Below are positions 1-64,000 of a DNA stretch of 64,000 nucleotides, one piece after another. Numbering within the stretch: position 1 is the first letter of the stretch; each line of letters begins with the position of its first letter. The position numbers were made by a program, and so were the translations under genes. The stretch comes from Haliotis rubra (taxonomy: Eukaryota): positions 1 through 64,000 of the forward strand of contig NW_025766736.1 in NCBI RefSeq assembly GCF_003918875.1, written 5' to 3'. A model generated the notes under the pieces. That model worked only from the letters and a program-made list of their open reading frames with translations, was not told the DNA's origin and ran no database searches.

Positions 1-985
1 CTGAAGATCAATTCTAACCCGGATCTTCACGGGTTATTATAATAATTTCCAGACAATTACGGTTGTGTTGTGAATATGAAACACACAGACTAGCAGAATA
101 TTACGTCCTGAATTCAAGCAAGCTTGTAGGACATGTTTGAAGCAACTTGAACCAACAATACCAGGAAACATCTGACCAGGGAATCTTCAACTTTAAAGCT
201 GAAAAATATGTAATGTAATATTTATGATAAATTCAAGTGATGATGATTTTTATGGAGAAACATGTACAATGTGTATGCCCCCCCCCCCAACATTTATGAA
301 CAAAATAATTGACCACCCACTGCTTGTCATGTACAAAATCAATAACACCCCACCCCCACCCCAATGACCCTAGACCGAACAAAATGGGTGACCCCCCTTA
401 AAATCATCACCACCCCTCCACCCACCCCAGCCAATAATTATGAATGGTCCCCTAGGATAACTAACTGTGGACTAACGGGTTAGTCACGCGGAGGTAAATA
501 TGAATACGTTAACCTGTTATTTAGTTGCATGTTATAAGGAAATTTTTGAATAAAGAGATTTTTATTACAATCGGCAACAAAATCAATAGTAAACACTGAG
601 TTTTCCTTCCTGGGTTTTAATGGAGTGCATCATAGTACTTCGGCTATTATAAACTCTTGCACGTAATTCACGTCAAACAAGATATAAAAACCAAACCCCG
701 ACTGATACACATAAGCCACAAAACGGGAAAAGAACGTTCTGAAATTAACATGGTGATTAAAGAGGAAACGTGTCTTATTCCCAGAATCATCACATGTCGA
801 ATTCTTAGGCAATTTTGTTACTTGCGTTACTTAAATTCAGACACACCATTTTACGTGGAAAACAGTTTTCATTCAGAGAGACATGCACATAATAAACATA
901 TGTTGTTTAATGTGAAAACAGACGTTGCACAAAAAATCAGATTGAAATTGCATATTTCAGTTTTCTCACCAGGATATCCGACGTG

Positions 986-1211
986 ATGTTGCTGCTACTG
1001 TTGTCGCTGGTGTACCTGCCGGGGGTCGTCACCGTCAACAACGATGTTTTGATGGATGGCGATGTGGTCCTCGGGGGACTGTTTAGTGTTCAAGACTATA
1101 CAGAAGGACGCTGTGAGAGTATACTTCCAAGCTCCATAATGACTCACGAAGCGATAAGATGGTTCTTTAAGAAGCTAAATGAACGGAACTACATTTCAAA
1201 TGTCTCCCTGG
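986..1211 (+). CDS. Exon: signal peptide plus start of VFT domain 1 (MLLLLLSLVYLPGVVTVNNDVLMDGDVVLGGLFSV...C...EAIRWFFKKLNERNYISNVSLG)
   Basis: Hydrophobic leader; GDxxLGGLF motif typical of class C GPCR N-termini; upstream acceptor ttttctcaccag at 972; donor G|gtaggt at 1212. Confidence 0.85.
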
Positions 1212-4200
1212 GTAGGTACTTCTTTTTCAAACTCGGTTCCTCCATACAACTGGACTATTAATGAGTGCGTCGTTAAATAACAAAATCAAACTCAAAATAC
1301 AACTGTGTTGGTGAGATATTGCTTTGTTTATATGAAAAAACAACAACATTTATGTATATTATGAAACTGCGTTGTTGAGGTTTTTCTGTAATTTTACGAA
1401 AATAATTATATATAATCTTCATATCCTTAAATATACATATTGCGTTTGACTGGTAATATTTCTAAATACTCATTATCAGTTTTTACAACAAATAACTGAT
1501 GAATAAATGACATATTTGACCTGATTTTTCATGTTAAAGGTTTACATGCATACAAAACCTGCGGTCAGCCCCCTTTGGCGGTAAAGGCGACCATTGCCAT
1601 GAAGAACACATGGGACGGTATATCGAAATTCCAAGGTAAAGCATGTAGATGTCATGACATTTTTCACTTAGCATCTTTGGTCGTCGATTGCAGCATCTGA
1701 TTGCATTGTATATCAAAGTGGTTTTCGTTAATGTTGCCGAGTTCTGTTTCAGGATTGTACCATACCATTGTTTATTCTTAAGTCATTGTTTATTCTTAAG
1801 TCATTGTTCAAGTAAACTTATTCTAAACTTTACACCTCCAGACATCTTTTGGATGAAACTGGATGTGATATGAAATAGGTGGTAATAAATCTATATAGCA
1901 AATGTTGAGCATAAGCGTGAATCAGCATTAAGTTTAGTCTTGGAAATTAGTCTTGAGAAAGGTCGACGGTCACAGCTGCCTCGGGCTCTCTGTCACCATT
2001 TGTTTCAATGATACACACTTCAATAATTAATGCCCACCTACATCATACATACATCTTTCGTGGATGTTATGAGGGACCTTTTTATCAACAAAGAAGAAGA
2101 CTGTCAGGAACATACACCAGACGCCAAAAGAAACGTTACCCTCCTACCTTTATGAATTACATAAAAAGTATCAAAGATATGGTACAAGGTATTAGCTTTA
2201 AAAGAAAGCTTAACAACACAGTTTTATGCAAATCACGAACATAAATTCTCAAATGCATTCATAATTAGATGAAATGCATCAGACTATTATTTTTCGTCCA
2301 TGCCGAAGTAAACCAATAACAGTAATTTAGATGTCCAAAAGAAAGTTTGAAATAAAATTCTGCTTTGGGACAAAGATAAATCATTTAAAATCACCATTTT
2401 TCAACTATTCAAACAAGAAACAACTGTTGTAGAGTGTGTTAAATTGTAAAATTATCATTCCTATGATTTCAGTCTTTTAAAACATTTTCTGCTGATTTGC
2501 ATCAGTGAAAAACAAGTAAAACGTGTCTTTGATATTGTGAAAAAATGTTTAGGAACTTCTACAATGATTTTTGTTAAAATTGTTGCTTACACATAGCAAT
2601 ATCAGTCGCCAAAACGCAGCTATATTCAAGCAGTATTTGCATCCATTTCACATGTAGAATGATTCTATAGGGTATGAATAGAGCCTAGAAAAGATGATAT
2701 GATACACAAGTACGAGAAATATGCCACGGTTAACAGCTGAAGAGAAAGGAAAAGCCACTGGGATGGTGCAGATGGGGGTCGACATACAATGCTGTTGCCA
2801 ACGCCCTCGGATGCCACGGTATCACGGTTATAAAACTTATTCAGGGCTTCAGACAGACTGGAGTCACCGTACACAGACCAAGAAGTGGACGTCCACGCAT
2901 CACAACGTCAGTTGAAGATAGGTACCGCCGTCATTAAGGAAGGAGGGTAGCGTGTCCTTTGGCGTTTAGTGTATTCAGGTGTCTATGCAACAGATTTAGG
3001 GCGTGGGAATAGTGTTTAAATCCTATCAATAAATCAACCCTTTTAGGTGTATAGATGCATGTATGGTAACCCGTCTAGATTAATATACATTGCTAGTAAT
3101 TAATTTCTAGATGCTTCCAGTAATTTCTCGTTGCTTCGAGTATTTTCACAAAACTTGTAATTTCGAGTTTTTGAAAGAAACTTGAAGCAACCTGAAAATA
3201 CTGGAAGAATCGAGAAATTAATTGACGGATCGAGAAAATACTCGAAATTTCAAGTCTTCAAATGCAAAGGAACTTGAATATCGAGAAAATACTCGAAGCA
3301 ACGAGACAATAATCGAAATAACGAGGAAATACTCGGAGCAACGACAAAATAATCGAAGCAAAGAAACTTTTCGCTGAAAATATATTTCATCCCACAAAAG
3401 TGGCAGTTTTAGGCTTTCGTAGATATACAATATCTGGTTCATTATTTCTCATAGCAAATATTTCATAAGAAGTATTGTATACTGATAATGCATTGTGAAA
3501 TCTGATTTTATTAGGAATTGTTGGACCCGGCTTCAGTGCAGAAACTCAGGACGTATCTCGTTTGCTGAGTTCGCTTCCAGAGGAGGATCGTCTGCTGCAG
3601 ATCAGCTACTCCGCCACGGCCGCCATCCTCTCTGACAAGAGTGTCTACAAAAACCTGTACCGGGTCATAGAAACAGATGATGTACAAGTGGAGGTAAGAC
3701 ATCCGACTTGTTATTAATCTTTCCATACGACGAAAAGTCTTCAGAGCTGCACATATATCCTAAGGACTTGATATCACGTCCAGTCACCTACAACCCTTGC
3801 ATACGACCAGATTTTTCCAGCTGTAGCCTCTGAATTCGATGGACGAGATATGACGTCGGGTTTTTTACAATGTTTCCATACGAGGGACGTGATAATTCGT
3901 CTACTCATACTAAACATATTTCACAGTTTTCTAGCCGTGTATCCTCGTCCTTCGAATGCAGTTCGTGTACTTTGTGACAGTGCATTATTTAGGATTTACT
4001 TGATTATCTCCCCTGGTCTATATGGCCTTGATATTCGGTGACCACAGAGCGTTAAATGGCTGGTTGTCGAAAATCGTATCTGACTGTATGCCAAGTTCTA
4101 TCTGCCATTTGCGATGACGAGAGTAGCTGTTACGACGTTTGACGTTTGATTGTTAGCAATGTTCTTTGACTGTTGACTGTTCTTATAGTTGTTACCACAG

Positions 4201-7200
4201 GTAACATTCGTTTCATCGTTGTTTCGATTTGGATGTCATGGCCCAATAATTCTAAGTGATGATATAAATCTACTAAACTGTGGTTGTTCTTCCACCATAG
4301 TGTAGTCACTGGATTAAAGAAATTGTCACAATTACCACACTGCTGTGTAAGTTCCATTATGTTTCTCCTCTTAGAATAAAATGTTTTCCAATGTTTCTGT
4401 GCTAAAGACGACCTATTTTTTCTCTTTTGGTCTGAAATATTTTAATCAAAGTTAATAAAGATGTTTTCAAAAAAAATCAGTTCATATGGATTTTGATGTT
4501 ATGCTAGTCATGAATGGTCCATGTCAACCGTTGCAACCATGGGTTGGTCATATCACGTCCCTCGTATGTAAGTGCCATGTTGCTCGTATTTAAGGGTTGT
4601 GACCCATCAGACGTAATATCTCGTCCTTCGAATGGAAAGAGTTAAGAACTATACATTGGGCTTATGTGACCGTGGTATTCAAACAGGGTAAAGATGGCAA
4701 AAGAGTCTGCAGAAACTGGATCAGAGAATCAGAGATCGCATGAATCACTGGCTGAATTAAGGTTTGTTTGCAAGAATGTCCGTAATGTTTAGCCTATAAA
4801 ACATTTTAAGGTCTTATGCTGACAATCGTGGTGACTCTTTGAATGGAACCAGGTACTAGCTTGTGAGAACAATGCGTAAGAACTTACGACATCGAAACAT
4901 ATGATATGTTCATCTACAAATAGTAGTTAAACTAACTTAAAGAATTTACACAATCATTATAGAGCCAATCATAACAATGATTTAGCTTCGTAGCCTGGGC
5001 CCTTATTCTCGAAACGTTCGTAGCCCTAAGAATTCTTAACTTTGATCGTAGCCAATGTGTTAAGAATGGGCTTAAGAAGTTCGTTGGGCTACGAACGTTT
5101 CGAGAATAGCTAGCCTGGTACGACCATCAATAGCTTAGTGCAATGCCCGTCTGTCTGTGCCATGTGCAGTAGATCGACTAGGAACACTTACTTTTCAGTG
5201 TTGACAGTTAAAATATACCCATCTAGTGAATGATTAGGTAGGTAGCAGTTCTTCTCTTGTTTGAATCCCTTCCTTTTCTATTGCTATACGTCAAATGCAT
5301 TCACACAGGTGAGAGATGAGTCATCCCAAGTCTCGTTCGCTGACATGTTTTTTTAGTTAATATTTGATGTCATAATGCGCTTGGAAGTTAGATGAATAAC
5401 TTAAACAGAAAACAGAAATAGTTAATAATTCAAAACATATGAAATGAAATTTCGGTAATACTTGTATTAGAATAATCAACTGAAATCTGTCATGCAGTGT
5501 ATTATATTTTTCAGCACTTTGCACTTAATCTTGTAAGTTTGCAGAAAACAGTTACAAGAAAAGGTTATTTTTTATAGTAATTATGATTTCCATTTTGCCT
5601 TTTGATATTGTGGTTAATTAGTTAATGACTGTCCAATGAAGGATGCAATAATAAAAAGTAGGTGTCATCGCCTGACGTGGAATGGGAGATATTTATCATA
5701 CATATATATACGATTATATTATGATACAAAATGAAAATCAATATATTCTTGAAACCTACAAGACCGTTGTTGGAATCGAATAAGAATATGCTGATCAACA
5801 AAATGTCAATTTGTGAAACAATAGTCTCGAGTGGTTTTACACGGTTTATGTTTTCATGAAATTAACCAACGGCACGAACTAAATTGAACCCCACAGATGA
5901 CCATCTGTCTTTATCTCGCCGTGTCAAAGTGAGATAAATGTAAACATAAAGAAAGAGCCCCTATTTTCACCAGGAGACACGTTTAAGGGGAGATAACTTG
6001 CTAGGAGGAAACTCTTGTAAAACGCATAGTCTTGTCAATGTGTTGTTATGTTTCGCAACTTCAGAACGCTGAGTCTTTCACACTCATGTATATAATAAAC
6101 AGTTGATATAAGTGCGATACTTATTCACCGGAACACAGCAAATACGCTGAGTAAACAGATTACTTAATATCATATATCATACATTACATATTTTCTTTAC
6201 AGCTTTGATGACAGTTTGAAAAGACAGATACACATTTATTAGAAATGGATACTAATCAAAATAACCATATACGATACCACTGCGTCTTCTCTCTTCCCTT
6301 GTCTTTGTCGATTTCTTATCTGTCAAGTTCTATCACTTTCTTAATCATGATGTCTATACTGTAAATTTTGAATTTTGGAAATACCAGAGATATGTGTTCG
6401 AAGTTGAAGAACTTGTTTCCAATCCCTTTCACATGTGAATAAAAAATGTTTACATCAAATGATTTAAATAGGATTCATTGTGTACAGAATTACAAGTCAG
6501 CATTTATATGGAAATTAATAAACCAGTATGATTGTGTAACGCATGTTATGTATGGGATTACTGACTGACTGACTGAGTTTGGTTTTACGCCCCTTTTACC
6601 AATATTCCAGCAACATCACGGCGGGGGACACCAGAAATGGGCTTCACACATTGTACCCATGTGGGGATTCGAACCCGGGTCTTTGTGTGCTGGAGATTAC
6701 ATGTAGGTGCAGGAGTGTGGGTTCGAATACCGAATGGGACTTAACTCAACAAAAGTACCATTCGTAACTACTCGTGTCATTCCGGCAAGCCGGACTATTT
6801 ACAAGGAAAGATAACTCTGAATTTCCAAACACGGCTACTCCTACAAATTAATAGTACAACACGAAAGTCGCTTTAAGTAAGTTACCTATGTCCTTAGCAT
6901 GTATCAGTAACAAGAAACTTTTATAATCACGGAAATTATAAGGAAAATCGATAATCGCAAAGAAACTATTTGACTCATTTCACCTCTTACTACACGCGAA
7001 TTGATTGGTTTGTAACGATTCTTGGCAATAATGGCGTACTGTACAGGTACGAGTTTTCTTGTGGGTCACGGAAAGAGGCGAGTAGTAACGAATGCAAAAG
7101 TACAAGAATCTGTTACGTCTGACCACTTTCAAAATTACATTGTGTATTCACAGTATAATTGTTATTCTTCTATCCAGATTATGGTTCAGCTGATGAAGTC

Positions 7201-10200
7201 CCTCCAGTGGAACTACATCGCTATTGTGTATGGTGATGACACCTACGGCAGGAAGGAGCCAAACCCTGAAATCCATGGCAGAGAGTCACGGCATATGCAT
7301 ACCCGTGTTCGTACCAATATCTCCGGGATCCGTGAGCGACGAACTACGACAACGCTTTGAGACAATTAAAGATGAGCTTCAAAAGGATTCACAATCGCCA
7401 GTGGTTGGTTTGGCTTTTTTCGGCCAAGCTGAAACTGCCAAAGCGATGTTCGATTACCTTGAGATCGAGCTCAGCAACTTCCAGATGATAGTTTCTGAGT
7501 CCATTGGTGAAAGTGAGTCATATTTGATGAAGTCTGACGGAAGCGTGTACCCATTAGCTAAGGGACTTCTCACCCCAAGTCCTCCATACTATGATGTCGA
7601 GCTGTTCCAACTACACTGGCAGTCGCTTCATACCCAAGGCAATGTTATGCGAGAATACATACAAGATGATGATTGGCTGTTGAAATACATGGAACAAGTA
7701 ACCAAGTGTTCCCTGGCAAATGAAACAAATATTCCACCATCCTGTATTCAACGGTCCACAGATTCAGTACAAAATGCCAAACTCTCCATCTACACCAACT
7801 ACGCACTGATGGCTGCAGCCGCCTTTGCAAAGACATACAAGACATTATATGAGTTGAAATGTCCTCAACAAACAGGTGTATGCAAGGATGTGGATGATTA
7901 TATCTCCAACAAGGCCAAGTTTATTGAGGAAATGGCTGCAGTAGAAGTCAACCCTGTCGTTGAATTTACCGAGCTGTCACCCTTTCGGTTGAAGTTTGGA
8001 TTCAGGAATGGAGAGCTTATGTACACGGAAATGGGAAACTATTCCACGTACATTGTTAACAATTACCAGCAATGCGACACTAAGTTTTGTCATGTGCAGG
8101 TGAGAGAAAATGTGTATACGTTGTTTTGTGTGCGACTTGTGTATGGATGCATGTTTTAGTATTCTTGAGGCTGGATATACCAACTTTTAGAAAGGTTACA
8201 ATAGGATTTTTGTACCAATGGATAAATGGAATTTCAATAATATATAGTCAAAATTGTTAAGACAGCAATATGATTAACTGGGATAACATGAGTGAGTGAG
8301 TGAGTATGTTACACTTTGTACCCATGAGGGGAATCAAACCCGGATCTTCGGCGTGACGAGCGAACGCTTTAAGCAGTAGGCTACCCCACCGTCCCGGCAT
8401 CACATGAGCTATCCATACATATAGAAAGCAAAAATTATTTAATTATTTTCGGATTTATTTCTTTGTTACTGAAACGTCAATTTAATATTCTCCCCATAAT
8501 TGATGAAACAATTCCTATTTGTGAGGTATCATTCACAACCATTCTATTGTAGGTTGCGGATTACGATGGTGCAAACCTGACTGTATCGACGGACCGCATC
8601 AGGTCCTATAGAAGAAATGGTGATGAAGTTATAGGGCCTGTAGCTGCCCAGTGTCAACAGCCGTATACCTGTGATAAGTGCAGTCGAACCATCACCCCTA
8701 CAGATGTGTTATACATTCCTGGAGACTACTACATAGTAGGACTTGTCCCTATCCACAACAAGAAACAAGATGACCCTCTGCAGTGTGGTGAACTACGGAC
8801 CGCCGACAGTGTGGACATTGCAGAAAGTATTTCATTTGCGATTAAGAGAGCCAACTCGCAGAAAACTACATACATATCGGCCTTCGGGGAAAAAACAGTT
8901 GGTTTGGTTCTGATTGACACTTGCAATAATCCCTTTCAGGCTAGAGAACAAATCATACAGTTGCATCGAGGTGAATTGAAATTGTCATCTAAACTTAACA
9001 GTTCCATGCTTGTTAATAGAATAATTGGATACGTTGGGCCATACGGTAGCTCTGTGTCAGTGCCAGTGTCGACTCTCTTGGCTGAGATAGATGAGCTAGT
9101 AATTGCATTTGCTGCAAGCTCTGTTGTCCTCAGTGACAGAACCTTGCATCCGACATTCATGAGACCAGTTTCTCCTGACAACAAGCAAGCTGATGTTATA
9201 ATGCATCTTGCTAAGATTCTTGGTGCCAAGTATGTTCAGATACTGTATACAGATGAAGTGTATGGCATCACGGGGAAGGAAGCGTTAGAAAAGTCCGCAA
9301 AGATCCACAAAGTCTGCATCGCTCAATCTCTTAAGATACTGGATTCAACTGCTTCTTCGAACTCCGTGGGCTACGTTTCTGAGTTGAGGAAGTTTCGCCA
9401 TGCCAGGATGGTTATCGTGTTTGTGAGGTCACACGTGGCACCTATTCTAATGACTGCACTCAATAAGGAGGTAGACAATGGGGAGTTCGTCTTCATTGGC
9501 GGAGAAAGTTGGGGAAAACGTCCACAGGTCCTGACGAATAACTTTCAAATTCGTGGCAGCTTGACCATAGGGCAAGATCTACCGCGGAACACGGCATTTG
9601 AAGACCATTACCGTGAAATTGATCTCGAGCAAACAGAAAACCCATGGCTGCAAGAATACTTAGAAGAACGTAACGAATGCTATTACCCTTTGAGTTTTAA
9701 GAAGAAAAACACACACCAATGTAGCCCTACCGTCTTAGAAGCATACCGTCCGACAGACACATGGGTGCCGTTTGCCATAAATGCTGCGCATGCTCTTATA
9801 ATTGGATTTAATCAAATTCTGGAAGACACTTGCTTTGGGTCTTTCCCAAATTGCCCCGAATATTCCACTGCTAAGCTAATAGAAAAGGTTAAAGCTGTTC
9901 GCCTTGACATGTATTACGATGGCAGAAATGTTCGTGTGTTCGACGACAATGGTGAAGGGAATGTAGCTTACACAATTTATCAGATTATCAGAGAAGGGAG
10001 TGCCCTTAGTTACAAAAGGGTGAGTTTTATTTATTTAATCGTTTAATTTCGTTTACATTGATGTGTATTGCAACTATATGGCGGCGGTCTGAAAGTAATC
10101 GAGTCTGGACCAGACAAACCAGTGAACAACAACATGCGCATCGATCTACGCAGTCTTCTTTTACAAAACCTTTTTTTCTTTTACAAAACCCTTCGAGGTC

Positions 10201-10342
10201 AGATACAAAAGAAAATTTCAGATTGAAATGAGATAACATAAACATGAGAGAGTGAGAGAGAGCGAGAGAGGCAATCATTACACATAAACTGTTGCGTTAT
10301 ATATAGTCTATATATATATAATAGATACTTGGTATATAGATG

Positions 10343-10406
<64 letters not shown>

Positions 10407-13400
10407 TGGCTGTTATGATATATCAATTTGTATAATGTTAACATTCCAGATTGGAACGTCTGAAAATGGGGTGCAGTTTGTGGTTTCAAACTTGGATACG
10501 TCGTTTGAAGTGGACCTGTCATCTAGTTGTCAGAACGATGTTGACTGTGGCATATGCTCCAGACAATTCAACAAATCTGGTTTAAGGTAAGATGAATTTG
10601 TATCACGTTGCTTCCTTCTGGCCTGACATAGCTGCCATTACAGAGATTGTGTGACTTATTTACTGTGTTATCACATCATAACAGATTTAGCTGGCGTCCT
10701 TGAGGTACACGGTCGAACATTTTAAGGGCATACTCCGTAATACAGCTTTCGTTGTTAGAGCATTCTACTGCACACAACTGTCATTGTTATAGCATTCTGC
10801 CCACACAGCTGTCACTGATAGAACTTTCTGCCTCACACAGCTGTCATTGATAGAGCATTCTGCCTCACACAGCTGTTACTGATAGAGCATTCTGCCTCAC
10901 ACAGCTGTCATTGTTAGAGCATTCTGCCTCACACAGCTGTCATTGTTAGAGCATTCTGCCTCACACAGCTGTCATTGTTAAAGCATTCTGCCTCACACAG
11001 CTGTCATTGTTAGAGCATTCTGCCTCACACAGCTGTCATTGTTAGAGCATTCTGCCTCACACAGCTGTCATTGTTAGAGCATTCTGCCTCTCACAGCTGT
11101 CACTGTTAGAGAATTCTGCCTCACACAGCTGTCATTGATAGAGCATTCTGCCTCACACAGCTGTCATTGTTAGAGCATTCTGCCTCACACAGCTGTCAAT
11201 GTTAGAGCATTCTGCCTCACACAGCTGTCAATGTTAGAGCATTCTGCCTCACACAGCTGTCAATGTTAGAGCATTCTGCCTCACACAGCTGTCATTGTTA
11301 AAGCATTCTGCCTCACACAGCTGTCAATGTTAGAGCATTCTGCCACAAACAGCTGTCAATGTTAGAGCAATCTGCCTCACACAGCTGTCATTGTTAGAGC
11401 ATTCTGCCTCACACAGCTGTCATTGTTAGAGCATTCTGCGTCACACAGCTGTCAATGTTAGAGAAATCTGCCACACACAGCTGTCATTGTTAGAGCATTC
11501 TGCCTCACACAGCTGTCAATGTTAGGGCAATCCACCTTGAAACAACTGTCATGTTTTCCTGGGATATTGTTCAGCGACCCCGTGAACAGTGACAATGTGC
11601 CAGCTATCATTCTTGGCGCGTTCGTGGCTGTGTTGGTGATCGTGGTCATAGCACTGGTGGTTGTGTTGGTCAAGACGCGTCGTAGAGCAGCTTCCACGGA
11701 CGGTGAGATATTTGTTTATGGTTTTCACTTTCCCATATAGGTTTGTAGATAAACACATTTTAGTTTGCAAAGTATAAAAAGTCGATAATGCCGATGTAAT
11801 GTAAGTTAATTTCAGTTTCCGTAGAGCATCTAAGTATCTTTAAATCCAAATATAACATTTTGTTTTATAAGAATACTCTCTATTTGTGTTTAGAAGTCAT
11901 ACAGTCATCTCCTTTTATTTTTGTATCACGGGTGCATTCAGAATAATATAAACATGTTGCAAACCTTTCCACAATCACAAGAAGGCTGTGCCAAAAGATG
12001 ATATTAATAACTCATTGAATCGGAAATATTTTTTCAAAAATAGAATGATTGTTTGTGGCCATGCCAGTTGTTAAGTTAGAAATATAGAGGTTATGTCCAT
12101 CAGTGACAAAGCATGACGTTCTATGTTTTTAAGGTGAAACTTGCTTCTGTATTTGTTGGTGATGGGATAAGGTACACTGTCCTTTTCACAGAACATCTGA
12201 TGCCACCATTGCATTGTTGTAAACTTGAACACGTGCTTATAGTTATAGTCAATCCCCACATGGCCCATTTCTGGTGTGCCCCTTCGTGACTTTGCTCGAA
12301 TATTGCTAATTAGAAGCGAAAACTTCATCAAATCAATCAATCAATCAGCCAATCAATCAATCAATCAAAATATAGTCATAGTCGTGCAATGGACTCAGCT
12401 ATAACAGCTTTATCATATGCAAGAATTATCTAAAAGGGTCATCACCCAGGTACTGTAACTATCTTCCACGGGTAGAAATGCTCATTTATTTGAAATAAGC
12501 TTATGAGAATTGAATGATGTTTTATGAGTATGTCGAACGTTTTTGCCTCATCGGTTTATATTTGTTTCTCATATCATACGTTGCAGCATTGGGATCTGGC
12601 CAAGGCGATGATTACCATGAACTTGATCTTGTGGCTCACAGTCGATCACCAGCCCAGTGTAAGGGACCTCCAAAGCCCAACTATAGGCACGGTGAAATAC
12701 CAGGTTCCATTTTCCCCACATTTTCCCTACTCCTCTAAATGCGCCTTTGTGTAATGACACTCGTTATACTGGAGTCGACCCGGGAAGACCCGGATTAGAA
12801 TTGATCTTCAGTTACCCATGCTTGTCGTAAGAGGCGACTAATGGGATCAGGTGGTAAGGCTCACTGACTTGGTTGACACGTACCACCGTATCCCAGTTTT
12901 GTAGATCGATGCTCATGCTGTTGATCACTGTATTGCCTGGTCCAGACTCTTTTATTTACAGACTGCCGCCATACAGCTGAGTGGGGCGCAAAACAACAAA
13001 CCAAACCAAACCATGCTTGAGTCATGACATGCCGGCGATTCCAAAATACTTTCACGATCTCACATCCCGATGACTTCTAACATTACTACGCTTATCAAAC
13101 ATGTCTTCACCCACCTTGTCTTATCTTAAAGCAGATTGAGTGTGTAACATGTTTGAGATCCAGCCACATGTATTGTGCACTCTTTAATTTAGATGAATAA
13201 GTATTACTGTTCCAATACGTTAATTGAAATTAAAAGTAAACTTTGAAGTGCGGTCCGCGATAACCAACAATATTAAAGCGCTCGTACAATGCGTTTCTCC
13301 GCACTGTGCCTCAAAAATTATTGCAATTATTGCTGGAGCAATTCCTAATTCCGTGTCGTCGTCTGATGATATATTTTGGATAGGATTTACTATGTCTCGA

Positions 13401-16400
13401 GATGTTTCTTTACAGATAATATTTTCGTGAACTTTTGTTTCATTGGGAAAAGAGGTCAAGTGGGAGGGTAAATATTCTTTCCCTCAAAGTATCTAATGCT
13501 TTGCAATGAAAAATATAGTGGTATTCATCTGCGATGCTTTTAGAAGTACATAGTTGATTACTGTTCTCTCGTCCCTTTGAATATTTTTCCAGCGGCCTGT
13601 CTCAATAGGTAAACTATGGTTACATGTTCTAAATCCCAATAATGGCAAAGAAATGCGTTTTAGAAGGAGGAGATATACATCAAAATTGGGAAATGGCTTT
13701 AGGTGCTGATAGTGTATACCCTTAGGACTAGAAATAATGTCATTGTGCCAGTTTTGGATAAATTGATCTTTAAGAATATGTTCAACTTTTGAGACCAGCC
13801 ACTGGGTAGTACAAATTGAGGGATTATCAAAACATACGAGAGTCCAGTATTGTCTAATATATTTTTAACGTGCGAGAGCCAGGATTATGTTTTTTTATCT
13901 AATGAACAGTGGCTTCTTACGAGAGAGATATGAGAACACTGTGTAGTCTACTATCAGTGCATGCTTGGAGTTGACAACCAAAACCGAAAGTAAAGCTTCA
14001 TCCATTTCTGGCTTTTCTCATTTGAATTTTCCTTTGCCAGTTTGGGTACTATTCCTCAAACGTACCCCAGTGCTATCACTAATGTAATCAACCCGCGAAG
14101 ATCCTCGATTAGAATTGCTCTTCACTAATCCATGCTTGTCGTAAGAGGGCGACTAACGGGATCAGGTGGTAAGGCTCTACTGAACTTGTTTCCAATCCCT
14201 TTTGGCACATGTGAATAAAAATGTTTACATCAAAATGATTTAAATAGGATTCATTGTGTACAGAATTACAAGTCAGCATTTATATGGAAATTAATAAACC
14301 AGTATGATTGTGTAACGCATGTTATGTATGGATTACTGACTGACTGACTGAGTTTGGTTTTACGCCCCTTTACCAATATCTGTTAGCAACATCACGGCGG
14401 GGACACCCTTAGAAATGGGCTTCTGGCACATTGTAATTCCATGTGGGGATTCGAACTCCGGTCTTTGTGTGCTGAGAATTACATGTAGGGTGCAGGAGTG
14501 TGGGTTCGAATACCGAATGGGACTTAACTCAACAAAAAGTACCATCATTCGTAACTATACTGTGTCATTCCGGCAAGCCGGACTATTTTTACAAGGAAAG
14601 ATAACTCTGAATTTCCAAACACGGCTACTCCCTACAAATTAATGAGTACAACACGAAAGTCGCTTTTAAGTAAGTTACCTATGTCCTTAGCAGCATGTAT
14701 CAGTAACAAGAAACTTTTATATTCACGGAAATTATAAGGAAAATCGATAATCGCAAAAGAAACTATTTGACTCATTTCACCTCTTACTACACGCGAATTG
14801 GATTGGTTTGTAACGATTCTCGGCAATAATGGCGTACTGTACAGGTACGAGTTTCCTTTGTGGGTCACGGAAAAGAGGCGAGTAGTAACGAATGCAAAAG
14901 TACAAGAATCTGTTACGTCTGACCACTTTCAAAATTACATTGTGTATTCACAGTATAATTGTTATTCTTCTACCCAGATTATGGTTCAGCTGATGGGAAG
15001 TCCCTTCCAGTGGAACTACATCGCTATTGTGTATGGTGATGACACCTACGGCAGGAAGGCGGTTTCAAAACCCTGAAATCCATGGCAGAGTCACGGTGAT
15101 ATGCATACCCGTGTTCGTACCAATATCTCCGGGGATCCGTGAGCGACGAACTACGACAACGCTTTGAGACAATTAAAGATGAGCTTCAAAAGGATCACAA
15201 TCGCCAGTGGTTGGTTTGGCTTTTCGGCCAAGCTGAAACTGCCAAAGCGATGTTCGATTACCTTGAGATCGAGCTCAGCAACTCGCGATGATAGCTCTGA
15301 GTCCATTGGTGAAAGTGGAGTCATATTTGATGAAGTCTGACGGAAGCGTGCGTACCCATTAGCTTAAGGGACTTCTCACCCCAAGTCCTCCATACTATGA
15401 TGTCGAGCTCGTTCCAACTACACTGGCAGTCGCTTCCATACCTAAAGGCAATGTTATGCGAGAATATATACAAGATACATGATTGGCTGTTGAAATATTA
15501 ATGGAACAAGTAACGCTGTTCCCCTGGCAAATGAAACAAATATTCCATTCATCCTGTCTCTCTAACGGTCCACAGATTCAGTACAAAATGCCAAACTCTC
15601 CATCTACACCAACTACGCACTGATGGCTGCAGCCGCCTTTGCAAAGACATACAAGACATTATATGAGTTGAAATGTCCTCGCAACAAACAGGTGTATGCA
15701 AGGATGTGGAGGATTATATCTCCAACAAGGCCAAGTTTATTGAGGAAATGGCTGCAGAAGCTCAACCCTGTCGCTGAATTTACTGAGCTGTCAAATTTCT
15801 GGCTGAAGTTTGATTCAGGAATGGAGAGCTGGCGTACACGGAAATGGGAACCATTCCACGCACATTGTTAATAATTACCAGCAATGCGACACTAAGTTTC
15901 CTATTTCGCGCAGGTGAGAGAAAAATGTGTATACGTTGTTTTGTGTGCGACTGGTGTATGGATGCATTGCTCTTTAGTATTCCTTTGAGGCTGGATATAC
16001 CAACTTTTAGAAAGGTTACAATAGGATTTTGTACCAATGGATAAATGGAATTTCAATAATATATAGTCAAAATTGTTAAGACAGCAATATGATTAACTGG
16101 GATAACATGAGTGAGTGAGTGAGTATGTTACACTTTGTACCCAAGGGAAATCAAACCTGATCTTCATGGATTTGTTTAACGCTTTGGCAGTAGGCTACCC
16201 CACCGTCCCGGCATCACATACAGCCATCCATACATATAGAAAGCAAAAAATTATTTAATTATTTTCGATTTATTTCTTTGTTACTGAAACGTCAATTTAA
16301 TATTCTCCCATAATTGATGAAACAATTCCTATTTGTGAGATATCATTCACAACTATCTCTATTGTAGGTTGCGGATTACGATGGTGCAACCTGACTGTAT

Positions 16401-19400
16401 CGACGGACCGCATCAGGTCCCTATAGAAGAAAATGGTGATGAAGTTATAGGCCTGTAGCCGCCCAGCACAAACATGCCGCATACCCGTGATAAGCGCAGC
16501 CGAACCATCACCCTACAGATGTGTTATACATTCCTGGAGACTACTACATAGTAGTAATTCATCCCCATCCACAACAAGAAACAAGATGACCCTCTGCAGT
16601 GCGGTGAACTACGGACCGCCGACAGTGTGGACATTGCAGAGTATTTCATTTGCGATTACAGAGCCAACTCCGCAGAAAAAACTACATATCGGCCTTCGGG
16701 GAAAAAATAACAGTTGGTTTGGTTCCTGATTGACACTTGCAATAATCCCTTTCAGGCTAGAGAACAAATCATACAGTTGCATCGAGGTGAATTCGAAATT
16801 GTCATCTAAACTTAACAGTTCCATGCTTGTTAATAGAATAATTGATACGTTGGGCCATACGGTAGCCCTGTGTTAAAGCAGTAAGTGTCGACTCTCTTGG
16901 CTGAGATAGATGAGCTAGTAATTGCATTTGCTGCAAGCTCTGTTGTCCCCAGTGTGACAGAACCTGCATCCGACATTCAGCAAGGACCAAGGTTTCTCCT
17001 GACAACAAGCAAGCTGGATGTTATAGTGCATCTTGCTAAGATTCTTGAAGAAGTTTTCCAAAAATTATGTTCAGATACTGTATACAGATGAAGTGTATGG
17101 CATCACGGGGAGCGCTGAAGCGTTAGAAAAGTCCCGCCAAAGATCCACAAAGTCTGCATCGCTCAATCTCTTTAAGATACTGGATTCAACTCAAAGCTGC
17201 TTCAGACTCCGTGGGCTACGTTTCTACGGAGGTTGAAGTTTCTGCCATGCCAGGATGGTTATAGAGTGTTGTTTGTGAGGTCACGCGTGGCACCTATTCT
17301 AATGACTGCACTCAATAAGGTGGAGCAATGGGGGAGTTCGTCTTCGACGGCGGAGAAAGTTGGGAGAGAAACGTCCTGAGTCCCCGACGAATAACTTTAA
17401 ATTTCTGCGGCAGCTTGACCATAGGGCGGGTCACCGCGGAACACGGCATTTGAAGACCATTACCGTGAAATTGATCTCCAGCAAACAGAAAACCCCATGG
17501 CTGCAAGAATACTTAGAAGAACGTAACAAATGCTATTACCCTTTGAGTTTAAGAGGACAAACAGCACCGCAAATGTAGCCCTACCGCCTTAGAAGCATAC
17601 CGTCCGACAGACACATGTGGTTGCCGTTTGCCATAAATGCTGCGCATGCTCTTATAATTGGATTTAATCAAATTCTGGAGACACTTGCTTTGGGTCTTTC
17701 CCAAATTGCCCCGAATATTCCACTGCTAAGCTACAATAGAAAGGTTAAAGCTGTTCGCCTTGACATGTATTACGATGGCAGAAATGTTCGATGTGTCTGA
17801 TCATTGACAATGGTGAAGGGAATGTAAAAGCTTACACAATTTATCAGATTATCAGAGAGGGAGTGCCATAGTTACAAAGGGTGAGTTTTATTTATTTAAT
17901 CGTTTAATTTCGTTTCACATTGATGTGTATTGCAACTATATGGCGGGCGGTCTGAAAGTAATCGAGTCTGGACCAGACAAACCAGTGAACAACAACATGC
18001 GCATCGATCTACGCAGTCTTCTTTTACTAAACCTTTTTTCTTTTACAAAACACTTCGAGGTCAGATACAAAAGCAAATTTCTGATTGAAATGAGATAACA
18101 TAAACATGAGAGAGTGAGTGGCGCAGAGCGAGAGGGCAATCATTACACATAAACTGTTGCGTTATATATAGTCTATATATATATAATAGATACTTGGTAT
18201 ATAGATGATATATATATATATGTGTGTGTGCGTGTGTGTGTGTGTGTGTGTTTTCAGTTGCTGTTATGATATATCAATTTGTATAATGTTAACATTCCAG
18301 ATTGGAACGTCTGAAAATGGGGTGCAGTTTGTGGTTTCAAACTTGGATACGTCGTTTGAAGTGGACCTGTCATCTAGTTGTCAGAACGATGTTGACTGTG
18401 GCATATGCTCCAGACAATTCAACAAATCTGGTTTAAGGTAAGATGAATTTGTATCACGTTGCTTCCTTCTGGCCTGACATAGCTGCCATTACAGAGATTG
18501 TGTGACTTATTTACTGTGTTATCACATCATAACAGATTTAGCTGGCGTCCTTGAGGTACACGGTCGAACATTTTAAGGGCATACTCCGTAATACAGCTTT
18601 CGTTGTTAGAGCATTCTGCCCACACAGCTGTCATTGATAGAGAATTCTACTTCACACAACTGTCATTGTTATAGCATTCTGCCCACACAGCTGTCACTGA
18701 TAGAACTTTCTGCCTCACACAGCTGTCATTGATAGAGCATTCTGCCTCACACAGCTGTTACTGATAGAGCATTCTGCCTCACACAGCTGTCATTGTTAGA
18801 GCATTCTGCCTCACACAGCTGTCATTGTTAGAGCATTCTGCCTCACACAGCTGTCATTGTTAAAACATTCTGCCTCACACAGCTGTCATTGTTAAAACAT
18901 TCTGCCTCACACAGCTGTCATTGTTAGAGCATTCTGCCTCACAGAGCTGTCATTGATAGAGCATTCTGCCTCACACAGCTGTTACTGATAGAGCATTCTG
19001 CCTCACACAGCTGTCATTGTTAGAGCATTCTGCCTCACACAGCTGTCATTGTTAGAGCATTCTGCCTCACACAGCTGTCAATGTTAGAGAAATCTGCCAC
19101 ACACAGCTGTCATTGTTAGAGCAATCTGCCTCACACAGCTGTCATTGTTAGAGCATTCTGCCTCACACAGCTGTCAATGTTAGGGCAATCCACCTTGAAA
19201 CAACTGTCATGTTTTCCTGGGATATTGTTCAGCGACCCCGTGAACAGTGACAATGTGCCAGCTATCATTCTTGGCGTGTTCGTGGCTGTGTTGGTGATCG
19301 TGGTCATAGCACTGGTGGTTGTGTTGGTCAAGACGTGTCGTAGAGCAGCTTCCACGGACGGTGAGATATTTGTTTATGGTTTTCACTTTCCCATATAGGT

Positions 19401-22400
19401 TTGTAGATAAACACATTTTAGTTTGCAAAGTATAAAAAGTCGATAATGCCGATGTAATGTAAGTTAATTTCAGTTTCCGTAGAGCATCTAAGTATCTTTA
19501 AATCCAAATATAACATTTTTGTTTGATAAGAATACTCTCTTTTTGTGTTTTGAAGTCATACAGTCATCTCCTTTTATTTTTCTATCACGGGTGCATTCAG
19601 AATAATATAAAAATATTGCAAACATTTCCACAATCACAAAAAGGCTGTGCCAAAAGATGATATTAATAACTCATTGAATCAGGAATATTTTTGTCAAAAA
19701 TAGGAATGATTGTTTGTGGCCATGCCAGTTGTTAAGTTAGAAATATACATGTTATGTCCATCAGTGACAAAGCATGACGTTCTATGTTTTTAAGGTGAAA
19801 CTTGCTTCTGTATTTGTTGGTGATGGGATAAGGTACACTGTCCTTTTCACAGAACATCTGATGCCACCATTGCATTGTTGTAAACTGGAGCACGTGCTTA
19901 TAGTTATAGTCAATCCCCACATGGCCCATTTCTGGTGTGCCCCTCCGTGACTTTGCTCGAATATTGCTAATTAAAAGCGAATACTTAATCAAATCAATCA
20001 ATCAATCAGCCAATCAATCAATCAATATATCAAAATATAGTCATAGTCGTGCAATGGACTATAACAGCTTTTATCATATGCAAGAATTATCTAAAAGGTC
20101 ATCACCCAGGTACTGTAACTATCTTCCACGGGTAGAAATGCTCATTTATTTGAAATAAGCTTATGAGAATTGAATGATGTTTTATGAGTATGTCGAACGT
20201 TTTTGCCTCATCGGTTAATATTTGTTTCTCATATCATACGTTGCAGCATTGGGATCTGGCCAAGGGCGATCATTACCATGAACTTGATCTTGTGGCTCAC
20301 AGTCGATCACCAGCCCAGTGTAAAGGGACCTCCAAAGCCAAACTACTAGGCACGGTGAAATACCAGGTTCCATTTTTCCCACATTTTCCCTACTCACTCT
20401 AAATGCGCCTTTGTGTAATGACACTCGTTATACTGGAGTCGACCAGGGAAGACCAGGATTAGAATTGATCTTCAGTTACCCATGCTTGTCAAGAGGCGAC
20501 TAATGGGATCAGGTGGTAAGGCTCACTGACTTGGTTGACACGTACCACCGTATCCCAGTTTTGTAGATCGATGCTCATGCTGTTGATCACTGGATTGTCT
20601 GGTCAGACTCTTTTATTTACAGACTGCCGCCATACAGCTGAGTGGGGCGAAAAACAACAAACCAAACCAAACCATGCTTGAGTCATGGCGTGCCGGCGAT
20701 TCAAAATACTTTCACGATCTCACATCCCGATGACTTCTAACGTTACTACGCTTATCAAACACGTCTTCACCCACCTTGTCTTCTCTTAAAGCAGATTGAG
20801 TGTATGTAACATGTTTGAGAGCCAGCCACATGTATTGTGCACTCTTTAATTTAGATGAATAAATATTACTGTTCCAATACGTTAATTGAAATTAAAAGTA
20901 AACTTTGAAGTGCGGTCCGCGATAACCAACAATATTAAAGCGCTCGTACAATGCGTTTCTCCACACTGTGCCTCAAAACAATTATTGCTGGAGCATTCCA
21001 GTTCCGTGTCGTCGCTCCGATCATTAACAATTCAATTCAATTTCTTTATTCTCATAAACCACCTTGGTGGTACAAGAGCATATATTGTAAACATATATAC
21101 AAATACAAATCAAATTCAAGATGGCAGTTAACAGCATTTTTTTCTGACAAGAGATGATAGATGTAGGATATATTTTTTGATAAGATTTACTATGTCTCGG
21201 AGATGTTTTACAGATAATATTTTCGTGAACTTTTGTTTCATTGGGGAAAAGGAGTCAAGTGGGAGGGTAAATATTCTTTCCTCAAAGTATCTAATGCTTT
21301 GCAATGAAAAATATAGTGGTATTCATCTGCGATGCTTTTAGAAGTACATAGTTGACAATGACGTTCTCTCGTCCCTTTGGAATATTTTCCAGCAGCCTGT
21401 CTCAATAGGTAAACTATGGTTTACATGTTCTAAATCTCAATAATGGCAAAGAAATGCGTTTTAGAAGGAGGAGATATACATCAAAATTGGGAAATGGCTT
21501 TAGGTGCTGATAGTGTATACCCTTAGGACTAGAAATAATGTCATTGTGCCAGTTTTGATAAATTGATCTTTAAGAATATGTTCAACTTTTGAGACCAGCC
21601 ACTGGGTAGTACAAATTGAGGGATTATCAAAACATACGAGAGTCCAGTATTGTCTAATATATTTTTTTAACGTGCGAGAGCCAGGGATTATGTTTTTATC
21701 TAATGAACAGTGGCTTCTTAGAGAGATATGAGAACACTGTGTAGTCTACTATCAGTGCATGCTTGAGTTGACAACCAAAACCGAAAGTAAAGCCATCCAT
21801 TTCTGGCTTTTCTCATTTGGAATTTTCCTTTGCCAGTTTGGGTACTATTCCTCAAACGTACCCCAGTGGGTAAGGCTCACTGATCATTAACAGTGGCATT
21901 AACATGGCGAGAGATATATGAGCACACTGTGTAGTCTACTATCAGTGCATGCTTGGAGTTGACAACCAAAACCGAAAGTAAAGCCATCCATTTCTGGCTT
22001 CTCTCATTTGGAATTTTCCTTTGCCAGTTTGGGTACTATTCCTCAAACGTACCCCAGTGCTATCACTAATGTAATCAACCCGCGAAGATCCGGATTAGAA
22101 TTGCTCTTCACTAATCCATGCTTGTCGTAAGAGGCGACTAACGGGATCGGGTGGTCAGGCTCACTGACTTGGTTGACATACGTCATCGTTTACAATTGCG
22201 TAGGTTAATGCTCATGAACGCTGTTGATCACTGGATTGTCTGGTCCGGACTCGATTATTTACAGACTGCCGTCATACAGCTGGAATATTGCTGACTGCGG
22301 TGTTAAACAACAAATCAAACCTTAACAAACAAGCGAACAATACAAACAACTAACGTGATCAAAGTCATGGTCAACAAAAGACAGTCATAGCGCTGAAATA

Positions 22401-22700
22401 AGGTCTAGTAACAGAAACTCAATGATACAATTCAAATCGGCTATTGAGCATACTGTTTCAAGTTACATGTAACTGCTCTGCGTTCTTGCGCCCTCTTTCT
22501 TTGTTGTATAAGGTTACATCGAACGTTATATTTCAGTGCAAGGAGAACACACAGTTTCAAATGTGTACCTGACAGCCATCCCAGGAACGCCTGAGCTTCG
22601 AGGTCGGTCCGTTCGTAAACCAGCTGGAGAAGACGGTGAAAACTCTCCCGGTGCAGTGAATGAGAGCATGGTGATCGACGAAGCGGGCACAACAACATAG
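986..22700 (+). CDS. Whole gene model: single-pass membrane receptor with two tandem class C GPCR-type (mGluR/CaSR-like) Venus-flytrap domains, ~1100 aa. Exons 986-1211, 3515-3693, 7178-8099, 8553-10019, 10450-10586, 11575-11702, 12587-12658 (or -12691), 22537-22700
   Basis: All junctions are GT-AG and intron phases join consistently (1,0,0,0,2,1,1). ANF_receptor/VFT motifs occur twice (GDVVLGGLF...GIVGP...ISYSAT...LSDK...WNYIAIVYGDDTYG; GDYYIVGLVPIH...DTC...VGPYGSSVS...LSDR...FMRPVSPD...YG...VCIAQS...FIGGESW...NPWLQEY...FDDNGEG). One apparent -2 frameshift lies near 7255, and an exon is probably missing between 1211 and 3515. Confidence 0.75.
2721..2937 (+). mobile_element. Tc1/mariner transposase N-terminal (paired-like HTH) remnant, frameshifted and truncated
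   Basis: MPRLTAEEKGKATGMVQMG, then after a frameshift in the G run, STYNAVANALGCHGITVIKLIQGFRQTGVTVHRPRSGRPRITTSVEDR. GRPR and TTxxEDR are Tc1 hallmarks. No DDE domain follows. Confidence 0.8.
3515..3693 (+). CDS. Exon of VFT domain 1 (GIVGPGFSAETQDVSRLLSSLPEEDRLLQISYSATAAILSDKSVYKNLYRVIETDDVQVE); absent from the ORF track
   Basis: ttttattag acceptor; GAG|gtaaga donor; mGluR-like VGP..S / QISY.AT / LSDK..Y...R motifs. Confidence 0.9.
3714..4645. mobile_element. Putative non-autonomous DNA transposon (piggyBac-like; TTAA flanks)
   Basis: ttaa-tctttccatacga at the left and tcgaatggaaagag-ttaa at the right; inverted subterminal motifs (catacgagggacgtgata at ~3878 vs tatcacgtccctcgtatg at ~4551). 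Confidence 0.45.
4995..5118. mobile_element. Small MITE / fold-back element (Harbinger-like)
   Basis: Perfect 23-bp inverted repeat, tattctcgaaacgttcgtagccc (5004-5026) / gggctacgaacgtttcgagaata (5086-5108). Confidence 0.6.
7178..8099 (+). CDS. Exon: remainder of VFT domain 1 (IMVQLMKSLQWNYIAIVYGDDTYGRK[GA]QTLKSMAESHGICI...CDTKFCHVQ)
   Basis: tatccag acceptor; CAG|gtgaga donor. ORFs 7022-7360 and 7224-8159 join if two homopolymer bases are restored in aaggagccaaacc (~7253-7265). Confidence 0.85.
8553..10019 (+). CDS. Exon: Cys linker (AQCQQPYTCDKC) plus nearly complete VFT domain 2
   Basis: attgtag acceptor; open frame through ORF 8706-10046; AGG|gtgagt donor; full set of class C VFT motifs. 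Confidence 0.92.
10300..10400. repeat. (TA)n/(TG)n microsatellite (duplicate at ~18165-18250)
   Basis: Directly visible dinucleotide runs. Confidence 0.95.
10450..10586 (+). CDS. Exon: end of VFT2 plus second Cys stub (IGTSENGVQF...SSCQNDVDCGICSRQFNKSGL)
   Basis: ttccag acceptor; AG|gtaaga donor; C-x5-C-x2-C spacing mirrors the first linker. Confidence 0.8.
10745..11552. repeat. 32-bp minisatellite (gcattctgcctcacacagctgtcattgttaga), ~25 copies, intronic
   Basis: 32-bp period visible (e.g. 10921/10953); head-to-tail units with no unique spacers. Confidence 0.95.
11575..11702 (+). CDS. Exon: single transmembrane helix plus stop-transfer (SDPVNSDNVPAIILGAFVAVLVIVVIALVVVLVKTRRRAASTD)
   Basis: ttcag acceptor in phase 2; ~24 hydrophobic residues followed by KTRRR; G|gtgaga donor. 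Confidence 0.85.
12587..12658 (+). CDS. Exon: cytoplasmic tail (ALGSGQGDDYHELDLVAHSRSPAQ); alternative donor at 12692, or read-through to a stop at 12738
   Basis: ttgcag acceptor in phase 1; donors gtaagg (12659) and gtgaaa (12692) are both phase 1. Confidence 0.6.
12777..13010 (+). mobile_element. SINE family B (non-tRNA structured head; duplicate at ~20441-20672)
   Basis: acccg..gaag...ttagaattgatcttcag..acccatgcttgtcgtaagaggcgactaa... consensus shared with more than 10 other copies. Confidence 0.85.
14182..22165 (+). pseudogene. Copy 2 of the duplication: frameshift-riddled copy of five receptor exons (14978-15913, 16368-17880, 18301-18437, 19233-19360, ~20247-20320); likely a haplotype or low-quality-read artefact
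   Basis: Very many 1-3 bp indels, mostly at homopolymers, concentrated in 14.2-18 kb; nearly clean beyond 18.2 kb; a few SNPs and a different minisatellite length. Confidence 0.8.
18598..19210. repeat. 32-bp minisatellite, second copy (~19 units)
   Basis: Same unit as 10745-11552 with fewer copies. Confidence 0.95.
22078..22322 (+). mobile_element. SINE family B, full length
   Basis: Consensus match from acccgcgaagatcc to gctggaatattgctgactgcggtgttaaacaacaa. Confidence 0.85.
22537..22700 (+). CDS. Putative terminal exon of the receptor ((L/V)QGEHTVSNVYLTAIPGTPELRGRSVRKPAGEDGENSPGAVNESMVIDEAGTTT*)
   Basis: ttatatttcag acceptor; phase 1 matches either donor of the previous exon; GC-rich open frame of 53 codons to TAG; single copy, outside the duplication. 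Confidence 0.6.
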
Positions 22701-23594
22701 AGGTGGCTGTGGACTACAGTACTGTGTTACCGTGTGTCCATACGGATATCTGGGAGCGAGACTCAGTGATGTTACTCTCAATCTATATATTTTCATTCGA
22801 ACTCAAAGAATATTTACTGTGTTAACTGGCTCCCGTTACAGTATGGCCCCACAAATGCCACCATATTGTCCTATGATATGTCTAACAGTATGACCATAAC
22901 ATGATTATGCAGATGTGTTTGGTGCTAAAAACGTTTAGAAAATGTGGACCATTTTACATGTTTTTATATATACAATATTTTTATAACGGATATAGATTTA
23001 ATGTACCCGTGATTTATGGTATTGGTAGAACGATTGTATACACATCTATGCAGTGCTTTGGGATGTGCATAGTGTGAAGGTATTAATCAATATTCCTTAC
23101 TAATTCTTTTTTTTTTTATTTTTATTCAGCCTCGGTAATCACGGTTTTACATAAACCATACAAGTCCACGTGGTCAGGGACTACTGGTTTATAGCCTTAA
23201 ACTTTTACCACAAACTTTACCTATATATAATACCAGAGCATATTACAAATGCATAATGAAAAGCTTCATAGAAACTTTGATATTGGTATAGTGAGACTGA
23301 TAGCAGGTGTGTCCATATGATCCGTTATAACCACTGATAGTTGCATGTCTTTCTGATCCTTTGTAGACACTAATAGCCGTACAACTATGTATATATATCA
23401 TCCTTTATAGCCAATGACAGTTGTTTTTGAAGACATTTGGAATGTACACATCCACGGTCGCTAATGATGTAACGTTTTGCTGTGTGAACGCAAACCCTAA
23501 TGGTGCTTCTTCCAGTACAATCGCATGTCAGTGTTAATGGTGATGTCGAAATAAATGTGTATCGACGTTCCAAACAGTAATCTCTAAAGAATGA

Positions 23595-23760
23595 CTGACT
23601 GACTGACTGAGTTTAGTTTTACGCCGCTTTTAGCAATATTCCAGCAATATCACGGCGGGGCACACCAGAAATGGGCTTAACACATTGTGCCCATGTGGGG
23701 AATCGAACCCGGGTCTTCGGCGTGACGAGCCAACGCTTTAACCACTAGACTACCCCACCG
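23595..23760 (-). mobile_element. SINE family A (tRNA-derived head), full length with 13-bp TSD
   Basis: Reverse complement reads gcggtggggtagtctagtggttaaagcg...gggttcgattcccc (A and B boxes); (CAGT)n tail; TSD ctctaaagaatga at 23582 and 23761. Confidence 0.9.
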
Positions 23761-23807
23761 CTCTAAAGAATGAGGTCCAGACTATAGCTACCGGTATTTC
23801 ACTTCAG

Positions 23808-23972
23808 TGATTGAGTGAGTTTGGTTTTACACCCCTTTTGGCCATATTCCAGCAATACCACGGCGGGGACACCAGAACTGGGCTTCACACTTGGTGCCCA
23901 TGTGGGGAATAGAACCCGGGTATTCAGCGTGACGAGCGAACGCTTTAACCACTAGACTACCCCACCGCCCCG
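23808..23972 (-). mobile_element. SINE family A, full length
   Basis: Same consensus; ttcacttcag on both flanks. Confidence 0.88.
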
Positions 23973-24197
23973 AGTTCACTTCAGACCACTTAAAGGTAAA
24001 TGTTATAACCATTTATGGGAGGGCATTACGACATGTACTGTTCCAGCGTTTCCGAAAACTAGGTATGAGATGTGATGCAATGTTCACGTACAGGAAAGGA
24101 ACAATGCTTGTTAACAACATTCCACATGACAGATAGTTGTTTACCTTTACTTGTAATACAGCGCCCGTGAAGGAGGTGGGGTGGCATATAGGGAGAC

Positions 24198-24336
24198 ATG
24201 CTTCATTCTTTTTATGTGTAAAACAGCTAAGTTTGGGCTAGTACAAGCAGCCGCACATACACATATTACTTCACACGCATGCACCGAACTATTCTCAAGC
24301 ACGACGTTAAACCCAATTTCACGTCACCTCACCTCA
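24198..24336 (+). mobile_element. 5'-truncated SINE family C (V-SINE-like) between ~48-bp direct repeats
   Basis: Matches the 3' half of the element at 52141-52493; flanking repeats at 24149-24197 and 24336-24383. Confidence 0.7.
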
Positions 24337-24629
24337 CTTGTAATACAGCGGCCGTGAAGAAGGTGGGGTGGCATAAGGGAGACTGTACGACTAATTAGCC
24401 CGCCAACAAACGCTACTAACTGACCGAGTATTGGTCATAGGTGTTGCATACGTTTTTCTGAAACTAACATTTTGAGTCTGTAAATACTCACTGCCATTAC
24501 AATAATGTGTTTTTAAATGTCCACTCATATTGCAATAAAGATTTACATTATATCTTCTGTATTTTCAGGTTAGAACGTTTGTTATTTGACCTTTCATTCC
24601 AGCATTGGGTAACTGGGAGATATGTGTAC

Positions 24630-24997
24630 ATGCCCACCATGTGGTGATGTGAGGTCCTGTGCATAGAGCACAGGTCACACATCAGTTGAAGTTAAGCACC
24701 GTTGGTCGAGGACTGTCCTTGATGGTTGACCGTGTTTGGCAGCTTGACTCAACTTTGAGTTTCTAGTGCTGTCCCACAACGAAGCACACGTGGCACAAGT
24801 GGTCTCATCTTAGGCACGTGAGTTTGTTCATGAATTGCCTCTCTTCACCCAGCAGTGAATGGGTACCCGATGGTATAAGTCATATGACTGTTTACCTTCT
24901 AGCGCCTCACAGGCAGCTTGAGTTATTTGGTAATAATGCGTTATTTGAGCATGCACAAGAGCGGGGAAACAGGTCCATTATAAATAGCCATTATTAT
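24630..24997 (+). mobile_element. Old SINE with a 5S rRNA-like segment, CORE-like middle and (TTA)n tail
   Basis: gaagttaagcaccgttggtcgagg...gatggttgacc resembles the 5S internal control region; ctcttcacccagcagtgaatgggtacc is CORE-like; ends tataaatagccattattat. Confidence 0.5.
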
Positions 24998-26682
24998 GTT
25001 TTACAGATTAAAGAGGAAAATGCAGCAGGGGGTTCGGGGGATCCTGGCACAGTCAGGCTGGTAAGGCTCTTCATCAGCTCAGGGCCCTCGCCCCCTCTAC
25101 ACGCAGCCCAGACAGCGAATGGGACTTCTCCCAGAAAACACTGCCTAGTCGAACCCACCAAGAACTTTCCGGAGAATATGAAGGCTCCCCAACACTGCAG
25201 CCTTCTGCATTACCCAGATTGTCAGAAGGGCCGTGCTCCCGGTGGAGAACCCGGGCACTCTCCTGATCTGCGCCAAGAGATCAGGAGGAACCAAACCAAG
25301 GGCACCGAGAACAATGGAGAGCCTGACGACAGTGTACTTGGGATGCAAGCGAGACATTTCAAATTCGAGGTACGCATATTTATCATGCTTTTCCTGAATC
25401 TTGCCAATCACATTGCTGTCAAAAGGAACAGAAAATTCAATGATATAAATAAATTCATTGGCTTTATCAACAAGCACAAGATCAGGTTTGTTGACTGGAA
25501 TTCTTCTGAGGCTGTATATGGGCCTATTCCACAGAAGTTTGAAAGCATCATTTTCCATGACGCCCTGGACATGTTCAGGGTCGTACCATGGATGGACCTC
25601 GGAGTCAAAGCCACAGGCATGGCGGAGACGGTAGTAAAAGCAGCGAGCCATGCCATCATGTCTCTTAAGGTATGCTGTTTGTGCCAAGGAAGGGCATCCA
25701 CTAACAAGGTGTTGGACAGTCTCTGTAAATTCATTACACAGTCGGCATTTCATATTGATATTTTCCTTAAGAATCACATTTTGGCGACTACGAGTGGGAA
25801 GTGACTGGTCCTGAGCAGCAAAAAGGAAGCCCTCAGTTTCACATTTGAGACTAGCCGACTTCATCCAGGCGAAGGAGTCGGTGGAACTGCTATTCTGTTC
25901 CACACCACTGCATGTACACACGGTGCAATGGCTTCTCAGAAAGCTTTTCCACAAAAGACCGACCCTGGGCAGATTTGGTGAAGGACTTCACTTGGTTTAC
26001 TCCCATCGCTTTACCGTCCAATAGTACATCGCCATCAGCAAAGTCAACCTCAAATTTCCGATTCTGTCCAACAACCTTGGCACGCTTAAAATAGCTGTGG
26101 AATTCCTTGCTTTCATCATGAGTTTTGACATGCATCAGCAGAGGATCATCCGATAAATAAATATGTGCAAAAGTACACAATACAATTCTATCATGAAGAG
26201 CCTCCACATTAATCAAACCCCTTCCTCCAGAGTTGATTGGCATATATAAACGGTTGAGAGAGGAACGAGGGTGGTGGGCTCTGTTATCAGACATGATCCT
26301 TCTGGTCAGACGGTCAAGACTCTGGATGTCTTGTTTTGTCCAATCAACTACTCCAAAGGAATAGGAGAGGACTGGCACAGCAAATGTATTGGTGGCCTTG
26401 ACCTTGTTTCGAGCATTTAGCTCTGAGCTCCAGATTTTCTTTAATCGAGATTTGTACTCGGCCAGAAGTTCTTTTTTAATTTGGGCATTCTGGAGGTTGT
26501 CTCGAACTTGCATTCCAAGATAGGTGTAGGCCTGATCTTCCACAAGATGCTCAATAACTCCTCCCCGCTGTAACTTGACCGATCCATCATTAGTTACCTT
26601 GCCACGTTTCAAATGAAGAGTATTACATTTGTCGAGTCCAAATGTCATGCCAATATCATTAGAAATGCCAATATCATTAGAA
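24998..26682 (-). mobile_element. 5'-truncated non-LTR retrotransposon with restriction-like endonuclease (R4/Dong clade): RT C-terminus, CCHC zinc knuckle and RLE; one frameshift near 25900
   Basis: ORFs 25890-26648 (FSNDIGMTFGLDKC, YTYLG, RLYMP...GGRGL) and 25145-25954 (CRLC...ETVQHLVSGC, RHD, KPDLVL...IIEFSVP...EKHDKY); flanked by TTA/TAA repeats. Confidence 0.9.
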
Positions 26683-27429
26683 ATTATTATTATTATTTTA
26701 CTTATTTGTTATTATTATTATTATCTGAGAGACAGATATATGAACATGTCCATGTCACAGAGACGTTCAGTGTTATTCGTCTGAGAGTTATCTGCGTGGT
26801 GTATCTTACATGTGACATCATTACATGTGTAAGTATAATTCGGCTTATATTACTGCGTGATAAGTAAAACTGTATTTCGTATGCCTTCTCCCGAGAAGTT
26901 GGTAAAGAAGTAATATGGATATGGAACTTGGGCATATTTGCCAAATAATTCAAGGAACTATCATATCACCGCACTACATGAGGTAAAGAAAATGTAATCT
27001 TAAACGAGAAGAGTTTCTCAAGTGAAAAGTATTGTCACTGAAAAGCATCATGTCAAAGAGTTAATAAAATCACCGAACAAAGGTAAAATCACAGTTCAGC
27101 TGAGATAAACCGACAGGAGTTACTTCCCTTCTTCCGTCCTGCATAGTTGGGAGTCCTTGACGACTCCGTTCAAGCATTATTGATGAACGGGTGGTAGTAG
27201 ATCTGAAACTTGGTCACTAATGTATCTTTTTGCCAGTCTTTGATTTGGACGGTATCGGGTCAGTAAGTAGGCATATTATGGTTCTACGCTACTTACGACG
27301 GGGAACCTCGGAAATGGGCGCCACACGCTTTGTATCCTTGTCAGGAATCGAACCCGGTTCATCGGCATGAGCGGAGTCACTGAACCAATTCTAATGTGAA
27401 TAACTTTCCCAGTCACAGCTATATGTGAT

Positions 27430-30205
27430 GGTTTTCTGTCCCACTCGTGTCGTCTAGAATACTGGTGATACCAGGTGATCTGGATGTGAGCATGTTCTGT
27501 CCCACCCGTGTGGTCTAGAATACTGGTGATACCAGGTGATCTAGATGTGAGCATGTTCTGTCCCACCCGTGTGGTCTAGAATACTGGTGATACCAGGTGA
27601 TCTGGATGTGAGCATGCTCTGTCCCACCCGTGTCGTCTAGAATACTGGTGATACCAGGTGATCTAGATGTGAGCATGTTCTGTCCCACCCGTGTCGTCTA
27701 GAATACTGGTGATACCAGGTGATCTAGATGTGAGCATGTTCTGTCCCACCCGTGTCGTCTAGAATACTGGTGATACCAGGTGATCTAGATGTGAGAATGC
27801 ACTGTCCCACCCGTGTCGTCTAGAATACTGGTGATACCAGGTGATCTAGATGTGAGGTGATGTTCTGAGCATGTTCTCCCACCCGTGTCGTCTAGAATAC
27901 TGGTGATACCAGGTGATCTAGATGTGAGAATGCACTGTCCCACCCGTGTGGTCTAGAATACTGGTGATACCAGGTGATCTAGATGTGAGCATGCTCTGTC
28001 CCACCCGTGTCGTCTAGAATACTGGTGATACCAGGTGATCTAGATGTGAGCATGCTTCTGTCCCACCCGTGTCGTCTAGAATACTGGTGATACCAGGTGA
28101 TCTAGATGTGAGCATGTTCTGTCCCACCCGTGTCGTCTAGAATACTGGTGATACCAGGTGATCTAGATGTGAGCATGTTCTGTCCCACCCGTGTCGTCTA
28201 GAATACCCACCCGTGTCGTCTAGAATACTGGTGATACCAGGTGATCTAGATGTGAGCATGTTCTGTCCCACCTGGTGATACCAGGTGATCTAGATGTGAG
28301 CATGCTCTGTCCCACCCGTGTCGTCTAGAATACTGGTGATACCAGGTGATCTAGATGTGAGCATGTTCTGTCCCACCCGTGTCGTCTAGAATACTGGTGA
28401 TACCAGGTGATCTAGATGTGAGCATGTTCTGTCCCACCCGTGTGGTCTAGAATACTGGTGATACCAGGTGATCTAGATGTGAGCATGTTCTGTCCCACCC
28501 GTGTCGTCTAGAATACTGGTGATACCAGGTGATCTAGATGTGAGCATGTTCTGTCCCACCCGTGTCGTCTAGAATACTGGTGATACCAGGTGTGATCTGA
28601 GATGTGAGTCATGCACTGTCCCAGATGTGAGCATGTGTCGTCTAGTAGAATACTGGTGATACCAGGTGATCTAGATGTGAGCATGTGAGTCTGTCCCACC
28701 CGTGTCGTCTAGAATACTGGTGATACCAGGTGATCTAGATGTGAGCATGTTCTGTCCCACCCGTGTCGTCTAGAATACTGGTGATACCAGGTGATCTAGA
28801 TGTGAGCATGCTGTGTCCCACCCGTGTCGTCTAGAATACTGGTGATACCAGGTGATCTAGATGTGAGCATGTTCTGTCCCACCCGTGTCGTCTAGAATAC
28901 TGGTGATACCAGGTGATCTAGATGTGAGCATGCTTCTGTCCCACCCGTGTCGTCTAGAATACTGGTGATACCAGGTACTGGTGATACCAAGATGTGAGCA
29001 TGTTCTGTCCCACCCGTGTCGTCTCTAGAATACTGGTGATACCAGGTGATCTAGATGTGAGCATGTTCTGTCCCACCCGTGTCGTCTAGAATACTGGTGA
29101 TACCAGGTGATCTAGATGTGAGCATGTTCTGTCCCACCCGTGTCGTCTAGAATACTGGTGATACCAGGTGATCTAGATGTGAGCATGTTCTGTCCCACCC
29201 GTGTCGTCTAGAATACTGGTGATACCAGGTGATCTAGATGTGAGCATGTTCTGTCCCACCCGTGTCGTCTAGAATACTGGTGATACCAGGTGATCTAGAT
29301 GTGAGCATGTTCTGTCCCACCCGTGTCGTCTAGAATACTGGTGATACCAGGTGATCTAGATGTGAGCATGCTCTGTCCCACCCGTGTCGTCTAGAATACT
29401 GGTGATACTAGATGTGGTGATCTAGATGTGAGCATGCTCTGTCCCACCCGTGTCGTCTAGAATACTGGTGATACCAGGTGATCTAGATGTGAGCATGTTC
29501 TGTCCCACCCGTGTCGTCTAGAATACTGGTGATACCAGGTGATCTAGATGTGAGCATGTTCTGTCCCACCCGTGTCGTCTAGAATACTGGTGATACCAGG
29601 TGATCTAGATGTGAGCATGTTCTGTCCTGTCCCACCCGTGTCGTCTAGAATACTGGTGATACCAGGTGATCTAGATGTGAGCATGTTCTGTCCCACCCGT
29701 GTCGTCTAGGAATACTGGTGATACCAGGTGATCTAGATGAGCATGTTCTGTCCCAGTGTGATCTAGAATACTGGTGATACCAGGTGATCTAGATGTGAGC
29801 ATGTTCTGTCCCACCCGTGTCGTCTAGAATACTGGTGATACCAGGTGATGATCTGAGATGTGAGCATGTTCTGTCCCACCCCCACCGTGTCGTCTAGAAT
29901 ACTGGTGATACCAGGTGATCTAGATGTGATGTGTCCCACCCGTGTCGTCTATGTGTCCCACCCGTGTCGTCTAGAATACTGGTGATAGCAGGTGATCTAG
30001 ATGTGAGCATGTTCTGTCCCACCCGTGTCGTCTAACATACTGGTGATACCAGGTGATCTAGATGTGAGCATGTTCTGTCCCACCCGTGTGGTCTAGAATA
30101 CTGGTGATACCAGGTGATCTAGATGTGAGCATGCTGTGTCCCACCCGTGTCGTCTAGAATACTGGTGATGCCAGGTGATCTGGTTATGAGCATTTTCTGT
30201 CCTAA
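27430..30205. repeat. 61-bp minisatellite (gagcatgttctgtcccacccgtgtcgtctagaatactggtgataccaggtgatctagatgt), ~45 copies
   Basis: One-base register shift per 60-nt line; near-identical units. Confidence 0.97.
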
Positions 30206-30689
30206 CTCGTATAATGGTCTACTCCCCACTTGAAGATGTCAAGCCAGAAAAATCATATATGTATTTCAAGATGTTTAAACCCCGACACACGCCAGGGACC
30301 CATCGTACCCATCAAGACCATTAGTGAGCGAATCAATAATGTCCCAGTCTGGACTCAGTACATGTTCTACAGTCACATGAAGATGTCAATCAAAGTGTCA
30401 TATATGTTTTTCCTATTCACCCAATGTGCACCACGACGAACTGACTTTTGTCGGTAGGACTGGACACTTTGCAGTCACCTTGGTAATCAAAGTACTTTTA
30501 CCTGTTCAGCAAATGTGCACCACAGAACTGTAATATATAATGTTTAACACTGAAGCATGGGTAATGCTATTAGTGTTCATTGTGAGTTGTTGTGTTTTCG
30601 TTGTCTGTGGTCATGGATTTGTAAGACTCTCGAAACACTAGTGAGGTTAATGAAATATAACACCTAGGAGGTGGGTTTCAGATTGAGTC

Positions 30690-31487
30690 TATGGCCAGGA
30701 ACAACTCCGTGATAATATTACACAGACATGATCATTTTTGATGAGGTAATTGACCTACACATGCATTAACCACTCCATACACGAAAAGCACGGAGGCGGA
30801 TTGGACAGCCTCAGTATTGAATGTTCTATACTTGAGTGGGAAAGAGTGTGTTGACGCCACTCTGAAGTTACGTGAATTGTACGTTCATCCAGCCTGCCGT
30901 ATTTCCCTAAATGTGCTAAAGGAACCGAACTGGACGTTCCGGAAAATAAGTTGTATTCAGTATTGCACTATCAAACGCAGATCTATTATTCCACAGCTCA
31001 TCACAGATCTATGTTTCTAAATATATTTACCATACATGGTATTAAGGGATCCTAAATATTCCTGTTAGAACTGCCATGGACTTTATCTGAATGAGAAACC
31101 TATCTTGAAAATTGCATTGAATGGTATTTGAGACGGACCAGGGAATGTAAGGTAATTCCTGATATGAAGTTATGTTTTATGTTTAGTGTCTTGAAGCAGG
31201 ACAAAGGTTCCATGGGTCCCAGAGTTATAAAATAATTGATAGAGGCGTTGATAGAGAATCCAATCAAGGAATATAGTGAGGTGTCAGGTTTACTTCTTTC
31301 ACAAGGGGTCGTTTTAGGAGATAGATTTGACAGGAGATCAGGATGCCTAATCGTAAACACACAGCAGGATACCAATCTCTCGTTAAAGGTTCCCACATGT
31401 CCAGTGTCTATGTACGAAGTGAGTACCGTTAATGATCCTATGTTTAGAAACACAGAAGCATCAAACGTTGGCATGTGTTCTGTGTAG
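30690..31487 (+). pseudogene. Possible decayed death-fold (CARD-like) protein-coding remnant
   Basis: Broken frames: TKSTEADWTASVLNVLYLSGKECVDATLKLRE; IKRRSIIPQLITDLCF*IYLPYMV; FSVLKQDKGSMGPRVIK*LIEALIEN. Pattern resemblance only. Confidence 0.25.
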
Positions 31488-31782
31488 GTGGCGTGGCTTC
31501 ATCACAAGATGTCTGAGGAAGAACTCATTGGAAATATCCGGCGAGGAGTTAAAAAAGAGACAAAACACTCTTTGATTCACACCTGGAATGAAAAAAGTGA
31601 CACAAACATTCCCTTCCGTTTGTCAATGATATTAGGTGCTCCTTAGGAAAGAATACTGACGAGTGAGTTGGGTTTAGCGTCGACAACTGACAGGTAGTAC
31701 AGGCACCTTGGAGGTTGTAAAATTTCACCACTTAGCAGAATCACACATACATGGGTATGGGGCGGACAAAGGATTTCAATTG

Positions 31783-32717
31783 GGGTTTATATGTGTAACG
31801 TGCTTTTCACCAATGCTGTCAGAAGGGCGCGTGACGAAGCAGTAAGTACAGATTCACGACTTACCTTGGCTCATTGACGATGCCCTTTTAACCTATGTTC
31901 AACGAGGCGATATATTCCACGTTCTGATGCCAATTGCAAAATTAATGATCTTCAGCAGCATCTCAGAACATAAAAGATAAGTGTCTGGACCTGTGACGTC
32001 ATCTAATTTACTCTAAGACCTTACTGTTGAGTTAACAGACACGTTGAGAGATATGTACAGAGCAAGCTCTGTCCCACCCGTGTCGTCTAGTATACTGGTG
32101 ATACAAGGTGACAAGGGTTTATATGTGTAATATGACTTTCACCAATGCTGTCAGAAGGGCGCATGGCGAAGCCATAACTACAGATTCACGACTTACCTTG
32201 GCTCATTGACGATGCCCTTTCAACCTATGTTCAACGAGGCGATACATTCCACGGTCTGATGCCAATTGCAAAATTAATGATCTTCAGCAGCATCTCAGAA
32301 CATAAAAGATAAGTGTCTGGACCTGTGACGTCATCTAATTTACTCTAAGACCTTACTGTTGAGTTAACAGACACGTTGAGAGACATGTACAGAGCAAGCT
32401 CTGTCCCACCCGTGTCGTCTAGTATACTGGTGATACAAGGAAACAAGGGTTTATACGTGTAATATGACTTTCACCAATGCTATCAGAAGGGCGCATGGCG
32501 AAGCCATAACTACAGATTCACGACTTACCTTGGCTCATTGACGATGCCCTTTCAACCTATGTTCAACGAGGCGATATATTCCACGTTCTGATGCCAAAAT
32601 TAATGATCTTCAGCAGCATCTCAGAACATAAAAGATAAGTGTCTGGACCTGTGACGTCATCTAATTTACTCTAAGACCTTACTGTTGAGTTAACAGACAC
32701 ATTGAGAGATATGTACA
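31783..32717. repeat. 332-bp tandem repeat, ~2.8 copies, each full unit ending in one monomer of the 61-bp minisatellite
   Basis: gggtttata starts at 31783, 32115 and 32447; ctgtcccacccgtgtcgtctagtatactggtgatac at ~32069 and ~32401. Confidence 0.93.
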
Positions 32718-32995
32718 ATCTTTCCCCACTGTAGTTAGTCTGTGTTTTTCTTTCATATCAGTTAAAGTACCTCAGGTTTCATGTGTTGGGAGAAAGAAAA
32801 AGCAAGCAAACATATTTGATACGAACGTGATCAGTGTCTTGGGACTGAAGGCACACCGGTAATGATGTACAACTGGTGGTTAAACGACACTACAGGGATT
32901 CATCCTGATATCTTGGTGCAAGTCTCATACCATCGGCGATAATGATATCGAGACCTCGTTTACCTGGAACAATAACTCATATTTTACCGATGGAG

Positions 32996-33238
32996 ACCCG
33001 TGAAGATCCGGGTTAGAATTGATCTTCAGTAACCCATGCATGTCGTAAGAGACGACTTAGGGGATCGGGTGGTCAGACTCGCTTACTTTGCTGACACATG
33101 CTATTGCATTACAATTGCGTAGATCGGTGCTCATGCTGTTGATCACTGGATTGTCTGGTCCAGACTTGATTATTTACAGACCGCCGCCATATAAGCTTAA
33201 ATACTTCTGTGTGCGGCGTAAAACTAAACTTACTCACT
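32996..33238 (+). mobile_element. SINE family B, full length, close to consensus
   Basis: acccgtgaagatccgggttagaattgatcttcagtaacccatgc...gcggcgtaaaactaaacttactcact. Confidence 0.9.
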
Positions 33239-33497
33239 ATTTTGCAGATGGTCTTTGACCACCGAATAAACGCAGATCGTATGTTAATCTGCTGTATACA
33301 GTTAGGCTAACGATTTTCTAGATCTCCCATTATGATTATCTTAATTCCTGTCACTCTACATTACCATACATGCATATACCTCGAACAATGTAAGGAGAGA
33401 CTTAACATTCGTATCTGTAGTTGATTTATGTTGAAATCTCAAAGCTGATGTCAGATTTCTTTCCGCAGATGCAACAAACAAATGTATGTCACTAAAC

Positions 33498-35154
33498 AAA
33501 TAACAGTGTCAGTTCCAATAGAAGTAGCCAGACGAAGAACGGACAAACAACCCATACAATAATAGTGTCAGTTCCAATAGATGTAGCCAGACGAAGACCG
33601 GACAAACAACCCATACAATAATAGTGTCAGTTCCAATAGATGTAGCCAGACGAAGACCGGACAAACAACCCATACAATAACAGTGTCAGTTCCAATAGAT
33701 GTAGCCAGACGAAGACCGGACAAACAACCCATACAATAACAGTGTCAGTTCCAATAGATGTAGCCAGACGAAGACCGGACAAACAACCCATACAATAACA
33801 GTGTCAGTTCCAATAGATGTAGCCAGACGAAGACCGGACAAACAACCCATACAATAACAGTGTCAGTTCCAATAGATGTAGCCAGACGAAGAACGGACAA
33901 ACAACCCATACAATAATAGTGTCAGTTCCAATAGATGTAGCCAGACGAAGACCGGACAAACAACCCATACAATAACAGTGTCAGTTCAATAGATGTAGCC
34001 AGACGAAGACCGGACAAACAACCCATACAATAACAGTGTCAGTTCCAGTAGATGTAGCCAGACGAAGACCGGACAAACAACCCATACAATAATAGTGTCA
34101 GTTCCAATAGATGTAGCCAGACGAAGACCGGACAAACAACCCATACAATAACAGTGTCAGTTCAATAGATGTAGCCAGACGAAGAACGGACAAACAACCC
34201 TTACAATAACAGTTTCATGTCCAAAAGATGTAGCCAGACGAAGAACGGACAAACAACCCATACAATAACAGTGTCAGTTCCAATAGATGTAGCCAGACGA
34301 AGACCGGACAAACAACCCATACAATAACAGTGTCAGTTCAATAGATGTAGCCAGACGAAGACCGGACAAACAACCCATACAATAACAGTGTCAGTTCCAA
34401 TAGATGTAGCCAGACGAAGACCGGACAAACAACCCATACAATAACAGTGTCAGTTCAAATAGATGTAGCCAGACGAAGACCGGACAAACAACCCATACAA
34501 TAACAGTGTCAGTTCCAATAGATGTAGCCAGACGAAGAACCGGACAAACAACCCATACAATAACAGTGTCAGTTCCAATAGATGTAGCCAGACGAAGACC
34601 GGACAAACAACCCATACAATAACAGTGTCAGTTCAATAGATGTAGCCAGACGAAGAACGGACAAACAACCCATACAATAACAGTGTCAGTTCCAATAGAT
34701 GTAGCCAGACGAAGAACGGACAAACAACCCATACAATAACAGTGTCAGTTCCAATAGATGTAGCCAGACGAAGACCGGACAAACAACCCATACAATAACA
34801 GTGTCAGTTCAATAGATGTAGCCAGACGAAGACCGGACAAACAACCCATACAATAACAGTGTGTCAGTTCCAATAGATGTAGCCAGACGAAGACCGGACA
34901 AACAACCCATACAATAACAGTGTCAGTTCAATAGATGTAGCCAGACGAAGACCGGACAAACAACCCATACAATAACAGTGTCAGTTCAAATAGATGTAGC
35001 CAGACGAAGACCGGACAAACAACCCATACAATAACAGTGTCAGTTCCAATAGATGTAGCCAGACGAAGACCGGACAAACAACCCATACAATAACAGTGTC
35101 AGTTCAATAGATGTAGCCAGACGAAGAACGGACAAACAACCCATACAATAATAG
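33498..35154. repeat. 59-bp minisatellite (aataacagtgtcagttccaatagatgtagccagacgaagaccggacaaacaacccatac), ~28 copies
   Basis: Minus-one register shift per line; 58-bp variants lack one C. Confidence 0.97.
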
Positions 35155-35372
35155 TTTGTTTGTTGTTTACGCCGCACTCAGCTATATTCCAGCTATATGG
35201 CAGTGGTCTGTAAATAATCAAGTCTGGACCAGACAATCATGTGATCAACAGCATGTGCATCGATCTACGCAATTGGGATACGATGACATGGGTCAATTAA
35301 GTCAGCGAGCCCGTTAGTCGCCTCTTGATATGACAAGCATGGGTTGCAAATTCTAACCCAGATCTTCACGAG
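35155..35372 (-). mobile_element. SINE family B abutting the 59-bp array
   Basis: Reverse-complement consensus ending ttctaacccagatcttcacg. Confidence 0.85.
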
Positions 35373-37799
35373 TGCATACAATTATACAGAACGATTAAAG
35401 TAATCCGCTGATGATACATCGAAATTTGTTATTAATTTGGCTGAATTACAGTTTCTCAAACACACTTCTGTTGTTTAGAATTGATTGATCCCTGAATGCT
35501 AGAAATCATTTCCAAACGTAAGAAGTGAGAATAGCTGAGGCAATTATATGATCCTAAATCATCTCAGGGATCTCCGATCCCTGGACCTTCAACTGAGCTG
35601 ACCCATGAAACGGCATTAATGAGCTTCACAGATCTTCACCTGCTGAACTCATCAGTACGTAAGTAATCCAGGCAATAAGAGAGCGTAAAAAGGGATGTTA
35701 GATGAACTGCTCAAGTAGATATATGTCAGTGAACCTTTGAACAGACAGCCGCGTATGTAGGAACTTGTGTCTCGAAACTCACATGCAAGCTTAAAATCCA
35801 ATGGAATAGAAGCGACAAAACCCTTTCCACATTCATAAGAAATCTTTGCTGAAAGACGAGTCGATTGTACAGTTGTGAATATATGATGAGCATATTTTTG
35901 CTTCAGCAGTATTACATCTGTACGATGTTCTTTGTAAACAAATCGAGTCTGGACAAGACAATCCAGTGATTGTTACCATGCGATACGATGACAGAGCATG
36001 TGTTTATGAATCACTATGAAATAGTGATGATATCAGGTGTTCGCGAAAAGGTGAGCGTATCCTGCCCCACCGGCGGCACCCGTCATAAACATATGCAAAG
36101 TCCAGTCAATTGTTCAACTGAAATAATTGGGGATAAAATACTGAATGTATATCTAAACATAACTCCGTTGTTGTCACAAGCCCAAGATGGAACATTTGAA
36201 CAGTGTGATTAATGATTGTACATAGTCACATAGAATGATGTTCTGATAACCCGAGAAGATATCCGACAGACGTTTTCTTTCAGTCGAGCCTGTGTGGCGT
36301 TTCATGATGTTGGGATACAGTATCATCCATCAATCCATGCCACCACTTCCCGGGCACCTGGCCAGAAGCATGACCTTCTATCAGAGGAGTTAACGGTCAT
36401 GATACTCGCGTGATTTAGGATCATGAAGCATCACAAAAAACATGTATTTTTCGGCAAAATAGATAGGACGGTTTTCGCTACTTCGAAATCTTTAAAATCA
36501 AAATGCAACATGCAAGTTCAAATTTTATCTTCACCGTGTATTATTTTTGTCCTCAGTGCTGTACCTCGGATATCTAACGTTCCGCTGTAATTCTAATAAA
36601 AGTGTAAGAATCTAAATATATATTGTAATGATGTGGTATGTTTACAACGCCTCAAAGAGTGCGGCATATTTCAGAGATAACAGATTGAGCATGGCTTTAT
36701 GAACAACGCATAATCTTCTCCGGCTTTCATGTCAAACCTCGGCTGCCAAGTTACCCTTTGGAATGAAACTAAATTCTAAAGGTAAGTGTGATGACATGCA
36801 AGGTTATTGCAATGGTATTGCGTGTATGCAGTGCTTATTGGATAGTATGTTTAATGTTTGAAATGAATAACAAAAACGACAAAAACAGTTCCAGAACCAT
36901 TAGGTATCTCAGCCACTATATCATAAGTATGTGTCTGTGAATCACCATCAGATAGTTATGACAACAGGTGAAACTCTCTAAACGATGAAAACGTCCTTCC
37001 TCACGGTGCCGCTAGTAACAAACACATGAAAAGGGAAGTCAATAATTCCCCTAAAACACACACACGAAAACCTGTGCTGGTTTTAGGTACAGAGACGAGA
37101 AGTGCATGCCGATGAACATGGGATTTATTCCAGTTAATACAGCAGTCTCCTGAACACAAAAACTACAAAAAATAACTCAAACTCAATACAGCAGTGTTTG
37201 TTTTGTTGGCGCCTAGTTAATACTCATCCATATCACCTTTAATTAGTCTTCATTTGCGATCTTCAAAATTCGTGAGCCTCAGATTCATAGAAGCAAGCCT
37301 AGATGAAAGACGAACATATATACATGTCAGTAGAAATATATTCTGGTGTTGAGAAGAACTGCAAGCAGCCATTCTACAGTAAGCTAGCTGAAACTCCTTC
37401 TCATTAGCACGACACAACAGCAAAAGCTCTACTACACTGCAGCATATATGCTATAGAAACTCCAATAGGAAATATGATAGGCTGTATGGAGTACTGGAGC
37501 GGTGGGTGTGTATCCGTAACATAATCCTGTCTCAGTCGAGTGGAAAATTCGTTTACTCGCACAGGGATCCTTCAAATGGGGAAACACGGGGAGGAAGACA
37601 CATTCACTATGAACACCAAATAGTGTCGCCCTTCTAACACGTATCTGGATTTAAACTCATCAAACTCAGTCTTCAACCTTGACCTCGACCTTGACCTTGG
37701 CACGGGAAATTACCACCAGGTCTTCTTCTTGAGCTGACATGAACGTAGGTCACGAATGACGTAACGTGATGGAACGTGACGTCTCATACATCAACGACT

Positions 37800-38045
37800 T
37801 CACTTTGTGGCCGTTCCACAAATGGACGATCTGAGGGGAAACAGGAGCGCTATTGGGGGTTCGAACTCGACCCGCTTGAAGTCAACCTTGGAGAACCCTG
37901 CGCTGTTGATGACCTCGTCGGTGTTGACAAGGAGTTTTATGCCGTCGAAGAGGAAGGGGAAGAAGGGAGCCAGAACACGCTGGACCACTCTCGCCTTGTC
38001 GCCTATCTTTCCAAACACGTTCTCGAGGAAGAAGAATTCACCTTC
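37800..38045 (-). CDS. METTL7: Coding exon 2 (terminal) of METTL7/TMT1-like SAM-dependent methyltransferase (EGEFFFLENVFGK...QRVLAPFFPFLFDGIKL...AGFSKV...SSICGTATK*)
   Basis: tttatctctttccag acceptor in phase 0; aligns by eye to the METTL7A C-terminus (GGAFYFMEHV...QQVLDP...LFDGC...ASFSK...IYGYAVK). Confidence 0.85.
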   Translation of the reverse strand, partial: EGEFFFLENVFGKIGDKARVVQRVLAPFFPFLFDGIKLLVNTDEVINSAGFSKVDFKRVEFEPPIALLFPLRSSICGTATK

Positions 38046-41000
38046 CTGGAAAGAGATAAACACGATTTAAGAAGATTGGAAATACGACAGACAATAAAAT
38101 GTTGCTGACAAACGGTGACTGTAATTTTATTTTTTTCTGACCGCAGTATCAAAACCCTACCACGACATAATCTGGAGAAGAAGGGTTGATGGACCTGATA
38201 CAATTTAGTAACCAACGTATTCACTGGGTGTGGTGTTCCCCTTAACATACAAAATGCCGTCCTATTCTATGCCACTCATTGTAAAATAACGGTGATATTT
38301 GCGGCGTGATAACCATCTGTGAAAGTAGGTCAAGGTCAAGGTCAAGGCCTGAAATATCTTGGCAATTAAATGGAACATGGCAGCTTCTGCTATTGGTGAT
38401 TCATTACATGTACTTCGCAGAGCGTTATCTAAAGTCATAGGAGTTCTTTTAAATGTATTCGACGAATAAAGGGAAGTGCCATCATGAATTCAACAGTGTG
38501 TATTTGGTTTCAAAATGGAATTTAAACTCCTTTTCATGGCAGGCCATTTGATGCGTCTTCCGTTATATCAGTGGGTGGTGGTGGTGAGTCAAATTCTGTT
38601 ATTTGTGTATTTACGTTTTCTTGCATAATACTCAGTGACACATTGCGTTCCCCATCTGATCCTGTAAACACAAGCGTTACCCTCCCTCCGAGAAACTACA
38701 GAGAAAACACAAAGATACACATTGCTCAAGCTTTTATAGGGACCCCCGATATAACGACGTGGTGTGTTAAACAACAAAGCCTATAGAGTGGCTGGGGTAA
38801 TATAAAGATGGCGTGATAGATCTGTCGTTTCAGCACATTGCCTAGATGTGTTGGAAGCCGAGTGGAAATGCCACAGTACTGTACAAACTAGAAATATATA
38901 CCCTTGGTATTAGACCAGCCTAAGCCTACGCCAACCGTATTGCATAATGGTGACCAGGTTGGTGTAGAACTTCACCACTAAAGCAGTGATATTCGTGGCG
39001 TGATAACCACCTGTGAAGGTGGGTCAAGGTCAAGGTCGGTGCCCAAAATACCTTGGCAAGTAACTGATATTAAATGGAAGATGGCAGCTTCTGCTATTGG
39101 TGATTTATTACATGTACTTCGCAGAACTTTTCGTAAAGTTATAAAAGGCTGTAACTGTTTGGAGCAATGATTTCACAAGAGTGTTGGCCATCTTTTCGTT
39201 ATGCAGAGTTGGACTGCCAGAATCTTATGAGTTCGAATCCCGCATCTACGCTGATTTGTATGTTTGTGTTTCTCAAAGCCAGACACCTATTTGTGGACTT
39301 TGCGAAAGTGGTTAACGTTAATTATCTGCATCCTCGCGGGTTCTCCTCGAACCGTAAGCTAAATACAACCACCAACTCGCCAAGCTTTTGCCCCGAATAT
39401 CCATTATACCATCCATGTATTTATATGCACTAAATAGAAATAGTTCATACGTACAATTCATAAACGGCTTCTACATGGGAAAAATAGTTTTATCTACATT
39501 TGCTAACATATACACTGTGTGTGTAGGTCGTGCCTGCATCGGAAGGGTAATGTACCTACGATAGAAGAGAAGACTTCACCCTATGCATGTAGATCACATG
39601 CATGTATGTCTATGAGAGCTTTAACTATGTCTACGTAGGGAAAATGATATTCACCCCGACAAGCCGTTCGGAATAACCATATATCAATGCAGGTATAGAG
39701 CATCCCCAGTCGCCGGAATTTGCTGAGCAGAGATACGTGCCTTTGGCGTGAACAAAAACTACATACAAGGTAACAGGTTTGAATTCCGTGTCCCTGACTA
39801 CATTTCCAGGTTTGTCTTCAACATACGGTGGTTTCACCAAGATAAAGACCCGCATCACTTCATTTATGCCTCGGGGCGGTGGGGTAGCCTAGTGGTTAAA
39901 GCGTTCGCTCGTCACGCCGAAGACCCAGGTTCGATTCCCATCATGGGTACAACGCACACAAAAACAACCCAAACGCCAACACATTATATACACATATAGT
40001 CCAGGCTGCATCCTACTGTTCATTATATGGATGTATGGTAAGGATATTTAAGCACAATGTGAGATGAGTCATACCTATACCATCACAGGTAAAACGTTTA
40101 ATGATGTCCCTAAACCTTAAGTCATCATGACATGCACCTACCGACACATTTCAGTCAAACTTGGTTTCTTTTGGAATACCAAATTATTTATGGAAAGCAT
40201 GTTGAAGCATTTAACAAACGTGTCGGCAATACACCCAATATTCCTTTCCTTAGAACTGCAGGTGGCACATATATTGGATGAAACATAAGTAATTCCAATA
40301 ATATTCATAGAATAATGACAGAGGAACCATACCAGCAGGACTTCCTCCGTATAACAATGTATACGTTAGTTCCAGCTGCCACTGGAGTGAAATGCTGATA
40401 TTTAGACAGCAAACGACAGGCATTGTAGAAGACCTAGGGCGCCTGTGCACACATGTTTCCTCCCACTGTTGTGGCACGTGCATACAAACGCGCAACATGT
40501 GGAGATGAAATGTCAAACAGACAACTTTTTGATGAGGTTTCAATCAAGTTACAATATTGGCATGACGGTGGAGTAATACCGGCTCCGTTAACATCGCCCC
40601 TTAACTTCCTTTGGGTGTGTGTACAACTCACAAGTATATTTCATGCTTTGAACTAACTCCTTGATCAAATATGCACCTGACAAGAGATTAGGTGGTGTAT
40701 AAGAAGTGTGCCTTGGAGATGAGTTTAACTGGTTGTGTGGCGTTTAAATGGACGTCAGATTACAAACGCTTCTTTGGATAATGTATTTTACTTCGTCAAC
40801 CAGCACACATACTGTGTTGTTATTTCATAATTCCATGTTCAGTGATTTTCAGGGAGCATGTTATTTCGTGTAGAAGAATAGGTATTTTGATAACATGGCT
40901 ATGCATTCAATATTTGTTCTTGCATGATCTATTTCCATATGTTCCTAAACTATATTTTATAGTTTTGTAGTTTATTAGCGTCAGTGGAACGTAGGCGTAT

Positions 41001-42726
41001 TTGTTAAACAACATGATCAATTTCATATATGTTGTTCCAAAGTCTGAATGAGTCATGTGTATATTTTCAGGGAAAATGTGTCTGCTTTCATGTAAGATTA
41101 TTTTGCGATATTGCACAAGCTATTTTCAATGTGATCCACCGTGACTTTATGCAATCTGTGGATATCTACATAACGCCATACACTTTTATTAATTTTGTGG
41201 ATTCCATTTCACTTAAACGTTGTTATGGAGCCAAACGTCAGATCTGATCTTCGACCAGTGTGGTCCCATAAATATAAACGGAAATATACTCCTTTGTGAA
41301 ATCGTCTTTGAATGGTTATCGTGAAGCCAAGACCAAACGAACGTCTTCTTTTAGATTCTACCATTATCAGGTTTCTACGCAATGTGGTTCTAATTAAAGA
41401 TAAATGTCAAAAATTTAAGTATCGCAAAACATGGAATCAATGTCACAAGACTCCATACTAAGTGTATACCTATTTCCTTGAGCGCTGTGGGTAGTCTGAT
41501 TGTTAAAGCGTTCGCTCGATTTACCGAAGACACAGGTCCGATTTCCCACATAGGTGCAATGTATAAAGCCCATTTCTAGTTTCCCCTGCGGTTTGTCACT
41601 GGGATATTCATAAAACGGCATAAATCCTCACTCACTCACTCAAAAATAACTTATATGGTTATAGATGCATTGATCAGTTTTATAACAGCCACCTTTCCCA
41701 CCTTTCCCACCTTTCTCTCCACCCACCCACCACACGGGAAAATGTATGATTAGTAACAGCTTTTTGCTCAATATTAATTTAAACTTATATCTACAAACCA
41801 GAGCCCTATCATGGTGCTATATGAACAGGTCCTGCCAAGACATTAGAAATAGCGGACGTAAATAAAAACGCCATATCCTAAACGTACAAGACTTTACATT
41901 CACTTCTTTCGTTCGGAATATTCCACGAAACTAACGCAGTGATGGTACAAGAATCTGAGGAGGAAAGATGAGAATGTTGTATATAAGAAATGTCGGTTCA
42001 AGTACAGAGACTTGATGGATGAAAGTTCTCATGGTCTCTGGAAACGGTAATGATCCGAGTCTTGACACACCCAGCTGCAATCATTTAAGTTAAATATAGA
42101 TGAAACTTGCAGCTGCCAACGGGTTATTTACTTACTGATAAATTTGGATGAACACGATGATTAATTTTACATCAGATAAATCAATAAATGCTTGAATCAA
42201 AATACATCCACCTAGAAAAATAAATACGTGTTATGAAGGAAAATATATTATTTTAATGTCCTGTTCAAAACGAACAACTTACAATGACATACATAGATAA
42301 CGATAGTATTGCTACTGGGGGTATGCATTGCAGGAGAGAGTTAATGAATACCGGACACAAGAGTTGGTCCGGAGTCAATGACACCGTGTCAGCTGAGTGA
42401 AGGTAAGGATGGCTGATGAAGGTGGATGATTCTTAATAAGACATCAGCTACCGTAACGTCACTGACACCATGACACCAGGCGTCGTTATCGACACTGGCA
42501 GCCAATCACTAGTGCATAGAAATACGACGACAGGGTGTAGGCGAAGGAGCAGGAATTAGCTCTTAAAAGTCTTATAAGGAATAAAAAGAGGTCATCCATA
42601 AAAAACGTGCCATGTATTTATGTTCGTCTAACTTCTAAATGCCTTACAAGAGCTACTGTAAAGTCAATGACACAATGACACCAGGCGCCGGTTAATGACA
42701 CTGGCATTCGATCACTACAGTAAAGA

Positions 42727-42964
42727 GTGAGTAAGTGAGTTTTGTTTTACGCCGCCCTCAGCAATATTCCAGCTATAGGGCGGCGGTGTGTAAATAATCG
42801 AGTCTGGACCATACAATCCAATGATCAACAACATGAGCATCGATCTGCGCAGTTGGGAACCGATGACATGTGTCAACCAAGTCAGCCAGCCGATCCCTTT
42901 AGTCGCCTCGTACGACAAGCATGGGTTACTGAAGATCAGTATTCTAACCCTGGCCTTCACGGGT
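42727..42964 (-). mobile_element. SINE family B, full length, agtaaaga TSD
   Basis: Consensus match; agtaaaga at ~42719 and ~42966. Confidence 0.88.
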
Positions 42965-43077
42965 AAGTAAAGAATTACGACAGCAGGCTACTGTAAAGAC
43001 GACACCACAAACCAGACTTAGTCAAACAACTAAGACAACTGAATGCCAGAGACACTGTAAGAGGGCAGAGAGGAAAC

Positions 43078-43640
43078 AATCTTGACTTGGATTGGATCTA
43101 GACCTGCTTGCGCTTTTAGTGAAATAGTGAAAAACAGTACAAACATGAATGGAACAGTTCAGTCGCAGAGCTGATCATGCTGATATAGCATCTATGAATA
43201 TACTCATGACTTTCGGAATGACAGTCAGACGTCAGAGATAACACTGTCAGAAGGCAGAGAGGAAACAATGACGGTCAAACATCAGTTAGGAAACAGATAG
43301 TTCGACGCCAGAGAGACTATACAAACAGTGGGAGTGGAAGAGCAGAGCTGAGTTACCGACACTAGACGCCAGGCAGTTGTAGCTTGTGTTACATCAAGCA
43401 ATAAAAACAGTAACAGGCAACAAGGGAAATACAGGGCCCACCATCAGAGTTACGTACGATGTTCTTAACTGCATAATTCACGACAAAGTGCCTATTTATG
43501 TTGTGCCGAAAAAACAAGGGAACACGCATCCAAAGAAGCGGGGATTTCTCCCTTGCCTATGAATAGAACGACCACTCTTTTGCATTTGTTTCTGGTTGAG
43601 AAATATGAGAACGACTGAAGTATCTGAAAGATTTGGCGAG
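43078..43640 (+). repeat. Left arm of a ~560-bp inverted repeat
   Basis: Reverse complement matches 46826-47386 (e.g. tctagacctgcttgcgcttttagtgaa vs ttcactaaaagcgcaagcaggtctaga). Confidence 0.9.
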
Positions 43641-44050
43641 CGCAGAGAACGTCTGTCTTCACGAGTCCTTTTGGAAAATCATTTTGCCAAGAATCATTCT
43701 TTGTATGTAAAAGGTTGTATGTTACTCATTAAGAGGCAGTCAAACGTTTTGTAATCATCTCAATGTGTCAGTGTAGACCATAACTTTACTCGTAATCAGG
43801 CCCACGTGTTGTGTTCCCAGTCAGTACTTGAGAACGTCGGCGGTTCTAAGCACGACTGGATTGGTCAAATTAGCATAATGCACAAGAATGGATGTATTTC
43901 CATTGTATTGTGTCAACTACACTTTAGAATATCTAACTTAGATGAGGGATGGAAATGGTATTTTTTAGGACTAGTCTGTTGTAGTTACAGTTGTCGGTTG
44001 CACGCTTTTCAAATAAGTGATATGTGATGGTAGTTCTTAACATTTCCATC

Positions 44051-44280
44051 GAAGGTCCGGGTTAGAATGAACCTTCAGTAAACCATGCTTGTCATAAGAG
44101 GCGACTAACGGGATCGGATGGTCAGGCTTGGTTGACACATGTCATCGATTCTCATTTGCGCAGATCGATGCTCATGTTGTTGATCACTGGATTGTCTGGT
44201 CCAGACTCGATTATTTACAGACCGCCACCATATAGCTGGACTTTGGCTGAGTGCGGCGTAAAACTAAAGTCACTCACTCT
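44051..44280 (+). mobile_element. SINE family B
   Basis: Consensus match; the head carries the gaaggt/accttc variant. Confidence 0.88.
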
Positions 44281-46054
44281 TAGCATTGTCTATATTACTT
44301 ATCTTTCAAAACATCTTATCTCTGGGAGTGTTACTTAAGGCACCTGTTTTCATAAGTAAAGAATGTGAACAGCAGATTGCCGATCTAAATTTACCTAAAT
44401 GTTAGACTGATAAAAAAGTTGTTATGAATTTAGAAATAAACGGTTTTCACCCTGACGTTCCCAATTATACAATATGTATACATATATACAAGCAATTTAC
44501 TTTCAGAAGCCCAATTACATTCATCACTGTCAGCTTCAAGATTTTAGAATAACAAGATAACTCTCTGTTAAAAATTTGCGTTTTTGAAATGCCTCGCTTA
44601 AATCACTACAGCTGGAGCGGCGTATTCAAATCCTCAGTTCTAAACGGTATTTTGTGAAAATGCATTTTATATAAATCGGCTTCCCGTCTTCGTTAAAGAT
44701 TACACATAAACTATTTCCTGCAACTGAGCAAATATCCCTTATCCAAAAATACGAGTACTTTCATGCCTCTACCCAAGTGTTGCCATTTGAGCCATGTTAC
44801 TTAACACAGAAACACAAGATACAAAGACCGTATGTCCATTCTCCACGGCTCATGGGAAAGGCTTTGCTAAAAATGACCTGTCATGAGATGATAGATTGTG
44901 GGGCATCTGGAATCAATTGATGAAAGGTCAGGGTTTAGAATAAGCTGACCACGGCCACCATCCTGGATCTACGCACGTAAAAGTCCGTCCATTATCTACG
45001 TAAATACGTTCAGCCTATCGACCACAAGTTCTCCGTGTTGAAAGGTCAATTGTACAGATCGTGAGGCCATGTCACTGTGGAAGAGATAGCTCGTCAAGTG
45101 CATCTTGTTTGGCGATTTGACCTTCTAGCCCTATCTAAAACTGCGTACAACATTCCATGGTCTTGGACGTTAATTGCAACAGTGGGTTTGGCATTTACTG
45201 TACCAGGAAGAAGAGGGACTGATTAAGCCAAGGTCCATTGTCTTGAAGTCCATTATCCGATTCCTATCAAACTGACACACAGGCATGTCATTAACAGTCC
45301 TGCAAACGCCAAAAAATGTCGACGCTAGGAACTAACCATACTCTGGTATCCAGAGAGCTAGATGCCGTTGGAGGTAAACAGCAAAATAGTGGTATGAATC
45401 AATGGGTTATTGAAAATCAGTCATGATACCAGGTGTTCGCGAAGGTTTCACACAGACATTGGTCCGCTCTTCCAAGACAAGTGAACGTTTTGTTGTGTAT
45501 ACACCACGCCAGTCAGTGGATTGTTGAATAACTTATGTTCACAAAATTCACATGCAAAATTTCGCGCTGAATTTCTCAGCCATATTTATATGACTATTAT
45601 GATGTTATTGTGAATGTCTATATGTTTATCCCATATCACTACACCGGATTCTTACATCACAGCTGATGACAATGTTCTTGCCAAACTCTGTATACAAATG
45701 CATGGTTATATTTGACTGTTATTTGATGTCATGGTTTTGTACCTAAACAAAAAAGATGAATAAAAAAATGTAAAAATAGGTAGAGTTCGCAAAAATGTCC
45801 CCATACACAAAACTTCACAGATGAAAAATACTCACTTGTAACTTCCGTATTGATATGACAGCTAACGCTGACAGAATTCCAAATAATGTGATCAGACATT
45901 ATAGCAGACATTCAAAGAGGCAGCTGGTCGCTTGAAATGATATAATAGCCGACAACAGAGGAGTGATATATAACTGCAGTGAAACTTCAAACATTCAAGT
46001 TTGATAACATTTATGTCAGCCACAAAACCATCGACCTCCGGATGTGATATTACG

Positions 46055-46298
46055 GCTTGTTTGTTTGTTGTTAAACCCAACAATATCCCAGCTATGTAAA
46101 TTCATACAGCTATGTATGTATATCCCGGTATGTAAATTCTGGACCACACAATGTAATGATCAACAGCATGAGCATCGATCTACTCAAATTGGAATACGAT
46201 GACACGAGTCAGCGAGCCTGACCACCAGATCCCGTTAGTCGCCTCTTTCGACAAGCATGGGTTGCTGAAGACCAACTCTAACCCGGCTGTCCATGGGC
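46055..46298 (-). mobile_element. SINE family B, diverged
   Basis: gatcaacagcatgagcatcgatctac...cccgttagtcgcctct...gacaagcatgggttgctgaag. Confidence 0.8.
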
Positions 46299-46825
46299 TA
46301 ATGTTTGGAATGTCATCATTACAAGAATACCCGGTACTGTATATGATTACCAATAAAGCAGAACATGAGAGGTCGTCACAGACCCCTTAATTAGACCATT
46401 CCGAAAGTCATGATTATATTCATAGATGTCATATCATTATTAGACCTACACCTTAACTGTGACATTCAAGCTTGTACTAGACACCCTATCATGTCCAAAT
46501 CCAGTCCAATCAAGTCCTGTGTCCTTGATTCCAAGGTTCTGTTCTGACAAGGAAGGGCTTATTGGAAAACATATACAACAACGTTTTAAAAGTTTTCATT
46601 GGCGTAGTGTTAATAAAGAGCTCGTTTATTATTTGATTATGTCAGATGTCAACCAAGTGAATTGTCCTATTTGAAACCTCAAATTCAAACACTGACGTTG
46701 GTGTGAATGAAACGTACAAGAATGCTTTCTGCAGTGAACACATTGTAGTTTATCACACTCTTTAATCAGAGGAAACAGCTTAAATGGGTACCATAGCTGT
46801 CATGTATAGAGGGAGCTCCATCATC

Positions 46826-47386
46826 TTCGCCAAAACTTCAGGATTATTCAGTCGTTCTCATATATCTCAACCAGAAGCAAATGCAAAATAGTCGTCGTTC
46901 TATTCATAGACAAGTAAGAAATCTCTGCTTCTTTGGGTGTATTTACCTTTGTTTTTTCGGCACAACATAACTTTATAATTCACGACAAAGTGCCTATTTA
47001 AGAACATTGTACGTAACTCTGATGGTGGGCCCTGTATTTCCCTTGTTGTCTGTTACTGTTTTTTATTGCTGGATGTAACACAAGCTACAACTGCCTGGCG
47101 TCTGGTGTCGGTAACTCAGCTCTGCTGTCAGTGTTTCCACTCCCACTGTTTGTATAGTCTCTCTGGCGTCGAACTATCTGTTTCCTAACTGATGTTTGAC
47201 CGTTTGTTTCCTCTCTGCCTTCTGACAGTGTTATCTCTGACGTCTGACTGTCATTCCATAAGTCATGAGTATATTCATAGATGACATATCAGTATGATCA
47301 GCTCTGCGACTAAACTGTTCCATTCATGGTTGTACTGTTTTTCACTAAAAGCGCAAGCAGGTCTAGATCAAATCCAACTCAAGATT
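46826..47386 (-). repeat. Right arm of the ~560-bp inverted repeat
   Basis: See the left arm at 43078-43640. Confidence 0.9.
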
Positions 47387-47550
47387 CCTTGATTCCAAGG
47401 TTCGCACAGGGAAAAGACGCAAAACATATTTAAAAACTCTTTAAATGTTTTTGATGGGCTTAGTAAATACAGAGCTCGTTATATTTTGATTATGACAGAT
47501 GTCTGTGATTTCAACCAACTGCGATCTGAAACCTCAAATTCAAACCCTTA

Positions 47551-47722
47551 CGGGTCGGTGGGGTAACCTAGTGGTTAAAGCGTCCGCTCGTCCGGGTTCG
47601 ACCCGGGTTCGAATCCTCACATGGGTAGAATGTGTGAAGCCCAATTCTGGTGTCCCCCGCCATGATATAGCTGAAATATTGCTAAAAGCGGCGTAAAACC
47701 CAACTCACTCACTCACTCACTC
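47551..47722 (+). mobile_element. SINE family A
   Basis: gggtcggtggggtaacctagtggttaaagcg...gggttcgaatcc...(CACT)n tail. Confidence 0.88.
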
Positions 47723-48409
47723 AAAACCATAAGTTCGCGGCCCGTATGAATTGAATCTCCAATGAAAACATTCTACGTTTATCAGGCTCTTTAATCATAG
47801 GTAACAGTTTAAGGAGGTACCGTAGCTGTCAAATATAGCGTGATCCTCACCCTCAGGACATTGCACATTAGAGCAACTACTTTGTCTACTCACAAGGGTT
47901 AACATGAAAACAGATGTGTGAAATCCGAGTTCACAGGGGTTAAGATAGGAACACAAACATTGCAGAATGACTGAGTCATGTGTTTCTCGTTTTCGCGAAA
48001 CACTTTCATGAGGATATAGAGAGTATCAATTACCCTGGGCAAAGCTGGCGTACATCTACATCTTGTCCCTAATTATATACCTGAAATTACTCGTGTGGAT
48101 AGACCCGTACTTTGCTGAAGATGCCAATACTTGGTATTTGCAATTATATTTGATACACCCAAACAGGAGCCCAGCCAATCATTCATTACCGTGGCTAATA
48201 GGCACATGCTACTTGTTAGTAACACAAATATTGATGAAGAGAAAATTGCAAAGCAAGTATGAACAAGATGGACGTTTCACCTCATCTCCTCTACTCAGGA
48301 TAAGAGAACTTGGAAATGAATAAATCCCGACTATTCACAACGAATAAATACGTTCCTTCAGACGTTAACAGCTTAAAAATGGAAAACTATGAAATATGGC
48401 ATTTAGCAC

Positions 48410-48568
48410 GAGTGAGGGAGTTTTACGCCGCTTTTAGCAATATTCCAGAAATATCACGGCAGGGGACATCAGAAATGTGCTTTACACAATGTGTCCATGT
48501 GGGGAATCAAACTGGGTTTCCAGTGTGACGAGAGAACGCCTTACCCACAAGGCTATCCCACCGCCCCC
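48410..48568 (-). mobile_element. SINE family A, diverged
   Basis: ttttacgccgcttttagcaatattccag...ccaccgcccc. Confidence 0.82.
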
Positions 48569-49202
48569 ATTTTGCATGAAGATGTGAAAGTATTCATATC
48601 GTTTTCAGTTGTCTCGACAGTCTGCATTCTTGATATTGTTTTAGCATGTTAGTTTCGAGGTGTGATTCGAGTGGCACAGCGCACGAATTAATGACGTTAC
48701 TGCAGCCCAAAGTGACGTTCTGTAAGTTTGAATGGAGGGAGGTTTGAATCGGATATTACCTCCACGACTTTGTCATAACTTTTAAAAGTGTAATTAACTC
48801 GCGTCCTCGAAACCTCAAAGTCCCGATCCAACAAATATGAAATCATTCATTCCTTATTCATAGAATCATGTTATCATATATGAATATATGAAACCTCAAA
48901 GTCCCGATCCAACAAATATGAAATCATTCATTCCTTATTCATAGAATCATGTAATGATATATGAATATATGGTATCTATGAATTTGATGATTGGAGGATG
49001 GAGAGGGGTGGGGACAGATTGGAGTCAATGTTGGGGCGGAAAGGAGTGCATGAATGTGCCACAACTCCTGTACGAAAAATCGTTTATCACATGAAAGCAA
49101 GTTACAAAACTTTATGTAAATGTATAACGTCGATGCCAGAGAATAACCCGTGTCCGCCATAACAAAAATAAAAATAGCATTCAAAGAGTATATCAATGTA
49201 TC

Positions 49203-49446
49203 GACCCGTGGAGATCTGTGTTAGAATTGATTTTCAGTAACCCATGCTTGTCGTAAGAGGCGGCGAAAAATGGGGTCGGGTTGTCAGGCTTGCTGACTTG
49301 GTTGACACATGTCATCGTATCCCATCTGCGTAGATCGATGCTCATGCTGTTGATCACTGGATTGTCTGGTCAAGACTCGATTATTTACAGACCGCCGCCA
49401 TAATATGGGATATGGCGGCGTAAAACTCACTCACTCACTCACTCAC
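49203..49446 (+). mobile_element. SINE family B, full length with 12-bp TSD
   Basis: TSD tatcaatgtatc at 49191-49202 and 49447-49458; the element starts at gacccgtgg and ends in (CACT)n. Confidence 0.92.
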
Positions 49447-50399
49447 TATCAATGTATCACTGAAAAGGGTAAGCATTCCAGCCCAACTTACAGCACCTGT
49501 AAGACCAGCAACGGTACGCGTCCTGAAAGCCCCAGGCTGGAATGTGGTAGGGACATGTTTCACAAGGAATCTGACTGAAAGCTACACCTACATCTCACTC
49601 CGATCACGTTTCACAGCAAACCGTTTTTACTTCGTCTCTATAGTCAGAGTGACAGCACATGGATAGAGAAGTGCCACGGCCAATAGCTTCTAAAATAGTT
49701 TATTTTCATCCCGTCAGTTGTCTTGTTTTCACAAGTGGAACGTTTCGGCTCTGTCTATCTGTTATGATAACCCAAGACGTTGCTGTGTACCTCCGAAATA
49801 TTTATTCTGACAGTCTAAACCAAAGGCGGTTATGTCATGTTGAATCTAAAATCTTTACCTCTGACAATGCGATGCCCGTATCTATGTATGTCCTTTGGAA
49901 TATTGGCTGACGTATATGAAGAGGCACATGAGGAGATAGCATGAGAGTCTTTGATCTCCCAGCAGGGTCAGTCTGGAGGGCCAGAAATAGATTCAGCAGA
50001 TGGTTATAATATTGTATGGATATTGCATCGTCGTAGGTACTCAATAGACGATGGGGTGAGTGTGTGAAGTTCAAAGAGATGGTACATTTTATTGGGAGCG
50101 AGTGGGAGTGTGGTGAGTGAAGTATTGCTGCAGCGAGATTTGTGGTGTGGCTGTTTGATGTAGCTATGGTGGGAGCTAAGTAAGTAGACTAACGCTTAGT
50201 CTCTGAATATATACAATTTTGATTGCAACAAATAAACCCATTTAAATTGAAAAGGAGCCCCAGGGTGTCCAGAGATTCTGAACCTGGGGAAATTTAGACA
50301 TGCTTCATTAATTATTGTAGGGAAGGCAAGGCTTTAGGGAAAATAATATGGTTCAGGGGCTGTGAGACAGACTATATGTTGTTTTTTATGTTTTGGGAG

Positions 50400-51292
50400 A
50401 GTGGTGTGTAAGGTTTTGCTAAAGTGGGTGTGTAGTCTGTGAAGGTTCGGTTTATTGGGAGCTCAGATCGTGATTGTTCGATATATCTGAGAATTTGGTG
50501 TGTGAGGCTTTGTTGAAGTTGGGGTGTAGTTTGTGAAGGTTTGCTATAGCGGGAGCATATGATGTGTGGCGTTTTGATGTAGTGTGAGTGTGATGTGTGA
50601 CGCTGTGTGTAAAGCTTCGACAAAGTCGGTGTGTGAAGAGGTTTCGATATTTTTAAAGCTTTATGTTTGTTTCTATATAGTCATATGGGAAGTCTTACTA
50701 CACAGCATCAATAATAGTGGGAATAAGTAAGACCTTACGACGGCGGTCTGTAAATAAACGAATCTGTTCCGACAATCCAGCGATTGACATCATGATCCCC
50801 TATCTAGGAATTGGGATACAAAGACCTGTATCAACCAAGTCAGTGACCCTGGCCACACGATCCCGTTATAGTTGCCTCTTTCATGGGTTGCTGAAAACCA
50901 ATTCCGAACCGGTTCTTCGCGGTTTGACATTGGTGTGAGAGTATGGTTGTGCAAAGGCGATGTTGTTGGTGCGTTGTTCGTAAAATCTTCACGTGGAAGG
51001 CGTGTGATCAGTGAATGTTTGTCGTACTGGAGGGAATGAGGGAATGTTTGATATGAAGGGAATGATGTACGGAATGGATGGATGTGGTTTGAGGGCATAC
51101 GTGAAGATCCTGTGCGCTTGGTGCATGAACTGTGAAGGTTAGAAAAGGGAAAGCGTGGTGTGTGAAGGCTCCTTATGATTGGAGAGTAATGTGTGAAGGC
51201 TGTGTGTACTGGATGAGAAATGTGTGAATGTTTGATATGGCGGGAGAGTGTTGTGTAGAGCTTTGCTAAAACGGGAGTGTAGTTTGTGAAGT
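50400..51292. repeat. Highly decayed ~32-bp GT-rich tandem repeat interrupted by a family B SINE remnant (~50735-50922)
   Basis: tgtgaagg-like cores recur at about 32-nt spacing (50405, 50438, 50500, 50531; 51160, 51190, 51221, 51252, 51284). Confidence 0.55.
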
Positions 51293-51299
51293 GAGTGCA

Positions 51300-51460
51300 T
51301 GATTGACTTTAGTTTTACGCCGCTTTTAGCAATATCCCAGCAATATCACGACGGGGGACACCAGACATGGGCTTCTAACGTTGTGCCTATGTGGGAAATC
51401 GAACCGGGTGTTCGGCGTGACGAGCGAACGCTTTAACCACTACGCTACAAGACTGCCCCG
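51300..51460 (-). mobile_element. SINE family A
   Basis: Reverse-complement consensus match. Confidence 0.85.
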
Positions 51461-51598
51461 TTGGAGAGAGATATGTGAAACTGCCAGACGGTTGGTGTAT
51501 GACCATTCAGTATGACCGTGATGTCCAGAGGTTGAATGTAATGAAGACTCGACATTGCTGGAACGTGATGTGTGAATGTTAAATATGGTCTAGAGGGC

Positions 51599-51767
51599 GG
51601 GGGCGGTGGGGTAGCCTAGCGGTTAAAGCGTTGGCTCGTCACGCCGAAGACCCGGGTTCGATTCCCCACATGGGTACAATGTGTGAACCCCATTTCTGGT
51701 GTTCCCCGCCGTGATATTGCTGGAATATTGCTAAAAGCGGCGTAAAACCAAATTCACTCACTCACTC
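51599..51767 (+). mobile_element. SINE family A, near-consensus, TSD tctag(a/c)gggcg
   Basis: ggggcggtggggtagcctagcggttaaagcg...gggttcgattcccc...aaaccaaattcactcactcac. Confidence 0.92.
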
Positions 51768-52140
51768 TAGCGGGCGTGTGGTGAGAAAAAGTTGGAGCTG
51801 CAATGTCCTTATTAAGTTCACTTACACTATATTGGGAATTAGGGTCCGTTGTGTTTAATATCTGAAGTGTATTTGCACTGAGTGAATGTGTGATGTGAGA
51901 AGGGTGGTACGCCAGGTGCAGGGTCACACAGACATTACCTGATGAACTGGAGTGTGGGTGTGGTGTGTGAAACTGCGAATAGATGTAGTGAGTTGGAGGT
52001 GTGTGATGATGGTAGAATGCGCAGTGAAAAAGAGGAAACAGGGGAATAACACAGTCTGCGCCAGCCAGCTGTCATCCACCGTTTGGCTGCGGATGCAGAT
52101 TCAGCGAGTACAAGGCGTCCAACAACATACCCATTACATT

Positions 52141-52493
52141 GGTGAGGTGAAATTGGGATTAACGTCGTGCTTGAGAATATTTCGCTCAAATGACGACGTG
52201 CATGCGTGTGTATGGGTATGTGCGGCTGCTTGTACTAGCCCAGACTGAAGCTGGTTTTATAGTGCTAGCCCACTGAGATACCATGCCGCAGTGAAGCATG
52301 AATACCCCACTCAGACACATTATACTGACTCCGAGCCGACCAGTCCTTGTTGTACCAATTAACGCCGAGCGCCAGGCAGGGACCAACAAGTACCATATTT
52401 TAACGTCTTTTGGTATGACGCGGTCGGGGATCGAACCCGCGACCTTCCGCTCTCCGGGCGGACGCTCTAACCACTACCCCACGGAGGCGGTCC
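52141..52493 (-). mobile_element. SINE family C: tRNA head plus V-domain-like middle (V-SINE/RUDI-like); decayed relative at ~59600-59790
   Basis: Reverse complement: accgcctccgtggggtagtggttagagcg...gggttcgatcccc...gtcataccaaaagacgttaaaatatggtacttgttggtccctgcctggcgctcggcgttaa. Confidence 0.75.
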
Positions 52494-53289
52494 GGACGGA
52501 ATATGATGGTTATGTAAGAAATTATTACCAATCAATGTATAACCATTTTACTGTATTCCTTATGGACAGTGAAATGGTAGGTATGGGTATGTGTATGTTA
52601 TCATATACTTTCAGTGATTTTTATTGTTAGATACAAGAAATTTAATCACCTGAACAGTCCTGTTATCGAGTATGCGCATGTTATATACATGCCAATAGCC
52701 TTTATATTGAAACTTATTCTTTCAGTCTGTATTTGTAGGCAGGCTATATAGTTGAAGTAGATACAACGTGAGTGCCACCACAGACAGTACCCTTGAATCG
52801 CGTGTACCCCATGCATATATGGTAGGAGTGGGTTTGAAGGTGATTGGGACGTCTGTGAAGGTTTTTGAGATGAATGCATTGAGATTCCAACTTGGCATAT
52901 GGAGTTGGTGAGAGGCACATACTGTCTTACATCAGCCTACAATGCATGGTTAGCCAATTCCATCAAAATGCTTTGGCGCATTTATTTATATAAAACAGAA
53001 AAGAAATTCTTTTGCAAACAAACATAATTCACATCCTGAAATAATACAGTGATGGCACAATATGCACCAAAACAAGATAGTGTATTGACAGTGATGTAAA
53101 ACTTATGTTCATCATCAGTTTTCAGGAAGACATGGTTGATCTGCCCACAACTGCAGTTGGCGTTTGTGTATGTAGTCGAGATCCATTAGATTCAGCATGT
53201 GTGGTGCAGGGATTACAGCTAATTAGGTGAGACAATTGAATCTAAACATGTTGTACCAGGTACTGTCATTAAGGCAAAAAGGTTGTTAG

Positions 53290-55461
53290 CTTATGTTTTC
53301 CACTACCATAGAGATGTTATGATATTTTAACTCGTTGTTTCTTCACCAAGGTCAGTGTGGTTGCATAACTTCTATCACTAAAGAGAACATCCAAACTCGC
53401 TGAACAAACTGTTGGCCAAAGAAAATAGCTGACGGCACATTACCATGACGTTACTGGTATGCACGGGATGATATCAGTCTGTTGTACACGTGTGGGAATC
53501 CATGTTACGAAGTCAGAGAGCCATGGTAGAAGCTGAATAACGTGGGTTGGTGAATGTGGATGACCTTTTGCGATATCAGTGTCATGCACGGGCGACGTGC
53601 TTGTTGGCAACTTTGTCTTGAAGCATGATGGTATATGTTTCATATCAAGGCACGTACATAGAAATGTCGCGGGTGGGTATACCTCTGATAATAGAGGTTG
53701 AGGTTGAGACTCGTAAAGAGACGACCAACCAACATGAAAGCAGTTATAGTTCTCGGGGTGACAGGGTTACCACGTAACCATATTATTGTGTTTCTCTTAC
53801 AATCAACATAATACGAGCACAAGATACAAGACTGTTCATCGTCCATGAGAACACAAAGAAAAGTCAATAAGCAGAACATATTGTTAGCCAATGTAAACAA
53901 TCCCTTCACACAACGTATATAGAGTTCCTCTCGAAATGTCATGGTTTCCATATCAGATATTGGCATCATTTTCACCATCTACGTTGGCGTTTAAGGATCT
54001 AAGCGAGTTTATGACTACAACATAAGGAGTGACTAGATCGTTTTTTAGGAGATGGGATCACTCATTTGTCTCTCACGGATTGACAGCTTTTTCTATGCAG
54101 AAATCAACGTAGTCTTTGGTGGGCGGTCTATGTCGGACATAGCATTGGGCGAAATCATCAAAGATGGACGTACACCTCTACCATTTCGAGAAAAATACGA
54201 CATCGGTATACTTCAGAATCTACTCAAATGGAATAAATTCCACAAAGCGAGTTCCTGCATCAGAAACGGCCACCCGTGTTGAACACTCATTGAATATAAG
54301 TTGCTCTGGAGCAAGACTTAGTTGTTTTGAGACAATGTATTCCGAAACTGTGGCCAGAGGCAAATGTGAATAATGCCATCTTATGTTTTCCGCTACCATA
54401 GAGATGTTATGATATTTTAACTCGTTGTTTCTTCACCAAGGTCAGTGTGGTTGCATAACTTCTATCACTAAAGAGAACATCCAAACTCGCTGAACAAACT
54501 GTTGGCCAAAGAAAATAGCTGACGGCACATCACCATGACGTTGCTGGTATGCACGGGATGATATCAGTCTGTTGTACACGTGTGGGAATCCATGTTACGA
54601 AGTCAGAGAGCCATGGTAGAAGCTGAATAACGTGGGTTGGTGAATGTGGATGACCTTTTGCGATATCAGTGTCATGCACGGGCGACGTGCTTGTTGGCAA
54701 CTTTGTCTTGAAGCATGATGGTATATGTTTCATATCAAGGCACGTACATAGAAATGTCGCGGGTGGGTATACCTCTGATAATACAGGTTGAGGTTGAGTC
54801 TCATAAAGAGACGACCAACCAACATGAAAGCAGTTATAGTTCTCGGGGTGACAGGGTTACCACGTAACCATATTATTGTGTTTCTCTTACAATCAACATA
54901 ATACGCGCACAAGAGACAAGACTGTTCATCGTCCATGAGAACACAAAGAAAAGTCAATAAGCAGAACATATTGTTAGCCAATATAAACAATCCCTTCACA
55001 CAACGTATATAGAGTTCCTCTCGAAATGTCATGGTTTCCATATCAGATATTGGCATCACTTTCACCATCTACGTTGGCGTTTAAGGATCTAAGCAAGTTT
55101 ATAACTACAACATAAGGAATGTCTAGATCGTTTTTTAGGACATGGGATCATTCATTTGTCTCTCACGGATTGACAGCTTTTTCTATGCAGAAATCAACGT
55201 AGTCTTTGGTGGGCGGTCTATGTCGGACATAGCATTGGCGAAATCATCAAAGATAGACGTAGACCTCTACCATTTCGTGAAAAATATGACATTGGTATAC
55301 TTCAGAATCTACTCAAATGGAATAAATTCCACAAAGCGACTTCCTGCATCAGAAACAGATCGGCCACCCGTGTTCAACACTCACTGAATTTAGCAAGACT
55401 TAGTTGTTTTGAGAGAATGTATTCCGAAACTGTGGCCAGAGGCAAATGTGAATGTGCCATC
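53290..55461. repeat. Two-copy 1090-bp tandem duplication (53290-54379 / 54380-~55461)
   Basis: cttatgttttcc(a/g)ctaccatagag at 53290 and 54380; the ORF track shows duplicated ORFs offset by 1090. Confidence 0.95.
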
Positions 55462-56029
55462 TCTGAAACCCTTCGAATACATTAGAGGTCACCTTCAAAG
55501 ATAAAGCATAAACATCTCCTTTCTACGGTCTGTGATATCCCGAATGTCTATACATGATATTTATATGTCTACACATTTATATTTTGATACTTTTCCGAGG
55601 TACCATTGATACAAAGATGTTGGTGCTAAAACAATACATATACGTGTTGAGCTGGTCTTGAACACCATTTCGGTTCTGAGGGTCAGATTGGCGCCAGATG
55701 TTAAACAGATATGTTTCGATAGAAAGTCAACACTGAATTCATTTGCTTAAACTGGAATCTTGTTATAGATTCTGAAGTATATAGTAAGCAATGGTGAACG
55801 TTTTTTCAATGTGTATAGTAGTGGTCACTTAGAATACAACTGAGAATACATCAATCGTTTTGAGGTGTATAAATGTTATATCTAAAGCCCTTAGGGTATT
55901 AACTAAAGCTGGTAGTAATTTATGGTAAGAAGGACATCACGAAAAGGAAAAAAAAGGTAAGAAGAAAACATTTGTGTATCCCTAATAGTGAGTAAAATAC
56001 TGCTCAACAGCGTGTATTACTCCGAGTTA

Positions 56030-56230
56030 TATTAATTCAAACAAGTCTCTACGTTGCACAGTTCTGTTAAAAAAATGTTTCAGTTTATTCTTAAATGCTA
56101 CACGTTCCTGCATTGGGCGGATGTACACAGGTATAGTATTCCACAGATATGAGGCTGCTGTCTGAGTTATCCCACTCCAAATAGTTTCGTCCTGAATGTA
56201 CAATTGGATACTTCTCCGGATAGACTGCAA
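56030..56230 (-). mobile_element. Decayed 3' end of a CR1/L2-type LINE ORF2
   Basis: AASYLWNTIPVYIR...VAFKNKLKHFF matches the LWNxLP..IR...FKxxLK C-terminal signature. Confidence 0.55.
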
Positions 56231-59200
56231 AACACTTCCACATAAAACTAATCATAAGAACTCACTTCGTACTATTCATCTATTTTTCGTTCATTTATTT
56301 GTGAGAACCCACTATTGCCGACGCTGATATTTTTTTATTTTATTTTTATTTTTATTATTGGATATTTATATAGCGCACATATTCACGCACAAGTACATGC
56401 TCAAGGCGCTGGTATATATATTTTCTACACAAAAATCGAGACAGGTGCACGTGAAGCACACCTGGAGCAATACGTAATGCGCTAAACATTCTGATGTCTT
56501 TCTGACATTTTCTGGCCAGCGGCTTAATGTAAATATTTGGATAGAAACATTCGACTTCACTCGTTTATGTATCATGCAGATCTAATGTTAGAATGAAAAC
56601 ATTCTGATACTCATGTGATACATCGAATATGAAACAAACAATCGTATATTAATCTATATGTATGGACCTCTATGAAACCCTACCCGTTGCACGAACTGAA
56701 GAATATGTATTTTCTTAAATCACATTTAGATCCAGATGTACATGTAAGTCGATGTTCCTGCCACAATGCTGTAAGCCTCCAAACCCCCAGCTACAGGTTG
56801 AAAACGATGCACAATGGAAGCTACGGAAATGCAGGTTTCTAACCTGGCAACAGTGACAGGGCGTTGTTGAATCCCTTAGTTCTGGGGCCACTGATCTTGC
56901 CCAACTCCGAAAGTAACTAATAAATAACAGGTAACGTAGCGGAGAAATACCGACAATAATTAAACACGTCAAGTACAAGATGCTGCGTGTAAGTGATGAC
57001 ATGGCAACAGGCAAGTGCAGCAACATGTCTGTAACCTTACCACACTCGAGAACAGTGACGTGCGGCATTTGCCTGTCTCAAGTCGAAGGTCTTCCTGCTC
57101 TTGAGTACAGACAAGAACGCTGACATGCATGTTTCATGTGGATGAGCTCCTCACACTGCAGCAGAGAACATCAACGTGCACGTCTGATGGAAATGAGGAT
57201 GACAACGAACTGTGTTATACATCAGTTATGTCAACGGTCTTTCCTAATCTTCTCAATGAGTCTCTCGGCTTTACCACTAGACATATATATGACCCCTGAG
57301 TACATCTAGATGTTCCGAAACACAAACATTACGACATTCTTCTGGTCTGAATAACCATCTCGGTGAGTGATCTTGGCAATTTGACACGAAAATGGTATGT
57401 GGACTGCGCTAGTCGTGATTTTATGGGACGGAACCAACTTAATATGGCTCTACGTTAAAACCGCCTTGGACTAGCATCCAGTCTCTGAAATGAACATATT
57501 TTACAGAAAAACTGTTTAAAAGAAATAATCATAAAATATACTGTAAAGGAACAAAGAGACTTTCTTCATTTTCAGAAATGAAACTGTGGAAATCTAGACT
57601 TGCCACATATTCTACACTTGCATGGTCTTTCTTGAATACATTTGTTTCAGAGACTGTGTGACAGACAAAAACGGTCCAGAAAATGGGCGGTTGGAAACAC
57701 AGTCAGAACGGCCTGATAAAAGTACCAGGTTACCAGCGGAAGTGCCAATTTCCCTCATTTAATGTCTAAAATGTTGCATTGGACAAAATGATTAGAATGG
57801 CATAAGAACGGGTCATATTCAAATACACTACACACTCTAAGTCAAATTTGAATAAACATTTCATGCGTTACCTTGTCAATAATCAAGCTGTAAAATGTGA
57901 TGCCTGTTGTATGTGGGAGGAAAGCCCGAAGTACATCTCAGACGTTCTCTTTTGGCGAGCGACCACGATAACCATGATAACCATGCGGACAAACCAAAAC
58001 ACATTATCGGGGTTCAAACCCAGGAACACAGGTTTCTGGCGTGCTCATGGGACAGCGAATTGCGTGACGCTAGGTGACTCAAACCACCAGTGCCCCAAAG
58101 AATAAAGAAAATGTCACGAGTTTCATAGTATTATTTCCTCAAAAAATTAAAATATTTTTTCCGGCTTGTTAAATAACAAATTTCAACGAAGTCACTCTGT
58201 TTGTATTGCAAATAGTATCTCTGTATTCCCCAAATTTCATTGATGAATTAAAATAGCTCTTGCATACACCCTGCAAGATAAAACCAATGATGCACCACGC
58301 TCGGGTACATGAAGATCATCAGGACACACATCTACATTCAGCCGTAAGACAATACTATCTTACTCTAATTAGAATCCCGGAGTCCAGAATGATAGGATGT
58401 AGCTATATCGATACAAATCTGTTCCTTCTACTGATGGTGAAGGTGATATATAAACCCAGTGCCCGGCAGACCAGCTCCTCACTGCGTCATCCTTACAAGT
58501 GCGGCAGACAATGCTCTTTCAGTTATCTGTTTGTAAATGTCAAAGCCTCGCCTATCTCGGAGAGCTATGTAAGCTGTTCGGGGCTGGTAGTGATATAGAG
58601 GCATCCGCGGGTAGAAGGCTAACCTATGTAGTGAAACTTAAGCATACTGTTGGAACTGGTCGTATTTACCATTTGAAAAAATAAAACAGCTAATGTCTCT
58701 ATTTGTGGATCTTTCAGCTTCTATTATAATAAAACATGAATACCTTCTTAAAGTGCAGAGTTTACCTATATATGGCACATTTGCATTTAATATTAGAGAC
58801 TAACCAAATATTCGTTTTTGCGGAAAATATTTCCAATACTACTTTTAGATTTGTACAAAGCTTTAACCGGATGTCCTGAAATTATTTAGTTTTCCTCCTT
58901 GTACACACGTAATTGGCAGTTGGTGACGTAACAATTAGTCTGCGAAACTTAAAACGTCAAAGGCGGAGAATAACCAGTCTCACTTATCCGACAATGTAGA
59001 TTCCCTTTGAAGTGAAAATTACATGAATGGTTCAGCAATGAAACCAGGTGTTCGAGAAAGGTTAAACATTTCTTCAAATGCATCTCTTATTAATGACACC
59101 AGATGTTCGTGAATAGGTTACACGTGTCCTCAGCAACATCATCATCAAATCAGGTATAACACCAGGTGTTTGGGAAGAGGGTAAGCGTGTCATCACTGCC

Positions 59201-60013
59201 CATCTGCGGACGAACAGTGGACGAATTTGTAGGTGCAAAACATACTCATTGCTCGTGAACAGTTGCTCTGACGCCCCTAAGAAGAATCATCGGAAGAACT
59301 GTTATCGCAAAAAAATTGCACATACTGTAAATACAATCAGTATAATCGGATTACAATGCAACCACACAGCTGGATTTTGGACGGCATTGTGCTTAACAAC
59401 TATATTATTAAGAAATCAACAGATGATTATAAAAAGTCCAAATATAATTGTTCATTGCCAGAACAGTGACTGTAGTATTTCAGAACGCTACTTAATGAGG
59501 TGAGGTGAAAGGTTAGACGCGTTTCTGTCCAGATTACTGAGCTTATACGGCAACTTGGGCGTATGTCCTTTTAGGTCGAGTACCAGCCCTTTCTCATATC
59601 GGTTTTGTAGTGCTCGTATATCAGCATGGATGACCCATTGCCTCCGATTAGACAAATCTTTGTCTTATCTCCTAATGCCGACCGCCAGGAACGGTAACAA
59701 AAAGTACCATGTTTAATGTCCTTCGTTTTGACGATGCTGGGGATCGACGCACAGGTCTTCTGCTCTCCAGACACATTAGACCATGAAGATGGTGTCGCCA
59801 TTGAATGAATGTTCCGAAAATTAAATGGGACCATATTTCTGAACAGTTTATTGATTTAATAATCAGGTTAGTTCAGCCTTTTGATATGATACTTATTCAG
59901 CTAGGTACAAGGTTCGTGTCTAGGTGAAATATTGCTCATCATTGAGCTAAACATCAACAAAACAAACAAAACATATAGTCCGTCTGTTCCAGGTTTAGTT
60001 ATGTGGAACTTAC

Positions 60014-60493
60014 CTTGTTGAGAACTCTCCTAATCTCCTCCACAGCGTTTGATGACTTGCGTACAGAGCTGAGGACGTACGTTGAAACTACGGCGTCGAA
60101 GGCATTATCCGCAAACTGGCTTAGGTTTTCGACATTACAACATATATAATCTTTCACATGTACTTGAGTATTTTGAGATCTAAGATTATCGTCAACAAAT
60201 TTAAAGTATTCAGCGTTGATGTCGAGACAAACGACTCTGGTTCCGTCAGGGTAGTACCGGAAGTTTGTCCCCCCTCCGGACCCCACCTCGAGGATGAGTA
60301 GGTCCCGGTTTAGGTTCTCCCTCATTTGGTGAAGGCTTGCGAATAACAGAATCTTAGTGTTCCTTAAATTGTCGTCCATTGTCTTCCACAACCTGTTGAG
60401 ATACCATGGACTTGTCTTGTATTTTTTATACCATACAAGAAATCCTATAAGAAAAAGGATCAATATGAAAATCTTGCCTGCCGCGGAAACCAT
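60014..60493 (-). CDS. METTL7: Coding exon 1 of METTL7/TMT1-like methyltransferase (N-terminal membrane anchor plus SAM-binding motif); 241 aa when joined to 38045-37800
   Basis: Hydrophobic N-terminus; ILEVGSGGGTNFRYYP; VVCLDIN; FDAVVSTYVLSSV; EIRRVLNK|gtaagt in phase 0, at the position where vertebrate METTL7A also splits. Confidence 0.9.
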
Positions 60494-61241
60494 GTTGTCT
60501 GGATCGTTTAATCCAAAGTCAATGTCGGTTCCTTGTGGATATTACCTTTAGCTGCGGGTGACGGGAAATATGAACGAAAAACAACACTCCCACCAGTGAA
60601 CGAAGGGATCCGTATCTTCGGTTACTCCCTTCAGAAACCCTGGATGTGAGACCTCTGTTGCCAGGTGCGTGTCGATCTCGCTCACCAAGAAGCAGCGAGA
60701 CTTGCTCCGAGAAAAGCACACACACGTGCACTCTGGGTTCTTCGTCCGAAGGAAAATATATATCCCCAGCTAGCCAACGTTCTGTGGCCTTATCGAAATC
60801 GGAGAAATTTGATCGGCACCTTTACCCCGTCACTACTGCTGTTCCGGGCGCGCGTGTACGGGTCTTGTGTTGTGCTGAGAAAGGCCAACTGATTCCTTCC
60901 ACGTTCGCTTCCCTCCCTTTGATATACCGATATCACTCACAGCTGACGGTGGTTAGCGCTATGATGCGTTAGCGATGTCATGTTTTGTATTAGGTGAGTT
61001 GCAGCGAAGAATTGAACAGTGTTCCATGTATCAGATTATAGTGGAGTACGCCACATAATGGAGATGAGGCACTTTATCATTTAGCCCTGCCGAAGTATTT
61101 TGGCTGCGTTCCGCCATCCCGTTCCAATTTCCTGAGAGTTGTCGACAACGCCCGTTGTTTGATGATGAGTTAGACGTGGGTACAGTTGGACATTACAGTG
61201 GATGGCAAGGAACTCCGTGCATTCAGTCGTAGAGCGTTCAT

Positions 61242-61468
61242 AGTTTGGTTTGGGTGTTGTTTTACGCCGCACTCAGCACTATTCAGCTATATGGTGACGG
61301 TCTGTTAATAATCGAGTCTGGACCAGACAACCCAGTGATCAACAGCATGAGCATCGATCTACGCAATTGGGATACGCTGACATGTGTCAACCAGGTCAAC
61401 GAGCCTGATCACTTCTTATGACAAGCATGGTAGGCTGAAGACCAATTCTAACCCGGAACCTCACGGGT
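61242..61468 (-). mobile_element. SINE family B (further remnants at 1-34, ~10075-10150, 14090-14181, ~62305-62475)
   Basis: Reverse-complement consensus ending ttctaacccggaacctcacgggt. Confidence 0.85.
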
Positions 61469-61694
61469 TAGCGTGTATAGAATGGATCACTGTACAAAAT
61501 GCTTGTACAGCAATGATTGTAGGTAATATTATAATCGGAACTGTGTAGAAGGAGACAAGCTTCTGGCACACATGTTCCATGCATGTATCAATCAAACTGG
61601 AATCTGTGGCAAGCTGACATATGTTCCACATGGCCAAAAAAGCCATTCTGTTTCTTCTTGCATTAAACCAAAATCATGAAAGTATATACAAAAT

Positions 61695-62203
61695 TAGGGG
61701 TGGGTATTGCAGTGAATTTTCATATTGCGATATATTGCGATGCGAAAGCATATATTGTGATATGTATTGCAATACATTGCAAGATTTGTTTTTAAACAAA
61801 AAAACTACTTATACTCGAGTTGAAACAAGGAAAAGAACAATTTAACATCAACACAGAGGTTACTAGTTTGAACTAGTTTCTCCACTCTCAAAAAAGCCCT
61901 GAGATTTTAGACAGCAACTTGACCTGGTCAGGCAGAGATCACTGGACATTAGTGAGTAAATATTGAAAACATTCAGATCCAAAACATTGCGAAACACTTG
62001 AACAAAAATTTAGAAGACAACTTCAAACCGAACTTAACTTGACTTCCGGTGTGAAAAACGGAAATATCCGAACATTTCCGAGTGTTACGAAGTTTTCCGA
62101 ATATATGTCGAAATACCGGTTTTCGATCAGCGTATCGCAATACGTATCGATTTCATGTCTGAACCGGTAAATACCGGTAAACCGGTTATATTGCGCAGCC
62201 CTA
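61695..62203. mobile_element. Non-autonomous hAT-like element
   Basis: TAGGG...CCCTA termini; subterminal attgcgat and accggt repeats; imperfect 8-bp flanks tacaaaat/tattaaat. Confidence 0.5.
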
Positions 62204-63665
62204 TATTAAATGTTATGCAGATTAGTATTCGTGATTGTTTCATTCTTTCCTTTCAATACTACAATCATTAGTTGTATCTTTGCTTTAGCTGGCATCATCA
62301 CCAGTGTGTTGTTTTACGCCGCACCTTTCTAGCTATATGACGGCGATATGTAATTAATCGAATCTGGACCAGACAACCCGGTGACTGGCATCATGAGTAT
62401 CGATCTAGTTCGATACGAGCTTCAGTCACCTCTGACTGCTGCATGGATTGCTGAAGATCAAATCTAACCCTGTTCCCAGGTAGATGCAAAAGCAAATGCA
62501 CTTTATTTAGTTGAAATCCTACAATGGAGATTTATTATGCTGTGTCACTATGCCCAGGTACATGAATACATATGCAGATCCATATGTAGATGTATCATAT
62601 GTCATTCCTGGCAGAAATTACAGTTTGAAAGCGTGGATGCTGCATCGTATCACTACATTGCTTGGGCAACCCCGTTAAAAAACACTAATATGAGCCTGTA
62701 TTCTTGGTCATTATGGTAGTAAAATCACAAATGCATATGCTGGTGTGAAAACGCGTTACTTGAATCAAACGGCATGCACAATATACTGCCTTGGACTACT
62801 TTTGTATCCCAGAAGTCCCAGTTGGATCGATCATGCGCCCCCCAACAATGTGCAGAGTTGCGCCCCTTATACGTATCCTGGATACCACGATCATTGGTTC
62901 GAATTCCAGGTATATAATAGGACCTGCACCACTCTAGGTTTCCTCTGACACGTCGTATTCAAAGTGGCTTTAACCGTTTCACCGTTTCACACACGCATCA
63001 TAGCTCCGGGTTTCATATGCGTATGACAATCTGCAACGCCATATACTCATGTCTGCCACCAGTTTACTTCACATGCATAAACATGTGCACATGCATAAAC
63101 ATGTGCACATGCACTACATGTTTTTATGTGACAGTTACATTCAGTGTGTAACAATGTTCAACGTGTAATACATTGTTCAGGTGATACTCAGTGAGGGTTA
63201 GTTGTGTGTGATATTTAATCCTGTCCTACAAGTTCTAGAATGTTCTAAAGTGACATGGGACACTATATAAAATCTTTTTTTCCGCGGGTATATAAGGGGA
63301 GCTACCTCTTGCCTTTCATTTCACATTACGTCCAAAGTTAAAGGAAGAACAGAAATTGTGTGAAGATTACTCTTACCCTGCCTATATTGGAAACTTCACC
63401 ATTGTTGCAGTGTTCTAAATATTACCATCTCTGTCATTATTAATTTAATCCCTGCTTTCCTTTTATACACCTTTTAATTTGTACTGCCACTTTAATGCCT
63501 TTGAAGTGATTTGTATTGATTTGTAAACTTAGTTAATTTTAGAAAACAATTGTTAATTACATTCAATCTCCAGTTAACCTTCAGTTTCAACTTGCGAATT
63601 ATCACGCAACAATGTGCAAAGATCACAATGTGCTACTAGGCTAACGCTCAGTCTTTGAATATTTC

Positions 63666-63826
63666 GGGGTGGTGGGGAAACCTAGTCGTTAAATCGTTCG
63701 CTCGTCCTGCCGAAGACCCGGGTTCATATTCCACACACGGGTACAATGTGTGAAGCCCATATCTGGTGTCCCCCGCCACGATATAGCTGGAATATTGCTA
63801 AAATCGGAGTAACCCCAAACTCACTT
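63666..63826 (+). mobile_element. SINE family A (further partial copies at ~6560-6685, ~8290-8395, ~27280-27370, ~39872-39950, ~41485-41641)
   Basis: ggggtggtggggaaacctagtcgttaaatcgttcgctcg...gggtacaatgtgtgaagccc...gctggaatattgctaaaa. Confidence 0.82.
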
Positions 63827-64000
63827 CAGAATATTTATAATTTTGACGGAAACAAACAATTTACTTTTTAACTGAAACGGAGCCCCAGTGATAATCGACA
63901 TTTTGAACCTGAGGAAATTTAGGCTTGCTTCATGCAGATTTAGCATTGCAAAATGGGATTTACAGAAGGGAAAATATTGGGACATTGAGGCAAACTATGT

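What the first reader, a model, noticed from the sequence alone, without database searches (positions are those of the whole stretch)
986..22700. Double Venus-flytrap, single-pass receptor: a class C GPCR ectodomain doubled and uncoupled from its 7TM
Seen: the exons splice in phase into signal peptide - VFT1 - CQQPYTCDKC - VFT2 - CQNDVDCGIC - one TM helix - KTRRR - an ~85-95 aa tail - stop. No 7TM, kinase or guanylyl cyclase coding sequence is visible before the next gene. Established: mGluR/CaSR/T1R receptors have one VFT, a nine-Cys domain and a 7TM. Single-pass VFT receptors (natriuretic peptide receptors, Venus kinase receptors) have one VFT and, apart from NPR-C, a catalytic domain. Inference: this is a different architecture, possibly a G-protein-independent small-molecule sensor, co-receptor or decoy. 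It is the best candidate for an undescribed system in this window. I cannot confirm novelty without a database search.
Basis: partly seen in the sequence, partly recalled or inferred. Interest (0 to 1): 0.9.

Follow-up and report, generated by a model that had tools for sequence, protein, structure and literature searches.

The report
Double-flytrap single-pass receptor in abalone
This abalone gene encodes a membrane protein with two glutamate-receptor-like "Venus flytrap" ligand-binding modules, one membrane helix and a short tail; it belongs to a conserved but unstudied mollusc and brachiopod family, and the copy in this window is broken by a frameshift that may be an assembly error.

Summary
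The architecture is real, but the window's own copy is not intact. The window is Haliotis rubra: its exons translate exactly to two separate RefSeq proteins, a 227-aa "GPRC6A-like" and an 884/888-aa "mGluR5-like". They are split because exon 4 lacks two homopolymer bases (at 7250 and 7260). A 99.4%-identical contig of the same assembly has both bases and gives an intact 1145-1165-aa protein.

That protein reads: signal peptide, VFT1, CxxxxxCxxC, VFT2, CxxxxxCxxC, one TM helix, then an 88-103-aa tail. Positions 14182-22171 are a degenerate, indel-riddled tandem copy of exons 4-8. This copy is absent from the other contig and is treated as intron.

Pfam finds only ANF_receptor twice: no NCD3G, 7tm_3, kinase or cyclase. 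Both VFTs are closest to mGluR VFTs and keep the amino-acid-anchoring residues, but not the glutamate-specific arginine.

About 45 of the 150 listed cluster representatives share the 2xVFT+1TM layout, in gastropods, bivalves and the brachiopod Lingula. All that carry a name are "uncharacterized" or "hypothetical". Family tails share a Y[LI]x[PA] motif (38/50 versus 2.5 expected).

A domain tree places the family beside previously unnoticed five-VFT class C GPCRs. I found no published description. Function is untested. The scan's only earlier notes on this architecture lie on this same stretch.

The parts
986..1211 (+). Coding exon 1: start Met, hydrophobic signal peptide (MLLLLLSLVYLPGVV) and the start of VFT1
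   Evidence: Exact reconstruction of P0171; sequence; donor is gtaggt
1540..1635 (+). Exon 2 (VFT1)
   Evidence: Exact reconstruction of P0171; 100% match to P0156 residues 96-128
3515..3693 (+). Exon 3 (VFT1: GPGFS and SYSAT ligand-anchoring motifs)
   Evidence: Pfam ANF_receptor fragment
7178..8099 (+). Exon 4 (rest of VFT1), carrying the -2 frameshift
7250..7260 (+). Frameshift site: two single-base homopolymer deletions relative to the allelic contig (GGG to GG at 7250, AAAA to AAA at 7260)
   Evidence: Alignment of window 1-13367 with L002. RefSeq splits the gene here into P0171 and P0167
8553..10019 (+). Exon 5: end of VFT1, first three-Cys linker (CQQPYTCDKC) and nearly all of VFT2
   Evidence: Pfam ANF_receptor E=1.3e-35; best PDB match mGluR8/5 at 1e-37
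10450..10586 (+). Exon 6: end of VFT2 and second three-Cys linker (CQNDVDCGIC)
10742..11529 (.). 32-bp minisatellite (24.7 copies) in intron 6, ending 46 nt before the TM exon
11575..11702 (+). Exon 7: transmembrane helix (AIILGAFVAVLVIVVIALVVVLV) followed by KTRRR. It is 128 nt long, so skipping it would shift the frame
   Evidence: hydropathy 3.39 in P0156; AF2 helix 1039-1071
12587..12703 (+). Exon 8: tail segment with DDYHEL. Alternative donors at 12691 and 12703, and an earlier donor used in isoform X3
   Evidence: P0167 versus P0169; P0156 tail
14182..22171 (+). Degenerate tandem copy of 6409-14188 (exons 4-8 and introns), frameshifted throughout and absent from the allelic contig; lies inside the last intron
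22537..22700 (+). Exon 9: tail end with NVYLTAIPG (the family's Y[LI]x[PA] motif) and the stop codon

Best explanation
The locus is a Haliotis rubra gene for a type-I single-pass membrane protein of about 1145 aa. Its order is: signal peptide, an mGluR-type Venus flytrap (VFT1), a three-cysteine linker, a second mGluR-type flytrap (VFT2), a second three-cysteine linker, one TM helix, and a disordered cytoplasmic tail of about 90-100 aa with conserved tyrosine motifs.

It belongs to a multigene family found in molluscs and at least one brachiopod. The family shares ancestry with the N-terminal modules of poly-VFT class C GPCRs but has a single helix in place of the membrane-proximal VFT and the 7TM.

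Shown: the architecture, its conservation, the mGluR-type folds, and the absence of NCD3G, 7tm_3 or a catalytic domain.

Inferred: each flytrap binds an alpha-amino-acid-like small ligand other than glutamate itself. The three-Cys linker is a remnant of the cysteine-rich domain that is disulfide-locked to lobe 2. Ligand-driven closure or re-packing of the flytraps is then read out through the tail's Y[LI]x[PA] and YxxL tyrosines, by phosphotyrosine docking or by sorting, or through a partner protein, rather than through a G protein.

In this window the ORF is cut by a -2 frameshift, and its last intron holds a degenerate 8-kb tandem copy. Both are absent from the allelic contig. They are more likely assembly or polishing errors than biology.
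For: Identity and exon chain:
- Exact translation to RefSeq proteins.
- An intact allele, LOC124274715 (1145-1165 aa), sits on L002, which is 99.4% identical over 13.4 kb.
- Intact orthologues: H. asinina 1138 aa, H. cracherodii 1129 aa, H. rufescens 1130 aa.

Domains:
- Pfam finds ANF_receptor twice and nothing else.
- The best PDB sequence hits are all mGluR VFTs: 1e-38 for VFT2 and 1e-27 for VFT1.
- The AF2 model has mean pLDDT 85.5 and pTM 0.76, with two flytraps, a helix at 1039-1071 and a disordered tail.
- Foldseek TM-score by target is up to 0.89 against mGluR ligand-binding domains.

Family:
- About 45 of the 150 listed 50%-identity cluster representatives have 2 VFTs plus one strong TM at about residue 1000-1065, with tails of 17-385 aa that carry no Pfam domain.
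- Lingula anatina LOC106158345 is a member.

Ligand site, across 58 family members (alignments; mGluR3 site list in PMC3206071):
- VFT2 keeps Ser 51/58, Thr/Ser 54/58, Asp 43/58, Tyr 56/58 and Glu/Asp 52/58.
- VFT1 keeps Ser/Thr 48/58, Thr/Ser 53/58, Tyr 51/58 and Glu/Asp 52/58.
- The Arg that binds glutamate's side chain is replaced by Thr in VFT1 and Ile in VFT2.

Cysteines: 12 + 10, so all can pair within the chain. C228 and C750 sit in the 'ICI/VCI' position, which in mGlu2 bonds to the cysteine-rich domain (the mGlu2 bond is from my own knowledge).

Tail: Y[LI]x[PA] occurs in 38 of 50 tails, against a mean of 2.5 and a maximum of 10 in 1000 shuffles. It sits at variable distance from the membrane and in both deep clades. 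It is absent from the last 110 residues of 19 poly-VFT relatives checked, most of which carry a 7TM.

Origin: VFT1 is sister to module 1 of the five-VFT GPCRs (98/86). VFT2 is sister to their modules 2-4 (95/96).
Against: - No expression, binding or signalling data exist for any member.
- The window's own allele is frameshifted. If that is real, this haplotype is a null.
- The Asp208-equivalent in VFT1 is poorly conserved (18/58), so VFT1 may not bind an amino acid.
- The tail-motif statistic does not correct for relatedness among the sequences.
- The motif also fits non-signalling roles such as sorting or endocytosis.
- The disulfide assignment was not checked on coordinates.
- The signal peptide and TM helix were judged by hydropathy and AF2 only; no SignalP or TMHMM was available.
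Confidence: 0.55

Rival explanations
1. Non-signalling binder. The protein acts as a decoy, a clearance or scavenger receptor (as NPR-C does for natriuretic peptides), or an auxiliary subunit. As a subunit it would pair through its flytraps with 7TM-bearing class C receptors, including the poly-VFT ones, and tune their ligand response. The tail tyrosines would serve endocytosis or sorting only.
For: There is no catalytic domain, and tails are short, disordered and poorly conserved apart from one short motif. Some members have tails of only 17-26 aa (P0004, P0160, P0012, P0038). From established knowledge, class C VFTs dimerise and heterodimerise. The closest relatives by the domain tree are 7TM receptors present in the same phyla.
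Against: The conserved motif is Y[LI]x[PA] rather than the classical YxxPhi endocytic signal: YxxPhi shows 35 against 26 expected, only weak enrichment. Some subfamilies have tails of 260-385 aa, which is long for a pure anchor.
Confidence: 0.3
2. At this particular locus the gene is a real pseudogene or null haplotype. On this reading the -2 frameshift and the degenerate tandem duplicate are genuine features of one H. rubra haplotype, and only the other haplotype encodes the receptor.
For: The frameshift is in the deposited assembly, and RefSeq annotated two separate genes around it. Copy 2 is a mosaic at sites that distinguish the two haplotypes (20 like copy 1, 12 like L002, 4 neither). It also carries 261 private substitutions, which is more than simple mis-joining of a polished haplotype would give.
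Against: Both frameshifting changes are 1-nt losses in homopolymers, 10 nt apart. Away from that site, exons 1-8 stay open and differ from the intact allele by only 14 substitutions (exon 9 lies beyond that alignment but also reads open). Copy 2 has about one indel per 2.3 substitutions, and 73% of its 1-nt indels lie next to the same base. That looks like unpolished long-read sequence. The allelic contig has neither feature.
Confidence: 0.35
3. Gene-model artefact. On this reading the true transcript continues into a 7TM or catalytic domain elsewhere, and the single-pass form is only a truncated prediction.
For: Relatives with 2-5 VFTs plus 7tm_3 exist.
Against: No 7TM-like coding sequence exists anywhere in the 64-kb window. 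The stop codon, TM exon and tail are conserved in models from four Haliotis species and in about 45 divergent representatives with the TM at the same position. In the domain tree the family is separate from the module that precedes the 7TM (module 5).
Confidence: 0.03

Closest known systems
Class C GPCRs of the mGluR group (mGluR1-8)
   Same: Both flytraps are mGluR-type by sequence (E 1e-27 to 1e-38) and by fold (TM-score up to 0.89). They keep the conserved Cys pairs, the Ser/Thr/Tyr/acidic amino-acid-anchoring residues, and the lobe-2 Cys that links to the cysteine-rich domain.
   Different: There are two VFTs in tandem. The nine-Cys NCD3G domain is replaced by a CxxxxxCxxC stub, and there is one TM helix instead of 7tm_3. 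The glutamate-specific Arg is missing. No unpaired Cys is left for a covalent dimer.
Poly-VFT class C GPCRs (five ANF_receptor modules + 7tm_3, about 2800 aa; e.g. Argopecten XP_069135753, Tubulanus XP_074641006, Physella XP_059178375). No description found in the papers searched.
   Same: They are the nearest relatives in the domain tree: VFT1 is sister to their module 1, and VFT2 is sister to their modules 2-4. They share the tandem-VFT principle, and Pfam reports no NCD3G in them.
   Different: They keep a fifth, membrane-proximal VFT and the 7TM. Their C-tails lack Y[LI]x[PA].
Venus kinase receptors (VKR; PMC2680970, PMC3703292)
   Same: An invertebrate single-pass receptor with a class C-like VFT that is activated by amino acids.
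   Different: VKRs have one VFT and an intracellular insulin-receptor-like tyrosine kinase. Here there are two VFTs and no kinase.
Natriuretic peptide clearance receptor NPR-C
   Same: A single-pass ANF_receptor-family protein with a short non-catalytic tail.
   Different: NPR-C has one VFT of the NPR type and binds a peptide at the dimer interface. The VFTs here are mGluR-type, present in two copies, and have small-ligand pocket residues.
SmGBP, the truncated mGluR of Schistosoma mansoni (PMC3206071)
   Same: An mGluR-derived flytrap without a 7TM that is membrane-associated; it shows that such truncated forms can be functional binders.
   Different: SmGBP is 488 aa with one VFT, no Cys linker, no C-terminal TM and no tail, and it keeps the glutamate-binding Arg68.
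BvgS/EvgS bacterial sensor kinases (PMC4352136, PMC5573083)
   Same: Two tandem VFT domains outside the membrane, joined by one helix to a cytoplasmic output.
   Different: They are bacterial, with a different periplasmic-binding-protein subclass and a histidine-kinase output. This is an analogy only.

Membership tests
Class C GPCR (mGluR/CaSR/T1R) | Seven-transmembrane domain (Pfam 7tm_3) | tested here: not met
   No 7tm_3 hit in P0156 or in 14 other family members. Only one strong hydrophobic segment is present. There is no 7TM-like coding sequence in the window.
Class C GPCR (mGluR/CaSR/T1R) | Nine-cysteine domain (Pfam NCD3G) between the VFT and the membrane | tested here: not met
   No NCD3G hit at E<=0.01. 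Only a three-Cys CxxxxxCxxC motif follows each VFT.
Class C GPCR (mGluR/CaSR/T1R) | Bilobed VFT (ANF_receptor) of the mGluR type | tested here: met
   ANF_receptor found twice, E=8e-62. The best PDB matches are mGluRs. Foldseek gives TM-score up to 0.89.
Venus kinase receptor | Intracellular tyrosine-kinase domain | tested here: not met
   No kinase Pfam hit in any member, including those with tails of 260-385 aa.
Natriuretic peptide / guanylyl cyclase receptors, including NPR-C | A single NPR-type VFT, with or without a kinase-homology and cyclase domain | tested here: not met
   There are two VFTs. The 60 best PDB sequence matches shown are all class C VFTs (mGluR, CaSR, T1R), none an NPR. 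There is no cyclase domain.
2xVFT single-pass family (unnamed; Haliotis LOC124274715 and relatives) | Two tandem ANF_receptor modules, each followed by CxxxxxCxxC | tested here: met
   The window encodes both modules and both motifs. The Cys columns are conserved in 51-56 of 58 members.
2xVFT single-pass family (unnamed; Haliotis LOC124274715 and relatives) | A single C-terminal TM helix followed by basic residues and a non-catalytic tail | tested here: met
   Exon 7, hydropathy and the AF2 helix.
2xVFT single-pass family (unnamed; Haliotis LOC124274715 and relatives) | Tail motif Y[LI]x[PA] | tested here: met
   NVYLTAIPG is encoded in exon 9. The motif is in 38 of 50 family tails against 2.5 expected.
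2xVFT single-pass family (unnamed; Haliotis LOC124274715 and relatives) | Uninterrupted ORF through all exons | tested here: not met
   The window has a -2 frameshift at 7250/7260. The allelic contig L002 is intact.
Truncated mGluR / SmGBP type | A single VFT with no Cys linker, no C-terminal TM and no tail | tested here: not met
   This protein has two VFTs, Cys linkers, a TM and a tail. The SmGBP description is in PMC3206071.

The most novel reading that the evidence does not exclude
The 2xVFT single-pass proteins are a lophotrochozoan class of G-protein-independent chemoreceptors. On this reading the two flytraps bind dissolved amino acids or related metabolites, and the conserved tail tyrosine (D/P-Y-[LI]-x-P, reminiscent of receptor-tyrosine-kinase docking sites for SH2 proteins) is phosphorylated by an associated cytoplasmic kinase. 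This would be a third way, besides the 7TM and an intrinsic kinase, of coupling a class C flytrap to the cell. Together with the five-VFT GPCRs they would define an unrecognised poly-flytrap branch of class C receptor evolution.
Probability: 0.2. Interest if true: 0.8.

Novelty: new variant of a known kind. Interest (0 to 1): 0.58.

Why it matters
Class C flytraps are a textbook example of a ligand-binding module coupled to different outputs: a 7TM, a tyrosine kinase or a guanylyl cyclase. A conserved family with two such modules in tandem on a single helix, and with no enzymatic output, adds an architecture that recent surveys of class C domain organisation do not list (PMC12716839, PMC6307864).

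The relationship to five-flytrap GPCRs shows that arrays of flytraps are an old, conserved design. That raises testable questions about how closure of stacked flytraps is transmitted to the membrane.

For molluscs, amino acids are major feeding and settlement cues, so these are candidate chemosensory or nutrient-sensing receptors with aquaculture relevance.

The case also shows how homopolymer indels and false tandem duplications in long-read assemblies split a real gene into mis-named fragments ("GPRC6A-like", "mGluR5-like").

Tried and rejected
- Word-index protein searches gave only Haliotis, Patella and Potamilus hits, so they could not map the family's taxonomic range: P0001, the 30-sequence family profile A1 and P0065.
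- Exact-sequence contig look-ups failed for P0156, P0074 and P0128. They succeeded for P0166, P0104, P0088 and P0065.
- The Logan contig for P0176 covers only the large exon 5 and is genomic, so it gives no splice evidence.
- Six literature searches and three papers read in part found no description of two-VFT single-pass or poly-VFT class C proteins. The library is incomplete, so this is absence of evidence only.
- The reading that transcripts run on into a 7TM was rejected.
- A tiny intron as the cause of the frame change at 7250-7260 was rejected: there is no GT...AG there, and the allelic contig simply has two more bases.
- The idea that copy 2 is a mis-placed read of the other haplotype was not supported cleanly, because copy 2 is a mosaic at informative sites.
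- A classical YxxPhi endocytic signal as the conserved tail feature was rejected as the main signal: 35 observed against 26 expected.
- AFDB and ESM Atlas fold searches returned double-VFT clusters but without organism names, so they were not used for taxon claims.
- dN/dS was not computed, because no orthologue CDS was fetched.

Full report
**What is in the window**

The + strand between 986 and 22700 carries a nine-exon gene. Spliced at canonical GT/AG sites, exons 986-1211, 1540-1635, 3515-3693 and 7178-7360 translate exactly to RefSeq XP_046572234.1, a 227-aa "G-protein coupled receptor family C group 6 member A-like" protein of Haliotis rubra. Exons 7446-8099, 8553-10019, 10450-10586, 11575-11702, 12587-12703 (or -12691) and 22537-22700 translate exactly to XP_046572233.1 and XP_046572232.1, the 888- and 884-aa "metabotropic glutamate receptor 5-like" proteins.

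**Why it was split**

Inside exon 4 the frame changes after ...IAIVYGDDTYGR. A second contig of the same assembly (L002; QXJH01001936.1, 88.8 kb) is 99.4% identical to window 1-13367, introns included. At this spot it has GGG and AAAA where the window has GG and AAA, at window 7250 and 7260.

With those two bases the reading is ...YGREGAKTLKSMAESHGICIP..., and the gene (LOC124274715) gives 1145-1165-aa isoforms. Apart from this, exons 1-8 of the two contigs differ by 14 substitutions only. Intact orthologues exist in H. asinina (1138 aa), H. cracherodii (1129 aa) and H. rufescens (1130 aa).

It is right for the gene as found on the sister contig and in related species.

**The tandem copy**

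Window 14182-22171 repeats 6409-14188, that is exons 4-8 with their introns. The copy differs by 325 substitutions and 142 indels, and 73% of its 1-nt indels sit next to the same base. Every exon in it is frameshifted.

L002 runs from the equivalent of 13367 straight to the equivalent of about 21875, so it has no second copy. At sites that distinguish the two contigs, copy 2 is a mosaic: 20 like copy 1, 12 like L002 and 4 neither. It also has 261 private substitutions and 120 private indel events.

I read the indel-rich, homopolymer-biased profile as unpolished long-read sequence, which would make this a false duplication. I put that at about 0.65, and the same for the frameshift. A real haplotype-specific degenerate duplication is not excluded. 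Either way it is non-coding and lies in the 9.8-kb last intron.

**The protein**

I used the intact allele P0156 (97% identical to the window's exon 5 product, and 89-100% across all exon-level matches).
- Pfam finds ANF_receptor twice (E=8e-62) and nothing else: no NCD3G, no 7tm_3, no kinase, no cyclase.
- Hydropathy shows one strong segment at 1041-1059, followed by KTRRR.
- AlphaFold2 on a 58-sequence family alignment gives mean pLDDT 85.5 and pTM 0.76. The model has two alpha/beta flytraps, a helix at 1039-1071 and a disordered tail.
- Foldseek matches each flytrap to mGluR ligand-binding domains, with TM-score by target up to 0.89.
- By sequence, VFT2 hits mGluR8/5 at 1e-38 and VFT1 hits mGluR3 at 1e-27. 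CaSR and T1R score far lower.
- No 7TM-like coding sequence exists anywhere in the 64 kb. The ORFs just downstream are retroelement debris.

**Ligand pocket**

I used the printed alignments to mGluR8 and mGluR3 and the mGluR3 site list Arg68/Ser151/Thr174/Tyr222/Asp301 quoted in PMC3206071.
- VFT1 has Ser135, Thr162, Tyr210 and Glu295.
- VFT2 has Ser661, Ser684, Asp704, Tyr732 and Glu813.
- The arginine that holds glutamate's side-chain carboxylate is Thr73 in VFT1 and Ile584 in VFT2.

Across 58 family members these anchoring positions are well conserved. In VFT2: Ser 51, Thr/Ser 54, Asp 43, Tyr 56 and Glu/Asp 52. In VFT1: Ser/Thr 48, Thr/Ser 53, Tyr 51 and Glu/Asp 52. The arginine position is never basic in the majority. 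This agrees with an earlier first-reader note on the same stretch (s1-345066). I infer alpha-amino-acid-like ligands other than glutamate.

**Cysteines**

The ectodomain has 12 + 10 cysteines, nearly all conserved. They include the mGluR-like pairs and, in each flytrap, the lobe-2 Cys of the ICI/VCI motif (C228, C750). From my own knowledge of mGlu2 (Rondard et al. 2006), that Cys bonds to the cysteine-rich domain.

After each flytrap comes CxxxxxCxxC (C529/535/538 and C1011/1017/1020). I infer that this is a stub of the cysteine-rich domain, with one Cys tied to lobe 2 and the other two paired locally. I could not inspect coordinates to check this.

**Tail**

The tail is 88-103 aa depending on alternative exon-8 donors.

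The three closest orthologues share DDYHEL-type and xYLTA[IV]PG motifs. Family-wide, Y[LI]x[PA] occurs in 38 of 50 tails, against a mean of 2.5 and a maximum of 10 in 1000 shuffles. It lies 8-242 residues from the membrane and is often preceded by D/P. YxxPhi is barely enriched, at 35 against 26. The motif is absent from the last 110 residues of 19 poly-VFT relatives checked, most of which carry a 7TM.

From memory, [DE]-Y-L-x-P resembles SH2 docking sites of receptor tyrosine kinases, such as EGFR Y992. That is a lead, not a test. The shuffle control also does not correct for relatedness among the sequences.

**Family and origin**

A full HMMER scan with the VFT2 exon found 2070 proteins at E<=1e-3. 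Of the 150 best 50%-identity cluster representatives, about 45 have two VFT matches, one strong TM at about residue 1000-1065, and tails of 17-385 aa with no Pfam domain. Named members come from Haliotis (at least 5-6 paralogues per genome), Patella, Nucella, Batillaria, Babylonia, Potamilus, Solemya and the brachiopod Lingula anatina. All are labelled "uncharacterized" or "hypothetical".

The same scan revealed proteins of about 2730-2870 aa with five ANF_receptor modules followed by 7tm_3. They occur in Argopecten, Physella, Octopus and the nemertean Tubulanus. Four-, three- and two-VFT versions with a 7TM occur in Saccoglossus and Branchiostoma. One five-VFT protein sits as an uninterrupted ORF on a 9-kb Logan contig, so it is probably a transcript.

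In a maximum-likelihood tree of 72 individual VFT domains:
- The five modules group by position across phyla.
- VFT1 of the single-pass family is sister to module 1 (support 98/86).
- VFT2 is sister to the clade of modules 2-4 (95/96).
- Module 5, next to the 7TM, lies apart.

The tandem flytrap therefore predates the split. The single-pass family most simply arose by replacing the membrane-proximal flytrap and 7TM with one helix. The root is a midpoint root, so the direction of change is an inference.

**What is known**

Six full-text searches and partial reading of three papers found the following:
- Venus kinase receptors.
- The truncated schistosome mGluR SmGBP.
- Bacterial tandem-VFT kinases (BvgS, EvgS).
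- Two broad surveys of glutamate and class C receptor evolution. The class C survey (PMC12716839) lists only ANF+NCD3G, ANF alone and Cache+EGF ectodomains; the glutamate-receptor survey (PMC6307864) makes no mention of tandem, truncated or single-pass forms.

None of these describes two-VFT single-pass or poly-VFT receptors. The library is incomplete, so this is not proof of novelty.

**Verdict**

The architecture is real, conserved and apparently undescribed. It is a new variant within the flytrap-receptor superfamily, not a new kind of system. Function is inferred only. The window's own copy is interrupted, probably by assembly error.

Noticed in passing
Not in the window: proteins P0005-P0008, P0010, P0013, P0024, P0031, P0032; P0079 = locus L001: These are class C GPCRs with five tandem Venus-flytrap modules before the 7TM (about 2800 aa). 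They are conserved module-by-module across molluscs and a nemertean. Four-, three- and two-module versions occur in a hemichordate and in amphioxus. I found no paper describing them. Their C-tails often carry Y-[DES]-N motifs.
   Followed up: partly
This could instead be the single five-VFT receptor gene. I did not check it.
   Followed up: no
window 14182-22171: An 8-kb degenerate tandem copy of 6409-14188, absent from the allelic contig L002. Its error-like indel profile suggests a false duplication in the assembly.
   Followed up: yes
window 10742-11529 (and 18593-19213 in copy 2): A 32-bp minisatellite of 24.7 copies at 92% match, in the intron just upstream of the TM exon. A (TG)22 microsatellite lies at 10356-10400, 50 nt upstream of exon 6.
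   Followed up: partly
window 27270-30200: A large 61-bp minisatellite block. It is also present, with a different copy number, in the allelic contig (L002 43011-45566).
   Followed up: no
window 25145-25954 (-): An ORF with a zf-RVT match (E=6e-6), lying among overlapping long ORFs at 24818-26648. This is probably retroelement debris downstream of the gene.
   Followed up: no
window 59999-60493 (-): A 164-aa ORF with a class I SAM-dependent methyltransferase domain (Methyltransf_11, E=3.5e-16); probably an exon of the next gene.
   Followed up: no
L002 1-5097: A paralogue (LOC124274716, 1110 aa, flagged LOW QUALITY PROTEIN) lies head-to-tail upstream of the intact allele, so the family is tandemly arrayed. 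H. rubra also has a long-tailed subfamily member (P0104, 1424 aa, on L003).
   Followed up: partly
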